Shown one piece after another: positions 1 through 64,000 of a stretch of 64,000 bases of DNA. The DNA comes from Candidatus Dadabacteria bacterium (lineage in GTDB: Bacteria; Desulfobacterota_D; UBA1144; Nemesobacterales; CSP1-2), in NCBI GenBank assembly GCA_963805855.1, contig CAWDVW010000007.1, forward strand, positions 527,972 through 591,971. The letters are read 5' to 3'. The notes beneath the pieces are model-generated. The model had not been told where the DNA came from. It saw only the letters and a list, made by a program, of their open reading frames with translations, and ran no database searches. A program made the position numbers and the translations under genes. How positions within the stretch are numbered: position 1 is the first letter of the stretch; every line of letters begins with the position of its first letter.

Positions 1-308
1 AGATAATTTTCGACCTGAATTACCGCTTTAACAGGGTCAATAACACGAAAATATACTACCGCATTAACCTTAACGGAAACGTTATCCCTCGTTATTATAT
101 CCTGGGGCGGAACGTCCATCGTGATTATCCGGAGACTAATCTTCAACATCTTATCTACACCAGGGATAATCCATCTAAAACCGGGCATTTTTGGGTCTAT
201 AATCCTACCAAGCCTAAATACGACTCCTCGTTCATATTCATTCAGAATTCTGATTCCTGAAAGAAAAAACAACACAATAAATGCAACAAAAATAAAAATA
301 GGTGTCAT
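1..308 (-). CDS. SPFH/Band-7 (stomatin/QmcA-like) membrane protein, N-terminal part; the 3' end lies outside the window
   Basis: Open-ended, so absent from the ORF track. Hand translation from ATG 308-306 (GGAGG 5 nt upstream) gives [35 protein letters not shown]...[29 protein letters not shown], a typical SPFH N-terminus. It lies directly downstream of nfeD, as in known nfeD-SPFH operons. Confidence 0.85.
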
Positions 309-330
309 GAGTACCTCCTCAAGAAAATAC

Positions 331-1674
331 TTACGCTTTCTTTACTCTTAGTTTGAATCCACCAATCTGTTCCACAACCTTTACCTTTTCCCCCTCCCTT
401 ATTGTTTCATCACTCTCCGCATCCCAGTATTCACCATGAATAAATATCTTACCTTTATTTTCGATAGTCGTAACCGCCACTCCGACTTCTCCCATAAGAC
501 CCTCAAATCCAAGAGATATGGCGGCACGCTGGGATTTAACCACATAGTATGCTACGAAAGTAAAGAAAAGACCAATTGCTAAGCCCGCGGCAATTACTAC
601 ATTAAATCCGACTCTCACGTCAGATTCTGGAGTATCAAAGAGCAGTAGGGCCCCAAGGATAAAGCTCAATATACCTCCGATAGCAAGTAACCCGTAGCTC
701 GTGACATATACCTCGGTAATGAAAAGTAAAATCGATAGTGTCAGTAGGGCAAGGCCAGCGTAATTGAATGGAAGAATTTGAAGAGAGACAAGACCTAGTA
801 ACAGACATATCGCCCCTGCTACCCCCGGAAAGATCAAACCCGGATTATAAAATTCTATAAATAAGCCAAGCGACCCCAGGGAAATGAGTAGAAAAGCGAT
901 ATCCGGAGTACTAAGTATATCAACTAATCTCTGCTTAGCATTCATATTAACCCTGTCTACCATTGCCCCTTTTGTATTTAATATCTTTTTGCCCGTTGGA
1001 AGAGTAACCTCTCTCCCATCAATCTCATTAATCAATTCATTTAAATTTGGAGAGATCAGGTCGATGACATCTTTCTTGAGTGCCTCAGTTGAGGTTATCG
1101 AAGCGCTACTTCTTACCGCATCTATCGCCCATTTAACATTTCTACCACGTTTCTCTGCTATACTTTCGATAAACGACGCGGCGAAATTCTCTATTTTTTC
1201 ACTCATCTTCTTATCATTTCCGTTTTTTTCTTTGTCCTCATCCTTACTCTTCTGGCCGCCTCCACTAGGACCTAAGAATACTGGTGCCGCCGCGCCTATA
1301 CTTGTGCCGTCTGCCATTGCCGCTATGTTGGCTGACAACGTTATAAAAACACCCGCAGAAGTTGCCGTAGCGCCGCTTGGATAAACATAGACTATTATAG
1401 GTACTGTTGAATTTAAGAGGGATTTTACTATCTCTTTCGTAGAGGTGAGCAGTCCGCCAGGTGTATCAAGGAGAATGATCAACGCTTCAGATGAGTTTTC
1501 CTTGGCACTTTCCATACCTGATCGAATATAATCAACCGTAGCAGGATTTATTGTTCCGTCGATTTCAATCAATGTTATTCTCTTTGCGCTTTTAACATCT
1601 GAATCCGAAAGGGCAGGATTGATCCCGGAGATGAGAATGTGTGAAAAAAAAATCAACAATAGATTAGCTACCAT
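331..1674 (-). CDS. nfeD: NfeD-family membrane-bound ClpP-class serine protease
   Basis: 447 aa with a signal peptide, a ClpP-like domain ([15 protein letters not shown]), several TM helices and a C-terminal OB-fold NfeD domain ([12 protein letters not shown]). Paired with the SPFH gene. Confidence 0.85.
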
Positions 1675-1816
1675 ATCAGAGGTTCCTAATGATATTGTAG
1701 CTTTCTAATATGAAAACTGCAAATTGTCTGATCGCACTTAACTAACCGTGATAAAACCAAAAATCTAAATAGGAATCAAGCTTGTTTTTTCTTTTGTAGT
1801 TATTATAATTTCACGG

Positions 1817-2453
1817 ATGGCTAAAAAGGTAAAATTCACTCGGAAAGAAATAAAAAGCCCTGACGAATTTAGAAAATCTATCTCAAGTATAGTCGAATTC
1901 ATATCGGATAACTATATTAAATTTGTCATCGGCGTTGGCATCACCATAATAATCTTAGTAGCCATATTCTCAGTCAGCATTTATCGTGAAAATCAGGATC
2001 TAGAGGCTAACTCCAAGTTTCAAACTGCTCTTGGGCATTACACCGCCAGGGAACACCGAGACCGCTTTATCCGAATTTACAAGCATTATGGATAATTATC
2101 CCAATTCAAAGATATCTGACATCGCCCTCTACTGTATTGGACTCATAAATTTCGAGGATGGAAAGTATGATGAAGCCATTCTCAGACTAAATGAATTTTT
2201 AAGCATCGAAAATACTGATACTATATTGAAAGATGCGGCGAACTATACGATTGGTGTTGCCAACTTCAAGAAAGGTAGCTGGCAACCCGCAATTGATTCC
2301 TTTTCTAAGCTCAACTCAGATGAAAACCCTTATGCAAAACAGGCCCAACTACTTTTGGCCCTGGCATTGGAAAAACAGGGAAAACGAGTCGAGGCAGAGA
2401 AAATTTATCAAGAGGTCTTAACAGGTTTTTCGGCAAACAATTTTACGTTCTAA
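1817..2453 (+). pseudogene. Membrane-anchored TPR protein (YfgM/YbgF-like) split by an apparent +1 frameshift near 2036-2050
   Basis: ORFs 1817..2095 (N-terminal TM anchor) and 2031..2453 (TPR-like: ALSEFTSIMDNYPNSK..., GKYDEAI, GKRVEAEKIYQEVL) overlap in adjacent frames. Skipping one nt around cattacaccgccaggg gives a continuous protein. Confidence 0.6.
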
Positions 2454-2598
2454 CCTAAACGCAGCATTACTTTCGTATTGATGAGAATTCGTTGATCTGT
2501 TTTGGCTACTTAAGCAAGTTTGACATGAATCGGGAGACAGATCTTGTCATTTTTTCTGCTTTGTTCGTCAGTAAGTAATTTTTGCGGAGGATCATGAG

Positions 2599-2958
2599 AT
2601 GATAGTTTTGGGTTCAATTTTGATTGGCTTAGTTGCAGGAATTGCAAGTGGCTTTTTCGGAATCGGTGGTGGACTCGTTATGGTCCCCGCAATTGTATAT
2701 TTCTTTAAGCTTAGTCAACACCAGGCGCAGGGAATTTCCCTTGCAGTTCTTACTCCTCCTCTTCTATTGTTCGCAGCCATAAAATATTACAATGAATATA
2801 ACATTGATTTGCGTATGGCATTATTCATTGCTCTGGGTTTTGTTGGAGCAGCTTATTTGGGAGCGAAATTGGTTACATATATCCCCGACCCACTCCTAAA
2901 GAGGTTATTCGGGGTATTGCTGCTTATAGTTTCTATAAAGATGATATTGGGAAAGTAA
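2599..2958 (+). CDS. TauE/SafE (DUF81) family anion exporter, half-size 4-TM form
   Basis: 119 aa. GFFGIGGGLVMVP and the C-terminal LKRLFGVLLLIVSIKMI are typical of the family. GGAGG lies upstream of the ATG. Confidence 0.7.
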   Translation: MIVLGSILIGLVAGIASGFFGIGGGLVMVPAIVYFFKLSQHQAQGISLAVLTPPLLLFAAIKYYNEYNIDLRMALFIALGFVGAAYLGAKLVTYIPDPLLKRLFGVLLLIVSIKMILGK

Positions 2959-3014
2959 TTTATAAAATTAAAAATTATTTGTCACAACAATAAAAGAATA
3001 TGAATATTTTTTGA

Positions 3015-3968
3015 TTATTTATTTTTTAAATCTAAACCCTTCACTCTATAAAAGGCCTTAACCTCATCCATCAGTCTTTCCAAATCTTCAGGAAGACGAC
3101 ACCAATTGATCTCCTTGTCACTTTTAAGCCATGTCATCTGGCGCTTTGCAAGCCTTTTGGTGTCACGCTTTGTGAGCTCTATTGCCGTCTTAAGAGAAAT
3201 CTTTTTGTCAAGATATTGGTTTACCTGCCTGTAACCTATCGACCGCAATGGCTTCAAAGTAGGTATAAATCCCATACTCCGAATCTTCTTTACTTCCTCG
3301 ATAAACCCATTTCTGATCATCGAGTCCACCCTGTCTTCTATCCTCCTTCTTATCGCATCTCTTTCGTCATAAAGACCTATCTTCAGATAACTGTAGTCAT
3401 TATCCCGAAATCCATGCTTTTTCTGCAGAGTCGAAATCTTCTCCCCGGTTAGGTAATAAGATTCCAGGGCGCGTTCGATCCTCACATAATCATTCGAGTG
3501 AATTCCCAGCGCTGACTCCGGATCGAGCGATTTTAATTTCTCATAAAAATATCCTACACCAAAAGAAGATTTTAGAATCCTGAACCTCTCCCTTATTTCT
3601 TTGTTGCTTGCGGCACCAGCAATCAGGCCGTGGAGAAGTACTCTCACATACAGATATGTGCCCCCCACCACAATAAGTTTAGTTCTATTGTTTGTCAGTT
3701 TGCGAATTACTGAATTTGCGTATTGTCTAAACAATCCGGCGTTAAATTCCTCGTCTGGATCTACAATATCGATTAGGTGGTGATCAACTTGGGTCTGATC
3801 TTCCTTGCTCGGCTTTGCTGTTCCTATATCTAAGTAGCGATATACCTGCAGAGAGTCAGCACTTAAGATCGCCCCGCCTATTCTCTTTGCAATCTCTACG
3901 GCAAGACTGCTCTTACCTATTGCGGTGGGACCCAATATTACCAGCAGCCTGGGTTTGTTGCTTGTCAC
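3015..3968 (-). CDS. miaA: tRNA dimethylallyltransferase
   Basis: 317 aa. P-loop GPTAIGKS, SADSLQVYRYLDIGTAKPS, and a MiaA-type C-terminus (YAKRQMTW). Confidence 0.95.
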   Translation of the reverse strand: MTSNKPRLLVILGPTAIGKSSLAVEIAKRIGGAILSADSLQVYRYLDIGTAKPSKEDQTQVDHHLIDIVDPDEEFNAGLFRQYANSVIRKLTNNRTKLIVVGGTYLYVRVLLHGLIAGAASNKEIRERFRILKSSFGVGYFYEKLKSLDPESALGIHSNDYVRIERALESYYLTGEKISTLQKKHGFRDNDYSYLKIGLYDERDAIRRRIEDRVDSMIRNGFIEEVKKIRSMGFIPTLKPLRSIGYRQVNQYLDKKISLKTAIELTKRDTKRLAKRQMTWLKSDKEINWCRLPEDLERLMDEVKAFYRVKGLDLKNK

Positions 3969-4024
3969 CGATGTTTGAGGTCAATGTCGTTTCTAATTTA
4001 TCGTAAAATTAAATGCGTAATAGC

Positions 4025-6142
4025 CTAATTAGAAGTTCCTTTGTAGTTTTCTATATCTTCTCCTAATGCTTCCTTTCTACTAAGTCTTATCCTGCCGTCA
4101 TCATCCTTGCCGATACATTTCACAAGTATTTCATCACCCTCTACAACGATATCTGTAACCTTGCCAACCCTTGTAGGCGCCAGTTGCGAAATGTGAACCA
4201 ACCCATCCTTACCGTGTGACAATTCAACTATGGCCCCGAAATCAAGAACACGTTTTACTCTACCAAGATATATCTTGCCAACTTCAATTTCTTGTATGAT
4301 TTCTTTTATCATCCTCTGTGCAGTTTCGCATCCCTCTGGATCTGTAGATGAAACGCTAACAGTCCCCGAGTCATCGATATCAATATTAGCACCAGTTATT
4401 TCGATTATTTTCTTTATCATTTTACCACTGGGACCGATCACGTCCTTTATCTTTTCTGGATTGATCTGAAATGTTAAAATTCTGGGAGCGTAGACCGATA
4501 TATGATCTCTCGGTTCGGAGATAACTTCGTTCATCTTACTTAATACGAATAGTCTCGCTTCTTTAGCCTGCTTCAGCGCATCTACTAAAATTTCTTTTGC
4601 GACACCCGTGACCTTAATGTCCATCTGAAGTGCGGTCACACCATCTTTAGTTCCTGCTACCTTAAAATCCATGTCGCCTAAATGGTCTTCATCACCGAGT
4701 ATATCAGAGAGGATCGCAAATTGATCACCTTCCTTAATCAATCCCATTGCGATACCACTAACAGGAGCGCTGAGCGGGACACCTGCATCGAGGAGAGATA
4801 GCGACGCCCCACAAACGGTAGCCATAGATGATGATCCATTAGATTCAAGTATCTCGGATACCACTCTTATGGTATATGGGAATTTATCCTTTGGCGGAAG
4901 AACCGGCAAAAGAGCCCTTTCGGCGAGGGCTCCATGACCAATTTCCCTTCTCCCAGGTCCTAGCCTCCCACTAATCTCTCCCACGCTAAAAGGAAGAAAG
5001 TTATAATGGAGCATGAACCTTTTAGTTAAATCGCCTTCCAGTGAATCTATCCTCTGCTCATTATAGGCCGTGCCTAAAGTAGTACTGACTACTGCTTGAG
5101 TTTCACCCCTAGTAAATAGGGCCGATCCATGCGCACGGGGCAAAAATTCTATTTCTGCACTTATATCCCTGATATCTTCATACCTTCTGCCATCTACCCT
5201 CTTTTCGTCCTTTACTATAAATTCTCTGACAACGCCTTTTAACACTTTCTCGAAGGCATTCGTTATCTCATTTTCCATTCCTGGAAAGTCAGTAGATACA
5301 GTTTCAATAGTTTCGTGAAGTATAGATTTTATTTTCTCCTTTCTTTCGATCTTTGAGGTAGATACTAAAGATTCGACCAGGCGATTTTTGACAAACGATA
5401 GTACACCCTCGTTGATCGATTCAGCCACAGCCGATACAGGTATTTCCCTCTTTCTTATATCCAATCCAGTTAATAGTTCTTCTTGAATTTCGATAAATTC
5501 CTTTACGCGCTCATGGGCAAACATAAGTGCTTCAACTATTTCAGCTTCAGCCACTTGATCGGCACCGCCCTCAACCATCACAATTGCTTTGCTTGTACCC
5601 GCGACTACGATGTCTATATCGCTTTGTCGAAGTTCAGACCTTGTTGGATTGCAAATAAACTCACCCCCTATTCTCGCTACACGGACCGCAGCAATCGGGC
5701 CGTCGAAGGGTACGTCCGACACCACGAGTGCAGCCGATGCTGCCGTGACAGAGAGTACGTCGGGTGTATTTTCGGGGTCTGCCGAAAGCACTGTAACTAT
5801 CATCTGAGTTTCATAACAGAATTCTTTCGGTATAAGTGGTCTTATCGGTCTGTCGATTAGTCTTGAAATCAGGATTTCGGTCTCGCTTGGCCTTCCTTCC
5901 CTTCGGAAATAACCCCCAGGGATTCTACCGGCGGCATAAGACTTTTCCTGATAATTTATGGTTAACGGTAGAAAGTCTTCCCCTTCGACCCGGTCCTCCT
6001 CGGCTACCACCGTAGCCAAGACCACGATATCCCCATGGCGAACTAAAACAGCTCCACTAGCTTGTTTCGCGAGCTTTCCAACCTCGATTTCGAAATTCTT
6101 TCCCAGTACTTGTTTCTTAACGCCTTTAAAACCAATATTCAA
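4025..6142 (-). CDS. pnp: Polyribonucleotide nucleotidyltransferase (PNPase)
   Basis: 705 aa with two RNase PH domains, GDEDHLGDMDFKVAG, and C-terminal KH and S1 domains. TTG start with AGGAGG upstream. Confidence 0.97.
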   Translation of the reverse strand: MNIGFKGVKKQVLGKNFEIEVGKLAKQASGAVLVRHGDIVVLATVVAEEDRVEGEDFLPLTINYQEKSYAAGRIPGGYFRREGRPSETEILISRLIDRPIRPLIPKEFCYETQMIVTVLSADPENTPDVLSVTAASAALVVSDVPFDGPIAAVRVARIGGEFICNPTRSELRQSDIDIVVAGTSKAIVMVEGGADQVAEAEIVEALMFAHERVKEFIEIQEELLTGLDIRKREIPVSAVAESINEGVLSFVKNRLVESLVSTSKIERKEKIKSILHETIETVSTDFPGMENEITNAFEKVLKGVVREFIVKDEKRVDGRRYEDIRDISAEIEFLPRAHGSALFTRGETQAVVSTTLGTAYNEQRIDSLEGDLTKRFMLHYNFLPFSVGEISGRLGPGRREIGHGALAERALLPVLPPKDKFPYTIRVVSEILESNGSSSMATVCGASLSLLDAGVPLSAPVSGIAMGLIKEGDQFAILSDILGDEDHLGDMDFKVAGTKDGVTALQMDIKVTGVAKEILVDALKQAKEARLFVLSKMNEVISEPRDHISVYAPRILTFQINPEKIKDVIGPSGKMIKKIIEITGANIDIDDSGTVSVSSTDPEGCETAQRMIKEIIQEIEVGKIYLGRVKRVLDFGAIVELSHGKDGLVHISQLAPTRVGKVTDIVVEGDEILVKCIGKDDDGRIRLSRKEALGEDIENYKGTSN

Positions 6143-6163
6143 CTAATTCCTCCTTGAAGTTAC

Positions 6164-6433
6164 TTACTTTCTTAATCCAAGTTTTTCAATTAAAGCCTGG
6201 TATTTTCCCGGTTGCTTCTTCTTCAGGTAATTGAGCAATTTTCTACGTTTTGCAACGAGGGAGAGAAGCCCTCGTCTCGAACTCAAATCCTTTGATGCAG
6301 ATTGCAGATGACTTGAAAGTCCCTTTATTCGACTCGTCAATAAAGCAACCTGTACCTCAGACGACCCTACGTCTTTGTCGTGTAAACCAAAGTTATTTAT
6401 CAAACTCAATTTTTCCTCTTTCTCTAACACCAT
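6164..6433 (-). CDS. rpsO: 30S ribosomal protein S15
   Basis: The 89-aa form starts at the internal ATG 6433 (AGGAG upstream): [21 protein letters not shown]...[10 protein letters not shown]. The track ORF extends to 6481 but that N-terminus is not S15-like. Confidence 0.93.
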
Positions 6434-6518
6434 ATTTGCTCTCCTTAATACATTTTCTCTGAAAAAGTTAACTATCGACAAATAATCTTACTAATATTAT
6501 AGAATAGTCAAATTGAAT

Positions 6519-7433
6519 CTATGAATTAAAAACCCTCAAATGACTGAAGATAATTTGCTGATCCTCAATTTTGCTGAAATCACGAGAACTGAATCTGGCC
6601 TGCGATACAGAGATAAGATCAGTATTATCATAAAAAGCTAACCTTTCACCAGCTTCAAACTCAGGGATGTTCGACAAATCAAGATAAGATTTACGAACCT
6701 GTTCGCCATTCCTGATTCTAATGGACGTATTCTTCGCCACATATACATGCTTAAGGTGGGAAAGAGCCCTGTCTATTGGTATTAGATTTAACTCTCCACG
6801 CATTATTTCCTCTATCGTAATTGTATCTTCAATCTTGAAATTCCCGCTCTTTAATCTTCTCAGATCAACCAAATGGCCCCCATATCCTAATTTGCTCCCA
6901 ATGTCTGCAGCTAGGACTCTCACATAAGTACCTCGAGAACATTTGACAAAAAATTTCAGTAACGGGGACCGAAAGTCCAAAATTTCTAATTCCGCTATCT
7001 TAACCGCACGAAGGGGCCTCTGCACCTCAATGCCATTTCTCGCCAGTTCATATAATCTCCTACCTCTCTGTTTCAGGGCTGAATACATCGGCGGTAACTG
7101 CATTGGTTCATTCTTAACACAGGCGAAAGCAGTCTCAATATCATTTAAACTTATTTCATCTAGCTCCTTCACATTGGTTATTTCCCCCGTCTCATCCATG
7201 GTGTCAGTAGTTACACCGAGTTTCAAAGTAGCTTCATACTCTTTATAGGTTTCATCTAGAAATGGAATGACTTTTGTTGCATTATTCAAACATACCGGAA
7301 GAACCCCGGTGGCAAATGGGTCAAGTGTACCCGTGTGGCCCGCGCGCCTCGCTTTCACAATTTTCTTTATATCGTGCACAACGACGTGTGATGTTTTGCC
7401 CTTGGGCTTGTCTACAAGTAATATTCCGTTCAT
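6519..7433 (-). CDS. truB: tRNA pseudouridine(55) synthase
   Basis: 304 aa. LLVDKPKGKTSH and GHTGTLDPFATGVL (catalytic Asp), plus a PUA-like C-terminus. Confidence 0.95.
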   Translation of the reverse strand: MNGILLVDKPKGKTSHVVVHDIKKIVKARRAGHTGTLDPFATGVLPVCLNNATKVIPFLDETYKEYEATLKLGVTTDTMDETGEITNVKELDEISLNDIETAFACVKNEPMQLPPMYSALKQRGRRLYELARNGIEVQRPLRAVKIAELEILDFRSPLLKFFVKCSRGTYVRVLAADIGSKLGYGGHLVDLRRLKSGNFKIEDTITIEEIMRGELNLIPIDRALSHLKHVYVAKNTSIRIRNGEQVRKSYLDLSNIPEFEAGERLAFYDNTDLISVSQARFSSRDFSKIEDQQIIFSHLRVFNS

Positions 7434-8419
7434 GTCAATTGTTCGGTTATAGAACTATAAATCCGATGTTTTACATCATTCAATGAACCCTTAAGCATGC
7501 ATCCAGCCGATCTTTTGTGGCCTCCACCGCAAAAGGTCTCCGCTACCGTCGCTACGTCGACTTCTCCCTTGGATCGCAGACTAACCTTCCAAAAGGATTC
7601 TGAATGATTAATCTTCTCCAATTCATTAAACAACACAGCAACTTCTACACCCTTTACACTACGAGGATAATTTACAATTCCTTCGGAATCTTCACCAGTA
7701 GTACACGTCCTGTTAAACATTTCCTTGTTAAGAATTACGGAAGCAATACGCCCGTTTTCTAAGAGTTCAAGTGTCGAGATCGCTAGGCCTATCAACTGTA
7801 ATCTTTCAGGACTTTCACTCTCATATAGGGCTTGAGATATATCTGATGGGTTTGCTCCATGTTCCACCAGTTCAGCTGCGACCCTGAAAGTTTCCGGGCT
7901 TGTGTTCGAGTACCTAAATGAGCCTGTATCTCCAACTATTGTTGTGTATAGGTTAGTAGCTATGTCTGGGTTGATCTCCAGGTTAAGCTCCCTTATTAGT
8001 AAATGGACTATCATTCCTGTTGATGAGACAGCCGGATCGAGAAGGTATAAATCGGCGGTAGCCCGAGTAGTTTGGTGATGGTCTACGATAACGGATGTTC
8101 CGCAAGTGTTTTTATTCATAAAATTTAAAAATTCCTTTCCTACCCTAGAGACATCGGTGCAGTCCAGGATTATGGTACAATCAAAACTACCTCGCACATT
8201 CGTCAACGATTTAATCACCGATCTTGAGCCCGGGAGAAAGTCTAAGACTTTGGGAACGCCGTCCTTATTATAACAAACGACCTCTTTCTCAAATCGTGTG
8301 AGGACTAATCCAAGGGCAAGCATTGAACCTAACGCATCAGCGTCCGGCCTCTCATGGGAAGCGATAAGAATGCGTTTTGAATTTTGGATAACCTCTACCA
8401 CTCTGAATAGATTATTCAT
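7430..8419 (-). CDS. DHH/DHHA1 phosphoesterase (NrnA-like oligoribonuclease/pAp phosphatase)
   Basis: 329 aa. DHH motif SHERPDADALGS, and GGGHKRSAG (DHHA1). Overlaps truB by 4 nt. Confidence 0.85.
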   Translation of the reverse strand: MNNLFRVVEVIQNSKRILIASHERPDADALGSMLALGLVLTRFEKEVVCYNKDGVPKVLDFLPGSRSVIKSLTNVRGSFDCTIILDCTDVSRVGKEFLNFMNKNTCGTSVIVDHHQTTRATADLYLLDPAVSSTGMIVHLLIRELNLEINPDIATNLYTTIVGDTGSFRYSNTSPETFRVAAELVEHGANPSDISQALYESESPERLQLIGLAISTLELLENGRIASVILNKEMFNRTCTTGEDSEGIVNYPRSVKGVEVAVLFNELEKINHSESFWKVSLRSKGEVDVATVAETFCGGGHKRSAGCMLKGSLNDVKHRIYSSITEQLT

Positions 8420-8762
8420 CTTTAGTTTTCCTTAAGAGTTCATCAACCCTGTAACCCTCTTGCAGAGCCTCGTCAAATTCGAATTTGAGGTCGGGAATCC
8501 GTCTAATCCTAAGCCGCTTGGAAAGTTCCCTCTTGATATAACTCGAGGCACTTTGGAGCCCCTCCATTATATTCTGCTTGTCAATCTGATCACCGATAAC
8601 CGTGAAATAAACCCTAGCAAATCCAAGGTCGTCGGTTAATTTTATGCCGGTGAGAACAACAGGCTCAATCCGAGGATCCCTTACATTACCCTTGATTAAC
8701 ATCTCGGATATCTCTTTTAGAATCATATCACCCACCCTGAGGCTGCGTTTACTGCCCAACAT
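8412..8762 (-). CDS. rbfA: Ribosome-binding factor A
   Basis: 116 aa. RVGDMILKEISEML...DPR...VTGIKLTDDLGFARVYF, in the conserved operon position. Confidence 0.92.
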   Translation of the reverse strand: MLGSKRSLRVGDMILKEISEMLIKGNVRDPRIEPVVLTGIKLTDDLGFARVYFTVIGDQIDKQNIMEGLQSASSYIKRELSKRLRIRRIPDLKFEFDEALQEGYRVDELLRKTKDE

Positions 8763-8774
8763 CGGACTGATCTC

Positions 8775-9065
8775 CTAGAAAAAAATTATTTCCAATTCTC
8801 GACTTACCATATGAGCAATCCCAGTCGATTCTATAAATCCAGATACCTGATCCAAAATCGAATTGACATAGTTTTTCTCGTTACTAACTATTGTGATTCC
8901 AAGAGTGGCCCTCTGCCACATATCCTGAGAATCTACCTCGGAGATTGAAACGTTCGAGAATCGCGATTTGGTTCTATGGATCAGACTTTTGAGAAGTTGT
9001 CTCTTTCCTTTGAGGGATCTATTTCCATCCAAGTAGAGCTCAATTCTGAGAACACCTATAACCAT
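8775..9065 (-). CDS. DUF503 (YlxP-like) protein
   Basis: 96 aa. LRIELYLDGNRSLKGKRQ...SISEVDSQDMWQRATLGI. Sits in the typical position between infB and rbfA. Confidence 0.8.
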   Translation of the reverse strand: MVIGVLRIELYLDGNRSLKGKRQLLKSLIHRTKSRFSNVSISEVDSQDMWQRATLGITIVSNEKNYVNSILDQVSGFIESTGIAHMVSRELEIIFF

Positions 9066-9075
9066 TTCTTTAGAG

Positions 9076-11682
9076 CTATAGCTCTTGTTTAATCTCTTCT
9101 AAATCATAAAACTCAAGCGTATCGCCGACTTTGATATCATTGAAGTTCTCGATCCCTATCCCGCACTCAAATCCAGTCTGAACTTCTCTTACATCATCTT
9201 TAAAACGCTTAAGCGAGCTTATTCTTCCCTCGTATATCAAAACGCCATCCCTTACCAGCCTTACCTTATTTCCCCTGGAAATCTTTCCGTCTGTCACAAT
9301 ACAACCCGCAATCGTGCCAATCTTTGATATGCTGAAAGTAGCTCTAACTTCGGCATGAGCCGAAACCCTTTCCTTGATTACTGGTTCTAGGAGTCCCTCC
9401 ATTGCTTTTTTTATTCTATCAACAGCATCGTAAATAATTGTGTGAAGCTCTATGGAAACCCCTTCTCTTTCAGCCAAACTTAACGCGTTTACATCCGGAC
9501 GCACATTGAAGCCTAAGACTATGGCATTCGACGCGACTGCAAGCGTTACATCCGTTTCATTTATTGCACCGGCGCCTGAATGCACGATATTCACACGACA
9601 TTTATCTGTAGATAGTTTTGATACTGCATCCTTAATAGCCTCAACAGAACCCTGTGTGTCTGCCTTAATTATGAGAAGGAGTTCTTTTACTTCCTCTTTT
9701 TGAATCGATTCGAATAGGTCTTCGAGCGAAAGCTTTCTTTTTGAAGCCGTCAATCGTTGTCTTTCTTTAATTTCCCTGTGTGTTACTAACTCCTTAGCTG
9801 TTTTTTCATCTTTTACTACGTACAATCTTTCCCCGGCACTAGGAACTCCCGAAAGACCCATCACTTCTACTGGCAATGACGGGCCCGCAGAATCTTTTTT
9901 ATTTCCTTTATCATCGATAAGGGCTCGTACCCTTCCATAGGCCGTACCTGCAACGACGTAATCGCCAACCCTTATAGTGCCTTCGTTTACAATTATCGTC
10001 GCTAACGGGCCTCTCCCTCTGCTCAGTTCGGCTTCTATCACTGCACCATTCGCTCTTTTATCCTCAATGGCTTTCAATTCCATTACATCTGCCTGTAATA
10101 ACACCAAATCCAATAGCTCCTTAATCCCAACATTATTTTTTGCGGAGACTCCGGCAAACAATGTGTCACCACCCCATTCCTCCGGCATCAAACCAATATC
10201 CGATAATTGTCTTTTAACCATATCCGGATTTGACTCGGGCTTATCAACCTTGTTGATAGCTACAATAATCGGTACACCAGCTGCCTTTGCGTGGTTTATG
10301 GCTTCGACAGTCTGGGGCATTACTCCGTCATCTGCGGCAACGACTAGGATAACTATATCAGTTACATTAGCACCTCGAGCCCTCATCGCAGTAAAAGCCT
10401 CGTGCCCCGGAGTATCTACAAAGACGACCTTTCTTTCGTCAACGCTCACACAGTAAGCTCCAATGTGCTGGGTAATTCCTCCGGTTTCCTCTCCAACAAC
10501 GTTTGTCTTCCTTATGGTATCGAGAAGTGTTGTTTTTCCATGATCCACATGTCCCATAACCGTTACAATAGGCGGACGTGAGACATATTCACCCGTTACT
10601 TCTTGATCACGTTCAAACAGCAGTTCATCTTCCTCAAATTTATCTAATGTAACTTCGAAACCGAGTTCTTCTGCTACGATGGCGGCTGTTTCATGATCAA
10701 TTGATTGGTTTACGGTATATTTCGCACCCAGATCCATCAACCTTTTGATAACTTCACCTGCCTTGACTCCCATCTTCTTTGCCAACTCCCCGACGATTAT
10801 AGTATCCCCTAACTTTATACTTTTCTTAATGGGTTTTGTTGGGAAAGGTATTATTTCTGCGGACGGTGCTTCATATTTACCAGGTTCAATATCTTTCGCG
10901 TAACCTTTGCGCATTGTTGAACCGGGTTTCTCCCTCTGGAGACTTCCTTGCGCAAACCTTACCCTCGATCTGCGATCTTCAACAAGGTATTCCCTTTTTC
11001 TTCCCGGGAGTTTAGTTTTAAACGCCCTGCGGAGCTCTTCAAGTGTATCTTCATCAATTATTTCTTCTCTTTTAGGTTTTACTTTACGTCCCTTCTTTTT
11101 TACTTTTGCCTCTTCGTCTTTTTCCCTAACTTCTTCAACCCTTTTTGTTTCTTCTTTAGCCTCCTCCATCCGAAGTTCTCGTTCTTCCGTCTTTTCGGGA
11201 CTCACTTCCCCACCAGTTTCCGGTTCCGGCATCGGCCGTTCTTCCATGATTTCAGTTTCAATCTCCTTTGTTTCCTCAGATGCCTGTTCAGTAGCTGTTA
11301 ATTGAGTTTCTACCGGTGCTTTCTCTGTAGTTTTGCCCACCTCTTCTTCAATTAATTGAGCGGCTTTGACCTCAGGTTCTTTTGCCTTTTTCTTTTTCCT
11401 TAAAATGACGGAACTACCCTTTCTCCTCTCTACAACCTCTTCGCCGCTGTCTGAACGGAAGACCGTCACCTTTTCATCGGTCTTTTCAGCTTCTTCGGCT
11501 GACGATGATAGGTCCTGCGTATCCGCCGTCTTAAGATTTTTCTTTATTTTTTCTGCATCTTCACCTGAGATAGAACTCGCATGACTTCGAACTGAAATTC
11601 CAAGTCTATTCGCAATCTCGATAACCTCTTTATTTGATAAACCCAATTCTTTTGAAAATTCGTAAACCCTTACGTTTGCCAT
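9076..11682 (-). CDS. infB: Translation initiation factor IF-2
   Basis: 868 aa with a Lys/Glu-rich N-terminal region. GTPase motifs [20 protein letters not shown] and NKVD. Confidence 0.98.
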
Positions 11683-11852
11683 AACTTTTATACTCTACTC
11701 TTTAACCCATCTGCTTAATTTGCTTAAATTTTTTATAAGATACCAACTAAACTAATACTATTCAAAAAGCTTTAATATAAACCAACCGTAATCGATCCGT
11801 ATAATTTAGCTCAAAATCACGAAATTCATGATATCGAGACATCTTTACCTAA

Positions 11853-13151
11853 TCAGCTTTCCTCAGGCTCGGCCGATGGATGTTCAGGAACAGACAACTT
11901 GTCGAGTTTATCCTTGAGAGCGATTCTAGCTGCAGTCTGAATTTTCTGGGCCTCCTCGTCGGTCTTTAAACCTGCCACTTTGACCAACGTATCGCGGTCC
12001 GAGAATGCAATATCTTCTAAAGTGTGAAATCCCTCGCTATACAAAAGATTGGCAGTTACCTCTCCAACGTTCGGCAATGTCATAAGGAGTGAAACTACCT
12101 CTTGTTGTTCTTTTTTAACCTGCGATTCGGTCTTTATATCTATCTTCCACTGTGTAAGTTGCGAAGCAAGTCTGACATTCTGACCCCTTCTACCTATCGC
12201 CAATGAAAGCTGGTCATCATCCACTATTACTTCCATAGATTTATCGCTTTCGTCAATTATGACCTTACTCACAATTGCCGGGGAAAGAGAATTACATACA
12301 AACTTGGCGGGATCCGTTGCCCAGGGCACTATATCAATCTTTTCTCCCCTTAATTCTTGAATGATATTCTGCACCCTTGACCCTCTCATGCCAACACATG
12401 CTCCGACAGCATCCACATCAGAATCATTCGAATAAACTGCTATCTTTGTACGGCCCCCTGGATCTCTTGAAATCGACTTTATTCCGACAATACCCTCACT
12501 TATTTCAGGAACCTCAGCCTCAAAAAGCCTGCTGACAAAGCTTGGATGTGCACGGGAAAGTATAAGTTGTGGGCCACGCTTTGTTTCTTTTATGTCATAG
12601 AGAATCGCCCTTATTCTTTCCTTTGGCTTATAGTATTCTTTTGCAACCTGATGCTCGTATGGAAGAATGGTTTCGGTCCTCCCGAGGTCTACGATTACGT
12701 TTTTCCTCTCAATCCTTCTAACTATTCCACTAACGAGTTCGCCTTTTCTGTTAATAAATTCTTCATATATAACCTTTCCTTCTGCTTCCTTTAACTTCTG
12801 CAATATCTTTTGCTTCGCATTCTGAATTGCAATTCTGGTAAACTCCGGATTTATTTTTACTCCTATCAAGTCTCCGACTTCTGACTCTGGATCAAGTGCC
12901 CTTGCTTCTTCGACACTAATTTCAAGTTCGGGGTCTTCGACTTCTCTTACTACGGTTTTAAATTCAAATAACTCGACCTCTCCTTCCTCATCGTTGAAAT
13001 GCACTTCAAGCTCTTTCTCTTTGCCTTCTGTGCGAAATAGCCTCTGTGCCGCCGAGAGCACCGCTTCTTCGACTGCTCTCACTATTTCATCCCTCTCGAT
13101 CCCTTTATCCTTTCCAACCGATTCCATAACTCTGCTTAGTTCCGTAGCCAT
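11853..13151 (-). CDS. nusA: Transcription termination/antitermination factor NusA
   Basis: 432 aa with the NusA N-terminal domain, S1, two KH domains (GACVGMRGSRVQ, AIGRRGQNVRLASQL) and a C-terminal HhH region. Confidence 0.97.
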   Translation of the reverse strand: MATELSRVMESVGKDKGIERDEIVRAVEEAVLSAAQRLFRTEGKEKELEVHFNDEEGEVELFEFKTVVREVEDPELEISVEEARALDPESEVGDLIGVKINPEFTRIAIQNAKQKILQKLKEAEGKVIYEEFINRKGELVSGIVRRIERKNVIVDLGRTETILPYEHQVAKEYYKPKERIRAILYDIKETKRGPQLILSRAHPSFVSRLFEAEVPEISEGIVGIKSISRDPGGRTKIAVYSNDSDVDAVGACVGMRGSRVQNIIQELRGEKIDIVPWATDPAKFVCNSLSPAIVSKVIIDESDKSMEVIVDDDQLSLAIGRRGQNVRLASQLTQWKIDIKTESQVKKEQQEVVSLLMTLPNVGEVTANLLYSEGFHTLEDIAFSDRDTLVKVAGLKTDEEAQKIQTAARIALKDKLDKLSVPEHPSAEPEES

Positions 13152-13162
13152 ATGTTATCCCC

Positions 13163-13642
13163 CTAAAGCTCTAATTCTAAATTGGCTTTCTCGATATCAT
13201 AAAATGGAATATCATAAACTTCACCCTCTACCTGAATCGATGCAACATCATCATGAAAATCGATTAAATGGCCAATAAATACCCTTCTTTGATATAGATT
13301 TTCTTTAGTTTTAATTTTTACCTTCTTCCCTTTAAATCGTTTAAAGTCCTTTGAATCCTTAAGCACTCGATTCAAGCCGGGTGAAGATACCTCGAGGGTG
13401 TATGAATACGGTATTACATCATGCAAGTCTAAGAGAAAACCAAACTCACGACTAATATCAGCGCAATCTTCAACTGTTATACCATTTTCCTTATCTATGA
13501 AAATTCTGAGTACGCTCCCCCGACCACCGCCCGCATATTCTATATCGACTAGTTCGAGCCCTTTTTCCTGCAATATCGGGTCTAACAAATTCTTAATTGT
13601 TTCAATTAGATCTGGTTTCTCAAAACGCATGCGCGCACTCAC
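13163..13642 (-). CDS. rimP: Ribosome maturation factor RimP
   Basis: 159 aa. LVDIEY...LRIFIDKENGITVEDCADISR...LEVSSPGLNR. The start is uncertain (GTG 13642 or ATG 13630). Confidence 0.9.
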   Translation of the reverse strand: MSARMRFEKPDLIETIKNLLDPILQEKGLELVDIEYAGGGRGSVLRIFIDKENGITVEDCADISREFGFLLDLHDVIPYSYTLEVSSPGLNRVLKDSKDFKRFKGKKVKIKTKENLYQRRVFIGHLIDFHDDVASIQVEGEVYDIPFYDIEKANLELEL

Positions 13643-13931
13643 ATTTATCTTTTTTAATTCAAATAAAAATGCGGGTAATATACCCGCATCGTTTTAAAAA
13701 GTTACCTAATTTCGATTAATTGAGCAAATCGAATAGTTATATAAAGGATATAAATATTCTAAACTTTCATTAGACTTAAGTCGCATTCCTCTATAGTCAT
13801 ACAATTAAATGGTGGCGTCGGTTTGGTAAACCAAGTAAACAAAAAAGAGGGCTGAAAGTTGATCTCTCTATTCTAAAAATTGAATTTCCATCTTAAAATT
13901 GTTATATGTAATGCTTTAAGGGTTGACTAAA

Positions 13932-14426
13932 ATGGACCTCATAAGAAGAATGATTGGTGCTTCAAAACTTGATATAAACCTGTACGATGAGGTTGAGACC
14001 AACCCGGATCTTACAAAAGAAGCCTTCCTAGCTGTACTACTTGTTTCAATTTGCAATGGGATAGGAATGATAGGTATATCGGGCTCAATTGGCATAATAA
14101 CTGGCCTGGTATCTTCAATTATAGCCTGGGTCTTATGGAGTGTTATAATTTACGTTATTGGAGTCAGGGGGTTTGGGCATTCCTCAGATCTGGGAGAACT
14201 CCTCAGATGTCTAGGCTTTGCTTATTCACCCGGTATTTTAAACATTTTCATGCTGTTGCCATTTATTGGACATTTCGTTCCCTATATTACGTCGATTTGG
14301 GTATTTCTAACCTTCATAGTGGCTATAAGGCAAGCACTCGACTGTGAGACATCCAGAGCAATCCTTATTTCAGTACTGGGATTTCTAGCGTATGTAATCA
14401 TTCGCTTCTTAATATTTTTCATTTGA
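13932..14426 (+). CDS. Yip1-family integral membrane protein
   Basis: The N-terminus MDLIRRMIGASKLDINLYDEVE... followed by 5 TM helices fits the Yip1 domain architecture. ATG 13932 is preferred over TTG 13923. Confidence 0.6.
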   Translation: MDLIRRMIGASKLDINLYDEVETNPDLTKEAFLAVLLVSICNGIGMIGISGSIGIITGLVSSIIAWVLWSVIIYVIGVRGFGHSSDLGELLRCLGFAYSPGILNIFMLLPFIGHFVPYITSIWVFLTFIVAIRQALDCETSRAILISVLGFLAYVIIRFLIFFI

Positions 14427-14589
14427 TCATTCGAATTAGAAAAGCTGAATCGGCACCACGCCTCTATCTTTCGAATCACCCGAATCCACTCAAAAATCCT
14501 ACCGGTAACAAGATCGCGCACATTATGAATATGTGCACGACAAATCAACAACAGGAGCCTGTCTCTGGGGTCAGGCGTGAATAAATGAG

Positions 14590-14832
14590 TTATTTTTGTT
14601 TTTGATCTTCTTGTCTACTGTTTGTTGAAGGGTCTTTGCTGCTTGCCTCATCATGAACTTCATTCTTCTTGTCTTGTTTGCTTTCGTTTAAGAAGATCAA
14701 TTCTTTGAGAGATAGCTGGGGATCGCCACAGTGGAGGCTATACTGAGCACTTCGATCATACTCAGTGCAGGCTAGCCAAAGTACGATGACGAGAAAGACT
14801 ACGAAATTAAAGGGTTGCTCCCTTTTTTCCAT
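14590..14832 (-). CDS. Small predicted lipoprotein, function unknown
   Basis: 80 aa. The signal peptide ends in a lipobox, VLWLA-C. The mature part is polar and low-complexity. Its signal-peptide coding segment is repeated at 15788-15877. Confidence 0.4.
   Translation of the reverse strand: MEKREQPFNFVVFLVIVLWLACTEYDRSAQYSLHCGDPQLSLKELIFLNESKQDKKNEVHDEASSKDPSTNSRQEDQKQK
14709..14798. repeat. Copy A of a diverged ~90-nt direct repeat flanking bfr
   Basis: My hand alignment with 15788-15877 gives roughly three quarters identity (gatcgcc...ctata...cactt...actcagt.cagg...aagtac.at.ac.agaaaga). Confidence 0.7.
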
Positions 14833-14970
14833 TCTTTCAGGTGAAATAACTCTTTTCGGTGCGAAAAGAGCAGTGCTTGCGCCTTATTGTCTCACGAACT
14901 TGATCCTCGATAAAGTCGTCGGGGAGAAGTTTCTCGAGGCGTAGTCGCATAATTTTTTCTCTTACCCCTT

Positions 14971-15000
14971 TTGACTTTGGCATTGGTCTCATGCTATGTT
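14971..15000 (+). promoter_or_regulatory. Possible sigma-70 promoter for bfr
   Basis: TTGACT (14971-14976), an 18-nt spacer, then TATGTT (14995-15000), about 35 nt before the bfr ATG. Confidence 0.3.
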
Positions 15001-15035
15001 TGATAGATACTCCAACTTATAAAGGAAGGAAAAAA

Positions 15036-15515
15036 ATGAAAGGCAACAAAAAGTTACTGGCAGTGCTCAACCAACTCCTCGCGGATGAGCTCACTGCCAT
15101 CAATCAATACATGGTGCACTCAGAGATGTGCGACAATTGGGGCTACGATAAGCTCCACAAGGCCATTGAGGCACAAGCAAGGGACGAGATGCACCACGCT
15201 GAGTGGCTTATCCAGCGTATCCTCTTTCTAGAGGGCACGCCGATTGTCTCAAAGCTGAATCCGATCAAAATCGGCACAACTGTCCTTGAAATCATTACGG
15301 GCGACCAGAACGCTGAACTTTCAGCCGTGCATGCTTACAATGATGCCATAGCCCTGGCGCACGAAGTGGGGGACCAGGCTAGTGTTGACCTGTTGACCCG
15401 CATTCTCAAGATGGAAGAGGATCATGTGGATTGGGCAGAAATGCAACGTGAGCAAATCGGGCAGATGGGTCTCGAGAATTACCTCACCAATCAAACAAGG
15501 GGCGCTACAGATTAA
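15036..15515 (+). CDS. bfr: Bacterioferritin
   Basis: MKGNKKLLAVLNQLLADELTAINQYMVHSEM...ARDEMHHAEWLIQRILFLEG...MEEDHVDW, with ferroxidase-centre Glu/His motifs. The ATG at 15036 has an AAGGAAGG RBS. Confidence 0.93.
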   Translation: MKGNKKLLAVLNQLLADELTAINQYMVHSEMCDNWGYDKLHKAIEAQARDEMHHAEWLIQRILFLEGTPIVSKLNPIKIGTTVLEIITGDQNAELSAVHAYNDAIALAHEVGDQASVDLLTRILKMEEDHVDWAEMQREQIGQMGLENYLTNQTRGATD

Positions 15516-15787
15516 CTTCTCTGCATGCATTGGAAAAGGACGATAGTTATCAGCGTACTTTAAACATCGCGGCCCAACACTGCATGCACCCGACACAGCT
15601 ACCGCAGCTACCGCCTCGTCCCAGCGAATGCTCATGTTATTCCGGGAAGTCTTGCCCGCGAAGAATCCCTGGGATCGATAATAAGAAATTAGAGCAATGA
15701 GAGAAGATAAAGTCAAACAGCCTTCTTTATGGAATTGAGATAGAAATAAGTGGTTATGGGATTATCGGTGGCAAACGGATCCGTCAA

Positions 15788-15877
15788 GAGATGGGCAGGA
15801 GATCGCCGCGGCGGAGTCTATACCGCACACTTCAATTGACTCAGTACAGGTAGGGCGAAGTACAATCACAAGAAAGA
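15788..15877. repeat. Copy B of the repeat flanking bfr; a degenerate lipoprotein-signal remnant
   Basis: The minus strand reads ...LLFLVIVLRPTCTESIEV..., homologous to VFLVIVLWLACTEYDRS of 14590..14832. No start codon lies upstream (an in-frame TGA precedes it). Confidence 0.65.
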
Positions 15878-15930
15878 GGAGATTGCTTCGCGCCGCTCGG
15901 AATGACAGAGGGTAGCTGAGTGAAAAAGGG

Positions 15931-17985
15931 CTATATAATATCGTTTTTCAGAATAAGGAGTAACCTCTCTAAAGTTTTAATCTTCTCATTGGCATTAAAT
16001 TTGCCAAACCTGAGCTCCAAATATTCCTCTGTCAAGGCTTCAAACGTATCGGATGCTGAATTTTCATCTGAGCTTACGGCTTTAGCAAATTCTCTTGGCG
16101 TCATCGAATCGTGTTTAGTAAACCCTTTTTTGGATAACATATAGAGCGCTTTTTTGTAAATTGAAGAGGCTCTTTTCTCAGTGTCGCTTTCTCGAAACCC
16201 GGGCAGTCTTGTGAATACGGGCGTTTTCAAGAATAACAAGGCGGTAAAAGCCAAAATGCCTAATGCTATTAACCATCTTTTATCAACTAAGTGTTCACTA
16301 AAACTCTTGTTTTGTAAGTTTCTCTTTTGCCAGACCCACTTGCTCCTCAGATGCCTGAAAAATTGATTTTGATCCTTTTGATCATAATCTATTACATACC
16401 TACTCCAACGGAATCTCAAGTAATCCAAGTATGAACTAAAGAAATAAAAGGCACCCCTTTCCGCATCCGGGTCCGCACTCTCTGGTGTTGGGTCGAAACT
16501 AACCCAACCATATGTCGGGAAGTAAACCTCTACCCAGGAGTGGGCATCGCTTTCTCTTATTAAAAAAAAGTCGCCGAGTGCGTTCCACTGACCATCAATG
16601 AATCCATTGACGACTCTTGAAGGGATACCCAGAACCCTAAGCATAACCGTCATGGATGTAGCAAAGTATTCACAATGTCCAGCCCTATTTTCGAAGAGAA
16701 AATCATCTAACGGGAATTCGCTGGTTCCCCTTTCTAGGGTTCTCGTATATTTTAAATTGTTTTGAAGATAATTTTTGATAGAAACCACCCTATCGTATGC
16801 ATTGGTTTTGTCTTTTGTCAACTGTTTTGCAAGATCTTGAATTTTTTTATTTAGAATTGGTAGTTGGAGATAAATATTCATTATTTCAGCAGGATATACC
16901 CCTTGGTCGGCTCTCAGGGCATAGGCCTCCGGGACTTGCAAATCTGAGTATGCTAAATATTTGAGCTTATACGATGTGTTGTTCGGAAGAATGTAGGAGT
17001 CATTTATCTCAGTGATCATACGTCCCTCCAGGCCCTGAAAGCCAACAGGAACATTAGCTGAAAATAGAATGTCCGTGTCTATCGGTTCAGTTAATATCTC
17101 CTGGGCTAATAACTCATTTCCCGAGCGCTTTACCATTGTTTCTCCATCGGATTTTTTTCTGATGGTTTGATAGTTGCGATTACTGGCTCTCCAATGAGTT
17201 CCATCAAATTGATCAAGCGCTATGCCTCTCCAATAAATAGGTCTTGGAACACGTTTGATCTCCTTGTTTAAAATCATTACCCGCATCACGGGTGAATTAT
17301 CGAACTTAATTTGTCCAACCTGCCCTAGTTTTACTTCATCTGAGAATCCGGTCCTCAATGATTCGGGTCTGATAAAATTACTCATAAAAAAACCTGTTCT
17401 AATTCTTGGGACAGAAATAAAGATCATTGCAGTAAATACTAAAACGCAAATTCCGATCAAAGCAGTGGTACTTAAAAATTTTCCAGTAACAAAGTTAGGA
17501 TCCTCCTTACTAGAAGTAACACGAGATTCTTTTGTGATATTAAGAATAACCATTGCGGAAAGAGATACTGCTACATACGCCACGAATGCAACTCCATAGC
17601 CAAAATTGATAGCAACTACAGACCCAGCAATGAATTGAAAGAAACTTAGTATGTAGATTTGTACAATGTCTCTTATTGCCTTCCTTGCGAGGAGTTTAAT
17701 GATCTGGGTATAGATTAAGAAAATTAAAATTGCCTTAAAGACTTCGACCCCTAGAACAAAGAAGCTCATTAGAACATAGACTACAAGCGATATAGCGAGG
17801 AATGTGGAGAGGCTTTCGTTGATATAGTATTGTCTACGACTCTTTGAATTTATGAAACTAAATGTTAACGCTGCTACAAAAACAATGGCGGATAGCTCGT
17901 CAACCGCCCCCGTAATCCATATGGAAAAAAATCCTAACAGAGCAATCAGATGCGTGAACAGAACCTGTGCCCGCGATAGGTTCAC
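15931..17985 (-). CDS. Transglutaminase-like membrane protein (TgpA-like: DUF3488 + transglutaminase core)
   Basis: 684 aa with N-terminal multi-TM helices. Cys-His-Asp core: GHCEYFATSM, SDAHSWVEVYF, FDPTP. GTG start overlaps the uvrB stop by 4 nt. Confidence 0.85.
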   Translation of the reverse strand: MNLSRAQVLFTHLIALLGFFSIWITGAVDELSAIVFVAALTFSFINSKSRRQYYINESLSTFLAISLVVYVLMSFFVLGVEVFKAILIFLIYTQIIKLLARKAIRDIVQIYILSFFQFIAGSVVAINFGYGVAFVAYVAVSLSAMVILNITKESRVTSSKEDPNFVTGKFLSTTALIGICVLVFTAMIFISVPRIRTGFFMSNFIRPESLRTGFSDEVKLGQVGQIKFDNSPVMRVMILNKEIKRVPRPIYWRGIALDQFDGTHWRASNRNYQTIRKKSDGETMVKRSGNELLAQEILTEPIDTDILFSANVPVGFQGLEGRMITEINDSYILPNNTSYKLKYLAYSDLQVPEAYALRADQGVYPAEIMNIYLQLPILNKKIQDLAKQLTKDKTNAYDRVVSIKNYLQNNLKYTRTLERGTSEFPLDDFLFENRAGHCEYFATSMTVMLRVLGIPSRVVNGFIDGQWNALGDFFLIRESDAHSWVEVYFPTYGWVSFDPTPESADPDAERGAFYFFSSYLDYLRFRWSRYVIDYDQKDQNQFFRHLRSKWVWQKRNLQNKSFSEHLVDKRWLIALGILAFTALLFLKTPVFTRLPGFRESDTEKRASSIYKKALYMLSKKGFTKHDSMTPREFAKAVSSDENSASDTFEALTEEYLELRFGKFNANEKIKTLERLLLILKNDII

Positions 17986-19997
17986 TTTATCTCTCCCAGG
18001 TACTTAATTTCCAGATCACGGAGTCTTTTTATCTTATCTCTGCTGCGGGCTGCATTCTCAAACTCGAGCTTATTCGCAGCAAGTTTCATTTCCTCCGTAA
18101 GTTTTTTAATAAGGCCCGGAATCTTTTCAGGAGTAACATCTAATATCTCACCCTCATCATGCTTAGGAACGGTGAAATAGTCTGCTTCGTATATGGAAGC
18201 GAGTATATCGCTTATACCCTTCTCGATACTCCTCGGTGTGATATGATTTGACTTGTTAAATGCCAATTGAATTTCTCTTCGTCGGCGGGTTTCATAAATT
18301 GCCCTCGACATCGAATTCGTAATCGTATCTGCGTACAATATGACCCTTCCCCGTATATTCCGGGCAGCTCGGCCGAAGATCTGTACAAGGGATGTTTCAG
18401 AACGCAGGTATCCTTCCTTGTCCGCATCTAATACGGCAACAAGTGACAGCTCAGGTATATCAAGCCCTTCGCGCAGAAGATTGATGCCTATTAGAACATC
18501 AAAAACCCCAACCCTTAGGTCTCTTATAATTCTAATCCTCTCCAGTGTTTCAATGTCGGAATGTATATACCTTACCCTTACACCGAGTCGTCTATAATAT
18601 TCGGCCAAATCCTCTGCCATGCGTTTGGTAAGAGTAGTTATAAGGACCCGATCAGACATTTCTATCGTCTTTTTTATTTCCTCTAGGAGATCGTCTACCT
18701 GGTTCTCTGCCGGTCGTATTTCGATCTCAGGATCAGCTAGTCCGGTGGGGCGTATGATCTGCGGAACAACCTCCGTGTCACAATTAGAAAGTTCATATGG
18801 CCCGGGAGTAGCCGAGACAAAAATCACCTGATTGATCTTATCCTCAAACTCAGAGAAGTTAAGCGGCCGGTTGTCGATAGCGGAGGGAAGCCTAAAGCCG
18901 TGCTCCACCAGAGTTAGCTTCCTGCTCCTGTCACCCTCATACATTCCCCTAAGCTGCGGGACTGTTTGATGACTTTCATCTATTATAAATAATGAACCCT
19001 TTGGAAAATAGTCCAACAGTGTCCAAGGAGGTTCGCCCGGTCTCCTCCCCGATAGGTGTCTTGAATAGTTTTCGATCCCCGGGCAGAAACCGATTGTAGA
19101 GAGAAGTTCGAGATCATAATTTGTTTTTTCCTCGATTCTTTTCTTTTCCAAGGTCATGCCCCGAGATTCAAAGTAGCCTATTCTCTCTATTAGCTCTTCC
19201 TTTATACCTTTTATTGCACGAATGACCTTCTCCGTCGGCGCAACGTAATGCGTGTTCGGATATATGATCGCTTTTTTTATTTTTCTTATCGTTCTCCTTG
19301 TTAATGGTTCAATCTCCTTTATTGATTCGACATAATTACCAAAAAATTCCACCCTTAACGCTATCGACTCCTCATGTGATGGAAAGAGCTCTACCGAATC
19401 GCCTCTGACAGTAAAACTACCTCGGTAAAACTCGTTTTTGCTCCTCTCATAATGGGCATCGGCAAGCTTCCTAAGAAATTCGTCCCTCTCGACATCCATT
19501 CCCTCCTCAATTATGGTAAGCATGCCGTAATAGTCCTCGGGAGAGCCTATACCATAAATACACGAAACGCTTGCAACTATAATTACGTCTCTTCTATCGA
19601 AGAGCGATGAGGTTGCCGCGTGTCTTAGTCTATCGATATGCTCATTTATAGATGCATCCTTCTCTATATATGTGTCGGTTTGGGGTATATAGGCTTCGGG
19701 CTGATAGTAATCATAGTAGCTGACAAAGTAATGCACCGCATTTTCTGGAAACAGCTCTTTGAGTTCTCCATACAATTGTGCGGCAAGTGTCTTATTATGT
19801 GCAATAATTAATGTTGGCTTGTCCAGATTAGCGATTACTTTCGCAATGGTAAATGTCTTACCACTTCCTGTGACTCCTAGCAGTACTTGATGCTTAAAAC
19901 CCTTAAGGACGCCTTTTGTAAGCTTATCTATGGCTGACGGCTGATCACCTTTAGGAGAGAATTCCGTCTTAATTTTAAAGAGATTTGACACAATCAC
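17982..19997 (-). CDS. uvrB: Excinuclease ABC subunit B
   Basis: 671 aa. GDQPSAI, GVTGSGKTFT, beta-hairpin YYDYYQPEAY, helicase motifs, and a C-terminal UVR domain (FENAARSRDKIKRL). Confidence 0.98.
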   Translation of the reverse strand: MIVSNLFKIKTEFSPKGDQPSAIDKLTKGVLKGFKHQVLLGVTGSGKTFTIAKVIANLDKPTLIIAHNKTLAAQLYGELKELFPENAVHYFVSYYDYYQPEAYIPQTDTYIEKDASINEHIDRLRHAATSSLFDRRDVIIVASVSCIYGIGSPEDYYGMLTIIEEGMDVERDEFLRKLADAHYERSKNEFYRGSFTVRGDSVELFPSHEESIALRVEFFGNYVESIKEIEPLTRRTIRKIKKAIIYPNTHYVAPTEKVIRAIKGIKEELIERIGYFESRGMTLEKKRIEEKTNYDLELLSTIGFCPGIENYSRHLSGRRPGEPPWTLLDYFPKGSLFIIDESHQTVPQLRGMYEGDRSRKLTLVEHGFRLPSAIDNRPLNFSEFEDKINQVIFVSATPGPYELSNCDTEVVPQIIRPTGLADPEIEIRPAENQVDDLLEEIKKTIEMSDRVLITTLTKRMAEDLAEYYRRLGVRVRYIHSDIETLERIRIIRDLRVGVFDVLIGINLLREGLDIPELSLVAVLDADKEGYLRSETSLVQIFGRAARNIRGRVILYADTITNSMSRAIYETRRRREIQLAFNKSNHITPRSIEKGISDILASIYEADYFTVPKHDEGEILDVTPEKIPGLIKKLTEEMKLAANKLEFENAARSRDKIKRLRDLEIKYLGEIK

Positions 19998-20134
19998 CCG
20001 ACCAAAATTCTAATTGAATTGTATAACTGTGTAAATAATACCCATCGACTTGTGCTAAGTCGGGCAAAGAAATAGCTAACGGCTATAGCCCTCAAGAATT
20101 ATACTCCGTTGAATGGTGAGAAGGTCGAAACGGC

Positions 20135-20554
20135 TTATTTATGTTTCTTCTTAAATTCAGTGAACCTGATTTTGTGTAGCTTTTCCCTTTGCTCCGGTGT
20201 CAGTACTTCTCTTATTTTTAACAACATATCTAGCCTGAGTCTTTTCAATTTTGTCTTTAAGTGCACCACCTCATCATTTAGTTCGAGAACTTCATCCCTG
20301 CTTGAATTTGGGTCTTCGATCTTCGATCGGAACTCTGATTGTTTCTGTTTTAGTTGTGAATTCAAGTCTGCTATTTGGCCTTTATTACTGTTGAATATTT
20401 GCTCTATGAGGTTGACTTGATCCTCTGTTAAATTAAGTTCCTTGACAACTCCGGCATCTTTCCACCACTTGGCACTCCCATAGCCACCATGACTGTAAGC
20501 GTTTAGTGAGTAAAACAATATTAAAGATAAAATAATGAAGTAAGTCTTTTTCAA
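20135..20554 (-). CDS. Periplasmic Spy/CpxP-family (LTXXQ) protein
   Basis: 139 aa with a signal peptide and LTXXQ motifs (LTEDQVNL, LTPEQREKL). Last gene of the ECF module. Confidence 0.7.
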   Translation of the reverse strand: MKKTYFIILSLILFYSLNAYSHGGYGSAKWWKDAGVVKELNLTEDQVNLIEQIFNSNKGQIADLNSQLKQKQSEFRSKIEDPNSSRDEVLELNDEVVHLKTKLKRLRLDMLLKIREVLTPEQREKLHKIRFTEFKKKHK

Positions 20555-20557
20555 TTC

Positions 20558-21049
20558 CTATCCTCCCTTGTTGTTATCATTGTCAACCTTCCAAAGCCCA
20601 TAGATCTCCAACATGTCCGCACTGTCGAAAGAGATTGTTCTGTCAACTTCGAATAGTAGCTTTTCGTCCTCTCTGTCCTTCTCCGTATACTTAACTACAC
20701 GATTTTCCGTGGTCACATATACAATTGCAACCACAAATATAATGAGGAATAGAAACACAACGGATATATACGACCAATTCGGCACCCGGTAGTTAAATAG
20801 ATTGAATAACGATGGCTTACGGCCTACTTCCCGATGACCCGATCTTTCCCAAAACTTTGTTATATAATCGTCTTTTGGTTCGATCCCTTCCCACTTATCC
20901 AATAACTTCCATTCCAGGTCTGCGAATGACAGAAATTCATTACATTCGTTGCACACGTCCAAATGAGCCTTCAACTCGTTCATCCGTGACTCGTCTAGGT
21001 CATCGATAGTGTAATCGAGTATCAAGCTCTTAAAATTCTCACAACTCAT
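20558..21049 (-). CDS. Anti-sigma factor (zf-HC2), single-pass membrane protein
   Basis: 163 aa. The H-x3-C-x2-C motif LKAHLDVCNEC, one TM helix, and overlap with the sigma gene. Confidence 0.75.
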   Translation of the reverse strand: MSCENFKSLILDYTIDDLDESRMNELKAHLDVCNECNEFLSFADLEWKLLDKWEGIEPKDDYITKFWERSGHREVGRKPSLFNLFNYRVPNWSYISVVFLFLIIFVVAIVYVTTENRVVKYTEKDREDEKLLFEVDRTISFDSADMLEIYGLWKVDNDNNKGG

Positions 21050-21623
21050 TTTCTCCCCTCTCTTCCAAAATTGGTTTTAATTTTTCGATCAGTTTCATTC
21101 TCCCTCTATGAATATAAGTCTTAACAGCACCCACGGTGCATTCTATTACACCGGCTACCTCATCATAGGACAACCCTTCGTATTTGCAAAGAATAATCGA
21201 AATCCTCTCTTTCTCAGGTATTGAATTTAACGCTTGAAAAATGCTATCCTTAATGTCCCTTCGGTTGATCAAATCATAACCACTCGGCGAATTCGAATCT
21301 CCGATATCTTGCCTATTCTCCTGAATTTCATCTAAACTCACTTTATTCATCCTGCCTCTTACTTTTATTTCAGTTAGGCACACATTCGTAGCAATCTTAT
21401 AGAGCCATGTGGAAAATTTAGCCTGCGGTTTGTATTCTTGCACCGATCGGTAAACCCTTAAAAAGACTTCTTGGGCTAAGTCTTCTGAATCATTTCTATC
21501 ATTAGTAAAACGATATATATAATTCATAATAGACTTGTAGTGTCTTTTCATTAATTCTGTGAAAGCACTGTCATCCCCTGATTTGACTCTCCTCATGAGC
21601 TCGATATCAGTTTCCATCTGCAT
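21039..21623 (-). CDS. ECF-type RNA polymerase sigma-70 family factor
   Basis: 194 aa. Region 2 is DLAQEVFLRVYRS and region 4 is LSYDEVAGVIECTVGAVKTYIHRGR. Confidence 0.9.
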   Translation of the reverse strand: MQMETDIELMRRVKSGDDSAFTELMKRHYKSIMNYIYRFTNDRNDSEDLAQEVFLRVYRSVQEYKPQAKFSTWLYKIATNVCLTEIKVRGRMNKVSLDEIQENRQDIGDSNSPSGYDLINRRDIKDSIFQALNSIPEKERISIILCKYEGLSYDEVAGVIECTVGAVKTYIHRGRMKLIEKLKPILEERGENEL

Positions 21624-21942
21624 GCAGATTAGATTTTATATTTTAGTAACTAAAAATCAAAGAAAATGTTACGGATCTATTAAACATGTTATTTAACTAG
21701 GTATAATAAGCACGGAACGAAAAATTTGCCAGATACCTACAAACATTCTTAGATTTCCTTAACCACCAATCGATTCGTTATCATGTGATTCACCAATTGA
21801 TAATTATTTTTGAGGCAATCAGTATGGCAAAAAAAGTAGATTAACAATGACAAACCCATTGTTTAGCATAGCTCAGAATTAGATTTAATTGAACTATTTC
21901 AGTGTCAAGGACTCATACAACCCACGTTCAACCGGAGAACAC

Positions 21943-23568
21943 ATGAAAAAAAGAGCCTTAGGTAATGACTCGACTAACTTTGTACGATTTGATGCGCCTG
22001 AAAACCTATCCACCCCAGATCGGACCGAAGATGCCTTACAGTCTCCCATGATCTCCAAATCCAGAAGAATGTTTGTCACCATGGGGCTAATGATCGGAAT
22101 GTTTCTAAGTGCACTTGAAGCTACGGCTGTTAGCACCGCAATGCCTACTGTTGTCTCAAGTCTGGGGGGCCTGAGCATCTACAGTTGGGTCTTTTCCGCC
22201 TACGTTCTGACCTCGACTATTTCGCTTCCCTTCTGGGGAAGACTGTCAGACCTTTATGGGAGGAAAAGGTTCTACATTATCGGCATTGCCATATTCCTTA
22301 TAGGATCTGCACTCTCGGGACAATCAAAGTCCATGAATGCTTTAATTTTATTTCGTGCACTTCAGGGATTCGGCGGCGGCGCGCTTTTGACCTTGGGAAT
22401 GATAATCGTCGGAGAAATGTTCTCACTAAAGGAAAGGGCAAGGGTGCAGGGTCTTTTCGGCGGTGTTTGGGGCCTCTCTAGCATTGTCGGACCAATTCTA
22501 GGAGGCGTTATTACAGATCAGTTTTCGTGGAGATGGGTTTTTTACCTTAATATTCCCTTCGGAGTCATCGCCGTATTGGTAATATGGTTTGCACTCAAAG
22601 AAAACACAGTTACTAACAGGAAAGTATTTCTTGATATTAAGGGAGCGACAGTATTAACTGCACTTGTCTCACTTTTTCTAATTGGTCTGACACAGATCGG
22701 CAAGGGGGACAGCTTACACTATCTGGTTGTAACTCTGATGCTGGTATCATGCATCCCTTTAATGTGGCTATTTATCAAAACACAGAAGCTTGCGAAAGAT
22801 CCAATCCTCCCACTCGAATTGTTTTCAAACCCATTTTTCAAGACCTCCGTCATTACCGGCTTCCTCGTGGGAATGGCAATGTTCGGGTCAATATCATTCA
22901 TACCTTTATTTATTCAAGGGGTAATTGGAACGAATGCTACGCAAGCGGGCACCATTCTTACGCCATTGTTACTGAGTTGGGTTTTTTTCTCAAGCATCTC
23001 CGGGAAATTAATGCTTCGATTTGGTTATCGACAGATCATTATAATTGGCACTGCTCTATTATCTATTGGATTTTTTCTTCTCAGCGGTATGAGTAAGGAT
23101 ACATCGCATAGTGGTACTATCGTAGTATTGCTTATCCTTGGGACAGGAATGGGTATGATCTTCATTCCTTTGCTCCTTGCCGTTCAAAATTCCGTTCCTA
23201 GATTTAGGCTCGGAATCGCTACCTCCGCAACTCAATTCTTCCGGTCCATGGGTGCTACAATCGGAGTAAGTGTAATGGGAATGGTCCTGAGTACCACCAT
23301 GCTATTTGGAACCGGCTCACTTTCAAAGTCATTTGAGGCCTCGGAATTGCACTATCTAAAGAATCCAGATTTGATTGTGAACCCCGAAGCAAGGAGTTCA
23401 TTATCCCCTGAAATCCATAATGCATTAACCCAGCTGTTAGCTAGCTCACTAAGAAATGTATTTTTAACCGGATTATTCATCGCAGTAGTTGCCTTTATTT
23501 CTGCATTCCTCATGCCTAAGGGAAGGTTCATAGACATGAGAGAAGAAGAAAAGAAATTGTTTAGTTAA
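21943..23568 (+). CDS. MFS transporter, DHA2 (14-TMS, EmrB-like) family
   Basis: GRLSDLYGRKRFYIIG (motif A), LQGFGGGAL, and about 14 hydrophobic segments. The ATG at 21943 with a GGAG RBS is preferred over TTG 21889. Confidence 0.85.
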   Translation: MKKRALGNDSTNFVRFDAPENLSTPDRTEDALQSPMISKSRRMFVTMGLMIGMFLSALEATAVSTAMPTVVSSLGGLSIYSWVFSAYVLTSTISLPFWGRLSDLYGRKRFYIIGIAIFLIGSALSGQSKSMNALILFRALQGFGGGALLTLGMIIVGEMFSLKERARVQGLFGGVWGLSSIVGPILGGVITDQFSWRWVFYLNIPFGVIAVLVIWFALKENTVTNRKVFLDIKGATVLTALVSLFLIGLTQIGKGDSLHYLVVTLMLVSCIPLMWLFIKTQKLAKDPILPLELFSNPFFKTSVITGFLVGMAMFGSISFIPLFIQGVIGTNATQAGTILTPLLLSWVFFSSISGKLMLRFGYRQIIIIGTALLSIGFFLLSGMSKDTSHSGTIVVLLILGTGMGMIFIPLLLAVQNSVPRFRLGIATSATQFFRSMGATIGVSVMGMVLSTTMLFGTGSLSKSFEASELHYLKNPDLIVNPEARSSLSPEIHNALTQLLASSLRNVFLTGLFIAVVAFISAFLMPKGRFIDMREEEKKLFS

Positions 23569-24003
23569 GAAGCCTTAATAATTGCTCAGACCGTCAATCG
23601 TCTAAAAAAAGAATTGTTATTATAGATTTGGTTTTATGATTGGAAGCGACCGAAAATGAAGAGAGATAATTGCCAGTCTACTATTTCTAATATCATTTGC
23701 TTGAGGCCGTTATAATAATAATGAGAGTGCAAAAGGGTTTAATCCGAATTTGGTTGAACATCCCCGTTGGCATTGAAAGCTTTAATTATATTGACCCGGC
23801 CTTGGAGAATCGTATGATCACTTGTGCCAAGCCGGGTAAAGATGCGCAACACTTATGGGTCAAGGAGATCCATCAAACATTCCCAGTGAATGACGATCCC
23901 TTAGGGGAATATAGACCAACCGACAATCATTCAATTCAAGAAGCATCTCAAAGCAAATCTCCTTGACAAGCAACAATTCCTTCGGATTTCTTTTAGTTAA
24001 TCA

Positions 24004-25533
24004 ATGATGAAAAAGGGAATAGTATATCTCATTGGTGCTGGTCCGGGAGATCCGGGACTACTAACGCTAAAGGGCAAGAAATTCTTGGCGCAGGCGGAAG
24101 TAATAGTATACGACCACCTGGTAAACCCAGAGCTGCTTATATTTGCTAGAGAAGGAGCGGAGATTATATATGTTGGAAAAAAAAGAGGCCATAAGGAGAT
24201 TCCACAAAAAGAAATAAACAGGCTGATCACCAACAAAGCACTGGAGGGAAAAATCGTTGCAAGGCTCAAAGGCGGAGACCCATTTATATTTGGAAGGGGG
24301 GGCGAGGAAGCGGTTGAACTTTCAAAGCACGGTATTCGGTTTGACGTAATTCCGGGTGTATCATCTCCCATAGGGGTGACGTCGTATGCCGGGATACCGC
24401 TTACACACAGAGATTATTCATCATCGTTTGCAGTGGTTACAGGCCATGAGGGCCCAAAAAAGGTAAAAACTTCGCTGCCTTGGGAAGCCCTGGCCAAGAT
24501 AGGCACACTGGTATTCCTTATGGGAGTTGAAAAACTGGAACAGAATATGAAAAAGCTAATCGAGATGGGGAAGTCACCTAAGACCCCAGTGGCCATTATA
24601 ACTTGGGGCACTCTCCCAAATCAATCAACGCTCACAGGAACTATAGGGAATATCGTTAGCTTATCAAAAGAAAAGAAAATATCTTCACCGTCGATCATCG
24701 CGGTCGGCGACGTGGTTAATTTAAGAGATAAGATAAATTGGTTTGAATCAAAGCCCCTCTTTGGTAAAACGGTTCTGGTGACTAGGGCCATAATCCAGGC
24801 AAAAATATTTGCCGAACTCCTAGAAGAGGAAGGAGCACAGGTAATTGAGTTTCCCACTATCGAAGTGGTACCTCTCAGGACTTGGACCAGAATCGATAAG
24901 GCCATTGAGAATTTAGACCGCTACAATTGGCTTATTTTTACGAGTGTAAACGGGGTAATCTTCTTTTTCCAAAGGCTCAGGCAAAAGCAAAGCGATGTAA
25001 GGGACCTCAAGGGTATAAGGATCGCAGCCATTGGAGAACAGACAAAAAATGAGATTAACAAGATGGGTATTAATGCGGATTTGATTCCTGAAGAGTACAG
25101 GGCTGAAGGTTTAATAAAGCTTTTTGAGAAAATCAATGTTAAGGGAAGTCGGGTTCTTATACCCAGGGCAAGGATAGCAAGAAAAATACTTCCAATGAAA
25201 CTCAGAAACATGGGTGCCAGTGTCGATGTATTTCCCGTCTACGAAACCAAGATGCCTGGAAAATTGAAAATAGATAAGGTTAGAAAGTTGCTGCGGAACG
25301 GTTTCATAGATGTTATAACATTTACAAGTTCATCGACTGTTAAAAACTTCTTTTCAATGATTGGAAGGGATAAAAAAATCATCTCGCGATCGACAATTGC
25401 ATGTATTGGACCAATAACAGCCGAAACGATAAGAAGTTATGGAATCGAACCTGAGATTATTTCAGGAACATACACGGTTCAAGGACTTACAAAAGAAATT
25501 GCATCTTATTTCACCGCCAGACAAACAAAGTAA
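24004..25533 (+). CDS. cobA-hemD: Bifunctional uroporphyrinogen-III C-methyltransferase / uroporphyrinogen-III synthase
   Basis: 509 aa. The N-terminal SUMT domain has VYLIGAGPGDPGLLTLKG and GGDPFIFGRGGEE. The C-terminal ~250 aa is HemD-like (VLVTR...NWLIFTSVNGV...ITFTSSSTV). Confidence 0.9.
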   Translation: MMKKGIVYLIGAGPGDPGLLTLKGKKFLAQAEVIVYDHLVNPELLIFAREGAEIIYVGKKRGHKEIPQKEINRLITNKALEGKIVARLKGGDPFIFGRGGEEAVELSKHGIRFDVIPGVSSPIGVTSYAGIPLTHRDYSSSFAVVTGHEGPKKVKTSLPWEALAKIGTLVFLMGVEKLEQNMKKLIEMGKSPKTPVAIITWGTLPNQSTLTGTIGNIVSLSKEKKISSPSIIAVGDVVNLRDKINWFESKPLFGKTVLVTRAIIQAKIFAELLEEEGAQVIEFPTIEVVPLRTWTRIDKAIENLDRYNWLIFTSVNGVIFFFQRLRQKQSDVRDLKGIRIAAIGEQTKNEINKMGINADLIPEEYRAEGLIKLFEKINVKGSRVLIPRARIARKILPMKLRNMGASVDVFPVYETKMPGKLKIDKVRKLLRNGFIDVITFTSSSTVKNFFSMIGRDKKIISRSTIACIGPITAETIRSYGIEPEIISGTYTVQGLTKEIASYFTARQTK

Positions 25534-25541
25534 AAATTAAA

Positions 25542-26265
25542 GTGGCTAGATTTCCGATCAGTAACAGGAATATATCCAATCGACAGGTAATCATTACGGG
25601 CTCCGATTATAGGCATATTGTCAAGGTGCTAAGATTAAAACCAGGCCACGAAGTAGTGCTCTTTGATGAAACATCCTTTGAACATGTCGGCAAGATAATT
25701 GAGATCAATAAAACGCAGATAAGGGTGGAGATACTCACCTCCACCAAGGTTAATGTCGAATCCAACACCGAAATAACCCTTTTACAGGGCATACCAAAAG
25801 CAAGTAAGATGGACTTTATCATTGAGAAGGCAACGGAGCTAGGAGTTGATTCTATAGTACCGGTTGTAACTGAGAGATCCCAAGTGAGAGAAACGAAGAA
25901 GGCTTTGAGATGGCAGAGAATTGCATTAGAAGCTTCGAAGACAATGTGGTAGGGTGAAGGCTCCTAAAATTCACGAGGTTATTGGGTTTGACGGCTGTGG
26001 AATCTACTGTCGTGATAGCGACTTAAGACTTATATGTTATGAGCATTCTAAAACTAAGTTAAGTGATTACATCAAGAACATATCACAACCTCCTAAGACT
26101 GTTACAATATTCATAGGCCCGGAAGGAGGTCTTTCGGAATTTGAGATAAAATTAGCCATGGAGTGGGGATTTTCACCTGTTGGTCTTGGTCCAAGAATAC
26201 TAAGGACTGAAACAGCCAGCGTTGTTGCCGTCGCTTTAATTCAACATATTCTGGGGGATATTTAA
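25542..26265 (+). pseudogene. rsmE: 16S rRNA (uracil1498-N3)-methyltransferase RsmE, interrupted by a 1-nt insertion near 25941
   Basis: ORF 25542..25952 ends ...RIALEASKTMW*. Skipping nt 25941 gives EASKQCGRVKAPKIHEV, the conserved RsmE junction, which continues into ORF 25954..26265 (FIGPEGGLSEFE...LGPRILRTETA). Confidence 0.85.
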
Positions 26266-26345
26266 TTAGCGAAGCCCCCTACCCTGCTGCAGGAAGTCTC
26301 GGATTCCATAAAATTTAACTTCGTTCAGTGATTCTCTGAACCAGT

Positions 26346-27803
26346 TTAATTAGTCTCTCTTTTTTCTCCGTACGCGACCTTTTTATATATTTCTTCATCC
26401 AACCCTCCCCCCTCAAATCTATCGTCGAGCTCCGCGATCTCCTGTATCAACAAGGCCTTTTCCTTTTCAATATCATTCAAGGTCTCCTTGCTTTCGTTTC
26501 TATCAAACCCCTTCCCTTTGAAAATAAATGCGTATAGTATCCCACCCCCGACAACAAGCAAAACCACGCCAACTGCCGCCCACTTGGCGATTGATTCACG
26601 ATCAAACGATTTATTAATAGTTACCACTATTGAGGAGCCAGATTTTAGATTGCTGCCAGTCCACTGAACAAACTTTTCATTTTGAATATCTACGACATCA
26701 CCTCCACTAAGACCCTCCACAGTCACCTTCTCATCCAAATCAGAAACAAGAAGTAAGAAACTATCAGTGGGATAATTCACCCTGTCTTCGATCACATTTT
26801 TCCCGGATTTAAATGGAATTGTATACGTGTAAACTACCCTGCTAACACCTGGCCAAATCGGAGACGTATCCGAAAATCCGGATTCGGTTTGAACAACGTT
26901 TTCACTCGTAATACCATGGATGAACTGAATATTGCTAGCATCACCGGGTAGATGAAACTTTAAGGTCTCCCTTTTACCATCAACCACCTCAGAACCGACG
27001 TATATCTTCTTATCTTTGTTTTCAAACATCAGTAATTCTGCAACCGAAATCGAGTCCGTAGCGACCTGTAAAATCATATGAGCTTGTTTTATTATTATTT
27101 CACTGTCGCTTTCGGTTGGTTCATATACGGGTAGCTCAGTAGTCTTCGTATCCTCATCCGGGTAAAAAACCAACTTATCCGTTACATATTCGGTGCCCCT
27201 ATAATTTAGGGTAATCGTATAGCTACGGTTCCAGGGTAAATCTCTGAATTCAAAAGCTCCATTTTTGTCTGTCATAAGTTTCTTTTCATCCGTAACACGA
27301 TCTCCTAACATTTCACGCAGGGTGAGTTCGATTCCACCCGTGAGCTCGTCACTAGTTTTGTTCGTGACACTACCCTTAATATCACCATAATCTTTTGTAG
27401 ATTGAACGGGCTTCTTAGAAAAAAGATAGTCTGCAATGACGTCAATGTGAGCTTGCGGAACCTGTAGCGGAGGCATCGGAGGATAGCCCTCGTTTATGGG
27501 CATTTTACCCTTTGCCTGGTACACCTGTTGAGGATTCTCTATCCATTGCTTTATTTCATCTTTACTATATTTGCTGCTGATCCCTGCCAGGTCTGGGCCC
27601 ACAAATGTACCCCTGCCAATTGTATGACAATTAACGCATCGATTTTGGATAAATAGATCCTTTCCAAGATCCGCTTTCTCGGCATCCACCTGAGCAAATA
27701 TATCCACTCCTAAAAAGACCGTAGACGACAGAAGCAAAAATGCGATCGTCGAGATAACAGACAAATTATTTATTCCTTTCAAATTAGGCACCTTAGCTGA
27801 CAT
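26346..27803 (-). CDS. Exported monoheme cytochrome c domain + beta-rich (carboxypeptidase-regulatory-like) domains + TM + CcmI-like cytoplasmic helix
   Basis: 485 aa with a signal peptide and CVNCH followed by PPMPP. It also has GSVTNK...KNGAFEFRDLP, a C-terminal TM helix and the tail EKALLIQEIAELDDRFEGGGLDEEIYKK. Last gene of the ccm cluster. Confidence 0.6.
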   Translation of the reverse strand: MSAKVPNLKGINNLSVISTIAFLLLSSTVFLGVDIFAQVDAEKADLGKDLFIQNRCVNCHTIGRGTFVGPDLAGISSKYSKDEIKQWIENPQQVYQAKGKMPINEGYPPMPPLQVPQAHIDVIADYLFSKKPVQSTKDYGDIKGSVTNKTSDELTGGIELTLREMLGDRVTDEKKLMTDKNGAFEFRDLPWNRSYTITLNYRGTEYVTDKLVFYPDEDTKTTELPVYEPTESDSEIIIKQAHMILQVATDSISVAELLMFENKDKKIYVGSEVVDGKRETLKFHLPGDASNIQFIHGITSENVVQTESGFSDTSPIWPGVSRVVYTYTIPFKSGKNVIEDRVNYPTDSFLLLVSDLDEKVTVEGLSGGDVVDIQNEKFVQWTGSNLKSGSSIVVTINKSFDRESIAKWAAVGVVLLVVGGGILYAFIFKGKGFDRNESKETLNDIEKEKALLIQEIAELDDRFEGGGLDEEIYKKVAYGEKRETN

Positions 27804-28320
27804 CTTTTAGGCCGATACCGCACCTTGAACAAAAAAGATCCCCTGCGCTGTATTGCCTCCCACAATTCATACATGTTAGATATTTATTTTTATCGTTGTT
27901 CTGTTTTCGGGCTTTCAAAATTTCCTCTTCGATTTCATTTTCTTCCGGTAACTTTGACTTCCTTATTGCCGTTATCTCTTTTTCTAATTCATCTTCTAAC
28001 TCCGTAGAATGTACACCTTTACCAATTTCATCTATCTCTTTAAGTACGGACACGGCTTTTGCTTTGTAATCTCGTTTAAGTTCGTCATAATCTTCTCTCG
28101 ATAGTTTTCCCAGTCCATAATCAAATTCTATATCATTTAACGCCGTGTAAAGTAATTCCTTCTCAGAGTTAAGCTTTTTCAACTCTTTTAGAGAAGGGTT
28201 TTCAACAGGATTAGATATCTGCTCAATTGGGTTTTCTACGTCGGCGTTTTTTTTGAAGAAAGGCAAGGTTATAAAGACTGCTGTAAGAATCACTATCGCC
28301 AACAAGATAATTATTTCCAA
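27793..28320 (-). CDS. CcmI N-terminal-like protein (TM + Y..L.D.E.D...G.L..E.Y helix) with a C-terminal zinc ribbon
   Basis: 175 aa. N-terminal TM helix, EKELLYTALNDIEFDYGLGKLSREDYDELKRDY, then CMNCGRQYSAGDLFCSRCG. Lies immediately downstream of ccmF. Confidence 0.55.
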   Translation of the reverse strand: MEIIILLAIVILTAVFITLPFFKKNADVENPIEQISNPVENPSLKELKKLNSEKELLYTALNDIEFDYGLGKLSREDYDELKRDYKAKAVSVLKEIDEIGKGVHSTELEDELEKEITAIRKSKLPEENEIEEEILKARKQNNDKNKYLTCMNCGRQYSAGDLFCSRCGIGLKDVS

Positions 28321-28386
28321 TTTGACATTCCTAGCTTTCTGGAACTATTCAATAATAAGGATTAAAATGGCAATGAGAGGAAATTT

Positions 28387-30387
28387 CTAAACTTCTGCCG
28401 TCATGTCCTTTGATCCTATGCTATATCTGGCAAGTACTTCCTGTTCCTTTTTGATGGGAGTAGGCCACATAATAACGATTGCCCCCAAAAGTAGAACCAC
28501 GCCGCCGGCCCAAATCCACGATATCATTGGATTTATTAAAACCCTGAAGCTAGCGCTACCATCTTGAAAATTTGAAAGTATTACATAGAGGTCATGTGTA
28601 AACGAAGAAAGAATTGCAACCTCAGTTTCTTGATTAATTTCACGATTTCCGGAGTAAATATACACATTCTTTTCTGGAACTATTTCTCCGACCTTTCTCT
28701 CGCCATTAAATACTGAGAGGCTAGCGGCTGTCACATGTTTCGCATCTGTCGTATACTGGTTGATATTTCCAAACCTCAAAGTGACATCACCAACACTCAT
28801 AGATTCCCCTGGCTTCAGTGTTGCCTCTTTTTGCTTAACAAAAACAGATGAGCCAGTCACACCGATCACTACCAAAACAACTCCGAGGTGGACTATGTAA
28901 CCACCGTATCTCCTGCGGTTCTTGGATACGAGTCTCCCGAAGGCTCGCAAATAATTTTCCCCTCTCCTAACCCGGACCTTCATCCCCCTGTAGTATTCTA
29001 CAAACACGGTTGCGGTCACATACGCGCACAGACCGAAGGAAATAAGAGCATAAATGTGTCTGATTCCGAAAACAAATAAGATTACAGATGTCAGAATTCC
29101 GGTTGCTACTGGAAACGTGAAATTCCTGATTAAATTATCCTTCGACGCCTTCCTCCAGGAAATTAGCGGACCAATTCCCATCAGAAGTATCAATACTAAG
29201 CCGATCGGAACGTTCACCTTATTAAAATACGGGGGACCGACAAGAATCTTGTTCCGCGTGACTAGTTCGGATATGAGTGGGAATATTGTTCCCAGAAATA
29301 CGGTAAAAGCAGCGCCCAGAAAAAGAAGGTTATTAAATATGAAAGCGCTCTCTCTAGATAAAATGGAGTCGAAATGATTATCGCTTTTAAGATCATCTAA
29401 TCTAAGAATAAACATGGCAAATGAGAAAATAAGTATGAAACCTATAAAACCTAAGAAATAGGGACCAATGTCTGACTGGGCAAACGAATGAACCGAGGAA
29501 AGTATCCCGCTTCTGGTAACAAAGGTGCCAAATATTGCCAGGAAAAACGTTAGTATTATCAGCGATAAATTCCACTTTTTTAGCATTCCTCTTTTTTCTT
29601 GAATCATTACCGAGTGAACAAACGCCGTTCCGACAAGCCATGGCATAAATGCGGCATTCTCCACGGGATCCCATGCCCAGTAACCACCCCAACCTAATTC
29701 CAAGTAAGCCCACCTTGCACCCAGCAACAAACCAAGGCTTAAGAATGTCCATGCAAGCAGTGCCCATTTTCTAGATTGTCTTATCCACTCGTCATCCAAC
29801 TTGCCGCTCAGAAGGGCGCCCATCCCAAATGCAAAGGGTACCGTGACTCCAACATAACCAAGGTATAAGGTTAGAGGATGAATGGCCATATAGCCATTCT
29901 GCAGAATCGGGTTTAGCCCCCGTCCCTCTTCAGCGACGAAGGGTAGCTTTTCGAAAGGACTCTCAACAAAGGCTACAAGAAATATGAAGAAGGCCGAAAC
30001 AGCAGCGAGTGTCGCGAGGACATATGGTGTGAACCTGCTTCGTCGCCTGTTCTGAAGCACTACAAGGGATGTATATATTGAGAGTATTAGGCACCATAGA
30101 AGCAGGGATCCAGCCTGGCCCGCCCACAATGCGGTTATCCTGTAAATGGTAGACAGATCGCTACTTGCGTTTAAGGCGACATATTTAAGGCTGAAATCTA
30201 GATTCAGGAGAGCATGTATCAACGAGACGGCTGCTATGATTAGAAGAAAACAGACTGCAAGTGACCCGTTCTCGGCACTTTTGATTAAATCGTTCCTTCT
30301 GGTTTTCGCTCCAACGACCGAAGCAAATATCGCGTACACGGAGAGTATAAAAGCTAAAAATATAGAAATGCTTCCAGTTTCGACCAT
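28387..30387 (-). CDS. ccmF: Cytochrome c-type biogenesis heme lyase CcmF
   Basis: 666 aa, polytopic. WWD domain WGGYWAWDPVENAAFMPWL. Confidence 0.93.
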   Translation of the reverse strand: MVETGSISIFLAFILSVYAIFASVVGAKTRRNDLIKSAENGSLAVCFLLIIAAVSLIHALLNLDFSLKYVALNASSDLSTIYRITALWAGQAGSLLLWCLILSIYTSLVVLQNRRRSRFTPYVLATLAAVSAFFIFLVAFVESPFEKLPFVAEEGRGLNPILQNGYMAIHPLTLYLGYVGVTVPFAFGMGALLSGKLDDEWIRQSRKWALLAWTFLSLGLLLGARWAYLELGWGGYWAWDPVENAAFMPWLVGTAFVHSVMIQEKRGMLKKWNLSLIILTFFLAIFGTFVTRSGILSSVHSFAQSDIGPYFLGFIGFILIFSFAMFILRLDDLKSDNHFDSILSRESAFIFNNLLFLGAAFTVFLGTIFPLISELVTRNKILVGPPYFNKVNVPIGLVLILLMGIGPLISWRKASKDNLIRNFTFPVATGILTSVILFVFGIRHIYALISFGLCAYVTATVFVEYYRGMKVRVRRGENYLRAFGRLVSKNRRRYGGYIVHLGVVLVVIGVTGSSVFVKQKEATLKPGESMSVGDVTLRFGNINQYTTDAKHVTAASLSVFNGERKVGEIVPEKNVYIYSGNREINQETEVAILSSFTHDLYVILSNFQDGSASFRVLINPMISWIWAGGVVLLLGAIVIMWPTPIKKEQEVLARYSIGSKDMTAEV

Positions 30388-30388
30388 T

Positions 30389-30805
30389 TTATATATTTTC
30401 AGACCTTTTTAAAGAATCTGTGGATTCGTACTTGGTGGGACATTTGGCCAACAACAAACTAGCCACAAATACGTTATCCGGCGTATATAGACCCTCAACG
30501 ACCGCTTCGATGTCATCTTTAAATATATCAGGAACTATTCCCTTATACTTTACATCCAATGTTTCTTCCCCGTCCGCAATCGTAAACTCTAGACTTCCAT
30601 CAATCTCATTCCTAATCGATCCGGGAACGACCTTTCCCGAGACCCTTACTTTTTGCTGATACACTGAAGGTACCTTATCCTTCAATTCCTGAACGGTAAG
30701 ATAGTAGATCATCGTATCATTGACACCACCGTAAACGAGGTATGCTATAGCAACTGCGATCACAACGATGGCTACTATGAATTTTGTCTTTCCTTTTAGC
30801 ATCAA
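30389..30805 (-). CDS. ccmE: Heme chaperone CcmE, Cys variant (CXXXY instead of HXXXY)
   Basis: 138 aa with an N-terminal anchor and an OB fold (VRVSGKVVPGSI). The heme-binding position reads LAKCPTKYE (codons at 30428-30442). Confidence 0.9.
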   Translation of the reverse strand: MMLKGKTKFIVAIVVIAVAIAYLVYGGVNDTMIYYLTVQELKDKVPSVYQQKVRVSGKVVPGSIRNEIDGSLEFTIADGEETLDVKYKGIVPDIFKDDIEAVVEGLYTPDNVFVASLLLAKCPTKYESTDSLKRSENI

Positions 30806-30832
30806 TTAACCGTCCTCACTGCAATAAATAAG

Positions 30833-30976
30833 CTACCGACCTCCTTCATTTGAATCGAGAGAAGACTCGATAGACTCTAACTGATTTTTCAAGTCATGGT
30901 TTTTTCTAATAAGATAATAAACATATAGTAAAAGTACAATCCAAAAAATTACTTGCGACCAGAAAAGATAAGACAT
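30833..30976 (-). CDS. ccmD: CcmD-like small membrane protein
   Basis: The 47-aa ORF is below the track cutoff: MSYLFWSQVIFWIVLLLYVYYLIRKNHDLKNQLESIESSLDSNEGGR. It has one TM helix and the conserved position between ccmC and ccmE. Confidence 0.6.
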   Translation of the reverse strand: MSYLFWSQVIFWIVLLLYVYYLIRKNHDLKNQLESIESSLDSNEGGR

Positions 30977-30981
30977 CTGCT

Positions 30982-31641
30982 TTACCTTGCCTCCATTAAT
31001 CTAAGCCTAAGGATATTATCTTTCATGATTTCTAGTTCTACTCTATGCTTAAGTATCAACAGGAACAAAAAAGTAAAAGCTACTAGTGTAACGAGCAATG
31101 CGACCATCATCTCCGGCGCAATACCACCGCCACCGGATCCAAATACAACCGGGGAGATTCCACGCATAACTCTCGCCGAAATGTAAACAAGCGGCAAGTC
31201 TAAAAACGCGATAATCCCAAAAACAGCGGCAAATTTTGCTTTCCTTATATCATTACCCGCAGATGAACGCAGTATCATATAAACAATGTAGAGAATCCAG
31301 AGAATAAATGTAGTAGTGAGTTGCGGATCCCAAGTCCACCAAGTCCCCCAGATGGGTTTTGCCCAAATACTACCCGATACTAGTGTAAGCGTAATAAAAA
31401 CCACACCTATTTCAGCGGCAGAGTAAGCCAGGATATCCCAGTTACGACTCTCTTTTCTCAGATACTGTATACTTGCAACAAATACGATTACAAATGAAAT
31501 AGTGGCGACCCAAACGGTTCCCATATGGAAATAAAAAATTTTTTGGATCGGTCCCATAACCTTCTCGGTCGGCGCGTAAATAAATGAAGCATAGAGCGAA
31601 CCAATCATTGATATAAAAGTCAGAGCTAAAAGAAGATTCAT
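30982..31641 (-). CDS. ccmC: Heme exporter/handling protein CcmC
   Basis: 219 aa with 6 TM helices. WWD motif [12 protein letters not shown]. Confidence 0.92.
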
Positions 31642-31683
31642 GATTAACCCGAGTAAAATCTATATTTATTCAATCTTTTCCTG

Positions 31684-32106
31684 CTACAAACTCAAAGACT
31701 CCAGACCAGATTTCGAATCAATTATATCGGATGTCATTACAACTTGCAAAGCACAACCCGAATACTCTACTGAACTTCCATCCCGCGCCCATGAACCCGA
31801 CCTAATTAAGCCGATCATAGATGGCATAGTCAGAAGGAATAGCAAAATGCGAACTGGTGCTTCAGACAGTTTCGTAATTACGTGAACAGCCATCGCTTCA
31901 ATAGTGCACGAATAAATAACTGGGATAAAAATGACACTCAGCTTATTATTCCCTCTCATCATCAGTTCACTCCTAGAAACAACAGCAAATTTCATACCAA
32001 TATAATATGAACGTCTTCCCAATGTCTTAGCTGGATACGAATCGGCTTTAATCTGCAAACCTAACTTATTCAACTGTTCCAAAGAGTGATAGGTCATATA
32101 GATCAT
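31684..32106 (-). CDS. Hypothetical protein (not recognisable as CcmA or CcmB)
   Basis: 140-aa ORF upstream of ccmC. I recognise no motifs, and it is preceded by short broken reading frames. Confidence 0.3.
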   Translation of the reverse strand: MIYMTYHSLEQLNKLGLQIKADSYPAKTLGRRSYYIGMKFAVVSRSELMMRGNNKLSVIFIPVIYSCTIEAMAVHVITKLSEAPVRILLFLLTMPSMIGLIRSGSWARDGSSVEYSGCALQVVMTSDIIDSKSGLESLSL

Positions 32107-32412
32107 ACCTTTTACTCATAGGAAAGGTTTCTGATATCTTCGAGCTCCATATCAATGATACCCGGGGCCTCAATGGCTTTATCCTCTCCAGTAGTCTGGT
32201 AACCCTTGATGAGAGCTTTATGGAAAATTAGAAGTAGCGGTCGTCAATTTTCTTCTCAAAGTACTCTCCTACTTTTTATGGCTTTGTCAGCCATTAATGT
32301 CAGTTTATTTGACATCTGACAGCTTGACGCCACGCCTGTATCGTAACATACACAAATCATTATAAACATTAGGCCTCCGTTCGATTCGAGTCTATTATAT
32401 TCTATCATAAGA

Positions 32413-32440
32413 ATTCATATATGTCTTGACATATATGAAT
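32413..32440. promoter_or_regulatory. Perfect 13-bp inverted repeat (candidate operator) overlapping the -35 box
   Basis: ATTCATATATGTC-TT-GACATATATGAAT. The two arms are exact reverse complements. Confidence 0.6.
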
Positions 32441-32454
32441 CTGCATTGTATAAT
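32426..32454 (+). promoter_or_regulatory. Consensus sigma-70 promoter
   Basis: TTGACA (32426-32431), exactly 17 nt, then TATAAT (32449-32454), about 60 nt upstream of ORF 32516. Confidence 0.65.
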
Positions 32455-32515
32455 TCGTTCATATCTGCATAAGCGAATATGATATAAGGGAGGGATAAAT
32501 AAGGTGGTACAAATT

Positions 32516-32824
32516 ATGAAAGGTATTGCTGCTGTTATATTTATCGCATTGTTGGCTCCTTACGCCGTTGGTGCAATGCTTATTGCCCTTTTAGGCATGA
32601 TAGTCATTATTGTTTACTTCGGGGTAGAAGCTATCTCAATATCGAAACGACTAGTAATGAAAACCTTTTTCTGCCCCTTTAAAAGAAAGGTTGTGTCAGC
32701 GAAATTCGAGCCCAGTATCTTCACTTTTCGGCAATACGATGATGTTACTCAGTGTTCGGCATTTAATAGCGGCAAAGTCAGATGCAAAAAGAAGTGCTTG
32801 GATCTTCCGCAACTCAGCGCGTAA
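32516..32824 (+). CDS. Small membrane protein with a Cys-containing C-terminal tail, function unknown
   Basis: MKGIAAVIFIALLAPYAVGAMLIALLGMIVIIVYFG (2 TM helices), then ...FFCPF...TQCSAFNSGKVRCKKKC. AGGTGG lies 7 nt before the ATG. An alternative GTG start is at 32504. Confidence 0.5.
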   Translation: MKGIAAVIFIALLAPYAVGAMLIALLGMIVIIVYFGVEAISISKRLVMKTFFCPFKRKVVSAKFEPSIFTFRQYDDVTQCSAFNSGKVRCKKKCLDLPQLSA

Positions 32825-33534
32825 ATGAAGGCGAAAGCACATTGGGCAGTATTGGGGTGGATTTTAAAATAGATTTTTATGATTAATTCGCTCCGCGGAG
32901 GGTATAATCATATCTGAAGGCCACCGATGGATAAGGTCTTAGCATATTTTTTTTGATCACTCGCGCCAGATAACGGTGCCACTTATTTGAGCGACGTAAT
33001 TCCTTTTTCTAGTATATTACACTTACCTGCTTGGCTAATTTCATGACGATCAATCAGCTGTTTCTAGTGTAGAATCGGGAACATTGAATTCGTTAAATCC
33101 GACATAATCTATCTGCCGAGCCTTAATAATACAGCCCATTGCAATAACAATTTTCCCCACGAAGAGGAGGTTTGGATAACGTCTAAGACGAGATGAAATG
33201 AGAATAAAAGGAATTAATTTCACCACCTGTTGTGCTTAGACGTATTTATGTGATTGAAATGTTGGAGTTGTAAAATGTCCTAAAATCTTACACCACAAAG
33301 AAGGAGTTATTGACAAGGAATAAGCCGATCATCTATAAATTTGCCAGAATTTTAACTCGAAAATCCATATTTAATTCTTTTGTCCCAATGCCCAGCCAAA
33401 TCTATGAAGTTCATAGCCAATAACTACAGGAAATCCCTATTCTAACAAACCCACTTTTACCACAATTCTCTTGATATATTTTTAGGTTCCACTTAGATCG
33501 TAACTGCGCTTCTGGAATGAATGAGCCATCTCAT

Positions 33535-33550
33535 TGGCCTTATTTTTGCA
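33535..33550 (+). promoter_or_regulatory. Candidate sigma-54 (-24/-12) promoter upstream of feoB
   Basis: TGGCCTtatttTTGCA with correct GG-N10-GC spacing, 48 nt before the ATG. Confidence 0.4.
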
Positions 33551-33598
33551 CGTATGTCATAAAAATTGAAAATTAATTGTTCATGTGGCGCTCTATAA

Positions 33599-35563
33599 AT
33601 GTTTAGCAAAGCCAAGTCTGAGAACCCCACTCATCCAAAGAAGGCTGCTTTAATCGGAAATCCTAATGTCGGGAAAAGCTTAATTTTTGGTGCCCTTACC
33701 AAAAGATACGTTACCGTTTCAAATTATCCAGGAACAACGGTCGAGATAACCTCGGGAGAGATGAAAATCGGCTCAGAAACGATTTCTCTTATAGACACGC
33801 CCGGGGTTAATAGCCTGACGCCGACGTCGGAAGACGAAAGGGTTGTTAGAAATATTATATTCGAAGATGACATTAACTTTATAATTCAGGTTATAGATGC
33901 AAAAAACCTGGAGAGGGGTCTGTATATAACAATTCAGGTTGCAGAAATGGGACTTCCCTTACTCATAGTTCTTAATATGATGGATGAAGCGCAACAAAGA
34001 GGAGTCGACATTAACATAGCAAATCTCTCTCATAAACTTGGGGTTCCTATCGTTCCGACTGTGGCAATCGAAAGAAAAGGAATAGAAGGAATTAAGAACG
34101 AACTTGTAAATTCGAGTATCCCTCAACTGAGAGTTCCTTACTCTCAAGCCATAGAAGGAATGTTAGCAGAAGTGAAACAAATTCTATCAAACCCTCATTT
34201 CTCAAGATTTATAGGCCTTTCTATCATATCAGGCGACTGCAGAATGGATGAAGACATTATTAACAGAATTCCTAAAGAAAAGCTAGACTCAATTGCTGGA
34301 CTTGATCCTCTCTCCAAGCTCGGCTCAAGGGAATATCCTATAAGCTATTTCATCGGTCTGAAGAGGCTTGAGCTCGCAAAAGAAATCGTTCAGAAGGTAT
34401 CAACTGCCTCTTTTAAATCAGGCAACCGAACCCTGGATCTTTTAGGACGGACATCGACTCATCCTGTATTTGGAATTCCTATATTAATTTTGATACTGTA
34501 CCTCGCATATCTCTTCGTGGGAAAACTGGGGGCAGGAACATTCGTTGATTTCTTGGAGGTAACCGTCTTTGAAGGATATATAAACCCCTTTTTTAAAATA
34601 GTCATACCCAAAATTATTCCCTTCAAGATACTGATTGATTTTCTGGTAGGTGATTTTGGAATAATTACTATGGCGCTGACATACTCACTTGCAATCATTT
34701 TTCCGGTAATCTGCACATTTTTCATCTTTTTTAGTATCCTCGAAGATTCCGGATACCTCCCAAGGCTGGCCATTATGGTTGACAGGGTGTTTAAGTTAAT
34801 GGGGCTAAATGGAAAAGTTGTACTCCCGATGGTACTGGGGCTGGGATGTGACACAATGGCAACCCTTACCACGAGGATGCTCGAGACGAAAAAAGAAAGG
34901 CTAATTGTGATATTTCTTCTGGCTGTAGGAATCCCGTGTTCGGCCCAGCTCGCTGTGGTATTTGCTATGGCCTCTACTCTACCTCCGTGGGGTATTTTCT
35001 TTTGGGGAGTAGAAATTTGTGTTGTTCTTTTCGCAGTTGGCTTCCTCGCTTCTTACTTTGTAAAAGGAGAAAGCCGAGACCTTATTATTGAGGTTCCGCC
35101 CATAAGGATTCCACAAATCGGCAACGTAATCGTTAAGACTATTGCGCGGCTTGAATGGTATTTGAAAGAAGCGGTCCCGCTCTTTATCTTGGGAACGATA
35201 ATACTTTTTGTCTTGGATAGGCTCAAGGTTCTTGGATTTTTACAGAATCTGGCTTCACCGATCGTAGTAAAATTTCTTGACCTTCCTAAAGAGGCCACTA
35301 ATGCCTTTTTAATCGGATTCCTGAGAAGAGACTATGGTGCTGCCGGCCTTTTCGATCTTCAACAGAGTGGATATTTGAGCAGCCATCAGGTTTTGGTAAG
35401 TCTTGTCACGATTACGCTATTTGTCCCCTGTGTTGCCAATTTTCTAATAATTATAAAGGAACAAGGGCTCAGAACCGCCCTTATTATAGTTGGGATAGTT
35501 CTTTTCATAGCCATTATTGTAGGAGGTATGACGAATTGGATACTGTGGAGCCTCGGAATCTAA
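33599..35563 (+). CDS. feoB: Ferrous iron transporter FeoB
   Basis: 654 aa. G-domain motifs GNPNVGKS, DTPG and NMMD, followed by a polytopic membrane domain. Confidence 0.95.
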   Translation: MFSKAKSENPTHPKKAALIGNPNVGKSLIFGALTKRYVTVSNYPGTTVEITSGEMKIGSETISLIDTPGVNSLTPTSEDERVVRNIIFEDDINFIIQVIDAKNLERGLYITIQVAEMGLPLLIVLNMMDEAQQRGVDINIANLSHKLGVPIVPTVAIERKGIEGIKNELVNSSIPQLRVPYSQAIEGMLAEVKQILSNPHFSRFIGLSIISGDCRMDEDIINRIPKEKLDSIAGLDPLSKLGSREYPISYFIGLKRLELAKEIVQKVSTASFKSGNRTLDLLGRTSTHPVFGIPILILILYLAYLFVGKLGAGTFVDFLEVTVFEGYINPFFKIVIPKIIPFKILIDFLVGDFGIITMALTYSLAIIFPVICTFFIFFSILEDSGYLPRLAIMVDRVFKLMGLNGKVVLPMVLGLGCDTMATLTTRMLETKKERLIVIFLLAVGIPCSAQLAVVFAMASTLPPWGIFFWGVEICVVLFAVGFLASYFVKGESRDLIIEVPPIRIPQIGNVIVKTIARLEWYLKEAVPLFILGTIILFVLDRLKVLGFLQNLASPIVVKFLDLPKEATNAFLIGFLRRDYGAAGLFDLQQSGYLSSHQVLVSLVTITLFVPCVANFLIIIKEQGLRTALIIVGIVLFIAIIVGGMTNWILWSLGI

Positions 35564-35748
35564 TCTCCTGCCCGTTGTGTGGAGAGGAATTTCATAGGGA
35601 GGAGGGAACCGAAAAGTGTATAAGTTGCCCTATAAGTATAGGAGACTGCCTGTTGATCTGCTGCCCGAGATGTGGATATTCCTTCCCCCAGGAGTCAAAA
35701 CTTATCCTGTGGCTAAAGAAAATCTTTAAACCAGAGGGAAGAGCATGA
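35536..35748 (+). CDS. Small Cys-rich (zinc-ribbon-like) protein
   Basis: CPLCGEEF...CISCP...CCPRCGYSF. It overlaps the feoB 3' end and shares an ATGA junction with the next gene. The start is uncertain (TTG 35536 or GTG 35545). Confidence 0.5.
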   Translation: MDTVEPRNLISCPLCGEEFHREEGTEKCISCPISIGDCLLICCPRCGYSFPQESKLILWLKKIFKPEGRA

Positions 35749-36401
35749 AATACGATGAAGAAAGCGATGAACTGCTTGAGCTTATCTGGAAGCTCAGGGA
35801 AGAAAGCATCCAAGACGAAGAAACAATCTACAAAAGGTCTTGGAACAAAGACGTGAAAAAAGCTATGACATGTGCTCTGGACGCGAATCTTTTAAGTAAG
35901 AGTGACGGCAAAATCAACCTTACCACAACCGGCGAAGCGAGGGCAAAAATGATAGTCAGGCGCCACCGTCTCGCCGAGAAGCTTCTTAAAGATATACTCC
36001 GGGTAGGGTCCATTGAAATGGACTCTACAGCCTGTGAGCTTGAACATATTCTTGGTCCCGAGGTCACGGAATCTATTTGTGCTTTCCTTGGACATCCCAG
36101 GTTTTGTCCACATGGAAAACCGATTCCTCTAGGAGAATGCTGCGGAATTCTTAAAGAAGAAACTAAGGAATTTGTCGTTCCACTCGCGAAAATAATCCCC
36201 GGAGATAGGGCAAAGATAATCTTTTTGGTACCCAGGCACCATATAAGATTGCATCAACTTACCAACCTGGGAATCATTCCCGGAGCTGAAATCGTCCTTC
36301 ACCAAAAACAACCTGCATATGTATTAAGAGCAGGAGAGACAGATATTGCCATAGATGATGAAATTGCGAGACATATATACGTAAGGAAGGTTTCGACTTA
36401 G
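35745..36401 (+). CDS. DtxR/MntR-family metal-dependent regulator with a C-terminal FeoA/SH3-like domain
   Basis: 218 aa. LTTTGEARAKMIVRRHRLAEKLLKDIL...CELEHILGPEV...FCPHGKPIP, then the FeoA-like VPLAKIIPGDRAKIIFL...LTNLGIIPGAEIVL. Confidence 0.88.
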   Translation: MKYDEESDELLELIWKLREESIQDEETIYKRSWNKDVKKAMTCALDANLLSKSDGKINLTTTGEARAKMIVRRHRLAEKLLKDILRVGSIEMDSTACELEHILGPEVTESICAFLGHPRFCPHGKPIPLGECCGILKEETKEFVVPLAKIIPGDRAKIIFLVPRHHIRLHQLTNLGIIPGAEIVLHQKQPAYVLRAGETDIAIDDEIARHIYVRKVST

Positions 36402-36432
36402 ATCCATTGGCTACCAAATTCTAGAGGAATTT

Positions 36433-36455
36433 GAAAAAACTAACTGAGTTTTTTC
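36433..36455 (+). terminator. Hairpin after the feo operon (possible intrinsic terminator)
   Basis: GAAAAAAC-taactga-GTTTTTTC, an 8-bp stem. The stem is A/U-rich, so it is weak. Confidence 0.3.
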
Positions 36456-36495
36456 GTTTAAAGCATTGTTAGATAAAAAATATGCCGATCTATTA

Positions 36496-36511
36496 TGGCA
36501 CATTTATTGCA
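36496..36511 (+). promoter_or_regulatory. Candidate sigma-54 promoter upstream of the octaheme-FeS-NrfD operon
   Basis: TGGCACatttaTTGCA, a near-perfect match to TGGCAC-N5-TTGCW, 124 nt before the ATG at 36636. Confidence 0.6.
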
Positions 36512-36635
36512 CTAACTTTAAACAAAGGAGCGATTTTCCAACATAAAAATTTTAAAAACGTTGTTACCCGTGAAAAAAATACTACAAGAAAAAGAGGTGG
36601 TAATTATTTTTTCATATCGTGAAACGGAGTAAGGT

Positions 36636-37385
36636 ATGCCTCAACAGATAAAATATCTTCTCGCCCTTTCTATTGTCTTAATTCTCATTTTCCTAATTGC
36701 CCGCCATTTTCTTATGCCCGCAAGTTTTGGGCAATACGGTCATTATCGTGCCGATTCATTACAATCTGCAGTATCCAGGGAAATTAAATATGGCGGGGAA
36801 ACTGCATGCAACGAATGCCATGATGATATATACATTTTAAAAGACAAATCATACCATCGGGGGGTTGCCTGCGAAGTATGCCATGGGCCTGCCTATGCCC
36901 ATACCCAGGACCCGTATGAGTACAAACCCCCTGCACCAAGAAAACGCGCCTATTGTCCGTTGTGTCATGGATATAATCCCACAAGACCCACAGGATTCCC
37001 ACAGATTGACCCTGTAAGACATAATCCCGGTAAGCCCTGCATTTTCTGCCATAATCCCCATGACCCGGTTCCTCCTGTTACGCCCCAGGAATGCGACCCA
37101 TGCCACACGCAAATCGCCCGGACTAAAATTGTCTCACCCCACGCACCCCTACCCTGTACTCGATGCCACGAAGCGAAGGAAGAGCATAAATTAAATCCAA
37201 GGATGGCTTTGCCGGATAAACCGAGGAATAGAGAATTCTGTGGACAGTGCCACGCACAGGAGGCAGAAAGTTCCCCTGAAATTCCGCGTGTGGACATCAA
37301 AACTCATGGCAACGGTTTTTTGTGCTGGGAGTGTCACTATCCCCATTATCCTGAAGCCGGCATAAAGGAGGATGAGAAGCAATGA
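36636..37385 (+). CDS. Membrane-anchored octaheme cytochrome c
   Basis: 249 aa with an N-terminal TM helix. Eight CXXCH motifs: CNECH, CEVCH, CPLCH, CIFCH, CDPCH, CTRCH, CGQCH, CWECH. GGAG RBS. Confidence 0.85.
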   Translation: MPQQIKYLLALSIVLILIFLIARHFLMPASFGQYGHYRADSLQSAVSREIKYGGETACNECHDDIYILKDKSYHRGVACEVCHGPAYAHTQDPYEYKPPAPRKRAYCPLCHGYNPTRPTGFPQIDPVRHNPGKPCIFCHNPHDPVPPVTPQECDPCHTQIARTKIVSPHAPLPCTRCHEAKEEHKLNPRMALPDKPRNREFCGQCHAQEAESSPEIPRVDIKTHGNGFLCWECHYPHYPEAGIKEDEKQ

Positions 37386-38194
37386 ATACTAAAGAGCTTC
37401 TTGATAACGTAACAAATAGGAGGAACTTTCTTAAAAGCCTCCTCATAATTCCCTCCGGGTTTTTTCTTGGCGGTCTTTTTTCTAAAATATTCCCCTTCTT
37501 CAAAAAGGCATCTCGTGAAAACACTTCCACATTGGAAAGTATTTATGGGAAATACAATCCGAAGGAGCACTACTATGCGATGGGTATTGACATCGACAAG
37601 TGCATAGGGTGTGGACGATGTGTAGAGGCGTGCAAGATCGAAAATAATGTTCCTCAGGAACCCTATTTCTTCAGAACCTGGGTGGAAAGATATACTATTA
37701 CAGTCGATGGAGAAACGAGTGTGGATAGTCCTGAAGGTGGAATGCATGGCTTCCCCGAGCCCGTTAGTGAGAAAGAAATCCTTCGCACCTTTTTCGTTCC
37801 AAAGTTATGTAATCAATGTGACAATCCACCCTGTGTGCAGGTCTGTCCTGTTGGAGCCACATACCAGACAATAGATGGAGTTGTCCTTGTTGATAAAGAC
37901 TACTGTATAGGATGTCGTTACTGCATTCAGGCCTGTCCTTATGGAGCGAGATATCTCAATCCTGAGACTAAGACGGCGGACAAATGCACATTTTGTTATC
38001 ACAGAATCGTAAAGGGATTGCAGCCTGCTTGCGTAGAGGTATGTCCCACTGGAGCAAGAACTTTTGGAGAAGTAAAACCACGCAACAATCCCCTTGCGCG
38101 ATTTGTCCGATTCAACAATATTGGTGTCTTAAAGCCCTATCTTAACACAGAACCCAAGGTCTACTATGCTAATCTAGACAAGGAGGTTACCTAG
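37382..38194 (+). CDS. Tat-exported 4x[4Fe-4S] ferredoxin subunit (NrfC/PsrB/DsrO/HybA family)
   Basis: 270 aa. Twin-arginine signal NRRNFLKS and four Cys clusters: CIGCGRCVEAC, CNQCDNPPCVQVCP, CIGCRYCIQACP, CTFCYHR...CVEVCP. Confidence 0.9.
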   Translation: MNTKELLDNVTNRRNFLKSLLIIPSGFFLGGLFSKIFPFFKKASRENTSTLESIYGKYNPKEHYYAMGIDIDKCIGCGRCVEACKIENNVPQEPYFFRTWVERYTITVDGETSVDSPEGGMHGFPEPVSEKEILRTFFVPKLCNQCDNPPCVQVCPVGATYQTIDGVVLVDKDYCIGCRYCIQACPYGARYLNPETKTADKCTFCYHRIVKGLQPACVEVCPTGARTFGEVKPRNNPLARFVRFNNIGVLKPYLNTEPKVYYANLDKEVT

Positions 38195-39397
38195 TTGGAT
38201 CCCTTACTTGAGAGACTTGCCATTTCCCTTAAAGAAGTTACAGGCTTCATCTATCCCAATGAGATTGAGCTCCATTGGAGCATCCTAATTGTTGTTTATC
38301 CCTATCTTACGGGTCTTGTAGCAGGGGCTTTTATTCTGGCTTCACTGGAAAGGGTTTTTAATGTTAAAGAGGTAGAGCCTACTTACCGGCTTTCTCTTCT
38401 CACTGCGCTTGCTTTCCTTATTGTCGCGCCTCTTCCTCTTGTGGCTCATCTAGGACATCCCGAACGGGCCTATGAAATTTTCCTCACACCCAATTTCAAG
38501 TCTGCTATGGCTATGTTTGGCTTTGTATATGGCTGGTATCTATTAGTTGTTCTTCTCGTGGAATTGTGGTTTGAGTACAGGAAGGATATCGTTGTCTGGT
38601 CTAACAAAGAAAGAGGGTTGAAAAGGTTTATTTATCTCATCTTAACCCTTGGGGCTTCAGACCTTTCAGAAAGATCTCTTCAGTTTGACAGAAAGGCTGC
38701 AAAATTTATAACCATCATAGGCATTCCATCCGCTTTCCTCCTTCATGGTTATGTGGGTTTTATCTTCGGCTCTGTGAAGGCGAACCCCTGGTGGAGCAGT
38801 GTGCTTATGCCAGTAGTTTTTTTGTTTTCCGCTATAGTATCGGGGATCGCGCTTGTGATGTTACTCTACATGGTTATTACTCTCTTTCGACGAAAAAGTG
38901 TGGATATGGCCTGTATGGATAAGCTCGCTTCCTTTTTGCTCTATGCAATGATACTGGACTTCTCACTGGAAAACCTTGACTTCATTCACCGCATTTACGA
39001 ATCAGAAGAATCCATAAAAATACTGTACCAGCTTTTAATCAGCAAGCTATTCATCAGTATGGTTGTGATTCAGATGCTGTTAGGAACTATAATTCCAATG
39101 GTCTTATTGGCATGGACAAAGTTGACGCGCCTTCCTGATGAGTTAAGGCGTCTTATCTACTTTGGGAGCGCAATTCTTACCCTGATAGGAATTTTTAGTA
39201 TAAGATGGAATGTGGTTATCGGGGGGCAATTATTTTCCAAGAGCTTAAGAGGGCTTACAACGTACAAAATGGAATTGCTCGGAATTGAAGGACTCTTGGT
39301 GGCGTTATTCTTTCTAACGCTCCCATTTATTATTCTGTACATCCTCGTTGCTCTGTTGCCGCCATGGAAGGAAGCAGAGGTTAAAATTGAAACGTAG
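38195..39397 (+). CDS. NrfD/PsrC-family quinone-interacting integral membrane subunit
   Basis: 400 aa with about 10 TM helices. Lies directly after the FeS subunit. AGGAGG sits 8 nt before the TTG start. Confidence 0.85.
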   Translation: MDPLLERLAISLKEVTGFIYPNEIELHWSILIVVYPYLTGLVAGAFILASLERVFNVKEVEPTYRLSLLTALAFLIVAPLPLVAHLGHPERAYEIFLTPNFKSAMAMFGFVYGWYLLVVLLVELWFEYRKDIVVWSNKERGLKRFIYLILTLGASDLSERSLQFDRKAAKFITIIGIPSAFLLHGYVGFIFGSVKANPWWSSVLMPVVFLFSAIVSGIALVMLLYMVITLFRRKSVDMACMDKLASFLLYAMILDFSLENLDFIHRIYESEESIKILYQLLISKLFISMVVIQMLLGTIIPMVLLAWTKLTRLPDELRRLIYFGSAILTLIGIFSIRWNVVIGGQLFSKSLRGLTTYKMELLGIEGLLVALFFLTLPFIILYILVALLPPWKEAEVKIET

Positions 39398-39604
39398 AAG
39401 TTTTTCAGTTAGGGGCTATAGGAAGCTAAAGATATATCTGAAAAGTGTGACTTAAAAATCCGTTTGATTTCGTAACGAAATGAAAGGATTCAGGTGAAAA
39501 AACATGTATAAATTTCCCGCACGTCTTGGTTTGATGGTCAAAGATACCGGTTGCACCAAGCTATTAGCTGTATGTTAAAGAAAAGGCAACATGTGATACA
39601 AGTT

Positions 39605-41611
39605 ATGCGATCAAATGAGCGATTGTTTCTCTTAACTCTTTTCTTTTTAATTTTTTGTCCCTTCACAGTTACTTCCGGTTCTGATGAGCTTAAAAGTGAA
39701 GACTGCCTTATATGTCACGAGACGATGGAGCCCTTGGTTGATAAAGGACTCTTAGATGCCTCAATCCATAGTGGTTTCGAGTGCACAGATTGTCATCAGG
39801 ACGTAACACAGATACCCCACGAAGAAGTCCCGAAGAAGGTTGATTGCTCTTCATGTCACCCAGAGATTGCGAAAGAATACTCTGAAAGTATACATGGTGA
39901 AGCAATAGCGAGGGGTGATCGCGATGCCCCAATTTGTACGAGTTGTCACGGCTCACACGGCATTCTTCCAAAGAATAACCCTAAATCTCATATAAACCCC
40001 TTGAATATTCCTGCGACATGTTCAAATTGCCATACAAGTGAAAAGATTACAAAGCAGCACCCACTCCCGTCACCGGAATTTATTGAGAGTTACAGTAAAA
40101 GTGTTCACGGCCGTGGCGTCCTTGTCAGTGGGCTAGTTGTCTCCGCGGTTTGTTCCGACTGCCATGGTGCGCATAATATAAAGCCCAAAAGTGACAAAAA
40201 CTCCGGTGTCTATAGGGCAAATATACCGCTAACCTGTAAGAAGTGCCATCTTGGAATCTATGATGACTATGAGAGGAGCATCCATGGACAGCTCTGGAAA
40301 GAAGGTTTCGAAGCGGGACCAGTGTGTACGACATGCCACAAATCCCATCAGATCACAGAGCCTGTGTCAGCTGGATTCAGGCTTCAGATATCTGAGGAGT
40401 GTAGTGGATGCCATGAGGCCAGAGCACTTACCTATCGGGACACATTCCACGGGCAGTCAACGTCTCTAGGGTTTGTTCAGGTCGCAAAATGCTCAGATTG
40501 CCATACCCCTCACCTAAATCTTCCAGAAGAAAACCCACTTTCATCAGTCTATTCCGGAAATCTCATCGACACTTGCGGCAAATGTCACTCCAATATAAAT
40601 AAGAAATTTATCACCTATGACCCACATGCCGATCCTCACGATAAGGATAGATCTCCTCTGCTTTATTACGTAAATACCCTCATGAATTGGCTTCTCATTT
40701 CAGTTTTTGGCTTTTTTGGCTTACATCTGGTTCTTTGGCTTCAGCGCTCAGCCGTAGCAGTAGCAAGGGGCGAGATTCCCACCCACTGGAGCGGCGACAA
40801 GTATGTTCGCCGGTTTAGCCTTCCCCACAGGATTACGCACGTTACTCTTGTCATAAGCTTCCTAGGACTTGCTGCTACGGGACTTCCACTCATGTATAAT
40901 TACACGGCGTGGGGAAAAATTCTCGAAGGAATTCTAGGCGGCGTTGAGGTTACAAGGTACTTCCATAGATTCTTTGCAATAGTGACATTGGGTTACATTA
41001 GTTTTCATCTCGGTTATATGCTAGACAAGATATTTTTAAAGGGCAACATAAGCCTTCTCTATGGTCCTAATTCTATGATTCCTAGGAGTGAAGACATTGT
41101 GGATCTCTACAAGAACATAAGGTGGTTCTTATACTTAGGTCCCCGTCCGAAACTGGACAGATGGACATATTGGGAGAAGTTCGATTATTTTGCGGTTTTC
41201 TGGGGAATACCGGTGATAGGCTTCTCCGGACTTATGCTCTGGTTTCCCGAGGTCTTTACAAAGATTCTTCCTGGCTACTTTCTAAATGTGGCAATGATAG
41301 TCCACGGAGAGGAAGCCCTTCTTGCAGTTGGATTCATATTCACATTCCATTTCTTCCACACCCATCTCCGACCTGAGAGTTTTCCGTTAGACACTGTCAT
41401 TTTTACCGGCAAAATACCTCTGGAAAGATTTATCGAGGAAAGACCCGAAGAATACAATAGGCTACTCAAAGAGGGAAGGCTTGAAGAAATCATTGTTGAA
41501 CCGCCATCACAACTTGCTATCATGTTCTCTAAGTGGTTTGGTTTTGCTGCACTAGGCGTAGGATTGATCTTGATCATCGCGATCTTTGCGACCTTCCTTG
41601 CTAATATTTAG
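39605..41611 (+). CDS. 11-heme cytochrome c fused to a C-terminal FdnI/HydC-type cytochrome b membrane domain (CbcL-like)
   Basis: Signal peptide MRSNERLFLLTLFFLIFCPF, 11 CXXCH motifs (CLICH ... CGKCH), then 4-5 TM helices with conserved His (PHRITHV, YFHRFF, IVHGEEALL, FHFFHTHL). The start is uncertain (track 39551, ATG 39572 or 39605). Confidence 0.8.
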   Translation: MRSNERLFLLTLFFLIFCPFTVTSGSDELKSEDCLICHETMEPLVDKGLLDASIHSGFECTDCHQDVTQIPHEEVPKKVDCSSCHPEIAKEYSESIHGEAIARGDRDAPICTSCHGSHGILPKNNPKSHINPLNIPATCSNCHTSEKITKQHPLPSPEFIESYSKSVHGRGVLVSGLVVSAVCSDCHGAHNIKPKSDKNSGVYRANIPLTCKKCHLGIYDDYERSIHGQLWKEGFEAGPVCTTCHKSHQITEPVSAGFRLQISEECSGCHEARALTYRDTFHGQSTSLGFVQVAKCSDCHTPHLNLPEENPLSSVYSGNLIDTCGKCHSNINKKFITYDPHADPHDKDRSPLLYYVNTLMNWLLISVFGFFGLHLVLWLQRSAVAVARGEIPTHWSGDKYVRRFSLPHRITHVTLVISFLGLAATGLPLMYNYTAWGKILEGILGGVEVTRYFHRFFAIVTLGYISFHLGYMLDKIFLKGNISLLYGPNSMIPRSEDIVDLYKNIRWFLYLGPRPKLDRWTYWEKFDYFAVFWGIPVIGFSGLMLWFPEVFTKILPGYFLNVAMIVHGEEALLAVGFIFTFHFFHTHLRPESFPLDTVIFTGKIPLERFIEERPEEYNRLLKEGRLEEIIVEPPSQLAIMFSKWFGFAALGVGLILIIAIFATFLANI

Positions 41612-41759
41612 AGCCTCTTCGAGAGACGGAGTTATACTAAATGTTGATAATTAATTTAGAAAACAAAGCACAGTCTTCGATATAAACATAAACTTGAAAC
41701 GCGGGTATATTTTTGGTGAGACTACTGATGAATCTTAGATCCACAAGGGAGAAGTTCAC

Positions 41760-43268
41760 ATGAGATTACCTAGGCTTGTCCACAATTGGTTAAGCTATGC
41801 CGGTGCGGCTATAGCGGCTCTGTCGCTAATTCTTTTTATCTTCCTATTTGCCCTTCACTCAATCGTTGATACCTCAGGAGTGCCGTACGCCGGGCTGATC
41901 ATCTTCGTACTTGTTCCGATGATTTTTGTTTTCGGTATGATACTCATCCCGATCGGCATGTTGCTGGAGTGGCGCCTCTGGAGAACCAAGCGTATAAGAT
42001 CATTACCGCGGTTTCCTATAATCGACTTAAACAACCCAAACCAACGGAATGCGACATTCATCTTTTTAGTGGGCTCAATCCTGCTCATACTTCTTGTTAC
42101 TGTTAGTGGTTACAAAGCCTATCATGTGACTGATTCGGTCGCCTTCTGCGGCACGCTTTGCCACAGCGTGATGCAACCCGAGTACACCGCTTATCAGAAT
42201 TCGCCCCATGCAAGGGTCCGCTGCGTCGACTGCCATGTGGGACCAGGGGCGGACTGGTTTGTCAAATCCAAAATGTCAGGACTATACCAGGTTTACGCGG
42301 TTCTCCTTAACAAATACCCGAGGCCTATTCCGGTCCCAATCGAGAGCTTACGCCCTGCCCAGGAAACATGTGAGCAGTGTCACTGGCCCGAGCAATTTTT
42401 TGGGGCCCAACAAAAAAGGCTGATCCATTTTTTGCCTGACGAGAATAATACTCGTTGGGATATTAATCTGCTTATCAAAATCGGTGGGGGCAGCCCTGAG
42501 ACCGGGCTGACCGAAGGAATCCACTGGCACATGAACATTGCCAATCGGGTTGAATATATCGCCACGGATGAGATCCGACAGGAGATTCCCTGGGTAAGAA
42601 TGACGAATTTGGAAACTGGAGAGGCTATCGAGTACATGTCAACCGAAAATCCACTTTCAGAGGAAGAAATCGGCAATGCACATATACGGAAGATGGACTG
42701 CATGGATTGCCACAACCGACCCACGCACATTTTCCGTTCCCCTAGCTACTCGATGAATCTCGCTTTAGGCACCGGCAAGATAGATCCTACGTTGCCCTTC
42801 ATTAAACAAACCGGCGTCAAACTGCTGTCTGGAAATTATGACTCCACGGAATTGGCGCTTGGGGAAATTGAGAGTGGGGTCAAAAAATTCTACCGGGACG
42901 GAAATTCTGACTTGACAAATCACAAAGAAGATTTGATTTCCGGTGCAATAGTGGGGATCCAGGACATTTATCAGAACAACTTTTTCCCTGATATAATGAA
43001 GGTGCGGTGGGACGTCTACCCGAATAACGTCGGTCACCTGAATTCCCCTGGGTGCTTTCGCTGTCACGATGGACTTCACAAGACTGCAGACGGAAAGATG
43101 ATCACGACTAAGTGTACTGCCTGCCATACTATCATATCACAGGGAACACCAGAGAATATGGAGTATTCAATGGAACCAGACGGGCTTGCTTTTCGGCATC
43201 CCGAGGATATCGGAGAGATGTGGAAGGAGATAAAGTGTAGCGACTGCCACACCGGCCAACTGCCATGA
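41760..43268 (+). CDS. Inner-membrane multiheme cytochrome c, 3 TM + NapC/NirT-like region + 7 heme motifs (ImcH-like)
   Basis: 502 aa with three N-terminal TM helices. FCGTLCHSVMQPEY...SPHARVRCVDCHVG is NirT-like. The heme motifs are CGTLCH (CX3CH), CVDCH, CEQCH, CMDCH, CFRCH, CTACH and CSDCH. Confidence 0.75.
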   Translation: MRLPRLVHNWLSYAGAAIAALSLILFIFLFALHSIVDTSGVPYAGLIIFVLVPMIFVFGMILIPIGMLLEWRLWRTKRIRSLPRFPIIDLNNPNQRNATFIFLVGSILLILLVTVSGYKAYHVTDSVAFCGTLCHSVMQPEYTAYQNSPHARVRCVDCHVGPGADWFVKSKMSGLYQVYAVLLNKYPRPIPVPIESLRPAQETCEQCHWPEQFFGAQQKRLIHFLPDENNTRWDINLLIKIGGGSPETGLTEGIHWHMNIANRVEYIATDEIRQEIPWVRMTNLETGEAIEYMSTENPLSEEEIGNAHIRKMDCMDCHNRPTHIFRSPSYSMNLALGTGKIDPTLPFIKQTGVKLLSGNYDSTELALGEIESGVKKFYRDGNSDLTNHKEDLISGAIVGIQDIYQNNFFPDIMKVRWDVYPNNVGHLNSPGCFRCHDGLHKTADGKMITTKCTACHTIISQGTPENMEYSMEPDGLAFRHPEDIGEMWKEIKCSDCHTGQLP

Positions 43269-43338
43269 ATCGACTCAGTCAATCGAATTAGGGTCTCGAC
43301 AAAAACAACGGACTGAGGTTGTAAGGGCTTGATCACTC

Positions 43339-43983
43339 TTAGGGTGTTATCTCTATTAATCCCTTTCGAATGGCAAATTTTATGAGGTCGGTTCGGGTGT
43401 GAATATTAAGCTTTTCCATTATGTGTGTTCGATGGCCCATCACAGTTTTAACACTCATGTAAAGCATATCAGCGATCTCATTGTTCTTATAGCCCTCTGC
43501 AACAAGCTTTAGCACCTGTTTTTCTCTATTAGTGAGGCTTTCGTAAGGGTCTTCTTCAATATCTTTATCCTTTCCTTGCAGGTACCCCTCTATCACAACA
43601 GGAGCGACCTCGGGATGCAAAAACGTACTGCCTCTCATCGCTGCTTGAATCGCGGATATAAGCTCTGTACTCGTTGCTTTTTTAAGGACATAGCCAGAAG
43701 CACCTGCTTTTAAGAACCTGTATATATATTCTTTATTATCATACTGGGTAAGGACAATGATTTTTGTCTTAGGGCAGGCATTTCGTATCTCCAGAGTGGC
43801 TTCGAGCCCACCTAGGCCAGGCATAGCGATATCCATTAGCACCACATCCGGCTTGACCTTTCGGGCTTTTTCTATAGCTTCCCTACCATCTGTGGCATCG
43901 CCCACGACGTCAATGTCTCCGCAACCCTCTAGAAGCGCCCTTATGCCTTCACGTATAAGGGCATGGTCGTCGGCGATAAGCAC
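43339..43983 (-). CDS. NarL/LuxR-family response regulator
   Basis: 214 aa. REC domain (LIADDH...VVLMDIAMPG...KAGASGYVLK) plus a LuxR HTH (LTNREKQVLKLVAEGYKNNEIADMLYMSVKTV). Confidence 0.93.
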   Translation of the reverse strand: MLIADDHALIREGIRALLEGCGDIDVVGDATDGREAIEKARKVKPDVVLMDIAMPGLGGLEATLEIRNACPKTKIIVLTQYDNKEYIYRFLKAGASGYVLKKATSTELISAIQAAMRGSTFLHPEVAPVVIEGYLQGKDKDIEEDPYESLTNREKQVLKLVAEGYKNNEIADMLYMSVKTVMGHRTHIMEKLNIHTRTDLIKFAIRKGLIEITP

Positions 43984-43999
43984 CTTTATATTACTGATT

Positions 44000-45856
44000 T
44001 TAGCTAACCTCCCTTAATGGAACCGTAACTACAACCCTTGTCCCAGATCCGGGTTGTGACTGTACTTCAAGCTTTCCATCCAGAAGTAAGACCCGTTCCT
44101 TCATTCCGAGAAGCCCAAGCCCCCGGCTACCCGACTCTGTACTTGATATACTCCCCAAATCAAATCCAATGCCATCGTCTTCAATCTCTAAACTAATGAA
44201 ACTATCTTCAATCTCCAGATTAATAATAACATTTTCCGCTTGAGAGTGCTTGGCTATATTCGTTATAGCCTCTTGAGCAACCCTAAATAGCACGGTTTCG
44301 ATCTGGGTCTGAAATCTTTTTTCAAACAGATCTCCTTCGTAGCGGAAATTAATGCCCAAGGGCTTGAGGCGTTCTTCTGCATACCACTTTATAGCAGCAG
44401 GAAGCCCGAGGTCATCAAGGATAGCAGGACGGAGGTCAAAAATCATGCGGTGTGTGCTATCTATAGCACGAAGTGCGAGTTTCCTTGCATTATCTATTTT
44501 CACCTCAAGCAACTTAGGTGCGCTCGCCTCTCTTATTGCTTCGAGGGAAATGAGCATTGCAGCAAGAGTTTGGCTCATTTCATCGTGTAACTCCCTTGCA
44601 ATTCTCTTCCGTTCTTCTTCCTGGGCTGAGATTATCCTACGGAGGAGTTCTCCTCGCTTCTCCTCCTTCTTCCTGAGTTCCTCATACAGAGAAAGGGTTT
44701 CTTTTGTTCTCTTATCCACCCTCCTCTCAAGTTCTCCTGTCCAGGCAGCGATTTCGTCCCGGGAATCCTTGAGCTTAATCCTCATTTCATCCAGGGTTTT
44801 GCCAAGTTGCCCGATTTCATCGTCTCCGGATATAGAAATAGGCTCAAAGAGATTGCCAGAAGCAATTCTCCGGGCAGACATTGTTAAAGATTTAACCGGT
44901 GCAATAACGCTCTGAGCTACCCCTAGGGTTAGAATTAGAGTGACTACAAACAATACGGCGCCAAACGTAAAAAAGCGCCTTTTCATACTCTCCACAGGAG
45001 CAAGGGCTTCCCTCTCAGACTGTCTGATATCGATTCCCCAAGGGATCTCGGAGAGAGGAGCAAAAGCCATGATCTCTTTTTTTGGCTCATCCTTTACGGC
45101 CTTCTCGTGGCAGTTGTGGCATGTTCCTACGCTGGGCTGGCCCGTCTTGATAAGTCCTGAAAGAGTTCCGCCATGGTCACTCTCCGTTAGGATGTTTTCC
45201 GGTTTCGTAGAGGCTAAAACAAACCCGTTTCCGTCTACTATTTCGATATACCCTGTCTCCCCAATCTTTACTGGACGGATAACCCTAGCCAATGCAGGTC
45301 CGGTAGGGTCAATTTCCCCTCCTACGACACCCAATGTTCTTCCATTCTTAACCATAGGGATCAGAGCGAATACCGCCTTTTTTGCTTGAGGCCTTATCTC
45401 GAATAAATTAGAAACGATAGGCTTCCCCGTGAGAATAGACTCTCTAACAGGGGGAAAACCCCCGAAATTTGATTCGGCAAGGGCTGGACGAGGAGGTTCT
45501 ATCCACAAGAGATGCCCTCTACCGTCAAGCAAAAACACGTTGGCGAAAATTGACCGCAATAATGCATTGTGAAGAGCGGCTTTCTCCGCTGCCAGGTCTT
45601 CGTCTGCCAGATTGACGCCCTTGGAGAAAGCAACTTCTTGAAGATACATAAGATTCTGCCTGATTAAATCCTCGAGATTGCTCGCAACTGTTTGGGCAAG
45701 CACGAGCCGCTCTCGAAGCATTTGGTTGACACTGTCGCGCATACTCAAAAAATCCGAGACACCAAGTATTGCTAGTATGGTCAGCACACCAGAGGCGCTG
45801 AGTAAGATTATTCTTCTTCGCAGGCTGGGTCTTTCAAAAAAGGATCTTAAGCCCAT
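44000..45856 (-). CDS. Sensor histidine kinase (HAMP + HisKA_3 + HATPase) with a periplasmic domain carrying a CXXCH heme-c motif
   Basis: 618 aa with two TM helices flanking a ~250-aa periplasmic domain that contains GTCHNCHEK (codons 45107-45121). H-box RIARELHDEMSQ. ATPase motifs GFDLG and GLGLLGMKER. Confidence 0.88.
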   Translation of the reverse strand: MGLRSFFERPSLRRRIILLSASGVLTILAILGVSDFLSMRDSVNQMLRERLVLAQTVASNLEDLIRQNLMYLQEVAFSKGVNLADEDLAAEKAALHNALLRSIFANVFLLDGRGHLLWIEPPRPALAESNFGGFPPVRESILTGKPIVSNLFEIRPQAKKAVFALIPMVKNGRTLGVVGGEIDPTGPALARVIRPVKIGETGYIEIVDGNGFVLASTKPENILTESDHGGTLSGLIKTGQPSVGTCHNCHEKAVKDEPKKEIMAFAPLSEIPWGIDIRQSEREALAPVESMKRRFFTFGAVLFVVTLILTLGVAQSVIAPVKSLTMSARRIASGNLFEPISISGDDEIGQLGKTLDEMRIKLKDSRDEIAAWTGELERRVDKRTKETLSLYEELRKKEEKRGELLRRIISAQEEERKRIARELHDEMSQTLAAMLISLEAIREASAPKLLEVKIDNARKLALRAIDSTHRMIFDLRPAILDDLGLPAAIKWYAEERLKPLGINFRYEGDLFEKRFQTQIETVLFRVAQEAITNIAKHSQAENVIINLEIEDSFISLEIEDDGIGFDLGSISSTESGSRGLGLLGMKERVLLLDGKLEVQSQPGSGTRVVVTVPLREVS

Positions 45857-45857
45857 C

Positions 45858-46418
45858 TCAATCGTGAATGCTCCTTGCTATTTTAAGTAAATCCTCAACC
45901 GACCCGTTAGATCTTAAGACTATCTTTCTATCCCCTTGTCTCCAGCTTAGCTGTGTCCACCGGCTTCCTTTCTCCACTACACCGAGTTCTAGCGTCCCTT
46001 TCGCTCCACCGACCGAGACTTGAATCTCTTCGGAATCTCTATTGGGTTCCATTAAATCGACTCCCAACCCTTTGCTTTCATCTGTGTTTGAAATAATTTC
46101 GTAAATTACCAAGCTAGGCCTACCATCTCCTTGTGAAATGAATACCAGTGTTATAATGAGGGAGGGCTTTCTTACCACCCTGATTTCTTCAGGCGGCCAG
46201 ATGAGATAATCTGGGAAGTATGAGGGAAGAAATATTTTTAATCCAAGTGAAAATTCAGCTTCTTCTACGCTACTGTAAAATTTGTGTTCGCTTTCCTTTA
46301 TATATGCGGGGACTTTTTTCAAAATGTATAGTGATATCAATACCACACACATCAAGATAGTGATAGATAACACTATTTTCGACATTTCTCTTAAAAAGTA
46401 AGTAGCTTTTCCAGTCAT
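45858..46418 (-). CDS. Membrane-anchored hypothetical protein (possibly DUF4367-like)
   Basis: 186 aa with an N-terminal TM helix. The C-terminus WRQGDRKIVLRSNGSVEDLLKIARSI resembles DUF4367 ends. Only 1 nt separates it from the kinase gene. Confidence 0.4.
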   Translation of the reverse strand: MTGKATYFLREMSKIVLSITILMCVVLISLYILKKVPAYIKESEHKFYSSVEEAEFSLGLKIFLPSYFPDYLIWPPEEIRVVRKPSLIITLVFISQGDGRPSLVIYEIISNTDESKGLGVDLMEPNRDSEEIQVSVGGAKGTLELGVVEKGSRWTQLSWRQGDRKIVLRSNGSVEDLLKIARSIHD

Positions 46419-46466
46419 AACTTTAGGCCGTTTGCCTTAATTCAAATTGTGAGAGCATCTTAGCGC

Positions 46467-47489
46467 TCATACGACAAAGAATAGCAGCACAATTAGCGAA
46501 AAAGCTGTTATACCGAGTCGAATATTTGGATACGGAGGTTTATAGATATTCTTTGGGCGTACCAACCTTGTTACTCTGTTCTCGATTCGTACCCTGTGCG
46601 AGTGACTCTCAATATTATGAGCTATTGATAAGATTCTACCTCTAAAGCCGGACTTTGATATTTGAGAAGACCCACCTGCTTTACCCATCCGAAAAATTTT
46701 TACTAAGCTTGAAGCGATAGCAAGCGGCTTCCCGGTAAACGTTGAAGCAAGATCATCGCAGAGTGTCTCTCGTTCATTTATGATTCTTCGAAATTCAACA
46801 AGGACAACCGGATTATAAAACATGATGAATCGAAAAGTGAATAATACCCAACCTGTGGCGTTATCCTTTCTCAATACGTGACCCATCTCATGGGCAAGCA
46901 CCCCTTGTAGCTCTTCAAGGTCGAGAGCCTCTATGAGAGAATAGGAGATGTTGATGGAACCGTTCGTCAGCCCTTTTGCATATATTATAGGCTCTTTCCC
47001 GTTTAATAGGAAAATCCTTGGCACAGCCATAGGTAACCTTTGCTCCAGATCTCTTATGACTCCATCAAGTTTAGGAATTGTACCACTCCTATAAAGGGTC
47101 TTATCGTCCTCTCCAGCATAGTGATGAATTAGTGTCGGAATAGCTTCTTGTACAACAAAAATAAGGGTCACAACTCCCAATAGGACAAGAGCTAAATGCC
47201 AAACCAAAATGCCGTCAACCAATCTTAAAAGTAGCCATTGGTTTATATCGAAGATAGCCATATCTTCACGGAACTCCGAGCTTCCGCGATGAGGATAGAT
47301 CAGTTGATACAGAGGGAAAGATAAAACCGGAATCAGTATTACGAGACTACGAAACCTGATTTGTAGGAGCGGACGCTCTTCATGCCATATTTTTAATAAT
47401 ACTTCAATAACAAGGGCTATGATAAAAGAATGCAGTACACACTGAAACACATATTGACTAAAACTAAATTCCAAAAAATCCATTTCCAT
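46467..47489 (-). CDS. M56 (BlaR1/MecR1-type) membrane zinc metalloprotease/sensor
   Basis: 340 aa with 4+ TM helices. HEXXH motif LAHEMGHVLRKDN and ERETLCDDLA. No adjacent BlaI-type repressor. Confidence 0.75.
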   Translation of the reverse strand: MEMDFLEFSFSQYVFQCVLHSFIIALVIEVLLKIWHEERPLLQIRFRSLVILIPVLSFPLYQLIYPHRGSSEFREDMAIFDINQWLLLRLVDGILVWHLALVLLGVVTLIFVVQEAIPTLIHHYAGEDDKTLYRSGTIPKLDGVIRDLEQRLPMAVPRIFLLNGKEPIIYAKGLTNGSINISYSLIEALDLEELQGVLAHEMGHVLRKDNATGWVLFTFRFIMFYNPVVLVEFRRIINERETLCDDLASTFTGKPLAIASSLVKIFRMGKAGGSSQISKSGFRGRILSIAHNIESHSHRVRIENRVTRLVRPKNIYKPPYPNIRLGITAFSLIVLLFFVV

Positions 47490-47546
47490 ATTCTATCAAT
47501 AGACCACCTAAATACCATTTGCCCCAATGAATATCCACTGAATTTA

Positions 47547-48341
47547 TTATACATTATCCCCTTTTTCGTCCCCAGCAAGTTCTTTATTCTCTTCATTCTT
47601 AGTCCAGGATTTAATAACCTCTGCGTATTCTAAAGGGTGATCTTTTTCCATTCTCTCTCGTGAAATCTTTCCAGTGAATATACTCGGGTCGAATGGAAAT
47701 ACATCGGGGTTAAAATGTGCTCCATACATATGCCAGATAATTATGACGAGAAAGGCAAGCAGAGCCTCATAACCGTGGACAGTTTCCGCTACAGGTATGA
47801 TCACTCCCGGTAAGAATTTTGTAAAAAAGATCGGAAAGTAGAGGACAAAGCCTGAAACGATCATAAACATCCCGCCGAGTACAAGTCCCCAATATTCAAA
47901 CTTTTGCCTAAAATCGTAGCGACCGAATTTAGGGTGCTCCTCGGAAAGCCCCATGTAGTATCTAAGCATTCCCACGGCATCGTTGAAATCCTTAAATGTT
48001 GGGATTATCGAAGGTCGTACCTTTCTCAGAAGAACTAATAGAGTAATACGACCCAAATGCCAAACGACCAGTGCGGCAAACAGAATACCAAACATGCGGT
48101 GGATAAAACGAGTCATGTCAATACCCCCAAGCCTCGTTATAATCCATGCTGACCACCGGGCTTCAAAAAATTCCTGAGGGAGCCCTGTAATCACGAGCAT
48201 GATAAAAAAAATCATAACCAGAAGGTGCTCTACCCTTTGAAGGAGACTAAATCTTACAAACTTATCTGGAAGATACATTCCCCGCTGCATAAACTCATTT
48301 TTGGAATTATTACCTTCTTCAAGATTTATCTCATCCTTCAT
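47547..48341 (-). CDS. FdnI/HydC-type membrane cytochrome b (stand-alone paralogue of the C-terminal domain of 39605..41611)
   Basis: 264 aa. RFSLLQRVEHLL, FIHRMFGI, AETVHGYEALLAF, WHMYGAHFNPDVFPFDPSIFTGKISRERMEKDHPLEY. The sequence is colinear with the CbcL-like C-terminus. Confidence 0.85.
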   Translation of the reverse strand: MKDEINLEEGNNSKNEFMQRGMYLPDKFVRFSLLQRVEHLLVMIFFIMLVITGLPQEFFEARWSAWIITRLGGIDMTRFIHRMFGILFAALVVWHLGRITLLVLLRKVRPSIIPTFKDFNDAVGMLRYYMGLSEEHPKFGRYDFRQKFEYWGLVLGGMFMIVSGFVLYFPIFFTKFLPGVIIPVAETVHGYEALLAFLVIIIWHMYGAHFNPDVFPFDPSIFTGKISRERMEKDHPLEYAEVIKSWTKNEENKELAGDEKGDNV

Positions 48342-48369
48342 TTTATTATCCCTTTGAATCTTTACTCAG

Positions 48370-49440
48370 TTATCTATTTGTCGCCACACGCCAGACATGA
48401 AGCAAGATATGGAGCACTAGCCCGCCTATGGTAAAAGAAATAAATATCTTATAAAAGAGCTTTATATAATACACGAGGGGAGCCTTGTCAGGGCTCGGTT
48501 CGTAGTGAGAAAGCCACGCCCCAGGAAAGTTTGTGGTGGCATCCGGGTGGCATTTTTTACACGTGTGTACAAGATTCGCTTTTAGAACAGGAGAATCTGG
48601 GTCACTTACTTTGGTAATATTGTGAACGCCGTGGCAATCGGTACAAACAGGCTTCCAGGAGCTGATATCCTCTGTTTGGCTCTTATAGAATGTAACACTT
48701 ACCCCATGAAAGTCCTTGAGATAAGTTTCTAAAACCTTAGTCGAGAGCCCATATTTCTTCATGAGTGCTTCATTTGCATGACACTTCCCGCATAGCTCAG
48801 GGGTTTTTAACAGAAAGGTACGGGTTCTCGGATCGTCTATATTATGCGCATGGTGGCAATCACTACACACCGGAACGTCCGGGTTGTTTTCTTCAATTAA
48901 AGCCCTCCCGTGAACGCTTTTGCTATAAATTTCGAAGATCCCGGCATGGCACTTCTTGCAGGTTTGGGAAATTCTCGCTTTCGGCCTATCGGGCCTTGTT
49001 ACATAGTGGGCTCCATGACAATCAACGCAGACAGGCGCCGCTGTATTTCCATTTGATAGGAGACTGTAATGAATGCTCTCTAAGGTTTTTGTATAGTTGG
49101 CAAAATGACACCGTTTACAACTCTGATAGAGAGCTAAGCTGTAGGCGCGTCTGTTTTCGAGCTCCTTTTCGGGGTGTGGATAATCTGATATGTCGCTATG
49201 ACAGTCGGTACAGGCCAGTTTGTCACCATGAATCGATGAGGCGAAATTACCTGGGTTCACGTAGAGGGACATTTCCTCTTTGCTCGGCAATACAATACTG
49301 AGGCTTGGATCACTATGACACGCTAGACAAAACTCTACTTCCTCTGACAACTTCGCTTCGGGCTCAGCCAGAGCAAAAATGGGAAATATCAAGACCAAAT
49401 TAACATATATGAAGATCCGCGTCAGCGTAGCTAAAGACAT
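48370..49440 (-). CDS. Nine-heme cytochrome c with a C-terminal membrane anchor
   Basis: 356 aa with a signal peptide and nine CXXCH motifs (CLACH, CTDCH, CKRCH, CVDCH, CKKCH, CSDCH, CGKCH, CTDCH, CKKCH). C-terminal TM helix. Confidence 0.88.
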   Translation of the reverse strand: MSLATLTRIFIYVNLVLIFPIFALAEPEAKLSEEVEFCLACHSDPSLSIVLPSKEEMSLYVNPGNFASSIHGDKLACTDCHSDISDYPHPEKELENRRAYSLALYQSCKRCHFANYTKTLESIHYSLLSNGNTAAPVCVDCHGAHYVTRPDRPKARISQTCKKCHAGIFEIYSKSVHGRALIEENNPDVPVCSDCHHAHNIDDPRTRTFLLKTPELCGKCHANEALMKKYGLSTKVLETYLKDFHGVSVTFYKSQTEDISSWKPVCTDCHGVHNITKVSDPDSPVLKANLVHTCKKCHPDATTNFPGAWLSHYEPSPDKAPLVYYIKLFYKIFISFTIGGLVLHILLHVWRVATNR

Positions 49441-49479
49441 CGATGCATCTTTTGGACCTCTTTATCTTATGACGTCATA

Positions 49480-49941
49480 TTAACTTTTATTCGCCTCTTC
49501 GCGCTTCTTTGCGATTTCCTTTTCTAGTTCGCTGATAAGGTCAGGAGCCTCGGGTTTTTTCTCTTCTTTTAGACCCTCCTGAAACTGTTGCCTTTCGCCC
49601 CTTTCGGATCCTCTTCGCCACGTGAGGTAGGCCACACCGGGCATCCAATGCAGCGTAGCTTCTCTCAGCAGGCTCTCCCTTAGCAACCGCAATCCCAGTA
49701 GCGCTTTGCTAGCCACGAGGCCCAAAACCATCGCAAAGGAGATAAACGGCAAGAAGATCACGTACATTAACCCCATAATTGGTCCCAACGCAATCATGGC
49801 TATGGGCTGTATCTTCACGTACCGTTCGTCACTTGCGCCCGGTAAAGGGTCGCTTTCATTCTCTATAGTGACAAAATCCCTTCGCTTGAGACTGAGATAA
49901 ATTCCCCTCTTTACGAGTTGATTACCAAAGTACCTTTTCAT
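49480..49941 (-). CDS. Hypothetical membrane protein
   Basis: MKRYFGNQLVKRG..., two TM helices, and a charged C-terminal tail. The ATG at 49941 has a GGGGG RBS. Confidence 0.45.
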   Translation of the reverse strand: MKRYFGNQLVKRGIYLSLKRRDFVTIENESDPLPGASDERYVKIQPIAMIALGPIMGLMYVIFLPFISFAMVLGLVASKALLGLRLLRESLLREATLHWMPGVAYLTWRRGSERGERQQFQEGLKEEKKPEAPDLISELEKEIAKKREEANKS

Positions 49942-50105
49942 GATTATTACCCCCTTTTTTTTGATCTCACCCTTAATATAGTGAAAGGGGGCTAGTCCTT
50001 GCAATAGGGAAAACGCCCTATTTTTAGTGGAAAAAATACCCTGTTTTTCATATCCGAACGACCTATGCTATATCGAGGCTAAAGTTTATTTTGTCCAGAC
50101 CTATT

Positions 50106-50438
50106 TTATTTAAGGCTCATCAGATAGGTCACAAGCGCTTCGAGTTGCTCATCCGTACCTTTAAAAGGCGGTTGTTTCGTATCTGGAATGACGGATTTCG
50201 GGTCCTTTAGAAATCCCTTTATCCACTCGGCATCCTTCCTGCTGCCCACGCCTGAAAGTTCAGGACCAATCTTCCCTCCAACTCCTTCTATCTTGTGACA
50301 CATGGGGCATTTCATCTCGCTGTATACCTTTTTTCCCGCCTCAATCTGATCTGCCTCCTGAGCGAATCCAGTAATCCCAAACAATAAAACTCCCACAACA
50401 CCAACAGCCAGACACGAAAAGATGTTTCTACATATCAT
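50106..50438 (-). CDS. Class I monoheme cytochrome c
   Basis: 110 aa with a signal peptide. GKKVYSEMKCPMCHKIEGVGGKIGPELSGVG. Confidence 0.85.
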   Translation of the reverse strand: MICRNIFSCLAVGVVGVLLFGITGFAQEADQIEAGKKVYSEMKCPMCHKIEGVGGKIGPELSGVGSRKDAEWIKGFLKDPKSVIPDTKQPPFKGTDEQLEALVTYLMSLK

Positions 50439-50499
50439 TTACCTACCTCCTTAATTTTATTCTGTAATTATGACCCTCTTCACCTTGAACTTTCTTTCC

Positions 50500-51114
50500 T
50501 CAATCGTATTTTGATAAGTCGATCTCAAACCTCTTTTCCCCCCGGGGTTTCTGGAGAATAAACGTAATCTTTTCATTACCTTTTTTCTTCCCGTAATCAA
50601 AGTAGTAATAATTCGCAGCTTTATAAGAAGGTGATTGCGGCCAAGCAAGGGACGGAATCGCCCAGACCATAGGTTTTACTTCTACAGGCCGAATAACTCT
50701 ATCCCCTATCTTTATCACACCGCGAATATCCGTTGCGAAATTTACATCGTCTCCCAAAAGATAAGCCTTGATATAAAAGCTTTTTGCATTTATTATTCCG
50801 GCGATATCCTTTTCGCTAAGCTTTTGGCCACGTTTCTCATTGAAAGCTGACAGTAGCTTCAGCAAACTAACCTTAGTAACCACAGCTACGAATTCCTCTT
50901 CACCTGATATAGATGGATAGCTGTATTCTTGTTTTATCTTCTCTATCTCATCCTTGTGTTTCTCACCATAGACGACAGCCTCATTTACCTGCTTCTCCGT
51001 CGGGTTTATGATCATAGCCCTGGACGGAGAAGCAGTAATCAGACTGATAGCTGTAACTAGGAGCCAAGAGATCTTTCCGTTTTTTAAGGCTGAAAATAGA
51101 CTTATAAAAACCAT
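50500..51114 (-). CDS. Exported hypothetical protein
   Basis: 204 aa with a signal peptide (…ITASPSRA). I recognise no motifs. Confidence 0.45.
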   Translation of the reverse strand: MVFISLFSALKNGKISWLLVTAISLITASPSRAMIINPTEKQVNEAVVYGEKHKDEIEKIKQEYSYPSISGEEEFVAVVTKVSLLKLLSAFNEKRGQKLSEKDIAGIINAKSFYIKAYLLGDDVNFATDIRGVIKIGDRVIRPVEVKPMVWAIPSLAWPQSPSYKAANYYYFDYGKKKGNEKITFILQKPRGEKRFEIDLSKYD

Positions 51115-51231
51115 AACTCCTATCCTGTAAAGTTTTTAGTTAGCTTCACGATCCAGTTTTATCCACTAAGCCAAGCCCCTTTCAGCTCATGATTAAACTT
51201 AGAGGGCGGAACCGTATCTTTTGAATGTCCT

Positions 51232-52227
51232 TTAACCTGTAGCGACAGCCTCCTTAAACCCGACTATTCTCTCAAGGTTTTTCAACACCAAAGTAGCCCC
51301 CGGGGTTTGAACAAACATAGCCGCTACAAGAGGAATTAATACAGTAGTCTCGTTAAACATAAGAACTGCAAGTCCCGCTGTAATGGTAAAGTTCTTTAAG
51401 TAACCTCCATAGAAAAACGCCACTCCGTCTTGATAACTGGAAACCAGCCTTCGGGTTAAAGGAAAGAGAAGCATGGTCATTGCCCCGTAGTATATAATCC
51501 AGAGAATCACGATCTTTCCTATAACTACAGGATATTGGATAATGAACCCAGCTTGAATACTCATAGCACAGAAGATTACGCCAAAAAGTCCAATAGCGGT
51601 TAGTAATGGTAACACCAGTTCCACCCTTCCGTACACCTCCTTTCCGGCAAATTTGGTGAGGCTTAACCGTGTCAAAAAACCGGCAACCAGTGGTACGATA
51701 ATAACAATACAGATCTTCTTGAACATAAAGACCGGACTCAAGGCAACTGCCTTTGGGAGCAGAGCCCAGCTTAACAGAGGAACCGCACCGATTGCAATAA
51801 TGAAACCGACCGCCAGCAGAGTCACGCCAAGAAGGATGTTGCCGTTACCCAATCCTACCCATCCGGGCAGCATCGCACATGCGGGAACTATTACGGTTAA
51901 TATCACACCTGTATATAGATAAGTGTCGTCAGGAACAAAACTTTTTGCCAAAACAACACCCAAAATCGGCGCCACTACCACCTGAAATCCCATACAGGTT
52001 AGTATAATCTTAGGCATCTTTACAATATCGGCAATTCTTTCCACCCTCGTCCTAATCATCATCGGATAGACCATAAGAAAAAATAGGGGAAGAAAAAGGA
52101 AACCTAGACTCTTAACCGCTTCCGGCAGGGTAATACCTACCAGGATAGCGACCGCAATAACTATGACGTAGAGGTAAAAAAGGTTGTTTTTTATAAAAGA
52201 ATTTACCTTCGTGAATAGCTCAACCAT
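51232..52227 (-). CDS. ACR3/BASS-fold (bile acid:Na+ symporter / arsenite efflux superfamily) transporter
   Basis: 331 aa with about 10 TM helices. FFLMVYPMMIRTRVERIADIVKMPKIILTCMGFQVVVAPILG resembles the ACR3/SBF signature region. Confidence 0.6.
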   Translation of the reverse strand: MVELFTKVNSFIKNNLFYLYVIVIAVAILVGITLPEAVKSLGFLFLPLFFLMVYPMMIRTRVERIADIVKMPKIILTCMGFQVVVAPILGVVLAKSFVPDDTYLYTGVILTVIVPACAMLPGWVGLGNGNILLGVTLLAVGFIIAIGAVPLLSWALLPKAVALSPVFMFKKICIVIIVPLVAGFLTRLSLTKFAGKEVYGRVELVLPLLTAIGLFGVIFCAMSIQAGFIIQYPVVIGKIVILWIIYYGAMTMLLFPLTRRLVSSYQDGVAFFYGGYLKNFTITAGLAVLMFNETTVLIPLVAAMFVQTPGATLVLKNLERIVGFKEAVATG

Positions 52228-52571
52228 TTTTCCCCTCCTTTTACAATTAAATTCCCCAGTCGAAACTCACCTGCCCGCAACAAGGGCAATCTAAATTCTG
52301 ATGCGTAACTTGAACGCGCATAACCGTGCATACTAAAAAACCCCACAACACATCCGCCTTCCCGAAGAGTCCTCGGATACGCCTGGCCGACATTCAGATT
52401 GCATCCTTTTCTTCCGAAATTTATATCCTGAATCTACACTCAACATTCCTACTCCGATCTTCAAAGCAACCACCCAAACGATAAAACCTCCCAGAGTTGA
52501 ATTTAGGCTAATTTCCCGGGGATTTATTCCCCCTTTCTCCAAAAGCTCAAACTTCCTATTGTCCCCAATAT

Positions 52572-52587
52572 TGCAAATTCTATGCCA
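52572..52587 (-). promoter_or_regulatory. Candidate sigma-54 promoter (minus strand) upstream of the transporter gene
   Basis: The minus strand reads TGGCATagaatTTGCA, about 344 nt upstream of the ATG at 52227. Confidence 0.5.
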
Positions 52588-52801
52588 AAAAGGTTCCGAA
52601 GTTATTTAGAAATTCGAAATTACTCAACTCTTTTGAAATGTGTTCCATTTTCTGACACCTTACACCTAAATTGGGTTTTTTTTAGAATACGGACTCAGTA
52701 ACTCATCCAAGCAGAAAAAATAATTATCCTCATGTATTTTGGACAGCTTTGGTTTAATTCCAATTAAGCTCGAACATGTTTAGAAGAATTTTAAGAACAC
52801 T

Positions 52802-52817
52802 TGGTACGAATTTTGCA
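52802..52817 (+). promoter_or_regulatory. Candidate sigma-54 promoter upstream of the ferredoxin-like/gltA/FrhB-like genes
   Basis: TGGTACgaattTTGCA, 29 nt before the ATG at 52847, with GGAG in between. Confidence 0.5.
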
Positions 52818-52846
52818 ACTGCGAATATACTAATGGAGTTACACAT

Positions 52847-53182
52847 ATGAACCAAATAGATCAAGTTTTGCAGGAAAAAGAACCTAAGAGCACTGTCTGG
52901 AGTGGAATAGGCCAAAAAGCCCGAGGTAAAAATGTCACCATCTCTTTAAATGAGGAATTTTGCAAAGGCTGTGAGATATGCGTCGAAATATGCCCAAATA
53001 AATGTGTGGAGATGAACGGGGCTTACCGAATGGTAAAAATTCCCAAAGGAACGGAGCGATTAAACTTAAGCGCCCTTGAAGCGGGGATAGAACTGGCACT
53101 AGAAGCTTATGATAAGGTCCCGCCCAATGCTGCATACGCTGGCGATAAAGTACAAGGCTTGGGCAAGGACTTCGATGTCTAA
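52847..53182 (+). CDS. Small protein with a single 4Fe-4S ferredoxin-type motif
   Basis: 111 aa. CKGCEICVEICPNKC is the only complete cluster motif. Confidence 0.5.
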   Translation: MNQIDQVLQEKEPKSTVWSGIGQKARGKNVTISLNEEFCKGCEICVEICPNKCVEMNGAYRMVKIPKGTERLNLSALEAGIELALEAYDKVPPNAAYAGDKVQGLGKDFDV

Positions 53183-53261
53183 CCACTTAACTCTTTATTC
53201 GTTATTTGCAATATCGAATTTTTGCAGGTCATAATAATATATAGTCAAAGGAGGGATTATA

Positions 53262-54551
53262 ATGGCTAAAGATGGCTTATCCATAACTGATAATCGTACC
53301 GGCAGTAGTTTCGAAATCCCGATAACTCAGGGGACGATTGGTGCTATGGACCTGAGACAGATCAAGGTCTCTGACGATGACTTTGGACTCATGAGTTACG
53401 ACCCTGCGTTCGGGAATACAGCGAGCTGTAAGAGTAATATTACCTTTATCGACGGAGATAAGGGTATTCTGCGCTACAGGGGATTTCCGATTGAGCAACT
53501 GGCAGAAGGAAGCAACTATTTGGAAACAGCCTTCCTACTTCTGCATGGAGAACTCCCTTCCAAATCCGAATATGAAGAATGGATATATGATATAACCCAT
53601 CATACGTTTATTCATGAAAATATCAAAAAATTCATGGAGGGATTCCGCTATGATGCTCATCCGATGGGTATGCTTTTAAGCACAGTTGGAGCACTATCAA
53701 CCTTTTATCCAGAAGCTAAAAATATCTTTGATGAAAACGTACGTAAAAAGCAGATTCATCGCCTGATTGCAAAGATGCCAACTCTTGCCGCATTTGCTTA
53801 CCGGCATGGCCGAGGCTTGCCCTACGCATACCCTGATAATGACCTGAGTTATACCGGCAATTTTCTAAATATGATGTTTAAGATGACAGAGTCAAAGTAT
53901 AAGCCTAGTCCCGTTATAGAAAGGGCTCTTGATATACTTTTTATACTCCATGCAGACCATGAACAGAATTGTAGTGCCAATGCCGTTCGCGCAGTGGGTA
54001 GCTCCCATGTAGATCCCTATTCCGCCATTGCGGCGGGTGTCGCAGCCCTTTATGGACCCTTACACGGAGGGGCAAACGAAGCGGCCCTGCGAATGCTAAA
54101 TGAAATTGGTTCTAAGGATAAAGTTCCTGAGTTTATTAAGAGGGTCAAAGCCGGTGAAGGTAGACTCATGGGGTTCGGCCATCGCATTTATAAGGCCTAT
54201 GACCCGAGGGCAAAGATTATCAAGGATACTGCTGATCAAGTGTTTGGCGTCACAGGTATGAATCCACTGCTTGAAATAGCACTAGAGGTAGAAAGGATTG
54301 CGCTTGAGGATGAATACTTTATTAAGCGCAGACTATACCCCAATGTGGACTTTTATACTGGTTTGATCTACCAGAGCCTAGGTTTCCCTGTTGACATATT
54401 TCCGGTGCTTTTTGCCATTCCTCGGACCTCAGGCTGGCTGGCACAGTGGGAAGAAATGCTAATCGATAAAGACACAAGAATAGCCCGACCAAGACAGGTC
54501 TACGTGGGAAAGGACAAACGTGATTATAAACCGATTGCAAAAAGGAGATAG
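53262..54551 (+). CDS. gltA: Citrate synthase (type II, GltA-like)
   Basis: 429 aa. ASCKSNITFIDGDKGILRYRGFPIEQLAE, HADHEQNCS, GPLHGGANE and GFGHRIYK (catalytic His residues). Confidence 0.95.
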   Translation: MAKDGLSITDNRTGSSFEIPITQGTIGAMDLRQIKVSDDDFGLMSYDPAFGNTASCKSNITFIDGDKGILRYRGFPIEQLAEGSNYLETAFLLLHGELPSKSEYEEWIYDITHHTFIHENIKKFMEGFRYDAHPMGMLLSTVGALSTFYPEAKNIFDENVRKKQIHRLIAKMPTLAAFAYRHGRGLPYAYPDNDLSYTGNFLNMMFKMTESKYKPSPVIERALDILFILHADHEQNCSANAVRAVGSSHVDPYSAIAAGVAALYGPLHGGANEAALRMLNEIGSKDKVPEFIKRVKAGEGRLMGFGHRIYKAYDPRAKIIKDTADQVFGVTGMNPLLEIALEVERIALEDEYFIKRRLYPNVDFYTGLIYQSLGFPVDIFPVLFAIPRTSGWLAQWEEMLIDKDTRIARPRQVYVGKDKRDYKPIAKRR

Positions 54552-54556
54552 ATAGT

Positions 54557-55804
54557 ATGTCTGTTAAAAACGGGAAACAGAAAGACACAGCGCACGATCA
54601 GTTCAAACCGACATTTAAGAGAATGATGAACCAGGTAGTGGCCGCGGGAAGCTGTTGCGGCTGTTCAATGTGCGTGGTTAGTTGTCCATATGGCGTAATA
54701 AAATACGACCACAATTCTACGATGCCATATATAGCAAAGCCAATCCTTGGATTTGATTATTGCCCTATAAGTGAGAATATTGGTTGTGATGTGTGTTCAA
54801 ACGCATGCTCCGGATTGGGATTAGAGCCCTCGAAGCCGCTAGAACCCGAAGAAATAGACATACGCCGTTTTGGAAGAAAGAGACGCGAAGATGAGCCCTA
54901 TGGGATCACTCGATTTATATGTGCCACCAGGAGCGCTGATCCAGGAGTAGTTGCAAATGCACAAGATGGTGGAGCAATAAGGGAGATTCTGAGGTGTGCT
55001 TTTGAGGAAGGGATCATCGAAGGTGCCGCAGTAGCTGGTCCTTCCGATAATCTATGGCTCGAGCCTGTACCAACAGTTGTAAAAAGCGTAGAAGAGCTAA
55101 GGCGTACTTCAAAATCTTGGTATACGTATTGCCCAACCCCACTGGCCCTTGTCGAGGCCGTAGATAAATACAAGTTAAAGAATCTCGCTTTAGTTGGGGT
55201 CCCCTGTGAAATCTCAGGATATGCCGCTGCCTTAGGAGCGGATACAGACTTTATAACTCCCGACAGAGGTTCAAAAAACGTAGAAAAACAGAAAAAGCAC
55301 CTCAAGCAATATGTGGATTCCGTAAGATTGGCAATAGGTCTTTTCTGTACCGAATCCTATGATTACGACGGGTACATGCGTGAATACATAATAGGAAAAC
55401 TCGGGCTTGATCCTCGTGAAATAATCAAAGTAAACATAAAGAGAAAGGTTTTTATACACTTGAGAGATGGAACAAGAATTGAAACTGCCCTCGACGAATT
55501 AAAGCCTTATCACAGGGAACAGTGTCAATACTGTGGTGACTTTAGCGCTGAGTACGCCGATATTTCAGCCGGCGGTGTGGGAACAGAAGGATGGACAATA
55601 CTTATCATTAGATCCGAATTGGGAGAAAGTATACTTAATCGTACCGTGCAAAAGGGGTATCTGCAGGTTAAGAACGCATCCGAGTTTGAACAGTCCGTAA
55701 GTCTTTTGAAAAGATTCACCAACAAGAAAAGAGCAAAGCAAATGAACAACTTATCCCAATTGACGGATATAGAGGCACACGATGTGTTAAAAAGCGCCAA
55801 ATAA
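54557..55804 (+). CDS. FrhB/FdhB-family (coenzyme F420 hydrogenase/dehydrogenase beta-like) flavo-iron-sulfur protein
   Basis: 415 aa. N-terminal CCGCSMCVVSCPYG and CDVCSNAC, then AQDGGAI, ALVGVPCEISG and CQYCGDFSAEYADISAGG, which are typical of FrhB_FdhB N and C domains. Confidence 0.75.
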   Translation: MSVKNGKQKDTAHDQFKPTFKRMMNQVVAAGSCCGCSMCVVSCPYGVIKYDHNSTMPYIAKPILGFDYCPISENIGCDVCSNACSGLGLEPSKPLEPEEIDIRRFGRKRREDEPYGITRFICATRSADPGVVANAQDGGAIREILRCAFEEGIIEGAAVAGPSDNLWLEPVPTVVKSVEELRRTSKSWYTYCPTPLALVEAVDKYKLKNLALVGVPCEISGYAAALGADTDFITPDRGSKNVEKQKKHLKQYVDSVRLAIGLFCTESYDYDGYMREYIIGKLGLDPREIIKVNIKRKVFIHLRDGTRIETALDELKPYHREQCQYCGDFSAEYADISAGGVGTEGWTILIIRSELGESILNRTVQKGYLQVKNASEFEQSVSLLKRFTNKKRAKQMNNLSQLTDIEAHDVLKSAK

Positions 55805-55935
55805 ATCGGGCGATACGTACGTACTTATCCAGGTGTTAAAGGTTTCTCACAATTAGCTTCACGTTAAAAATTAATTTTTACCTTATGATCATGGTTCAAG
55901 ATAATGGGTTTAGCTGACCCCGTTTTTTGACGAAG

Positions 55936-56733
55936 TTAAGACAAGGATTTCCTATAATTGTGAATCACAAATGCTGAGATAAAAAGAAACACGATGAGGA
56001 TTCCTCCAAAGATCTTCCTGCGTTTGATTATAGTTTCATCGTCCTGTACATCATTTTCGATCTTGTCAAGATCACCTGTAATCGTGCCCGTCTTGTCTAT
56101 TATCAAGTCTACCGAAAGAACATGTGTTAAACGGTGAAACTGGTTTCTATTTGCAAAAAGTGCATCTTCAATGCTTTTAGTATCAAAACCCTCTTCCTTA
56201 ACCTTTTCAATAGTTTTATTAAGCTGGTTTATCTTCATCTCCGTTCCTTCCATAACAAATTTTATCTTTTTTGCCCGTTCATATGTGTGACACCTTGAGC
56301 AATTCTCTTCGTTTATAAGACCCAAGGTAGCCCTTTGCTGATGGTGAGCGGTATGGCATGTAGTGCAAACTGGGCGTTTCTGCTTCTCGGTTAGCCAATG
56401 AGGACTCTTCATATAGTTCTCCATAACTGCCACATGGCACTTTCCACAGAACTGAGGAACCTCATCTTCTGTAGGGGCCCCAACAAAACCTTCCTCCGGG
56501 CCCATCGCGTCCATATCCTGTAAATCAGGGTTACCACCGTGACAGTTGTTACAAGATATGCCATTTTGTTTATGAATGCTTTCTTGCCAAAGCTCTACAG
56601 GCTTTGCCAGGTCATCTCCCATCTCGGTATGACAAGAAATGCAGGAGGTTTCCGGTTCTTGGGCAACAACCTGAGCGACAAAAGCAAAGATAAGCAGCAA
56701 AAAAGAAAAAAGGAGTAAGTATTTGACAAACAT
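55936..56733 (-). CDS. Pentaheme cytochrome c with a C-terminal anchor (terminal gene of the Rieske/cyt b operon)
   Basis: 265 aa with a signal peptide. Five motifs: CISCH, CNNCH, CGKCH, CTTCH, CSRCH. C-terminal TM helix. Confidence 0.85.
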   Translation of the reverse strand: MFVKYLLLFSFLLLIFAFVAQVVAQEPETSCISCHTEMGDDLAKPVELWQESIHKQNGISCNNCHGGNPDLQDMDAMGPEEGFVGAPTEDEVPQFCGKCHVAVMENYMKSPHWLTEKQKRPVCTTCHTAHHQQRATLGLINEENCSRCHTYERAKKIKFVMEGTEMKINQLNKTIEKVKEEGFDTKSIEDALFANRNQFHRLTHVLSVDLIIDKTGTITGDLDKIENDVQDDETIIKRRKIFGGILIVFLFISAFVIHNYRKSLS

Positions 56734-56745
56734 TTCGTCTCCTTT

Positions 56746-57801
56746 TTATAGAATTTTTCCTAAAACTGTAAGGGCTAAAAAGACCAAAACCCCAAGAATT
56801 GCCAGCGTCAGGAAAACCGGCCTTCTTAGCGGATTTCTTTCACGGCCAACATCGATTAGAGGTAAGAGAATAAGAAAGAGAATTAGCAAAATCTGTATAA
56901 ACACACCAAGAAACTTATTCGGAATTAGCTTTAGCATCTGGTAGGTTGCAAGAAAATACCACTCAGGCTTTATATGAGGAGGTGTAAAAAATGGGTCCGC
57001 CCGTTCCAAGGCATCCGTTGGGAAATAAAGCTTCGGGTAAAAGAAGACAAAAATGAAAAGGATCCCGAGGAAAAAGTATATAACCTTCACGTCCTCTAAC
57101 GCAAACTGGGGCACGAAGGGCACCTTTTTCACCTCTTCCTTCTTAGTCCCAGGAGGATAGGATATACCCGTTCTCCTCATAAAGAACAGATGCATTGCGA
57201 CCAGCATTAGAAACAATAAAGGCACGACTATGACATGCAGGGTGAAAAATCTACCCAACGTTGCTTGCCCTACACTTTCACTGCCTCTTACCCACTTTAC
57301 TAGTTCATTGCCAATATAAGGCACCGCACTTATCGTATCCGTTGCAACTGTAGTAGCCCAATAAGAGAGCTGGCTCCAAGGAAGGAGATAGCCCGAGAGT
57401 GCTGCTAAAAATCCCAAAGACAAGAGCACGCAGCCCGAGATCCACTGTAGCTCTCTGGGCTTCTTATAAGAGCCCATAAAAAGAGTGCTCGCCATATGGA
57501 GAAAGAGTACAGCTATGAATATGTTCGCTGCCATCGCATGAACCCTTCTAATTAACCACCCGAATGGGACCCCGTTAGTTATATAGGTGACACTATCAAA
57601 GGCTTTGTCTACATCGGGGATATAATATATGAGAAGCAAGATCCCGGATATAAACTGGATTAAAAGCATTGCGATGAGTGCGGCGCCCATAGAGTACCAA
57701 AAACTCAGATTCGCCGGGACCATATAGCCGGTGAGATTACTTTTTATTACCTCTCTAATTCCAACTCTTTCATCGATCCAATCAACGATTTTCTTCAACA
57801 T
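56746..57801 (-). CDS. Cytochrome b of a bc1/b6f-type complex (fused b + subunit IV)
   Basis: 351 aa. WYSMGA, RRVHAMAANIF..FLHM, LPWSQLSYWATTV, FFTLHV, and the Qo-site PEWYFL motif. Confidence 0.93.
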   Translation of the reverse strand: MLKKIVDWIDERVGIREVIKSNLTGYMVPANLSFWYSMGAALIAMLLIQFISGILLLIYYIPDVDKAFDSVTYITNGVPFGWLIRRVHAMAANIFIAVLFLHMASTLFMGSYKKPRELQWISGCVLLSLGFLAALSGYLLPWSQLSYWATTVATDTISAVPYIGNELVKWVRGSESVGQATLGRFFTLHVIVVPLLFLMLVAMHLFFMRRTGISYPPGTKKEEVKKVPFVPQFALEDVKVIYFFLGILFIFVFFYPKLYFPTDALERADPFFTPPHIKPEWYFLATYQMLKLIPNKFLGVFIQILLILFLILLPLIDVGRERNPLRRPVFLTLAILGVLVFLALTVLGKIL

Positions 57802-57802
57802 A

Positions 57803-58246
57803 TCAAGCCTCTGAAAGTTTTATTTCATTCTCCACAACTTTAACACCGTAGTGGGGAAGTGGCTTGGGAGGCGGTCCTGAAATGACGTTTCCATTGGCGT
57901 CAAATCTACCCGCATGACAAGGACACAAAAATATACCCGCGTCCTTTTCCCACTGTACAATACATCCAAGGTGTGTACATACGGCTGAAAAGGCTCTGAT
58001 CTCGCCCTTATAATCGATGACAACTGTTGGGTGACCGAAAGCAAGTCCCGTTTTTGATCCTTCTTCTGATACAGCCGACACCATTATGGGTTTACCCGAA
58101 GGGTTTACAAAAACCTTTTCTGTCCCGGCCGTCGATTTCGGTAAAAGGTATGCTACCGTAGGAGGTATCCAGCTTAACGCTGTAAGACCGAATATCCATT
58201 TAACGACTGTGCCAAAGAAATCCCTTCTCCCGATTTCATCGCCCAT
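57803..58246 (-). CDS. Rieske [2Fe-2S] subunit
   Basis: Tat-like signal [12 protein letters not shown]. Cluster boxes CTHLGC and CPCHAGRF. The ATG at 58246 has an AGGAGG RBS. The track ORF extension to 58333 overlaps the upstream gene. Confidence 0.9.
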
Positions 58247-58251
58247 GGGGG

Positions 58252-59499
58252 TTACCTCCTTAGTCTTTGATATGTTATCTGCAGTAAAAACAAAACTACC
58301 AAAACTGCGGCGAGTAAAGCAAACCAACCCCATATGCCTATACTTCCTTTCCCAATTTTTATTAATTGTTCATCCTCTGCCATCTCTACCTTCATTATGT
58401 TTGGTTCGAGGAAAGGAACCCTGAATTCATAATACAAGTAAGATTCAACCAATAGTGTCTCGCCAATTCCTTTCGGAAGAGGAAAGGTAAACTCCTCTCT
58501 CCGCGTCTCCTTTGGCCTGATTCGGTTATCGCTCTTTACAGACGTAGCTTTTAGAAACATATCTTTAATATTTTCTTCCGGAATCTCTCTTCCCTCCCCA
58601 TCAACAAGAACTCGTCTGTATACGATCTCCTCACTTTCAAGCTCCTGTCCCCTGGGGTCGAGAAGTTTAACCGTGAGTATTACTTTACGCGAAGGAATGC
58701 CAGTGGGTAGAGAGTGCCCCGCTTCTGCGTTCGTTACATAGACTACCACCGAGATATGGTCATCGGCTTTTTCGACAACCTGGGTCAGCGTTGCCGCCTT
58801 GGTTATATTTATCTGAGAATGTCCACCTAGAAATTTATGCGCAGTTACATTATGTTGGGTTTTTGCAAATTCAGGATTCACAATAGGGACCCCAAACTCC
58901 TCTGGCATATGACAATTCTGACATTGGATCCCCTTTTCCGCATAAGGTCCCCGTTTCCATTCCGTATACGTACTCATCACGTGAAATCCATTTTCGTTTA
59001 CGACTTCATGACATCCGGCGCAGAATTCAGCCTTTAGGTGGATCTCAGAAAAATGATTCTGATGTCCTATTTCCAAGTCGCTCTTGATTGGACCTCTTTT
59101 TACAAAGCCTAGCGCAAATTCAAATGGCTCTTCCTTACTTAGATCCACGCCTTTTATGGTATGACAAAAATCACATGTAACCCCTTCCTTGGTTATGGGC
59201 TGGGTGAGGTTATAATCGCCGGTAACCCTCACTGTAGGAGCATGACATTTAAGGCAGAATCTTCTATTTTCTTCCCTCTCGACTTCATTATAAAAACCGA
59301 GAAAAACAGGGTCGCTGATGGAAGAAGCATGTAAAGAATTTTTCCACTGCTTATGTATCATTGTATGGCAGGAGCCACAGACCTGACTCTCTGTGTACCC
59401 TTCCTTTTTAACAATGGGATGGTCCGTCACGGCTCCTACAGTGACTGTACTAACGAGCAGGGCTAGAAGAACGTTTATAAGATCAGATTTCTTGAGCAT
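58252..59499 (-). CDS. Pentaheme cytochrome c (cytochrome c554-like multiheme family) with a C-terminal anchor
   Basis: 415 aa. Five motifs: CGSCH, CLKCH, CDFCH, CAGCH, CQNCH(MP). [23 protein letters not shown] is typical of that family. C-terminal TM helix. Confidence 0.85.
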
Positions 59500-59648
59500 A
59501 CCGGAAAGAGTTTCCTACAAGTAAGACATCCTGTAAAGAAAGTAAAATTTTCTATTCAGTCGCCGCAACAATTTCAGACTTAATTTATCTTATTCTACAT
59601 CAAGAGTCCAGTTCCTATTCAGGCTCTATGTTTCATTGTTTCATTGAG

Positions 59649-59664
59649 AGCAAGTTCCATGCCA
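59649..59664 (-). promoter_or_regulatory. Candidate sigma-54 promoter (minus strand) for the multiheme-Rieske-cyt b operon
   Basis: The minus strand reads TGGCATggaacTTGCT, 149 nt upstream of the ATG at 59499. Confidence 0.55.
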
Positions 59665-59840
59665 ATAGCTCACCAGGCCTTAGAATCTAGTCTTTTTGCT
59701 CCCACGGAATTGTGGTCATCAGGGAAAGCAAGTCGACTGTATGAAAATCTGACATACTAAGTGTTTTACCTCTAATAAAACCCCTGTAGCGAACCCTAGG
59801 GAAATCGCTAGTTAAACTGTTTTAGCGATCTGTAATTCTT

Positions 59841-59856
59841 TGGCACAAAGTTTGCT
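59841..59856 (+). promoter_or_regulatory. Sigma-54-like -24/-12 motif immediately upstream of hemA
   Basis: TGGCACaaagtTTGCT. It lies only about 20 nt from the ATG at 59877, with no clear SD, so function is doubtful. Confidence 0.35.
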
Positions 59857-59876
59857 CAGTGATACTCTTCAAGAAG

Positions 59877-61187
59877 ATGAGATTGGTTCTTGTCGGACTT
59901 AATCATAAGACTGCTCCTGTTGAGGTGAGGGAAAATCTCTATTTTGAAAATTCTTCTCTCGGAGCTGGACTAGATGACTTGCGGCAGAAAGCCGGAATTA
60001 GAGAATGTGCAATCCTCTCGACCTGTAATCGTGTGGAGGTATATGGTGTAACAGAAAATGAAGACGGCATAGAGGAAATTACACAATTTCTATCCGAATT
60101 TCATGGTGTTCCTACACTGAACTTCGCTCCTTACCTCTATGTTATGACGAGAAACGCTGTTACAAGGCACATGCTTCGAGTTACGTCCAGCCTAGATTCT
60201 ATGGTGGTGGGTGAACCCCAAATACTGGGACAGGTTAAGGATGCTTATAGAATGGCTGTTGGAAAGAAGACCGCAGGGCCTATACTCAACCGCCTCTTCA
60301 ATCATGCCTTTTTTGTTGCAAAGAGGGTGAGAGCCGAAACCGGAATAGGACACTATACCACCTCGGTAAGTCATGCAGCGGTGGAGCTTGCAAAAAGAAT
60401 ATTTGACGACCTTTCAGGGAGAAGGGTCATGCTCATAGGAGCAGGAGGAATGGGAAAGCATGCTCTGACTCATCTTGTAGCAGCAGGGGTAAGAGACTTA
60501 ATCGTTGCCAATCGGACAATTGGGCGAGCCCAAGAGATTACTGAAAAATTGGGCGGTAGAGCGATAAGAATTGAAGAGGCTTACAATTACTTAAAGGAAT
60601 CGGATATCGTGATTACCGCTACCGGTTCTAATGATTTTATAATAAAGCCACAGAACGTTCTCGATGCTCTAAAGCTCCGGCGCAATGAGCCCATGTTTAT
60701 GATAGATATTGGAGTCCCGAGAGATGTTGACCCGAGGGTTGGAGAGCTAGAAAACGTCTATCTTTACGATATAGACGACCTTCAGGGTGTCGTAGTTGAA
60801 ACCTCTAAGATAAGACACGTTCACCTAGAAAAGGCTGAAGAGATAATTCTTCAAGGAGATACGGGGTTCCATCAGTGGCTCGAAGGGCTTAAGGCCGTAC
60901 CGACCATCATCTCCATAAGACGACGGTTTAATGAAATTAAATGCATTGAGGTTGAGAAGGCCTTAAAGAGGTTAGGCAACATCTCGGAAAGAGAGAGGGA
61001 GATCATAGAAGGGATGGCATCTGCAATTATAGGTAAGATTCTTCATCACCCGGTAACCAGGTTAAAAACAGAGGCTTCTAAGTTAACAGGGGATATCTAT
61101 GCAGATACGATCAGAGAAATATTTAACCTTGATGAACAATCCAAGTTACAAGAATACTGCGTAGTGAATTCTGAAAATGAGGTTTAG
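59877..61187 (+). CDS. hemA: Glutamyl-tRNA reductase
   Basis: MRLVLVGLNHKTAPVEVRE, STCNRVEVY (catalytic Cys), GAGGMGK. The ATG at 59877 is preferred over GTG 59859. Confidence 0.95.
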   Translation: MRLVLVGLNHKTAPVEVRENLYFENSSLGAGLDDLRQKAGIRECAILSTCNRVEVYGVTENEDGIEEITQFLSEFHGVPTLNFAPYLYVMTRNAVTRHMLRVTSSLDSMVVGEPQILGQVKDAYRMAVGKKTAGPILNRLFNHAFFVAKRVRAETGIGHYTTSVSHAAVELAKRIFDDLSGRRVMLIGAGGMGKHALTHLVAAGVRDLIVANRTIGRAQEITEKLGGRAIRIEEAYNYLKESDIVITATGSNDFIIKPQNVLDALKLRRNEPMFMIDIGVPRDVDPRVGELENVYLYDIDDLQGVVVETSKIRHVHLEKAEEIILQGDTGFHQWLEGLKAVPTIISIRRRFNEIKCIEVEKALKRLGNISEREREIIEGMASAIIGKILHHPVTRLKTEASKLTGDIYADTIREIFNLDEQSKLQEYCVVNSENEV

Positions 61188-61191
61188 TGGG

Positions 61192-61581
61192 CTACTGTAC
61201 CTCGCCCTTAACGAGCTCGGAATTGCGAATACCTCGAATGGGATTGAATAAAAAACAAAAAATTACGCCCTTAGTATCAGCGAGATTATGAATCCTGTAG
61301 GGCTCATTATCGAATATTGATATACCCTCGCCGCGAAGAAGTTCGTAGTACCTATCACCGACTTCAAATGCCAGGTTGCCCTCGACAATCATGTGAAATG
61401 ACGCATTGTACCAGAGGTAGGATTCATCAACCGAAGATTTCGGCCCTAGTTCTATTGTTAATAACTCAATTGGATCACTTTCGTATATTACACGAATACA
61501 GGTTGTTCCTCGCTGAATAGACCTTAAAGAGTGCCCCTTCTTAAAAACCCGTACATCCGCGTGTTCCATCTTTCTTTCCAC
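61192..61581 (-). CDS. Cupin-domain protein
   Basis: 129 aa, beta-rich. HMIVEGNLAFEVGDRYYELLRGEGISI resembles a cupin barrel. Confidence 0.45.
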   Translation of the reverse strand: MERKMEHADVRVFKKGHSLRSIQRGTTCIRVIYESDPIELLTIELGPKSSVDESYLWYNASFHMIVEGNLAFEVGDRYYELLRGEGISIFDNEPYRIHNLADTKGVIFCFLFNPIRGIRNSELVKGEVQ

Positions 61582-61997
61582 AAGTGCTTACAATTAAATT
61601 ATCTACGTGGCAATATCCATACCGAAGCATAAGAACGTTCGGGCGAAAAATTGCCCATTTCTAACCGCCTATAATTAAATAGTATTTCTTAAAATCCGAA
61701 TTCCTGTCAAAGACGGGATTCCGAGAATTTATAGAGCAGACGATTTCAAAATGAAATGGTTTTTCTCTAATTGACTGAAATGATTGATTTTTACAATATT
61801 ACAATTTGCAATAAATTCTTAAATATTGTTCAAAATGCAATATATCAATTTTTTATCACGGCGATAATGAATCACAGCTCTACCGAGCTTTTCTATATTT
61901 TAAGCCGGGTTGATTCTAACATACCGTCAAGGTTAATTTTATTGCGAGTGAAATGGTATTTCGACACACTATCTCAGCATTTTGAATGGATGGTTTC

Positions 61998-62013
61998 TGG
62001 CATGATAATTGCT
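61998..62013 (+). promoter_or_regulatory. Candidate sigma-54 promoter upstream of the lipoprotein multiheme cytochrome
   Basis: TGGCATgataaTTGCT, 114 nt before the ATG at 62128. Confidence 0.55.
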
Positions 62014-62127
62014 CCTATATGATGGTTGTGAACTCAAAAAGAGATACAACAAAATCGAAACGGCTGTCGTCCCATAATTGGTTTTCCAGTGTAGAAGCAA
62101 TAAAAAAAAGCTTAAAGGAGTAAAAGC

Positions 62128-64000
62128 ATGGCAAAGGAAATAAGTTATACACTCTTTACCATTTTCCTCTCTATACTAATGTTTAGCATCATTAGCTGTG
62201 ATGGAGGGGGAGGGGGAGGAGGAGGAGGTGGCGGAGGATCCAGGGTGGAGCTTGATCAAACCCAGTGCAAAAGCGTGGGATTTGGTGCACAGGCTAATGT
62301 TCAGGTGATTGCGCCTGCGAATGCGTCTATCGAGTGGACATTCGCCGACTGGCCTGGCAGCGACCCAGAGTTTGGTATACCAGCCCCTAGCCTCACAGGT
62401 GCTAATACCGATACTGTGTCCTTTACCACGTTTAGTATCGAGGACACTCTAGCCAATCTGAACAGAGGCCTTCGCGACAGATTCGAGATCCTGCCTTTCA
62501 GCGCGCAGGAGGTGAACTATATCCTCGACGTTAAGGTGAGCTCCGGTGGAAACGAAGTGGAGGAATCGATAAGATGCACGTCCGCTCCTCAGTATGGGGG
62601 TTGGGAAAACGAATATATTCCCTTGAATTTCGATCCCGAAACCGAGACCCTTCCCTTCCAGGCCAACACACATCTAGGACTTCCTGTTTATTTTAACGGG
62701 GGAACTCAGGACTCTTACAACTGGTCAATTACTAGCAAGCCCGCTGGATCAAGCGCATCAATCGTAGATGCGTCTTCAAGAACCCCTCACTTCACCCCCG
62801 ACGTAGCCGGAGATTATCAGATCGCAGAATCCATGTCCGGAAACAGTTTCAGCATATTCAACGTCAGCGAATGGCTCGGTGTCACTGCGGGAGGAAGCTG
62901 CTCTGCGTGTCACTCGATAGACCAGACCAGATCATCTGACGGCAGAATCATGACGCCGAAATATCAACCATGGCTCGCTACCGGTCACGCAACATTCTTC
63001 GAAGAAAGCATTGACGGACAAAAATCCTCCCATTACAACGAAAGCTGCATATACTGTCACACGGTGGGTTACAACCTGGGGAACACGATCTATAATAACG
63101 GGTTTGATGACGTTCAGGAAGTGGTTGGCTGGGAATTTCCTGCCACGCTTATGCCCGGAAACTTCGATGCTATCCCGTCGGACCTCCAGGAACTGGCGAA
63201 TATACAGTGTGAAAATTGCCATGGGCCGGGACAGCGGCATGCTTCTATGGGCGGAGACCCCGATGCCATAATAACGAACTACACAGCTAACGATTGCTTC
63301 CAGTGTCACGATGAACCCCCAAATCACCTTAGAGCTAATCAATGGAATAATTCCCCCCACTCAAAATTTGTGACCACAGGAGATCTTCAAATAAGTCCCC
63401 TGGGAGAAGATGACCCTGCACTAAGGGGAACCTGTGCAAATTGTCACAGCACAGCCGGCAACGTGATATGGATCAGAAGCGGCGGCGAGCCTCAGGATCT
63501 TGTAGACTTTGCACCGCCAGCGGATTTCGCCGAGCCACAAACGTGTTCAGCGTGCCATGATCCGCACAATGAAGCCAACTGCGAGCACCAGGTGAGGCGA
63601 TGCAGCAGCTTTACCACCGTTGCCATGTATACAGTGCCGGATAGCGTGGGATTGGGCGCAACGTGCTTTGGTTGCCATAACTCAAGGAGACCAATAAGCA
63701 ACCCGAGCACATTGACAAACCAAAATGATGCGCACGCAGCCCTTCAGGGGGACACGTTCCTGGGTGAAAATATGTGGTTTGAAGAGGATGCGCCCGGTGG
63801 AGTATATCCAAATTCACCTCATACGACCGCTACCAAAGAGGCATGCGTAGACTGCCACATGGCCCAGAATCCCGACCAGGACGGCCCCGAGCGCAATAAG
63901 GTTGGAGAGCATACACATCTTGTAATTGACGAGGAGACGGAATTTGAGAACACGGGTATAGCTCCGACAGCCGATGACCCCCAAGGGTCGGGCTGTCTGT
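62128..64000 (+). CDS. Lipoprotein multiheme cytochrome c (at least 8 hemes in the window); the 3' end lies outside the window
   Basis: Open-ended, so absent from the ORF track. I translated 62881-64000 by hand, plus the N-terminus, and found no stop; the 62250-62880 stretch I read less carefully. The protein begins MAKEISYTLFTIFLSILMFSIIS-C-DGGGGGGGGGGGGS (lipobox plus poly-Gly linker). Heme motifs are CSACH, CIYCH, CENCH, CFQCH, CANCH, CSACH, CFGCH and CVDCH. AAAGGAG RBS. Confidence 0.85.
   Translation, partial: MAKEISYTLFTIFLSILMFSIISCDGGGGGGGGGGGGSRVELDQTQCKSVGFGAQANVQVIAPANASIEWTFADWPGSDPEFGIPAPSLTGANTDTVSFTTFSIEDTLANLNRGLRDRFEILPFSAQEVNYILDVKVSSGGNEVEESIRCTSAPQYGGWENEYIPLNFDPETETLPFQANTHLGLPVYFNGGTQDSYNWSITSKPAGSSASIVDASSRTPHFTPDVAGDYQIAESMSGNSFSIFNVSEWLGVTAGGSCSACHSIDQTRSSDGRIMTPKYQPWLATGHATFFEESIDGQKSSHYNESCIYCHTVGYNLGNTIYNNGFDDVQEVVGWEFPATLMPGNFDAIPSDLQELANIQCENCHGPGQRHASMGGDPDAIITNYTANDCFQCHDEPPNHLRANQWNNSPHSKFVTTGDLQISPLGEDDPALRGTCANCHSTAGNVIWIRSGGEPQDLVDFAPPADFAEPQTCSACHDPHNEANCEHQVRRCSSFTTVAMYTVPDSVGLGATCFGCHNSRRPISNPSTLTNQNDAHAALQGDTFLGENMWFEEDAPGGVYPNSPHTTATKEACVDCHMAQNPDQDGPERNKVGEHTHLVIDEETEFENTGIAPTADDPQGSGCL

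Follow-up and report, generated by a model that had tools for sequence, protein, structure and literature searches.

We found that seven sites, at 31984-, 36496+, 52572-, 52802+, 59649-, 59841+ and 61998+ of the analysed window (64,000 nt of contig CAWDVW010000007.1, assembly GCA_963805855.1, Candidatus Dadabacteria bacterium; genome G000 below), most likely act as sigma-54 promoters, a reading whose probability we put at roughly 85% from sequence comparison. Each would head one of the operons of a respiratory island that is lineage-restricted, and an eighth promoter of the cluster would lie just outside the window, at 67684-. The modules driven would comprise multiheme cytochrome/quinol-oxidoreductase modules, a Rieske-cytochrome b complex and the Ccm cytochrome c maturation system, together with hemA2, which duplicates the first committed enzyme of heme synthesis, and gltA2, an extra citrate synthase. 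RNA polymerase-sigma-54 forms a closed complex at the -24 GG and -12 GC elements and fires only after ATP-driven remodelling by an AAA+ enhancer-binding protein (bEBP) bound upstream; by this established mechanism, the island operons would be silent by default and turned on by a signal. The transcription starts, the activator-promoter pairing and the signal are predictions.

Motif enrichment in the window and in the genome

A sequence-only reading of the window had listed seven sigma-54 motifs in front of respiratory, iron and heme genes. Their coordinates and strands were all correct, with minus-strand sites cited by the high coordinate, and none of the seven falls within a called gene, each being oriented toward the neighbouring gene. 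The loose pattern TGG-N8-TTGCW matched 11 times in the window against 3.9 expected, while the strict pattern TGGYAY-N5-TTGCW matched 7 times against 0.13 expected, a count reached in 0 of 100 shuffled windows, which bears out the earlier judgement that so many hits are unlikely by chance. With a position weight matrix (PWM) trained on out-of-window sites only, six of the seven listed sites scored 17.4–22.4 bits, the exception being the feoB site. From the density in coding DNA, ∼0.024 strong matches would be expected in the ∼8.7 kb of non-coding DNA of the window, where 6–7 were seen (Poisson P ∼3e-13). Seven of the 27 sites of at least 16 bits in the genome fall inside the window, a cluster matched by 4 of 20 000 random placements. 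The gene calls behind these figures were crude (ORF plus codon-usage score, ∼80% of the DNA coding), and some DNA called intergenic is possibly coding, which would dilute the enrichment rather than inflate it.

The PWM scan of the whole genome, proposed earlier as a check, returned 26 intergenic and 8 coding matches at 16 bits or more, a 13-fold difference in density that climbed to 69-fold at 20 bits, placing the motif ∼13–70 times more densely in non-coding DNA. Training-set positions unused in selection showed a T preceding TGG and a G following TGGCAY, which is the textbook extended sigma-54 consensus. Outside the window, the motif stands in front of classic sigma-54 targets, namely glnB-glnA, two amtB genes, gdh, pilin-like genes and ECF sigma operons. 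The search for rpoN and bEBP genes elsewhere in the genome, likewise suggested before, recovered a complete rpoN with AID, CBD and DBD domains and 11 strong bEBP genes, for 7 of which a sigma-54 promoter is predicted at a distance of at most 8 kb. Small repeats are also abundant in this genome.

The six strong sites of the earlier list are conserved in two sister species (G001 and G002), often as islands amid diverged DNA, and the sigma-54 sites of ccm, gltA2 and g50106 recur in other genera. With rpoN, the bEBPs, the non-coding enrichment, the classic targets and this conservation, the earlier interpretation of the motifs at respiratory and heme genes stands.

Predicted promoters and their operons

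The predicted promoter TGGCACatttaTTGCA (36496..36511, + strand, 18.6 bits) has a predicted transcription start at ∼36522 and a leader of ∼115 nt, and precedes genes assigned by Pfam to an octaheme cytochrome (36636–37385), a 4Fe-4S protein (37382–38194) and NrfD (38195–39397). In all five genomes carrying this operon, which represent three genera, a sigma-54 site was found directly downstream of the dtxR-feoA gene (19.5, 23.3, 17.5 and 23.9 bits in G001, G002, G006 and G010, respectively), and it persists where the flanks have been replaced and where an extra gene is present. A CbcL-like gene (39551–41611) and an ImcH-like gene (41760–43268), also assigned by Pfam, complete the + strand block 36636..43268; the PWM scan found no sigma-54 site in the gaps 39398–39550 and 41612–41759, so these two genes are either co-transcribed or served by other promoters.

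A comparably good site that is absent from the earlier list, TGGTATgaaatTTGCT (31984..31999, - strand, 16.7 bits), is predicted to drive a Ccm system I operon (26346..31959, - strand) that opens with a 91-aa ORF and contains genes for CcmC-like (30982–31641), CcmE (30389–30805), CcmF (28387–30387), zinc-ribbon and cytochrome c domain proteins (PF01578, PF03100, PF16327+PF01578 and PF00034). The sequence TTCATATTATATTGGTATGAAATTTGC at this site is identical in G001 and G002 with variable flanks, the counterparts scoring 20.5 and 19.3 bits, and the ccm genes of G006 are preceded by a 22.0-bit site. The ORF 31684–32106 spans the site, and interspecies indels upstream of its ATG indicate that its 5' part is non-coding.

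The best-scoring predicted promoter of the window, TGGCATagaatTTGCA (52572..52587, - strand, 22.4 bits), lies 345 nt upstream of an SBF transporter gene, with a leader of 334 nt in which an Rfam scan found no element. The earlier reading named a transporter as the downstream unit; the transporter gene is there, but it is the first of ten closely spaced same-strand genes (43339..52227, - strand), which by Pfam encode an SBF transporter, an unknown protein, a monoheme cytochrome c, an unknown protein, a c7-type multiheme cytochrome, a cytochrome b561-like protein, an M56 peptidase-like protein, an unknown protein, a dCache-HAMP histidine kinase and a NarL-type regulator. Judging by strand and close spacing, this cytochrome-rich run is probably one long operon, and a second two-component system is encoded within it. 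The site is peculiar to G000, with no direct counterpart in the sister species, since the SBF gene and the gene after it are an insertion missing from G001 and G002; ahead of the ortholog of the next gene of the run, g50106, weaker sigma-54-like sites were found in G001 (14.9 bits) and G010 (15.8 bits).

On the opposite strand, the predicted promoter TGGTACgaattTTGCA (52802..52817, + strand, 21.4 bits) stands 30 nt before a ferredoxin-like gene; the leader from its predicted start at ∼52828 contains GGAG as Shine-Dalgarno sequence. The region is homologous to G001 and G002 from exactly the -24 element onward, the DNA upstream being unrelated; the counterparts there score 21.4 and 20.6 bits, and the gltA2 orthologs of G005 and G006 have sigma-54 sites of their own (15.5 and 15.7 bits). 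The operon (52847..55804, + strand, Pfam) encodes the ferredoxin-like protein, a remnant KorD, followed by gltA2 (53262–54551) and an FrhB-like protein (54557–55804); in the sister species, a four-subunit 2-oxoacid:ferredoxin oxidoreductase precedes gltA2. G000 has a second gltA at C7:657647-658927, to which the single-copy gltA genes of the order's other families (L057-L074) are 75–89% identical, against 70–76% to gltA2, while some single-copy genes from within the family (L053-L056) fail to separate the two copies (78–83% versus 79–80%). By these identities, gltA2 is a divergent, lineage-restricted accessory paralog and not the housekeeping TCA-entry gene for which it had been taken.

Two divergent predicted promoters follow. 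The first, TGGCATggaacTTGCT (59649..59664, - strand, 21.9 bits; leader ∼140 nt), precedes genes assigned by Pfam to a multiheme cytochrome (58252–59499), a Rieske protein (57803–58333), cytochrome b (56746–57801) and a last multiheme cytochrome (55936–56733), all on the - strand. The 23-nt block ATTGAGAGCAAGTTCCATGCCAA at the site is identical in both sister species between indel-rich flanks, and among 16 relatives compared, orthologs of the operon (55936..59499) were limited to G001, G002, G006 and G010. The second, TGGCACaaagtTTGCT (59841..59856, + strand, 17.4 bits), is kept in G001 (19.5 bits) and, with TTGCC at -12, in G002, as are the 30 nt preceding it. Its predicted start at ∼59867 leaves a leader of about 8–10 nt to the ATG at 59877 (MRLVLVGLNHKTAP), which, with the help of the Pfam alignment, we take to be the start of hemA2 from its match to the classical HemA N-terminus; the Shine-Dalgarno sequence is poorly placed.

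hemA2 (59877..61187, + strand; Pfam GlutR_N, Shikimate_DH and GlutR_dimer) encodes a glutamyl-tRNA reductase paralog that retains the STCNR motif with its conserved Cys. A second hemA copy at C6:235820-237097 is 55% identical to it, and the single hemA of other family members is 60–74% identical to the C6 copy (64–74% in seven of eight) versus 54–62% to hemA2, which is confined to genus g1. The gene earlier regarded as that of heme synthesis is, on this comparison, a lineage-restricted accessory copy and not the main gene of that pathway.

The last predicted promoter of the window, TGGCATgataaTTGCT (61998..62013, + strand, 18.8 bits; leader ∼104 nt), precedes the gene of an 828-aa multiheme lipoprotein cytochrome (Pfam Cytochrome_C554 and C7) that runs from 62128 to the window end at 64000 and on to 64614 (+ strand). 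The sequence TTCTGGCATGAT(A/T)ATTGC stands out as a conserved island in both sister species (22.0 bits in G001, 17.9 bits in G002), followed by DNA with an indel of at least 17 nt between species.

Observations that run counter to the sigma-54 reading are the very short hemA2 leader with its poorly placed Shine-Dalgarno sequence, the long leader after 52572- and the restriction of that site to G000, and the background score of the feoB motif.

Candidate enhancer and activator

Sigma-54 wiring of respiratory genes is already known from Geobacter, whose RpoN regulon likewise takes in cytochromes and central metabolism (PMC2725144), and we very probably see it here in an uncultured Dadabacteria-like bacterium. 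Expression of cbcBA, which has a sigma-54 promoter, likewise requires a REC-AAA+-HTH bEBP, BccR (bioRxiv 10.1101/2021.04.15.440034). A bEBP of the same domain layout is encoded near the window: within the window itself there is indeed no activator gene, as stated earlier, but a histidine kinase and NtrC-type bEBP pair begins 0.7 kb past its end. The partners are a HAMP histidine kinase and a REC-AAA+(GAFTGA)-HTH response regulator with a Walker A motif; the pair has its own sigma-54-like site at 67684-, and four predicted sigma-54 promoters lie within 8 kb of the bEBP gene.

Approximately midway between the divergent promoters 59649- and 59841+, 92 nt from the start of each PWM match, we found the inverted repeat GTATG-N9-CATAC (GTATGAAAATCTGACATAC, 59739..59757), which is among the few stretches that G001 shares, with 19 of 20 positions matching across three species. 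The pattern has a single genomic location, being scored on both strands as a palindrome, and we tentatively regard it as a shared enhancer, a pattern defined after seeing the sites. A second copy of its core, TCTAACATAC (61915..61924), lies 82 nt ahead of the promoter at 61998; it is the only block of at least 8 nt conserved with G001 within 61875–61995 and agrees with the element of the hemA region in 9 of 10 positions, with two substitutions in G002. In G001, the pattern was also found 146 nt upstream of the kor/gltA2 promoter and 71 nt upstream of the g50106 promoter, and the element TCTGACATA(C/T) lies upstream of five promoters. The statistics of TCTGACATAC are partly circular because the element was defined after site inspection.

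The adjacent kinase/bEBP pair is the best candidate activator of the nearest promoters, possibly via a conserved TCTGACATAC-type element 80–95 nt upstream; that this bEBP activates 59649-, 59841+, 61998+ and its own 67684- is a tentative proposal to which we give slightly less than an even chance, and the remaining promoters may be served by other bEBPs. About equally balanced is the view that the sites are real but form no single regulon, with several bEBPs each running one or a few operons on different signals and the clustering reflecting a general preference of the lineage for sigma-54 on accessory respiratory genes. The genome's 11 strong bEBP genes and the two-component system inside the 52572-driven run are consistent with this view, as is the finding that G006 and G010 keep the octaheme, feoB and ccm sigma-54 sites with no ortholog of the neighbouring bEBP (best matches at most 47% identity). 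An unbiased motif search over the six upstream regions found no common enhancer above shuffled controls, and of the upstream activator sites that had been anticipated, the candidate TCTGACATAC was recovered at only 2–3 intergenic regions. On the other hand, the operons fit together in function, covering heme supply, the maturation of cytochromes and the cytochromes themselves, the G001 element precedes five promoters, and a search over six sequences has low power; bEBP binding sites are frequently degenerate. The earlier proposal that iron uptake, heme synthesis, the TCA entry step and electron transfer are tied together is therefore borne out as far as sigma-54 sites at respiratory and heme genes are concerned, but the search for a common enhancer gave no support to a single coordinated regulon.

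The feoB upstream region

The motif TGGCCTtatttTTGCA (33535..33550, + strand), 49 nt ahead of feoB, is ambiguous as a sigma-54 site. Its exact GG-N10-GC spacing is identical in three species, but it scores at background level (6.4 bits), below even the 8-bit threshold reached by 414 coding positions in the genome, and its TGGCCT lacks the conserved A of TGGCAY. It sits in a ∼60-nt block almost fully conserved in G001 and G002, and since the whole block is conserved, the conservation gives no specific support to the -24/-12 elements. With even odds in our estimate, the motif is instead no sigma-54 site and overlaps a TG-extended sigma-70 promoter (TTGGCC-N18-CATAAA, although these hexamers are mediocre), feoB being controlled by a metal-dependent repressor that binds the nearby palindrome. 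Between motif and start codon lies the near-palindrome TGAAAATTAATTGTTCA (33567..33583; 15 of 17 positions palindromic), probably a metal-regulator operator: a related palindrome, ATTGAAAATGAGATTCAAT, occurs at the matching location in G006 and G010, and the gene directly after feoB codes for a DtxR-type repressor carrying a FeoA domain. The iron-uptake link drawn earlier is accordingly weakened, the motif being equally readable in this way. Against the sigma-70 alternative, feoB in G006 and G010 has clearly better sigma-54 sites, of 13.9 and 18.1 bits, which lie shortly before the shared operator and are offset relative to it, so that feoB may have been under sigma-54 control in the ancestral island.

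Other matches in the window

Coincidence, the binding of another factor or membership of a dispersed repeat, with the operons read from sigma-70 promoters, is a very improbable account of the six strong motifs, since despite sigma-70-like hexamer pairs in the same intergenic regions and the many small repeats of the genome, sigma-70-like matches are not enriched (27 against 23.6 expected) whereas strict sigma-54 matches are, the sites are alike only in the sigma-54 consensus, the identical motif precedes glnA, amtB and gdh, and the sites form conserved islands, that of the octaheme operon surviving flank replacement.

Beyond these predicted sigma-54 promoters, we list with low confidence a possible weak sigma-54-like site, tCGGTATggataTTGCc (61607..61625, - strand, 12.7 bits), 26 nt before a cupin gene (61192–61581); this 19-nt block is off-consensus at the T preceding GG and at the final position, and is conserved in G001.

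Sigma-54 motifs in the window and across the genome

All seven -24/-12 motifs listed in the sequence-only reading were found where they had been placed, the high coordinate having been given for the two minus-strand sites (52572 and 59649), and all seven lie in intergenic DNA and point toward the adjacent gene. In each of them, and in an unlisted site at 31984-31999(-), the GG of the -24 element and the GC of the -12 element have the exact 10-nt interval, with a distance of ~20-345 nt from motif to start codon. The strict pattern TGGYAY-N5-TTGCW was observed seven times in the window against 0.13 expected, at six of the listed sites and at 31984(-), and excluded the site before feoB (33535(+)), which reads TGGCCT; no dinucleotide-preserving shuffle of the window (n = 100) gave more than one match. 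The loose pattern TGG-N8-TTGCW occurred 11 times against 3.9 expected. Chance, already called unlikely in the earlier reading, is discounted as the explanation of the window's motifs.

The genome studied (G000; 3.11 Mb in nine contigs) encodes a complete RpoN of 499 aa with AID, CBD and DBD domains, together with 11 proteins carrying a strong sigma-54-interaction AAA+ domain (PF00158). TGGCAY-N5-TTGCW was found 24 times genome-wide, 19 times in non-coding DNA (a density 15.6-fold that of coding DNA), and 16 of the 19 non-coding matches were oriented toward a gene within 400 nt. Variants with the spacing shifted by one base had no non-coding bias in the genome-wide count. We then trained a position weight matrix (PWM) on 17 intergenic sites, all outside the window, and the scores within the window are thus independent of the training set. 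The PWM positions that were unused in site selection still showed the textbook extended sigma-54 consensus (YTGGCACG-N4-TTGCW), with T preceding TGG and G following TGGCAY. Genome-wide, 26 intergenic and 8 coding matches scored at least 16 bits and 17 intergenic and 1 coding match at least 20 bits, corresponding to 13-fold and 69-fold enrichment in non-coding density, respectively, which the crude gene calls diluted rather than created, since undetected genes fall in the intergenic class. As a positive control, the genes behind sites outside the window are classic sigma-54 targets: glnB-glnA, two amtB genes, a glutamate dehydrogenase gene and pilin-like genes, along with a pair of ECF sigma operons, stress genes of the OsmC/DJ-1 kind and a further multiheme cytochrome gene.

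From the coding-DNA density, only 0.024 matches of at least 16 bits would be expected in the ~8.7 kb of non-coding DNA of the window, which contains seven of the 27 sites of this strength in the genome, or about a quarter in one 64-kb island. Among 20 000 random placements of a 64-kb window, four contained at least seven.

Operons behind the sites and their conservation

The highest scores were obtained for 52572(-) before the SBF-family transporter gene (22.4 bits), 59649(-) before the Rieske/cytochrome b operon (21.9 bits) and 52802(+) before the ferredoxin-like gene and gltA2 (21.4 bits), followed by 61998(+) before the multiheme lipoprotein gene (18.8 bits), 36496(+) before the octaheme operon (18.6 bits), 59841(+) before hemA2 (17.4 bits) and the unlisted 31984(-) (16.7 bits). 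The feoB site, at 6.4 bits, fails the score test that separates non-coding from coding DNA. Pfam searches bore out most of the gene labels, except that the presumed transporter unit is only the first of a ten-gene run: 52572(-) heads the transporter gene and nine more closely spaced same-strand genes, and the run includes a monoheme cytochrome c, a c7-type multiheme cytochrome, a cytochrome b561, an M56 peptidase-like protein, a dCache kinase and a NarL regulator. The 31984(-) site precedes a 91-aa ORF and then CcmC, CcmE, CcmF and further genes (Pfam), which makes cytochrome c maturation part of the sigma-54 set.

The predicted leader from 52572 is unusually long (~334 nt), and an Rfam scan of 30000-64000 identified no element, and hence no riboswitch, behind it or the other long leaders. 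A sigma-70 and terminator scan of 51000-64000 gave 27 promoter-like pairs against 23.6 expected, which is not an enrichment. The Rieske ORF (57803-58333) overlaps the upstream cytochrome ORF (58252-59499) by 82 nt, and the Rieske gene probably starts further downstream than the ORF start.

Gene order is common to the genome studied and two sister species of the same genus (G001 and G002), and the sites are kept in both, often as islands within diverged DNA. At 52802, homology with both species starts exactly at the -24 element, the DNA upstream being unrelated; the 59649 and 61998 motifs are conserved islands surrounded by indels; the 31984 motif is identical in all three species; and 59841 is conserved in the genus, with TTGCC as the -12 element in G002. 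Outside the genus, the octaheme and Rieske/cytochrome b operons were found in G006 and G010, which represent two other genera of the family, and in none of the other genomes searched. A strong sigma-54 site stands directly 3' of dtxR-feoA and before the octaheme operon in five of five genomes from three genera, and persists in G002, G006 and G010 despite an extra gene for a 160-aa Cys-rich protein and unalignable flanks. Sigma-54 sites also recur before ccm (G006), gltA2 (G006 and a further relative, G005) and the cytochrome operon of g50106, the gene that follows the first two of the ten-gene run (G001 and G010). That the motif survives while the sequence around it turns over argues most strongly for its function.

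The SBF transporter gene and the next gene, encoding 204 aa (together 50500-52227), are an insertion in G000 only, as compared with G001 and G002, in which the ferredoxin-like gene and the g50106 cytochrome operon are immediate neighbours in divergent orientation. The 160-aa protein is membrane-anchored, contains the motifs APCCSNYSILTCCCPCNLAKSVWG and GNACYRGRC, and is conserved in G002 (loci L079/L080), G006 (L154) and G010 (L155); its gene is the first after the sigma-54 promoter, between dtxR-feoA and the octaheme gene, and is missing in G000 and G001. A PWM match at G010:10659 was discarded because it has no GG. Inside the FrhB-like gene, a sigma-54-like sequence, TTGGTATACGTATTGCCCA, at 55117-55135(+) (14.1 bits) is identical in G001 and G002 and is probably conserved as coding sequence, not as a promoter.

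Accessory hemA and gltA paralogs

A link to heme synthesis and to TCA entry had been proposed from the motifs before hemA and gltA. The sigma-54 sites are indeed there, but both genes are accessory paralogs. The genus carries two hemA copies, one in the window and one at C6:235820-237097, and where other family members have a single hemA, it is closer to the latter (60-74% identity, 64-74% in seven of eight) than to the former (54-62%), which identifies the sigma-54-driven window gene as the accessory paralog, hemA2. The hemA2 product has kept STCNR, the motif with the conserved Cys, and the leader predicted from the hemA2 promoter at 59841 is unusually short, at only ~8-10 nt. No sigma-54 motif was found at hemA in more distant Dadabacteria (55-62% identity); a reading of this as non-conservation of the hemA promoter was rejected, as those genes are orthologs of the other copy.

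For gltA, genes from other families in the order had 75-89% identity to the second copy of G000 and 70-76% to the window copy, while some single-copy gltA genes inside the family were equally close to either, and the window type (gltA2) was confined to a subset of the family. In G001 and G002, korD-like, alpha, beta and gamma subunits of a 2-oxoacid:ferredoxin oxidoreductase are encoded between the sigma-54 promoter and gltA2 (locus L076:5257-8149 in G001); in G000, alpha, beta and gamma have been lost and a 111-aa ferredoxin-like remnant (52847-53262) is left. The analysis suggests that the extra hemA and citrate synthase copies are kept specifically for an induced state, and a gene annotated as 'hemA' or 'gltA' under sigma-54 control may be such an accessory paralog, which calls for caution in annotation.

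A candidate activator and enhancer

The window itself encodes no enhancer-binding protein (bEBP), just as had been claimed, and a kinase/bEBP operon was found 0.7 kb beyond its end. This convergent operon encodes a HAMP-HisKA-HATPase kinase and a REC/AAA+/HTH_8 regulator (window coordinates 64700-66103(-)) with GAFTGA and Walker A. Its own sigma-54-like site at 67684(-), GTGGTATCGTTCTTGCAAA (15.8 bits), is conserved in G001 and G002, which suggests autoregulation. Regulator orthologs were found only in the genus (93% and 89% identity), matches in other relatives being at most 47% identical. Of the 11 bEBP genes, seven lie no more than 8 kb from a predicted sigma-54 promoter, and this one has four in that range; cytochrome operons that carry sigma-54 sites are found no more than 6 kb from it. 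Judged by this proximity, it is the best candidate for the activator of 59649(-), 59841(+), 61998(+) and its own promoter.

Systems of the NtrC-glnAp2 type join a histidine kinase to a GAFTGA-containing REC-AAA+-HTH_8 regulator, and the pair resembles them in these domains and in the sigma-54-like promoter before its own operon. It differs in that the kinase (L081:4079-5638(-), window ~66050-67610) has a periplasmic loop with CX4CH, not a cytoplasmic PAS sensor, and the NtrC of this genome is probably encoded elsewhere, at C2:555279 beside glnB-glnA. The loop lies between two membrane helices, and its motif, CANS(S/A)CH, is kept by each of the three species in the genus; c-type heme may be attached to this motif, in which case the kinase would be a redox sensor. 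The bEBP ortholog of G002 (G002:C171:7831-9222, locus L124) contains one in-frame TAA, reflecting either a pseudogene or an assembly error.

An obvious common enhancer for all sites was rejected, as a one-occurrence-per-sequence EM motif search (widths 10-16) of six upstream regions found nothing above shuffled controls, and the data do not support one enhancer shared by all. The 59649 and 59841 promoters are divergent, and close to the midpoint between them, at 92 nt from the start of each PWM match, we found GTATGAAAATCTGACATAC, one of the few conserved blocks of that region, with 19 of 20 positions matching across the three species. A 9/10 match to it, TCTAACATAC, is located at -82 from 61998; over the 120 nt before that promoter, no other block is conserved. 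Elements of the TCTGACATAC type, a pattern defined post hoc, are placed 82-92 nt upstream of three promoters, and of five in G001, where they also precede the kor/gltA2 and g50106 promoters; the pattern is absent from G006 and G010, both of which are without the bEBP ortholog. As the pattern was defined after inspection of the sites, we regard it as an enhancer lead rather than a result. A k-mer comparison of the upstream regions gave one shared 11-mer, GACACCTTACA, in the kinase promoter and the ferredoxin/SBF region; it is partly conserved in G001, ~0.8 such matches would be expected by chance, and it is a weak lead as a shared element.

A possible reading of the island, to which we assign a probability of roughly one in five, is that the genus-specific kinase, perhaps a heme-based redox sensor, and its sigma-54 activator command a single 'cytochrome factory' regulon. 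One step would turn on the electron-transfer modules and the Ccm maturation machinery, and with them hemA2, as a dedicated second copy of the rate-limiting enzyme of heme synthesis, and a second TCA-entry module of 2-oxoacid:ferredoxin oxidoreductase and gltA2. If so, specialised paralogs would match cofactor supply and carbon flux to cytochrome demand, with the housekeeping genes not being regulated for it.

Comparison with known sigma-54 systems

Respiration through multiheme cytochromes, a costly system of uncultured sediment and soil bacteria, demands a very large heme supply and maturation capacity. The RpoN regulon of Geobacter sulfurreducens is broad and extends well beyond nitrogen, with predicted or observed -24/-12 promoters for nitrogen assimilation, pilin, central metabolism and extracellular-electron-transfer cytochromes (Leang et al. 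2009, BMC Genomics 10:331, PMC2725144), which documents for that species that sigma-54 governs cytochromes and central metabolism. The present set likewise includes glnBA, amtB, gdh, pilin-like genes and cytochrome operons. Its host, however, is an uncultured Dadabacteria-like Thermodesulfobacteriota MAG, not a member of Desulfuromonadia, and its sites are predicted; about a quarter of the strong sites are packed in one 64-kb island, and the targets include accessory paralogs of hemA and gltA and the Ccm system, whereas the main text of PMC2725144 makes no mention of hemA, gltA, citrate synthase or heme. The site density, the inclusion of Ccm and the dedicated hemA and gltA paralogs are modestly new, and paralogs kept for an induced state would be a small addition to the Geobacter picture without a new principle.

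Another parallel is BccR (GSU0598), a REC-AAA+-HTH protein needed for expression of cbcBA from a sigma-54 promoter, where cbcBA is a b- and c-type cytochrome operon beside bccR that stays off unless particular redox conditions induce it (Joshi, Chan and Bond 2021, bioRxiv 10.1101/2021.04.15.440034). Compared by architecture and neighbourhood, the same three-domain bEBP adjoins a cytochrome operon with a sigma-54 site in both cases. Here, however, the bEBP gene shares an operon with a membrane histidine kinase gene and runs convergent to the gene of a multiheme cytochrome, while bccR is divergent from cbcBA; there are also several candidate target operons, and the bEBP orthologs are confined to one genus. 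For a Dadabacteria-like lineage without a cultured member, the eight promoters, the candidate sensor/activator pair and the candidate enhancer provide a testable map.

The feoB site and the upstream region of gene 32504

The feoB site (33535) has about even odds of being a sigma-54 promoter: its spacing is exact, but its score is at background and TGGCCT is without the conserved A. The 60-nt block around it is wholly conserved in the genus and includes a 17-bp near-palindrome (33567-33583) that looks like a metal-regulator operator; with the entire block conserved, conservation fails to single out the motif, and the same sequence also fits a sigma-70 promoter. Against this, clearly better sigma-54 motifs (13.9 bits in G006 and 18.1 bits in G010) precede feoB in those two genomes, just upstream of the same operator, though at an offset from the 33535 motif of G000, and our initial verdict of pure chance for 33535 was softened on these grounds.

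In G001, G002 and G006, a good sigma-54 promoter (18-19 bits) precedes the small gene at 32504-32824. In G000, this promoter is broken by a sequence inserted at 32380-32489, which contains a perfect sigma-70 consensus, TTGACA-N17-TATAAT, inside a palindrome and has a 110-nt copy with 96% identity at C5:1013998-1014107, so that the region looks like a sigma-54 to sigma-70 promoter swap by a repeated segment. About 90 nt upstream of the G001 and G002 promoters, a block conserved in the three species (32290-32345; TTTGTCAG-N7-TGTCAGTTTATTTGACATCTGACAG) includes an inverted repeat, TGTCAG-N12-CTGACA, as well as CTGACA several times over; it is a possible binding site for a regulator and may be akin to the TCTGACA elements in other parts of the island.

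Follow-up and report, generated by a model that had tools for sequence, protein, structure and literature searches.

Among the described systems closest to the genes considered here are inner-membrane cytochromes of Geobacter sulfurreducens, in which imcH and cbcL are unlinked and single deletions give separate, potential-specific phenotypes. [quoted passage not shown] The CbcL/MtrH/MtoC family is defined by an N-terminal periplasmic domain with 3–23 CX2CH motifs, and Zhong & Shi 2018 (PMC6295460) catalogued in their Table S2 a homolog of this family, KRT67040.1, from Candidatus Dadabacteria CSP1-2, as well as further 11-heme homologs; no ImcH was catalogued there for Dadabacteria. In Melioribacter and MBNT15, a role as quinol:cytochrome reductases has been suggested for MHC/FeS/NrfD modules that lack a molybdenum subunit (PMC9386147), and in the Geobacter complex CbcSTU the cytochrome, CbcS, is a membrane-anchored tetraheme protein of the NapC/NirT type (10.1101/2025.04.14.648717). 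Neighbouring locus tags or accessions for imcH and cbcL occur in several Desulfuromonadales and in Desulfuromonas acetexigens.

We analysed a 64,000-nt stretch of DNA from a Candidatus Dadabacteria bacterium (the window), in which five genes on the forward strand (36636–43268) form a block of three modules: an octaheme-FeS-NrfD trio, a gene for an 11-heme cytochrome c fused to a cytochrome b (the c-b fusion), and an imcH-type gene. All five ORFs were confirmed, and heme counts, Pfam matches and TM helices bore out the three architectures described in the initial annotation. Within the trio, neighbouring genes either share 4 nt or directly abut, and gaps of about 153–207 nt and of 148 nt precede the c-b fusion gene and imcH, respectively. 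Since this gene set and its order recur in relatives, the gene content is clearly not due to chance; a mobile island was ruled out by unremarkable GC content and by flanking genes that are syntenic in relatives. None of the five block proteins scored above the cut-off of an NCBIfam equivalog model, and the names TtrB, DsrO, NrfC, NrfD and NrfH were therefore dropped as assignments. The three architectures are plausible quinone-pool modules. We give a probability of about two in three to the reading that each is a menaquinol:periplasmic-cytochrome-c oxidoreductase of the inner membrane in a Dadabacteria-like bacterium, and that the three operate in parallel by different mechanisms.

The last gene of the block (41760–43268, +) encodes a 502-aa heptaheme inner-membrane cytochrome with hydropathy-predicted TM helices at residues ~14–32, 45–63 and 98–116, cf. 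13–35, 45–67 and 100–122 in GSU3259, the G. sulfurreducens ImcH (Table S3 of the published catalogue). Its CX3CH motif at residue 130 and CXXCH motifs at 155, 204, 314, 432, 452 and 493 were all invariant across 26 homologs and follow the layout of GSU3259, where the motifs stand at 132 (CX3CH), 156, 205, 311, 428, 448 and 486. The protein was 48% identical over 501 residues, with three gaps, to ImcH of Oryzomonas sp. (Geobacteraceae), and it matched Pfam Cytochrom_NNT (PF03264) at residues 96–186 (E = 3e-11). In GSU3259, heme 1 is ligated by His and Gln, and the protonatable residues around it are conserved (H137, Q179, K173, Y188 and E127). When these quinol-site residues were mapped from residue spacing and via the alignment with Oryzomonas, H135, K171, Q177 and Y186 of the window protein lay at the same spacings as H137, K173, Q179 and Y188, and D125 stood in the place of E127; K171 and Q177 were invariant in the homolog alignment. 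Judged by these features, the protein is a genuine member of the ImcH family (sensu Levar 2014 / Zhong & Shi 2018), as had been proposed initially. We found no ImcH structure in the PDB. The N-terminal part is NrfH-like (TIGR03153, 73.7 bits; PDB NrfH 2J7A, matching residues 104–209), a resemblance that is consistent with a different use of the modules, namely that they would respire soluble acceptors by feeding periplasmic reductases or cytochrome c oxidases, like alternative complex III (ACIII), NrfBCD/NrfH and bc complexes. Published experiments, however, tie the ImcH and CbcL families to extracellular acceptors only, and Pfam searches revealed no terminal reductase or oxidase genes in the block or adjoining it.

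The c-b fusion (39551–41611, +; 686 aa as listed) carries 11 CXXCH motifs ahead of a membrane domain of the HydC/FdnI-type diheme cytochrome b kind. A 97%-identical homolog has 672 aa, which places the probable true start at 39593 (GTG) or 39605 (ATG). The membrane domain scored 29.9 bits against Ni_hydr_CYTB (PF01292), just below the cut-off of 30.1, and matched FdnI (TIGR01583) with E = 1.9e-10; hydropathy indicated four strong hydrophobic segments in the b domain, and the catalogued ortholog KRT67040.1 is listed with six TM helices. Across 26 homologs all 11 heme motifs were invariant, as were seven histidines of the membrane domain (H392, H430, H472, H486, H585, H600 and H605). The initial annotation had not recognised the 11-heme fusion as described, but its ortholog KRT67040.1 (670 aa; hemes at 36, 62, 82, 112, 140, 184, 212, 242, 267, 297 and 325; PMC6295460) is already catalogued: heme spacing was identical in the two proteins, and the CSP1-2 NrfD adjoining KRT67040.1 falls in the same 90% cluster as the window NrfD. 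On sequence grounds, the fusion is a member of the published CbcL/MtrH/MtoC family and not new.

Within that family, the label CbcL-like holds at the family level, but membrane-proximal heme spacing (30, 25, 30, 28 in the window fusion, 31, 25, 30, 28 in MtoC/MtrH and 28, 43, 28 in GSU0274) suggests that the fusion is nearer to the MtrH/MtoC branch than to CbcL of Geobacter. A second paralog type, which adjoins imcH elsewhere, has a GSU0274-like spacing end (42, 28), and in two relatives (L082 and L040) the c and b parts appear as separate ORFs. No CbcL structure was found in the PDB. Because MtoC has been linked to Fe(II) oxidation with quinone reduction, the spacing of the fusion also fits a reading in which one or more modules run in reverse, as quinone reductases that take electrons from Fe(II), a syntrophic partner or a cathode, as proposed for MtoC. 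Fe(III) reducers as well as Fe(II) oxidisers carry members of the family (PMC6295460), and NrfD complexes are workable in either direction (10.1101/2023.05.03.539133). Heme spacing is, however, weak evidence on flow direction, the block is tightly linked to imcH, and published ImcH homologs come only from electron-exporting organisms, so that we regard reversed modules as distinctly unlikely.

The trio begins with an octaheme cytochrome c (36636–37385, +; 249 aa), in which CXXCH motifs at residues 58, 79, 107, 135, 153, 174, 202 and 230 are spaced 21, 28, 28, 18, 21, 28 and 28 residues apart, i.e. as a tandem 4+4 repeat that was common to 24 of 29 homologs. A single N-terminal hydrophobic helix (residues 8–26, by hydropathy) would serve as anchor or signal. 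Pfam returned Cytochrome_C7 and c3_2 matches for this protein and no NapC/NirT (PF03264) match. A catalytic Otr, MccA or octaheme nitrite reductase enzyme was rejected on grounds of size (249 aa, ~26 residues per heme), of the absence of CX15CH and CXXCK motifs, and of a match to octaheme nitrite reductase chains that was weak, part-length and confined to their start. The second protein (37382–38194, +; 270 aa) is a Tat-exported four-cluster FeS protein of the PsrB/NrfC/TtrB type, with a twin-arginine motif (NRRNFLK), 16 Cys in four ferredoxin-type motifs and a Fer4_11 match (Pfam, E = 2e-28). Its top NCBIfam matches, TtrB and DsrO, were both below cut-off, and its nearest solved chain was PsrB (2VPW_B, E = 2.5e-48). 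The third (38195–39397, +; 400 aa) is an NrfD-family integral membrane subunit without cofactor motifs and of the quinone-interacting type (PF03916, E = 2e-43; about 9–10 hydrophobic helices), with >8000 homologs that are roughly 70% identical and come from different phyla. As stated in the initial annotation, no molybdopterin subunit accompanies the trio: Pfam found no such domain in the ORFs of the block or its neighbours.

PDB sequence searches with the NrfD single sequence and with an NrfD profile gave zero matches, and only a fold search was informative. The AlphaFold model of the NrfD subunit (pLDDT 74) had as its top Foldseek matches the ActC subunits of ACIII (8K9E_C, 6F0K_C, 6BTM_C and 6LOD_C; TM-score 0.65–0.75, E down to 2e-8). 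ACIII is an oxidase-feeding complex, and this predicted fold is a further point for the soluble-acceptor reading raised above. The neighbourhoods of the trio point the same way. Synteny fractions here and below refer to the best 80 loci each of a genome scan and a metagenome scan and are not a census. Trio gene order was kept without exception in the best 80 metagenome loci; among the 39 of these that were well flanked, the trio stood alone in 26 and adjoined ImcH, CbcL-type or Rieske/cytochrome b genes in 13, with Rieske/cytochrome b genes directly 3' of it in 7. As the trio is mostly found alone (26/39 loci, from the best 80), a link to extracellular electron transfer is not required, and the lineages in which it usually stands alone are diverse and mostly not metal reducers. 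Taken with the evidence for ImcH and CbcL, we consider respiration of soluble acceptors an unlikely use of the block, albeit the most probable of the rival readings.

The initial annotation had placed the three architectures at separate loci in G. sulfurreducens and had credited this organism with consolidating them. The first part holds for G. sulfurreducens but not more widely: a fused c-b gene lay <600 nt from imcH in 23 of 53 well-flanked genome loci (from the best 80), in many phyla, and in 23/53 the two were directly adjacent on the same strand, fusion first, across >10 phylum-level groups. The second part was contradicted, since the same order occurs in Dadabacteria relatives, which have extra genes inserted inside the block, and in one Methylomirabilota MAG. 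By comparison of these loci, the block is inherited within the Dadabacteria lineage and not uniquely assembled in the window organism. In the synteny search that had been suggested, c-b/imcH adjacency was recurrent and the full three-module block rarer, being confined, among the matches listed, to the Dadabacteria lineage and the Methylomirabilota MAG, with a partial version in a Bacteroidetes MAG.

This recurrent pairing could mean that the fused c-b protein and ImcH form one functional unit, either a heteromeric complex or an obligate redox-loop pair, with the trio optionally joining, and in D. acetexigens the pair, which has consecutive accessions, is co-expressed on electrodes. We judge this very improbable: purified G. 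sulfurreducens ImcH works alone (10.1101/2023.05.03.539133), the unlinked genes of that species have separable deletion phenotypes, and at ~40% of imcH loci (best 80) there is no c-b fusion within 6 kb. Allowing more broadly for a physical complex, an obligate redox loop or a single-unit "gearbox" made up of the pair as extended by the trio, action together instead of as Geobacter-like alternatives is still improbable. Were the components to act together, the trio would represent a major quinol:cytochrome c oxidoreductase of uncultured anaerobes that still awaits characterisation. Constitutive expression of both imcH and cbcL in G. sulfurreducens accords with co-expression from one block, and the five genes may be co-transcribed.

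Upstream of the block, a sigma-54-type (-24/-12) promoter-like site (TGGCACATTTATTGCA; 36496–36511, +) matches TGGCAC-N5-TTGCW exactly and, as TGGCAC-N5-TTGCA, lies 125 nt before the first ATG. The promoter proposed initially is therefore a perfect consensus, but its conservation is poor: the motif was kept in one relative (L084), missing in the 96–98%-identical L086 and in L082, and present at 2 of 40 homologous loci (38/40 without). The window contains seven consensus matches with ≤1 mismatch, compared to 1.6 expected by chance. Pfam detected no enhancer-binding activator gene within the window, and a plasmid search with the promoter region gave zero matches. Sigma-70 and terminator scans of the block showed no excess over shuffled expectation, and an Rfam scan of the whole window returned zero RNA families. 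Convergent with the block, Pfam identified a LuxR/NarL-type response regulator (43339–43983, -) and a dCache-HAMP-HisKA_3 kinase (44000–45856, -); the kinase carries a periplasmic CXXCH at residue 246, between its two TM helices, that is conserved in L084 and L166. The two-component pair adjoins imcH in relatives, and it may be linked to regulation of the block.

Further electron-transfer genes occur downstream on the reverse strand. A cytochrome c with nine hemes and a TM helix at its C terminus (48370–49440, -) and a separate gene for a 264-aa HydC-type cytochrome b (47547–48341, -), recognised by Pfam and by heme and TM counts, may together constitute a fourth quinone module (47547–49440, -), either a split CbcL-family or a CbcBA-like pair. 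A fifth (55936–59499, -; Pfam and heme counts) consists of a Rieske protein and cytochrome b between two pentaheme cytochromes c, and a consensus scan placed a sigma-54-like site at 59649–59664 (-); the Rieske/cytochrome b genes that adjoin the trio 3' in 7 of 39 metagenome loci are homologs of this module's genes. The window also holds ccm cytochrome-maturation genes, hemA and hemD. Mono-heme Cytochrom_C / FixO-like genes near the ccm genes are consistent with soluble-acceptor respiration, whereas a multiheme cytochrome with an MtrC/MtrF domain, which runs from 62116 to the window end, argues against it. No outer-membrane porin-cytochrome conduit was seen within the window; porin-cytochrome operons have been reported in Dadabacteria with FeGenie (PMC7005843).

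Under the preferred reading of three parallel oxidoreductases, the trio would act like a minimal ACIII, with quinol oxidised at the ActC-like NrfD subunit and electrons passed through four FeS clusters to a membrane-tethered octaheme wire. In the c-b fusion, electrons would cross the membrane via two b hemes to reach an 11-heme periplasmic wire, and in the ImcH-family protein an NrfH-like site on the P side, at heme 1, would oxidise quinol, from which electrons would pass down seven hemes. Together with the two nearby modules, these would allow one quinone pool to discharge to periplasmic and outer cytochromes with differing driving forces and energy yields. Electrons would thereby flow outward, presumably towards extracellular or insoluble acceptors, with the modules dividing the labour by redox potential. 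To our knowledge, Candidatus Dadabacteria has no cultured representative, and in this group the locus would supply the genomic basis of an electron export that is branched and potential-dependent. Geobacter-type inner-membrane "exit" cytochromes are often clustered outside Geobacter, and the c-b fusion/imcH pair and the octaheme-FeS-NrfD trio could guide metagenome annotation of electron-transfer capacity and serve as targets for biochemistry.

Compared to known systems, the ImcH-family protein resembles GSU3259 in its ~500 aa, three N-terminal TM helices, NapC/NirT homology and matching heme layout, but its gene lies directly 3' of the c-b fusion and the trio, whereas that of GSU3259 stands alone. 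The c-b fusion shares with CbcL/MtrH/MtoC (GSU0274; Rfer_4073; Daro_1404) a multiheme c domain joined to a HydC/FdnI-like b domain of ~6 TM helices with conserved His, and differs from GSU0274, by published motif tables, in having 11 hemes rather than 9. Geobacter Cbc5 (cbcEDCBA, with sigma-54/BccR-dependent cbcBA) likewise has a sigma-54-type promoter before an inner-membrane cytochrome gene cluster, and its CbcA/CbcB have a counterpart in the split multiheme c and HydC-type b pair at 47547–49440 (-). Unlike Cbc5, the window encodes no BccR-like enhancer-binding protein, and its split b appears related to the fused b (its L084 ortholog and the fused b domain share 36% identity), whereas CbcB has no sequence homology to the CbcL b domain (Joshi et al.).

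For the trio, the initial comparison with Cbc-type complexes stands in part. Geobacter Cbc4 (CbcSTU, GSU0068-0070) also combines a multiheme c anchored in the membrane with a four-cluster FeS protein of the periplasm and an NrfD that lacks cofactors, without a molybdopterin catalytic subunit, but its cytochrome is the tetraheme NapC/NirT-type CbcS and not a c3/c7-like 4+4 octaheme, and the likeness is one of architecture. MHC/FeS/NrfD modules of Melioribacter roseus, MBNT15 and Methanoperedenaceae have the same three-subunit design. With ACIII (ActABCDEF), the trio shares an NrfD subunit whose predicted fold best fits ActC, an N-terminally anchored multiheme subunit analogous to ActA and an FeS subunit analogous to the ActB2 part. 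It differs from ACIII in that no ActB1 molybdopterin-like domain, ActD, ActE or ActF was found in the block or neighbouring ORFs, in having eight hemes in its cytochrome compared to five, and in an NrfD sequence only 16–19% identical to ActC. All three modules are members of known, widespread families, and the block is a tidy example of their combination, not a new kind of system.

The block comprises five ORFs that all run in the same direction over 36636–43268 (+) in the ORF listing of the window, and the coordinates, motifs and domains that the initial annotation had assigned to them and to their three modules were all found again. The first ORF encodes an octaheme cytochrome c (249 aa) with one N-terminal hydrophobic helix and eight CXXCH motifs at spacings of 21, 28, 28, 18, 21, 28 and 28, a pattern that reads as a duplicated tetraheme unit. 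Its gene overlaps by 4 nt that of an FeS protein with a Tat motif (NRRNFLK), 16 Cys and four ferredoxin-type motifs, and the base directly after the FeS-gene stop codon starts the third ORF, a 400-aa NrfD-family membrane protein (PF03916, E 2e-43). The fourth ORF, a c-b fusion listed at 686 aa, follows after ~153–207 nt and carries 11 CXXCH motifs and then a membrane domain matching Ni_hydr_CYTB and FdnI; because a 97%-identical homolog has 672 aa, its true start is probably 39593 or 39605. The fifth ORF lies 148 nt further on; its 502-aa ImcH-like product matches NapC/NirT, has three TM helices and carries one CX3CH motif besides six CXXCH. No molybdopterin subunit was encoded near the block, as judged from ORF domains in the window. 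The 90% clusters of the window proteins included Candidatus Dadabacteria bacterium CSP1-2 and MAGs labelled Thermodesulfobacteriota, which points to an uncultured bacterium of the Dadabacteria type as the source.

More than 8000 homologs of the 502-aa protein, ~500 aa long and 55–65% identical, were found in many phyla. The ImcH family is defined by three TM helices and, beside this membrane domain, an atypical CX3CH, together with CX2CH motifs numbering five to nine (Zhong & Shi 2018, PMC6295460). In ImcH of Geobacter sulfurreducens (GSU3259) the heme motifs lie at 132, 156, 205, 311, 428, 448 and 486 and the TM helices at 13–35, 45–67 and 100–122 (Table S3, PMC6295460), compared to motifs at 130, 155, 204, 314, 432, 452 and 493 and TM helices at 14–32, 45–63 and 98–116 in the window protein, which also shares 48% identity across its whole length with ImcH from an Oryzomonas (Geobacteraceae) MAG. 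In G. sulfurreducens ImcH, K173, Y188 and E127 together with the His/Gln pair of heme 1 are proposed to make up the quinol site (preprint 10.1101/2023.05.03.539133). Residues H135, Q177, K171, Y186 and D125 of the window protein occur at the same spacings, with Asp in place of the Glu of Geobacter ImcH, and K171 and Q177 were invariant in 26 homologs. The ImcH-like label given earlier therefore holds, through its GSU3259-like layout, the identity to Oryzomonas ImcH and the retained quinol-site residues, and membership of the ImcH family is well supported by sequence.

The c-b fusion has thousands of homologs, one set of ~650–690 aa (~55% identical) and a second of ~920–950 aa (~43% identical) with 19–20 hemes. 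Its family, CbcL/MtrH/MtoC, spans 3–23 hemes and 416–1034 aa (PMC6295460), and Table S2 of Zhong & Shi 2018 (PMC6295460) already contains 11-heme members. This table also lists KRT67040.1 from Dadabacteria CSP1-2, with 670 aa, six TM helices and hemes at 36, 62, 82, 112, 140, 184, 212, 242, 267, 297 and 325 (PMC6295460), and the heme spacing of the window fusion is that of KRT67040.1. Thus, the 11-heme fusion, which had not been recognised as described, is a catalogued but uncharacterised family member with an ortholog in the literature since 2018. Its membrane domain contains seven invariant His in the homolog alignment. The earlier CbcL-like label was correct for the family, but the membrane-near heme spacing (30, 25, 30, 28) resembles that of MtoC/MtrH (31, 25, 30, 28) and not that of G. 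sulfurreducens CbcL (GSU0274), which ends 43, 28; a second fusion paralog type, often beside imcH, ends 42, 28. This spacing, for which GSU0274 was compared via its published motif table, suggests that Geobacter CbcL has a closer counterpart than the window fusion. Among homologous loci in other genomes and metagenomes (L-numbers), two distinct fusion paralogs were often in tandem, 5' of imcH or 3' of the octaheme-FeS-NrfD trio (L002, L016, L031, L035, L044, L045, L067, L078, L133, L139). The b domain of one type was 42–52% identical to that of the window fusion, usually with 19 hemes, and that of the other 25–34% identical, with 11–13 hemes. The c and b parts were apparently separate ORFs in L031, L040, L045, L067 and L082.

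The NrfD subunit of the trio has more than 8000 homologs, the best among the matches listed being ~70% identical, with Aminicenantes, Zixibacteria and Dadabacteria among their sources. In the best 80 metagenome loci found via NrfD, its gene follows those of the octaheme and FeS proteins wherever upstream sequence exists, and the 4+4 heme spacing was kept in 24 of 29 trio cytochromes. Among the 29 ORFs that clustered with the octaheme subunit, four were ~147–162 aa long with only four CXXCH motifs (L086–L165), possibly a tetraheme form, with gene completeness of these short ORFs uncertain. None of the trio proteins reached the cut-off of a curated NCBIfam model; the closest match of the FeS subunit was PsrB, and the NrfD subunit had no PDB sequence match. 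The AlphaFold model of the latter (pLDDT 74) best matched ActC, the NrfD-like subunit of alternative complex III (ACIII), with a TM-score of 0.65–0.75. The trio is very conserved but uncharacterised.

A perfect sigma-54 consensus, TGGCACATTTATTGCA, is present at 36496–36511. The window holds more motifs of this kind than expected (7 vs 1.6; 25204, 36496, 52572, 52802, 59649, 59841 and 61998), and several are intergenic, 5' of the bc-complex operon, the MtrC-like cytochrome, an SBF transporter, citrate synthase and hemA. For the sigma-54-type promoter proposed before the block, the consensus match was confirmed, but only 2 of the 40 homologous loci carried the motif: it is kept in L084 and absent from the 96–98%-identical L086 and from L082, both of which have an extra ORF instead. 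No enhancer-binding activator gene was seen in the window, and sigma-70 and terminator scans of the block, with scores no higher than in shuffled sequence, were uninformative on its transcription units.

We sampled the best 80 imcH genome loci (45–54% identical; Ignavibacteriota, Acidobacteriota, Bacteroidota, Zixibacteria, KSB1, Binatia and others), 53 of which had at least 2.5 kb of flank on both sides. A fused c-b gene lay within 600 nt of imcH in 23 of these 53, nearly always immediately 5' of it in the same orientation, and within 6 kb in 32; two c-b paralogs in tandem were common. Neighbouring imcH/cbcL locus tags also appear in published tables for several Desulfuromonadales and Syntrophus MAGs (PMC6295460), and the ImcH and CbcL accessions of Desulfuromonas acetexigens, both expressed on electrodes, are consecutive (PMC12133095). 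Public data thus show the pairing to be common, although no paper discussing it was found in the literature. It is conceivable that ImcH and the fusion form an obligate unit. The full three-module order was rarer, occurring in the Dadabacteria relatives L084 (ImcH 81% identical), L082 (75%) and CSP1-2-type contigs L166–L167 and in a Methylomirabilota MAG (L040), and partially in a Bacteroidetes MAG (L024). Relatives carry a radical-SAM gene and a 47–53-aa ORF between NrfD and the fusion, which look like a RiPP or maturation cassette, and a Cys-rich, membrane-anchored 160–163-aa ORF upstream of the octaheme gene (L086 7778–8260; L166 7767–8258 and 11287–12620; L082 3021–3503 and 6429–7826). The window and L084 lack both insertions and carry, in front of the octaheme gene, the sigma-54 motif instead, so the window block is a streamlined version. 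Of the best 80 metagenome trio loci, 39 had at least 4 kb of flank, and 13 of these had another quinone module beside the trio (ImcH in 5, a CbcL-type b domain in 5, Rieske/cytochrome b in 7). A recurrent order was trio, Rieske, cytochrome b, multiheme cytochrome, ImcH (L096), with the same genes in another order in L155. These varied partners indicate that quinone modules cluster combinatorially in many uncultured lineages. Rieske/cytochrome b homologs were directly 3' of the trio elsewhere (e.g. L096, L118), with ImcH at the same locus in L096 and L155.

The upstream flank of the block contains ccm cytochrome-maturation genes, FeoB and a DtxR/FeoA-type regulator; heme biosynthesis and ccm genes of the window (24004–25533 (+), 28387–31641 (-) and 59859–61187 (+)) encode a fused uroporphyrinogen-III methyltransferase/HemD, HemA, CcmF and CcmE-like and CcmC-like proteins. 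Downstream of the block and convergent with imcH are a LuxR/NarL-type response regulator (43339–43983 (-)) and a dCache-HAMP-HisKA_3 histidine kinase (44000–45856 (-)) with a periplasmic CXXCH. This single motif (CHNCH, residue 246) lies between TM helices 16–34 and 295–313 and is kept as CHSCH in L084 and L166; the kinase may sense redox state or a ligand through heme c, with the regulator as its partner. A BlaR/M56-like peptidase (46467–47489 (-)) is followed by a split c-b pair (47547–49440 (-)), in which a 9-heme cytochrome c ending in a TM helix precedes a HydC-type cytochrome b of 264 aa encoded on its own, an arrangement like that of CbcA/CbcB; between the L084 counterpart of this cytochrome b and the fusion's b domain, identity is 36%. 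A Rieske/cytochrome b complex (55936–59499 (-); sigma-54-like site at 59649–59664 (-)) has two flanking pentaheme cytochromes c that both bear terminal TM helices. Beyond it lie hemA and then an MtrC/MtrF-domain multiheme cytochrome (62116–64000 (+); at least eight CXXCH, domain II/IV match, sigma-54-like site upstream at 61998), which runs off the window end and is possibly an outer-surface cytochrome. In total, five putative quinone-interacting modules lie within ~23 kb.

On the best-supported reading, the block encodes three menaquinol:periplasmic-cytochrome oxidoreductases that would act in parallel and differ in coupling site; which way electrons flow and what accepts them are inferred. 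The ImcH-type module would oxidise quinol electroneutrally on the P-side, as shown for Geobacter ImcH (preprint 10.1101/2023.05.03.539133); the c-b fusion would provide a b-heme wire across the membrane, an N-side quinol site having been proposed for this type (preprint 10.1101/2023.05.03.539133); and the ACIII-like trio would pass electrons from a quinol site in NrfD through FeS clusters to hemes. The modules might instead serve soluble periplasmic acceptors, or operate in reverse as quinone reducers. The earlier interpretation is supported in part: the three architectures and the ImcH membership stand. The block proteins are fresh members of families already known, with an 11-heme ortholog from the same lineage published in 2018 and the core pair widespread. 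The three-module Dadabacteria block, the breadth of fusion/imcH pairing and the conserved trio remain mildly interesting.

Compared to Cbc4 (CbcSTU) of G. sulfurreducens, the trio has a common design and likewise lacks a Mo subunit, but Geobacter CbcS is a tetraheme NapC/NirT cytochrome and the window cytochrome a 4+4 octaheme protein. Because of this difference, we regard the trio as putatively Cbc4-like in its working, by architecture, and do not place it as a member. Similar Mo-less MHC/FeS/NrfD modules of Melioribacter roseus and MBNT15 were described as putative quinol:cytochrome reductases (PMC9386147). In G. sulfurreducens, imcH and cbcL are constitutive and the switch is set by potential, which is compatible with co-location of such genes in one block.

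Follow-up and report, generated by a model that had tools for sequence, protein, structure and literature searches.

What would bring a multiheme cytochrome c, a cytochrome b, a membrane protease, an anchored protein, a sensor kinase and a response regulator together in one row of genes? We addressed this question for a locus within a stretch of DNA of 64,000 nucleotides, referred to here as the window. Literature searches turned up no described system that combines a c/b module, an M56 protease, an anchored partner, a heme kinase and a NarL-type regulator, in agreement with the sequence-only reading of this locus. We give roughly even odds (a probability of about 0.5) to the locus being a self-contained, autonomous respiratory module with its own sensory apparatus, in the form set out step by step below. 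The features of the locus are as follows.

39551..41611, plus strand: CbcL-like fusion with 11 CXXCH and a cytochrome b domain, convergent to the unit
41760..43268, plus strand: ImcH-like cytochrome (NapC/NirT, 6 CXXCH and 1 CXXXCH), convergent to the unit
43339..43983, minus strand: NarL/LuxR-type response regulator, 214 aa, REC and GerE (Pfam)
44000..45856, minus strand: sensor histidine kinase, 618 aa, in the order TM, dCache, TM, HAMP, HisKA_3, HATPase (Pfam)
45107..45121, minus strand: CHNCH motif of the kinase, aa 246-250, for predicted heme-c attachment (from the translation)
45858..46418, minus strand: anchored partner of the M56 protease, 186 aa, one N-terminal TM helix and a periplasmic domain
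46467..47489, minus strand: M56/M48 gluzincin membrane protease, 340 aa, PF05569, architecture of the BlaR1 transducer half
46878..46892, minus strand: zinc-binding motif HEMGH of the protease (from the translation)
47547..48341, minus strand: cytochrome b, four-TM FdnI/HydC-type, 264 aa, Ni_hydr_CYTB
48370..49440, minus strand: nine-heme cytochrome c, 356 aa, N-terminal signal/anchor helix and C-terminal TM helix
49480..50004, minus strand: small membrane protein g0, 174-aa ORF with one hydrophobic hairpin region, belongs to the conserved set
50106..50438, minus strand: monoheme cytochrome c with CPMCH and a signal/anchor helix, 110 aa; in the window's lineage the unit starts with it

The six genes from the nine-heme cytochrome c to the regulator all lie on the minus strand, with gaps of 28, 57, 48, 1 and 16 nt as computed from the ORF coordinates. 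Their content and spacing had been described correctly in every detail that we checked (ORF coordinates, Pfam, motif counts). Each has conserved homologues in syntenic loci, and the six ORFs are therefore real genes and not chance ORFs. The unit is larger than these six genes and starts upstream of 49440: the conserved set includes g0, which had been overlooked, and in the window's lineage the monoheme cytochrome c belongs to it as well. The latter (Pfam Cytochrom_C, E 1.9e-12) keeps its position in L008, L010, L012, L093 and L096-L098 with 67-93% identity, and was not found in the Myxococcota-type loci. Translation of g0 probably begins at the ATG at 49941, giving a protein of 153 aa for which no Pfam or NCBIfam family was found; its homologues adjoin the cytochrome c gene in L004, L013, L014, L016, L105/L114, L118 and L119 (25-41% identity), and one copy in L004 showed a weak match to HmcD (DVU_0533). 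The gap of 1 nt between the anchor and kinase genes recurs in L007, L008, L011 and L012, and gene junctions overlap by 4-8 nt in L015, L119, L121 and L124. The genes of the unit are probably transcribed as one operon; a promoter and terminator scan of the locus gave nothing above shuffles.

Had the juxtaposition been unique to one genome, the circuit proposed in the sequence-only reading would have been refuted, but the set clearly occurs in several phyla. We found it in about 40 loci, whose G+C content ranges from 0.42 to 0.76, including Anaeromyxobacter sp. PSR-1 and Myxococcales, Nitrospirae and Thermodesulfobacteriota MAGs. The synteny is conserved but permuted. Besides the window's lineage (G+C 0.43), the loci with the order c9-b-M56-anchor-HK-RR are L007/L011 (0.58), L016 of Anaeromyxobacter sp. 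PSR-1, L015 of a Myxococcales MAG and those on many metagenome contigs of high G+C. L105/L114 have HK-RR-g0-c9-b-M56-anchor; L014 has M56-anchor-g0-[4-heme c, FeS, NrfD]-13-heme c-b-HK-RR; and L119, in which unrelated housekeeping genes lie on the flanks, has M56-anchor-g0-13-heme c-b-HK-RR. Although the overall order changes, three pairs are never broken up: c/b, M56/anchor and HK/RR. Recurrence of the set across phyla and its survival of gene-order rearrangement support a functional link among the six genes. The convergence of the unit on the ImcH/CbcL-like block, also pointed out earlier, holds only within the window's lineage (L008-L012, L093, L097-L099). Loci of the Myxococcota type lack the block, and it is missing from L015, L016, L103, L106 and L119.

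Among known systems, the respiratory part of the unit comes close to CbcL of Geobacter sulfurreducens (GSU0274), which joins a nine-heme periplasmic c domain to a HydC/FdnI-type diheme b membrane domain (PMC6295460). The nine-heme cytochrome c has 9 CXXCH motifs, Pfam matches to Cytochrome_C7, Paired_CXXCH_1 and c3_2, TM segments at 6-24 and 328-346, and 47-56% identity to its counterparts in distant loci. The cytochrome b (Pfam Ni_hydr_CYTB, E 2.4e-16) has 4 TM segments, matches the formate-DH gamma family with a score under the cut-off, and is always encoded immediately downstream of the multiheme gene. Against the adjacent CbcL-like fusion, identity was about 30% for the c domain and 35-38% for the b domain, and a tblastn match with E 1e-76 spanned both genes. 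Judged by this homology, the pair is a split CbcL paralogue, that is, a split quinol:cytochrome c module of the CbcL type. It has the c and b composition of the CbcL/MtrH/MtoC family of inner-membrane quinol:cytochrome c oxidoreductases, namely a CbcL-homologous multiheme c and a HydC/FdnI-type b domain, where the reference for homology was the fusion in the window and not the G. sulfurreducens protein. Unlike the single polypeptide of CbcL, c and b are two genes, 28 nt apart in the window and split in all relatives; the c subunit retains its own C-terminal TM helix, g0 is added, and the c subunit has 13 hemes in L013, L014 and L119. No dedicated sensory genes are mentioned for CbcL in PMC6295460, whereas the module in the window has them.

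The kinase has the Pfam domains dCache_1, HAMP, HisKA_3 and HATPase, with dCache_1 (PF02743) scoring 45.3 bits (cut-off 45) and hence within the family. Together with the adjoining regulator (REC and GerE), it forms a two-component pair of the NarL type by Pfam. The regulator always follows immediately after the kinase, and in distant syntenic loci identity is 52-60% for the regulator and 31-45% for the kinase. NCBIfam equivalog matches of the two proteins (MctS/MctR, UhpB, NarX and others) were all under their cut-offs, so that no named orthologue can be given. An AlphaFold2 model of kinase residues 1-324 (pLDDT 83.3) matched the dCache domains of PctA, PctB, CtaA and Mlp24 in Foldseek with E values of 1e-12 to 1e-10. 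The CHNCH motif is flanked by TM segments 16-34 and 295-313 and is therefore periplasmic. In the model, it lies in the membrane-proximal Cache module between the third and fourth strands, at the end of strand 242-246 and before loop 251-255.

The periplasmic CXXCH noted in the sequence-only reading was borne out as a single conserved alignment column, kept in 20 of the 22 homologues that covered it in the first alignment, and it is present in L119 and L124 as well. Overall, about 23 of 28 loci retain the motif, which is fixed within an otherwise variable loop across genomes with a G+C content of 0.42 to 0.75. Such strict retention of C..CH where the surrounding loop varies freely speaks for heme attachment being under selection in most lineages, and the periplasmic domain of the kinase would carry a covalent heme c. 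A precedent is the sCache_heme family, a proven heme-c family fused to signalling outputs, in which CXXCH lies between the third and fourth beta strands (PMC12889525). Going by the model, the insertion site in our kinase is topologically the same as in these domains (DUF3365/Tll0287, PF11845; GSU0582, GSU0935). The kinase, however, has a double Cache domain (PF02743, PctA-like) with the motif in the membrane-proximal module and is not a member of PF11845: the proximal module gave no match to PF11845 at E <= 10, the whole kinase gave none at E <= 0.01, and the solved heme sensors (3B42/3B47/5B82-type chains) gave no sequence match. Apparently, this Cache domain acquired heme c independently.

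What would such a heme sense? The signal had been taken to be the redox state of the heme or quinone pool, which is not established, given that the characterised signalling-fused heme-c Cache sensors act as NO sensors (PMC12889525). Within this only characterised family, the signalling-fused members bind NO and are not O2 sensors, and the stand-alone domains look redox-active (PMC12889525; 10.64898/2026.05.25.727664). The kinase heme could accordingly be a sensor of NO or a similar gas or ligand instead of redox poise, with the module answering nitrosative or other small-molecule stress, and the absence of an evident conserved sixth-ligand residue from the proximal-module alignment is compatible with a five-coordinate heme. 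Against this, the kinase domain falls outside that family, and the effector to which it is invariably linked belongs to the quinol:cytochrome c oxidoreductases of extracellular electron transfer and not to the NO-detoxifying enzymes. We consider a gas sensor quite improbable.

The heme motif is lost or altered while the module persists in three or four lineages (CXXCK in L014, a deletion in L105/L114, and L121-L123 and P0091), and heme therefore cannot be an indispensable input everywhere. These losses would also fit a heme that is a lineage-specific modulator, the primary signal entering through the distal dCache pocket or the anchored protein, and the PctA-type receptors that are the best fold matches usually bind their ligand in the membrane-distal module. 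We regard this as very unlikely in view of the strictly kept motif. Our preferred reading is that the kinase senses through its periplasmic dCache domain, whose membrane-proximal heme would signal either the redox poise of the cytochromes in the periplasm or the presence of a small ligand of the heme.

The protease matched Peptidase_M56 (PF05569) with 42.4 bits against a cut-off of 31, over the catalytic core only (aa 173-246), and M48 was also above its cut-off. Residues 172-246 align without gaps to positions 174-248 of the BlaR1 model, and profile positions 175-243 match residues 178-246 of BlaR1 (8exp). The predicted catalytic site lies between TM3 and TM4 of the four TM segments (10-28, 46-64, 94-112, 322-340). 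HEMGH is invariant in 22 homologues, as are H200, E201, H204, E241, C244 and D245, and HExxH and the downstream Glu have the spacing of BlaR1. Unlike BlaR1 and MecR1, the protein stops at residue 340, in or just past TM4, with no sensor domain; all 33 close homologues are 264-340 aa long and thus lack the C-terminal penicillin-binding domain. Its genomic neighbours are cytochromes and a two-component system, and it has a separate anchored periplasmic partner. For L008, L012 and L119, all syntenic, the precomputed Pfam tables list no BlaI-type gene (PF03965) over up to 10 kb (to contig ends) in each direction, and at 40000-53000 of the window no ORF of the size of BlaI is left unassigned, so that the description of a BlaR1-type M56 without a BlaI/MecI partner stands for the loci searched.

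The role of this protease is less clear. The proteolytic branch of signalling proposed earlier is not established, an HtpX-like role in assembly or quality control of a membrane cytochrome being equally possible. The core fits HtpX at least as well as BlaR1, both in PDB profile searches (3.5e-9 versus 2.7e-6) and in NCBIfam (2.8e-12 versus 1.1e-8), and no BlaI-like transcription-factor substrate is encoded nearby. In L001/L002, the M56-anchor pair lies beside genes for a Sel1 protein and a monoheme cytochrome c, and the 6.8 kb downstream contain neither kinase nor regulator, which means that the pair can function on its own, independently of a two-component system. The same pair stands at the head of larger Hmc-like cytochrome/FeS/NrfD clusters in L004 and L013. 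The M56-anchor pair might then serve assembly, maturation or quality control of the membrane cytochrome complex, with kinase and regulator merely regulating the operon. HtpX has its ligands at H139...E222 and two N-terminal TM helices, which differs from the BlaR1 layout, whereas the four TM segments, the ungapped stretch from HExxH to the third-ligand Glu and the end right after TM4 follow BlaR1. The obligate anchored partner and the conserved periplasmic loop moreover suggest an extracytoplasmic input that a quality-control protease acting purely at the cytoplasmic face would not need. We rate the HtpX-like role, taken as a whole, as possible but on the unlikely side.

The loop in question joins TM2 and TM3; W85 is invariant in it, and P66, R68, F73, R74, D81 and L86 are nearly so. 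In BlaR1, the TM2-TM3 loop contacts the sensor domain. The gene for the anchored protein follows that for M56 in every locus whose contig spans both, the family comprises 325 clusters at 50% identity, and the best 150 family representatives included none in which the anchor domain is fused to M56. A single TM segment (aa 15-33) anchors the protein, and its periplasmic domain, about 140 aa long, is an antiparallel beta-sheet that AlphaFold2 modelled with seven strands and a C-terminal helix (pLDDT 73.7). No Pfam or NCBIfam family was above its cut-off, and DUF4367 (PF14285), at 19.1 bits against 22.1, does not include it. Foldseek gave no match at E <= 0.001; the weak matches were RseB/MucB, EagT6, DcrB and PA94 (best E 0.025, TM-scores <= 0.46). 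The fold likeness to RseB/MucB had a Foldseek probability of up to 0.99 but an E value of 0.03; like the DUF4367 hit (both are LolA-like periplasmic domains from anti-sigma systems), it falls short of every significance threshold, and the unit, unlike those systems, has no sigma or anti-sigma genes; we treat this resemblance as a lead only.

In the reading that we prefer, g0, the nine-heme cytochrome c and the FdnI-type cytochrome b would form a split CbcL-type inner-membrane quinol:periplasmic-cytochrome oxidoreductase, whose transcription the kinase and regulator may control. The protease and the anchored protein would be a BlaR1-type sensor-transducer split over two polypeptides: the anchored periplasmic domain would replace the sensor domain and bind to the conserved loop of the protease in the periplasm. 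The cytoplasm-facing zinc site would cut a target in the membrane or the cytoplasm and in this way modulate signalling or the turnover of the module. One could go further and see in the pair an unrecognised class of split BlaR1-like sensor-proteases that gate a two-component system with a heme-c dCache domain, with the kinase, the regulator or g0 as possible substrates. We find this extension rather doubtful; were it true, a four-component periplasmic redox sensor would decide when a CbcL-type quinol oxidase is deployed, giving metal-reducing bacteria a dedicated device for choosing inner-membrane electron-transfer routes by acceptor potential. A cultured Anaeromyxobacter carries the combination, and the module can therefore be tested by experiment.

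Co-encoded membrane or periplasmic accessory proteins are found in LiaFSR, VraTSR and CpxAR, the last with CpxP and with HtpX/DegP as a membrane protease linked to envelope signalling. Like the unit in the window, LiaFSR and VraTSR pair a HisKA_3 kinase and a NarL-type regulator with a membrane accessory protein. No sequence relationship was detected between the accessory proteins of these three systems and those of the unit, in which the sensor is a putatively heme-bearing dCache domain and the output a respiratory module.

The sequence-only reading had placed six genes in close succession on the minus strand (43339-49440), encoding a nine-heme cytochrome c (c9), a cytochrome b, a BlaR1-type M56 protease, a TM-anchored protein (the anchor), a histidine kinase (HK) and a LuxR-type response regulator (RR). 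All six ORFs were recovered at these coordinates with intergenic gaps of 28, 57, 48, 1 and 16 nt, and their domain content matched that description.

Genes of the module and of the convergent block in the window
50106-50438, minus: monoheme cytochrome c, a unit member only in the window's lineage
49480-50004, minus: g0, a 174-aa ORF for a small membrane protein without family assignment
minus: cytochrome c, 356 aa; 9 CXXCH, Cytochrome_C7 and Paired_CXXCH matches, N-terminal signal/anchor helix, C-terminal TM helix
minus: cytochrome b, 264 aa; four TM segments, Ni_hydr_CYTB (E 2.4e-16)
minus: M56 protease, 340 aa; Peptidase_M56 at 42.4 bits (cut-off 31), also M48; HEMGH at 46878-46892
minus: anchor, 186 aa; one TM helix, no family above cut-off
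minus: kinase, 618 aa; dCache_1, HAMP, HisKA_3 and HATPase; CHNCH at residues 246-250 (45107-45121), between two TM helices
minus: regulator, 214 aa; REC and GerE
39551-41611, plus: CbcL-like c/b fusion; 11 CXXCH and a cytochrome b domain
41760-43268, plus: ImcH-like NapC/NirT cytochrome; 6 CXXCH and 1 CXXXCH

The spacing of the six genes is consistent with an operon. A promoter and terminator scan of the window gave counts no higher than in shuffled sequence, and phylogenetic footprinting 5' of the monoheme cytochrome gene in five loci showed conservation only of the ribosome-binding region and no regulator sites. Just upstream of the module on the same strand (50500-52227) lie a 204-aa ORF without family assignment and an SBF (bile acid:sodium symporter/ACR3-like) transporter gene, which look like a genome-specific insertion because they are absent from the syntenic loci L008 and L012.

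Neighbourhoods were read for members of the M56 clade, genome matches, 26 metagenome loci retrieved with the anchor alignment and distant family representatives, and the loci were scored with the window proteins by tblastn and blastp. The anchor alignment had much higher specificity than the M56 alignment, which yielded only four true family members in a scan of the genome collection, its pattern being too generic and HtpX-like matches dominating. A search for homologues of the kinase sensor domain yielded no more than 11 proteins, most of them truncated, and kinase homologues were therefore drawn from the syntenic loci.

Gene orders in homologous loci
c9-b-M56-anchor-HK-RR: the window's lineage (L008-L012, L093-L099; G+C about 0.43); L007/L011 (G+C 0.58; contigs begin at M56); Anaeromyxobacter sp. 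PSR-1 (L016); a Myxococcales MAG (L015); many high-G+C contigs (L102, L103, L106, L107, L109-L112, L117, L121)
HK-RR-g0-c9-b-M56-anchor: L105/L114
M56-anchor-g0-[4-heme c, FeS, NrfD]-13-heme c-b-HK-RR: L014; L004 and L013 show the first part, up to the contig end
M56-anchor-g0-13-heme c-b-HK-RR: L119, with unrelated housekeeping genes on both flanks

Proteins of distant loci were 47-56% (c), 41-54% (b), 27-36% (M56), 25-37% (anchor), 31-45% (HK) and 52-63% (RR) identical to those of the window. In every order among the loci read, the c/b, M56/anchor and HK/RR pairs were unbroken, and junctions were tight throughout, with an anchor-to-kinase gap of 1 nt in five loci and gene overlaps of 4-8 nt in L015, L119, L121 and L124. 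As the whole set is kept through rearrangement, the gene orders provide strong evidence that these genes form a functional unit. The linkage of the six genes, proposed from the window alone, is thus strongly supported; their juxtaposition recurs beyond this genome, and synteny that is both conserved and permuted rules out chance. The unit is larger than the six genes, as g0 belongs to the conserved set. In PSR-1, where the module occupies about 12.2-18.1 kb of NZ_BAZG01000081.1, g0 is represented by a tandem pair of homologues (L016:6537-7417, minus), found downstream of the regulator gene in opposite orientation and not upstream of the cytochrome c gene; L004 and L013 likewise carry two g0 copies.

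The most economical reading is that the locus is an autonomous respiratory module, in which g0 and a split quinol:cytochrome c oxidoreductase of the CbcL type would be the effector and be regulated by the module's own kinase/regulator pair, and a heme-c dCache domain would give the kinase access to a periplasmic signal. Taken one by one, the parts are of known kinds, though not in their details: the oxidase belongs to the CbcL family, the putative heme sensor is of the Cache type, the protease is an M56 peptidase and the two-component system is NarL-like. Full-text literature searches found no described system with this combination, as the sequence-only reading had supposed, and there is a real chance that the module represents a new signalling arrangement. 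That reading's redox-sensing circuit is supported in part: its 'proteolytic branch' and a signal from the redox pool are unproven. The choice among parallel inner-membrane quinol oxidases (ImcH, CbcL and CbcBA in Geobacter) is only partly understood, and one regulator is known, BccR for cbcBA. A CbcL-type oxidase that appears hard-wired, within a conserved and portable unit, to a periplasmic kinase with a putative heme would bear on the selection of electron-transfer routes in organisms that respire extracellular acceptors. The module is widespread and undescribed, and its presence in a cultured Anaeromyxobacter strain makes it experimentally approachable.

Across both of its genes, the c/b pair aligned with the neighbouring CbcL-like fusion over 621 residues at 30.8% identity (L012, E 1e-76), and is, judging from this alignment, its split paralogue. 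CbcL combines nine hemes c with a HydC/FdnI-like diheme cytochrome b (PMC6295460); the oxidase of the module is split and otherwise of the CbcL-family kind. The fusion in the window has 11 CXXCH motifs, counted in the longest ORF (TTG start; start codon uncertain), as against the nine described for CbcL of G. sulfurreducens. Convergence of the module on this ImcH/CbcL block, noted earlier from the window, holds there and is specific to the window's lineage. The block is preceded on the plus strand (33599-39397) by genes for FeoB, for a fusion of FeoA with a DtxR-type iron-dependent repressor, and for a membrane complex of 8-CXXCH cytochrome, 4Fe-4S and NrfD proteins; counted with the block and the module, the electron-transfer and iron genes here extend over about 17 kb.

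Hydropathy analysis of the M56 protein indicated four TM segments (10-28, 46-64, 94-112 and 322-340) with the protease between TM3 and TM4, which is the layout of the N-terminal part of BlaR1. Residues 172-246 aligned with BlaR1 model positions 174-248, and profile positions 175-243 with residues 178-246 of the BlaR1 structure 8exp, both without gaps. H200, E201, H204, E241, C244 and D245 are invariant, as is W85 in the TM2-TM3 loop, where P66, R68, F73, R74, D81 and L86 are nearly so. The protein is, on sequence grounds, a member of a narrow clade (33 clusters at E <= 1.6e-17; the next matches are ordinary HtpX at E > 1e-7). It stops at TM4, whereas BlaR1 runs on into a sensor domain, and no BlaI gene was found among the ORFs at 40000-53000 of the window or in the precomputed Pfam tables of the syntenic loci L008, L012 and L119, which cover at most 10 kb on either side. 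The protease lacks both hallmarks of BlaR1 systems, the sensor domain and BlaI, and has an obligate anchored partner; with that partner it resembles a sensor-transducer of the BlaR1 type whose two halves are separate polypeptides. As no BlaI was seen, candidate substrates are the kinase, the regulator, the anchor and g0, a hairpin membrane protein whose tails are cytoplasmic. Alternatively, the protease may be an HtpX-like factor by which the cytochrome complex is assembled or quality-controlled; the M56 core alone scored as well against HtpX as against BlaR1, or better. Loci with M56, anchor and cytochromes but no kinase favour this alternative; the L001/L002 lineage has M56-anchor alone, with genes for a monoheme cytochrome c and for a Sel1 protein next in line. 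Directly upstream in these loci (L001:83-922, L002:2183-3022) is a 279-aa protein with weak ATP-cone and Mrr_cat matches, which may be a regulator or an unrelated neighbour. In L005/L006 the contig stops just past the anchor gene.

The anchor was modelled (pLDDT 73.7) as a TM helix, seven antiparallel strands and a C-terminal helix, with an invariant L-P-S-Y-F-P...W-P-P motif after the TM helix. Its fold matches were weak (EagT6, PA94, DcrB, RseB and MucB; best E 0.025), and membership of DUF4367, RseB or LolA-like families, suggested by sub-threshold matches only, is kept as a lead. An anti-sigma factor was ruled out, as the cytoplasmic tail has only about 14 residues and no sigma gene lies nearby. 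A profile search of 1.84 billion representatives retrieved 325 clusters (50% identity) at E <= 0.001, 253 of them at E <= 1e-10. Nearly all members are 160-200 aa long; the best 150 of the 325 are all about 120-250 aa, and no fusion of M56 with the anchor domain occurs among these 150. The locus would point to a family of BlaR1-type proteases that does without BlaI and relies on a separate periplasmic partner, the partner alone accounting for these 325 clusters.

The AlphaFold2 model of kinase residues 1-324 (pLDDT 83.3) is a double Cache, best matched by the ligand-binding domains of PctA and related chemoreceptors (E about 1e-12). The CXXCH occupies the end of strand 242-246 and continues into the low-confidence loop behind it; within the membrane-proximal module, this position is between strands three and four. 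In the model, this would be topologically the same place as the heme-binding insertion of the recently defined sCache_heme family (DUF3365/Tll0287; GSU0582, GSU0935) (PMC12889525). Membership of that family was rejected: PF11845 gave no match even at E <= 10, and none of the solved heme sensors matched in sequence. From sequence, the putative heme in the proximal dCache module is outside the described sCache_heme family; the kinase is a candidate for a second origin of heme-c Cache sensors, independent of the first. Among the sensor domains of Anaeromyxobacter dehalogenans, a survey mentions heme for GSU0582-like PAS domains only (PMC3831638). Signalling sCache_heme proteins sense NO, and the kinase heme may do likewise instead of reporting redox state. 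Alternatively, the heme may be an accessory feature, the signal entering by way of the anchor or of the distal Cache pocket. C..CH occupies a fixed alignment column within an otherwise variable loop, across genomes of G+C 0.42 to 0.75; the motif is altered or lost in L014 (CHRCK), L105/L114 (deletion), L121-L123 and P0091, and the alignment shows no evident conserved candidate for a sixth heme ligand. Low-G+C lineages have CH[NSG]CH, with an extra conserved His within the motif, and high-G+C lineages C(D/R/S)xCH. The CHRCK of the L014 orthologue, from a 'Deltaproteobacteria' MAG (11122-12990), is CXXCK and not CXXCH; it resembles the lysine-ligated active-site heme motif of NrfA and may reflect either a genuine change of ligand or decay of the site.
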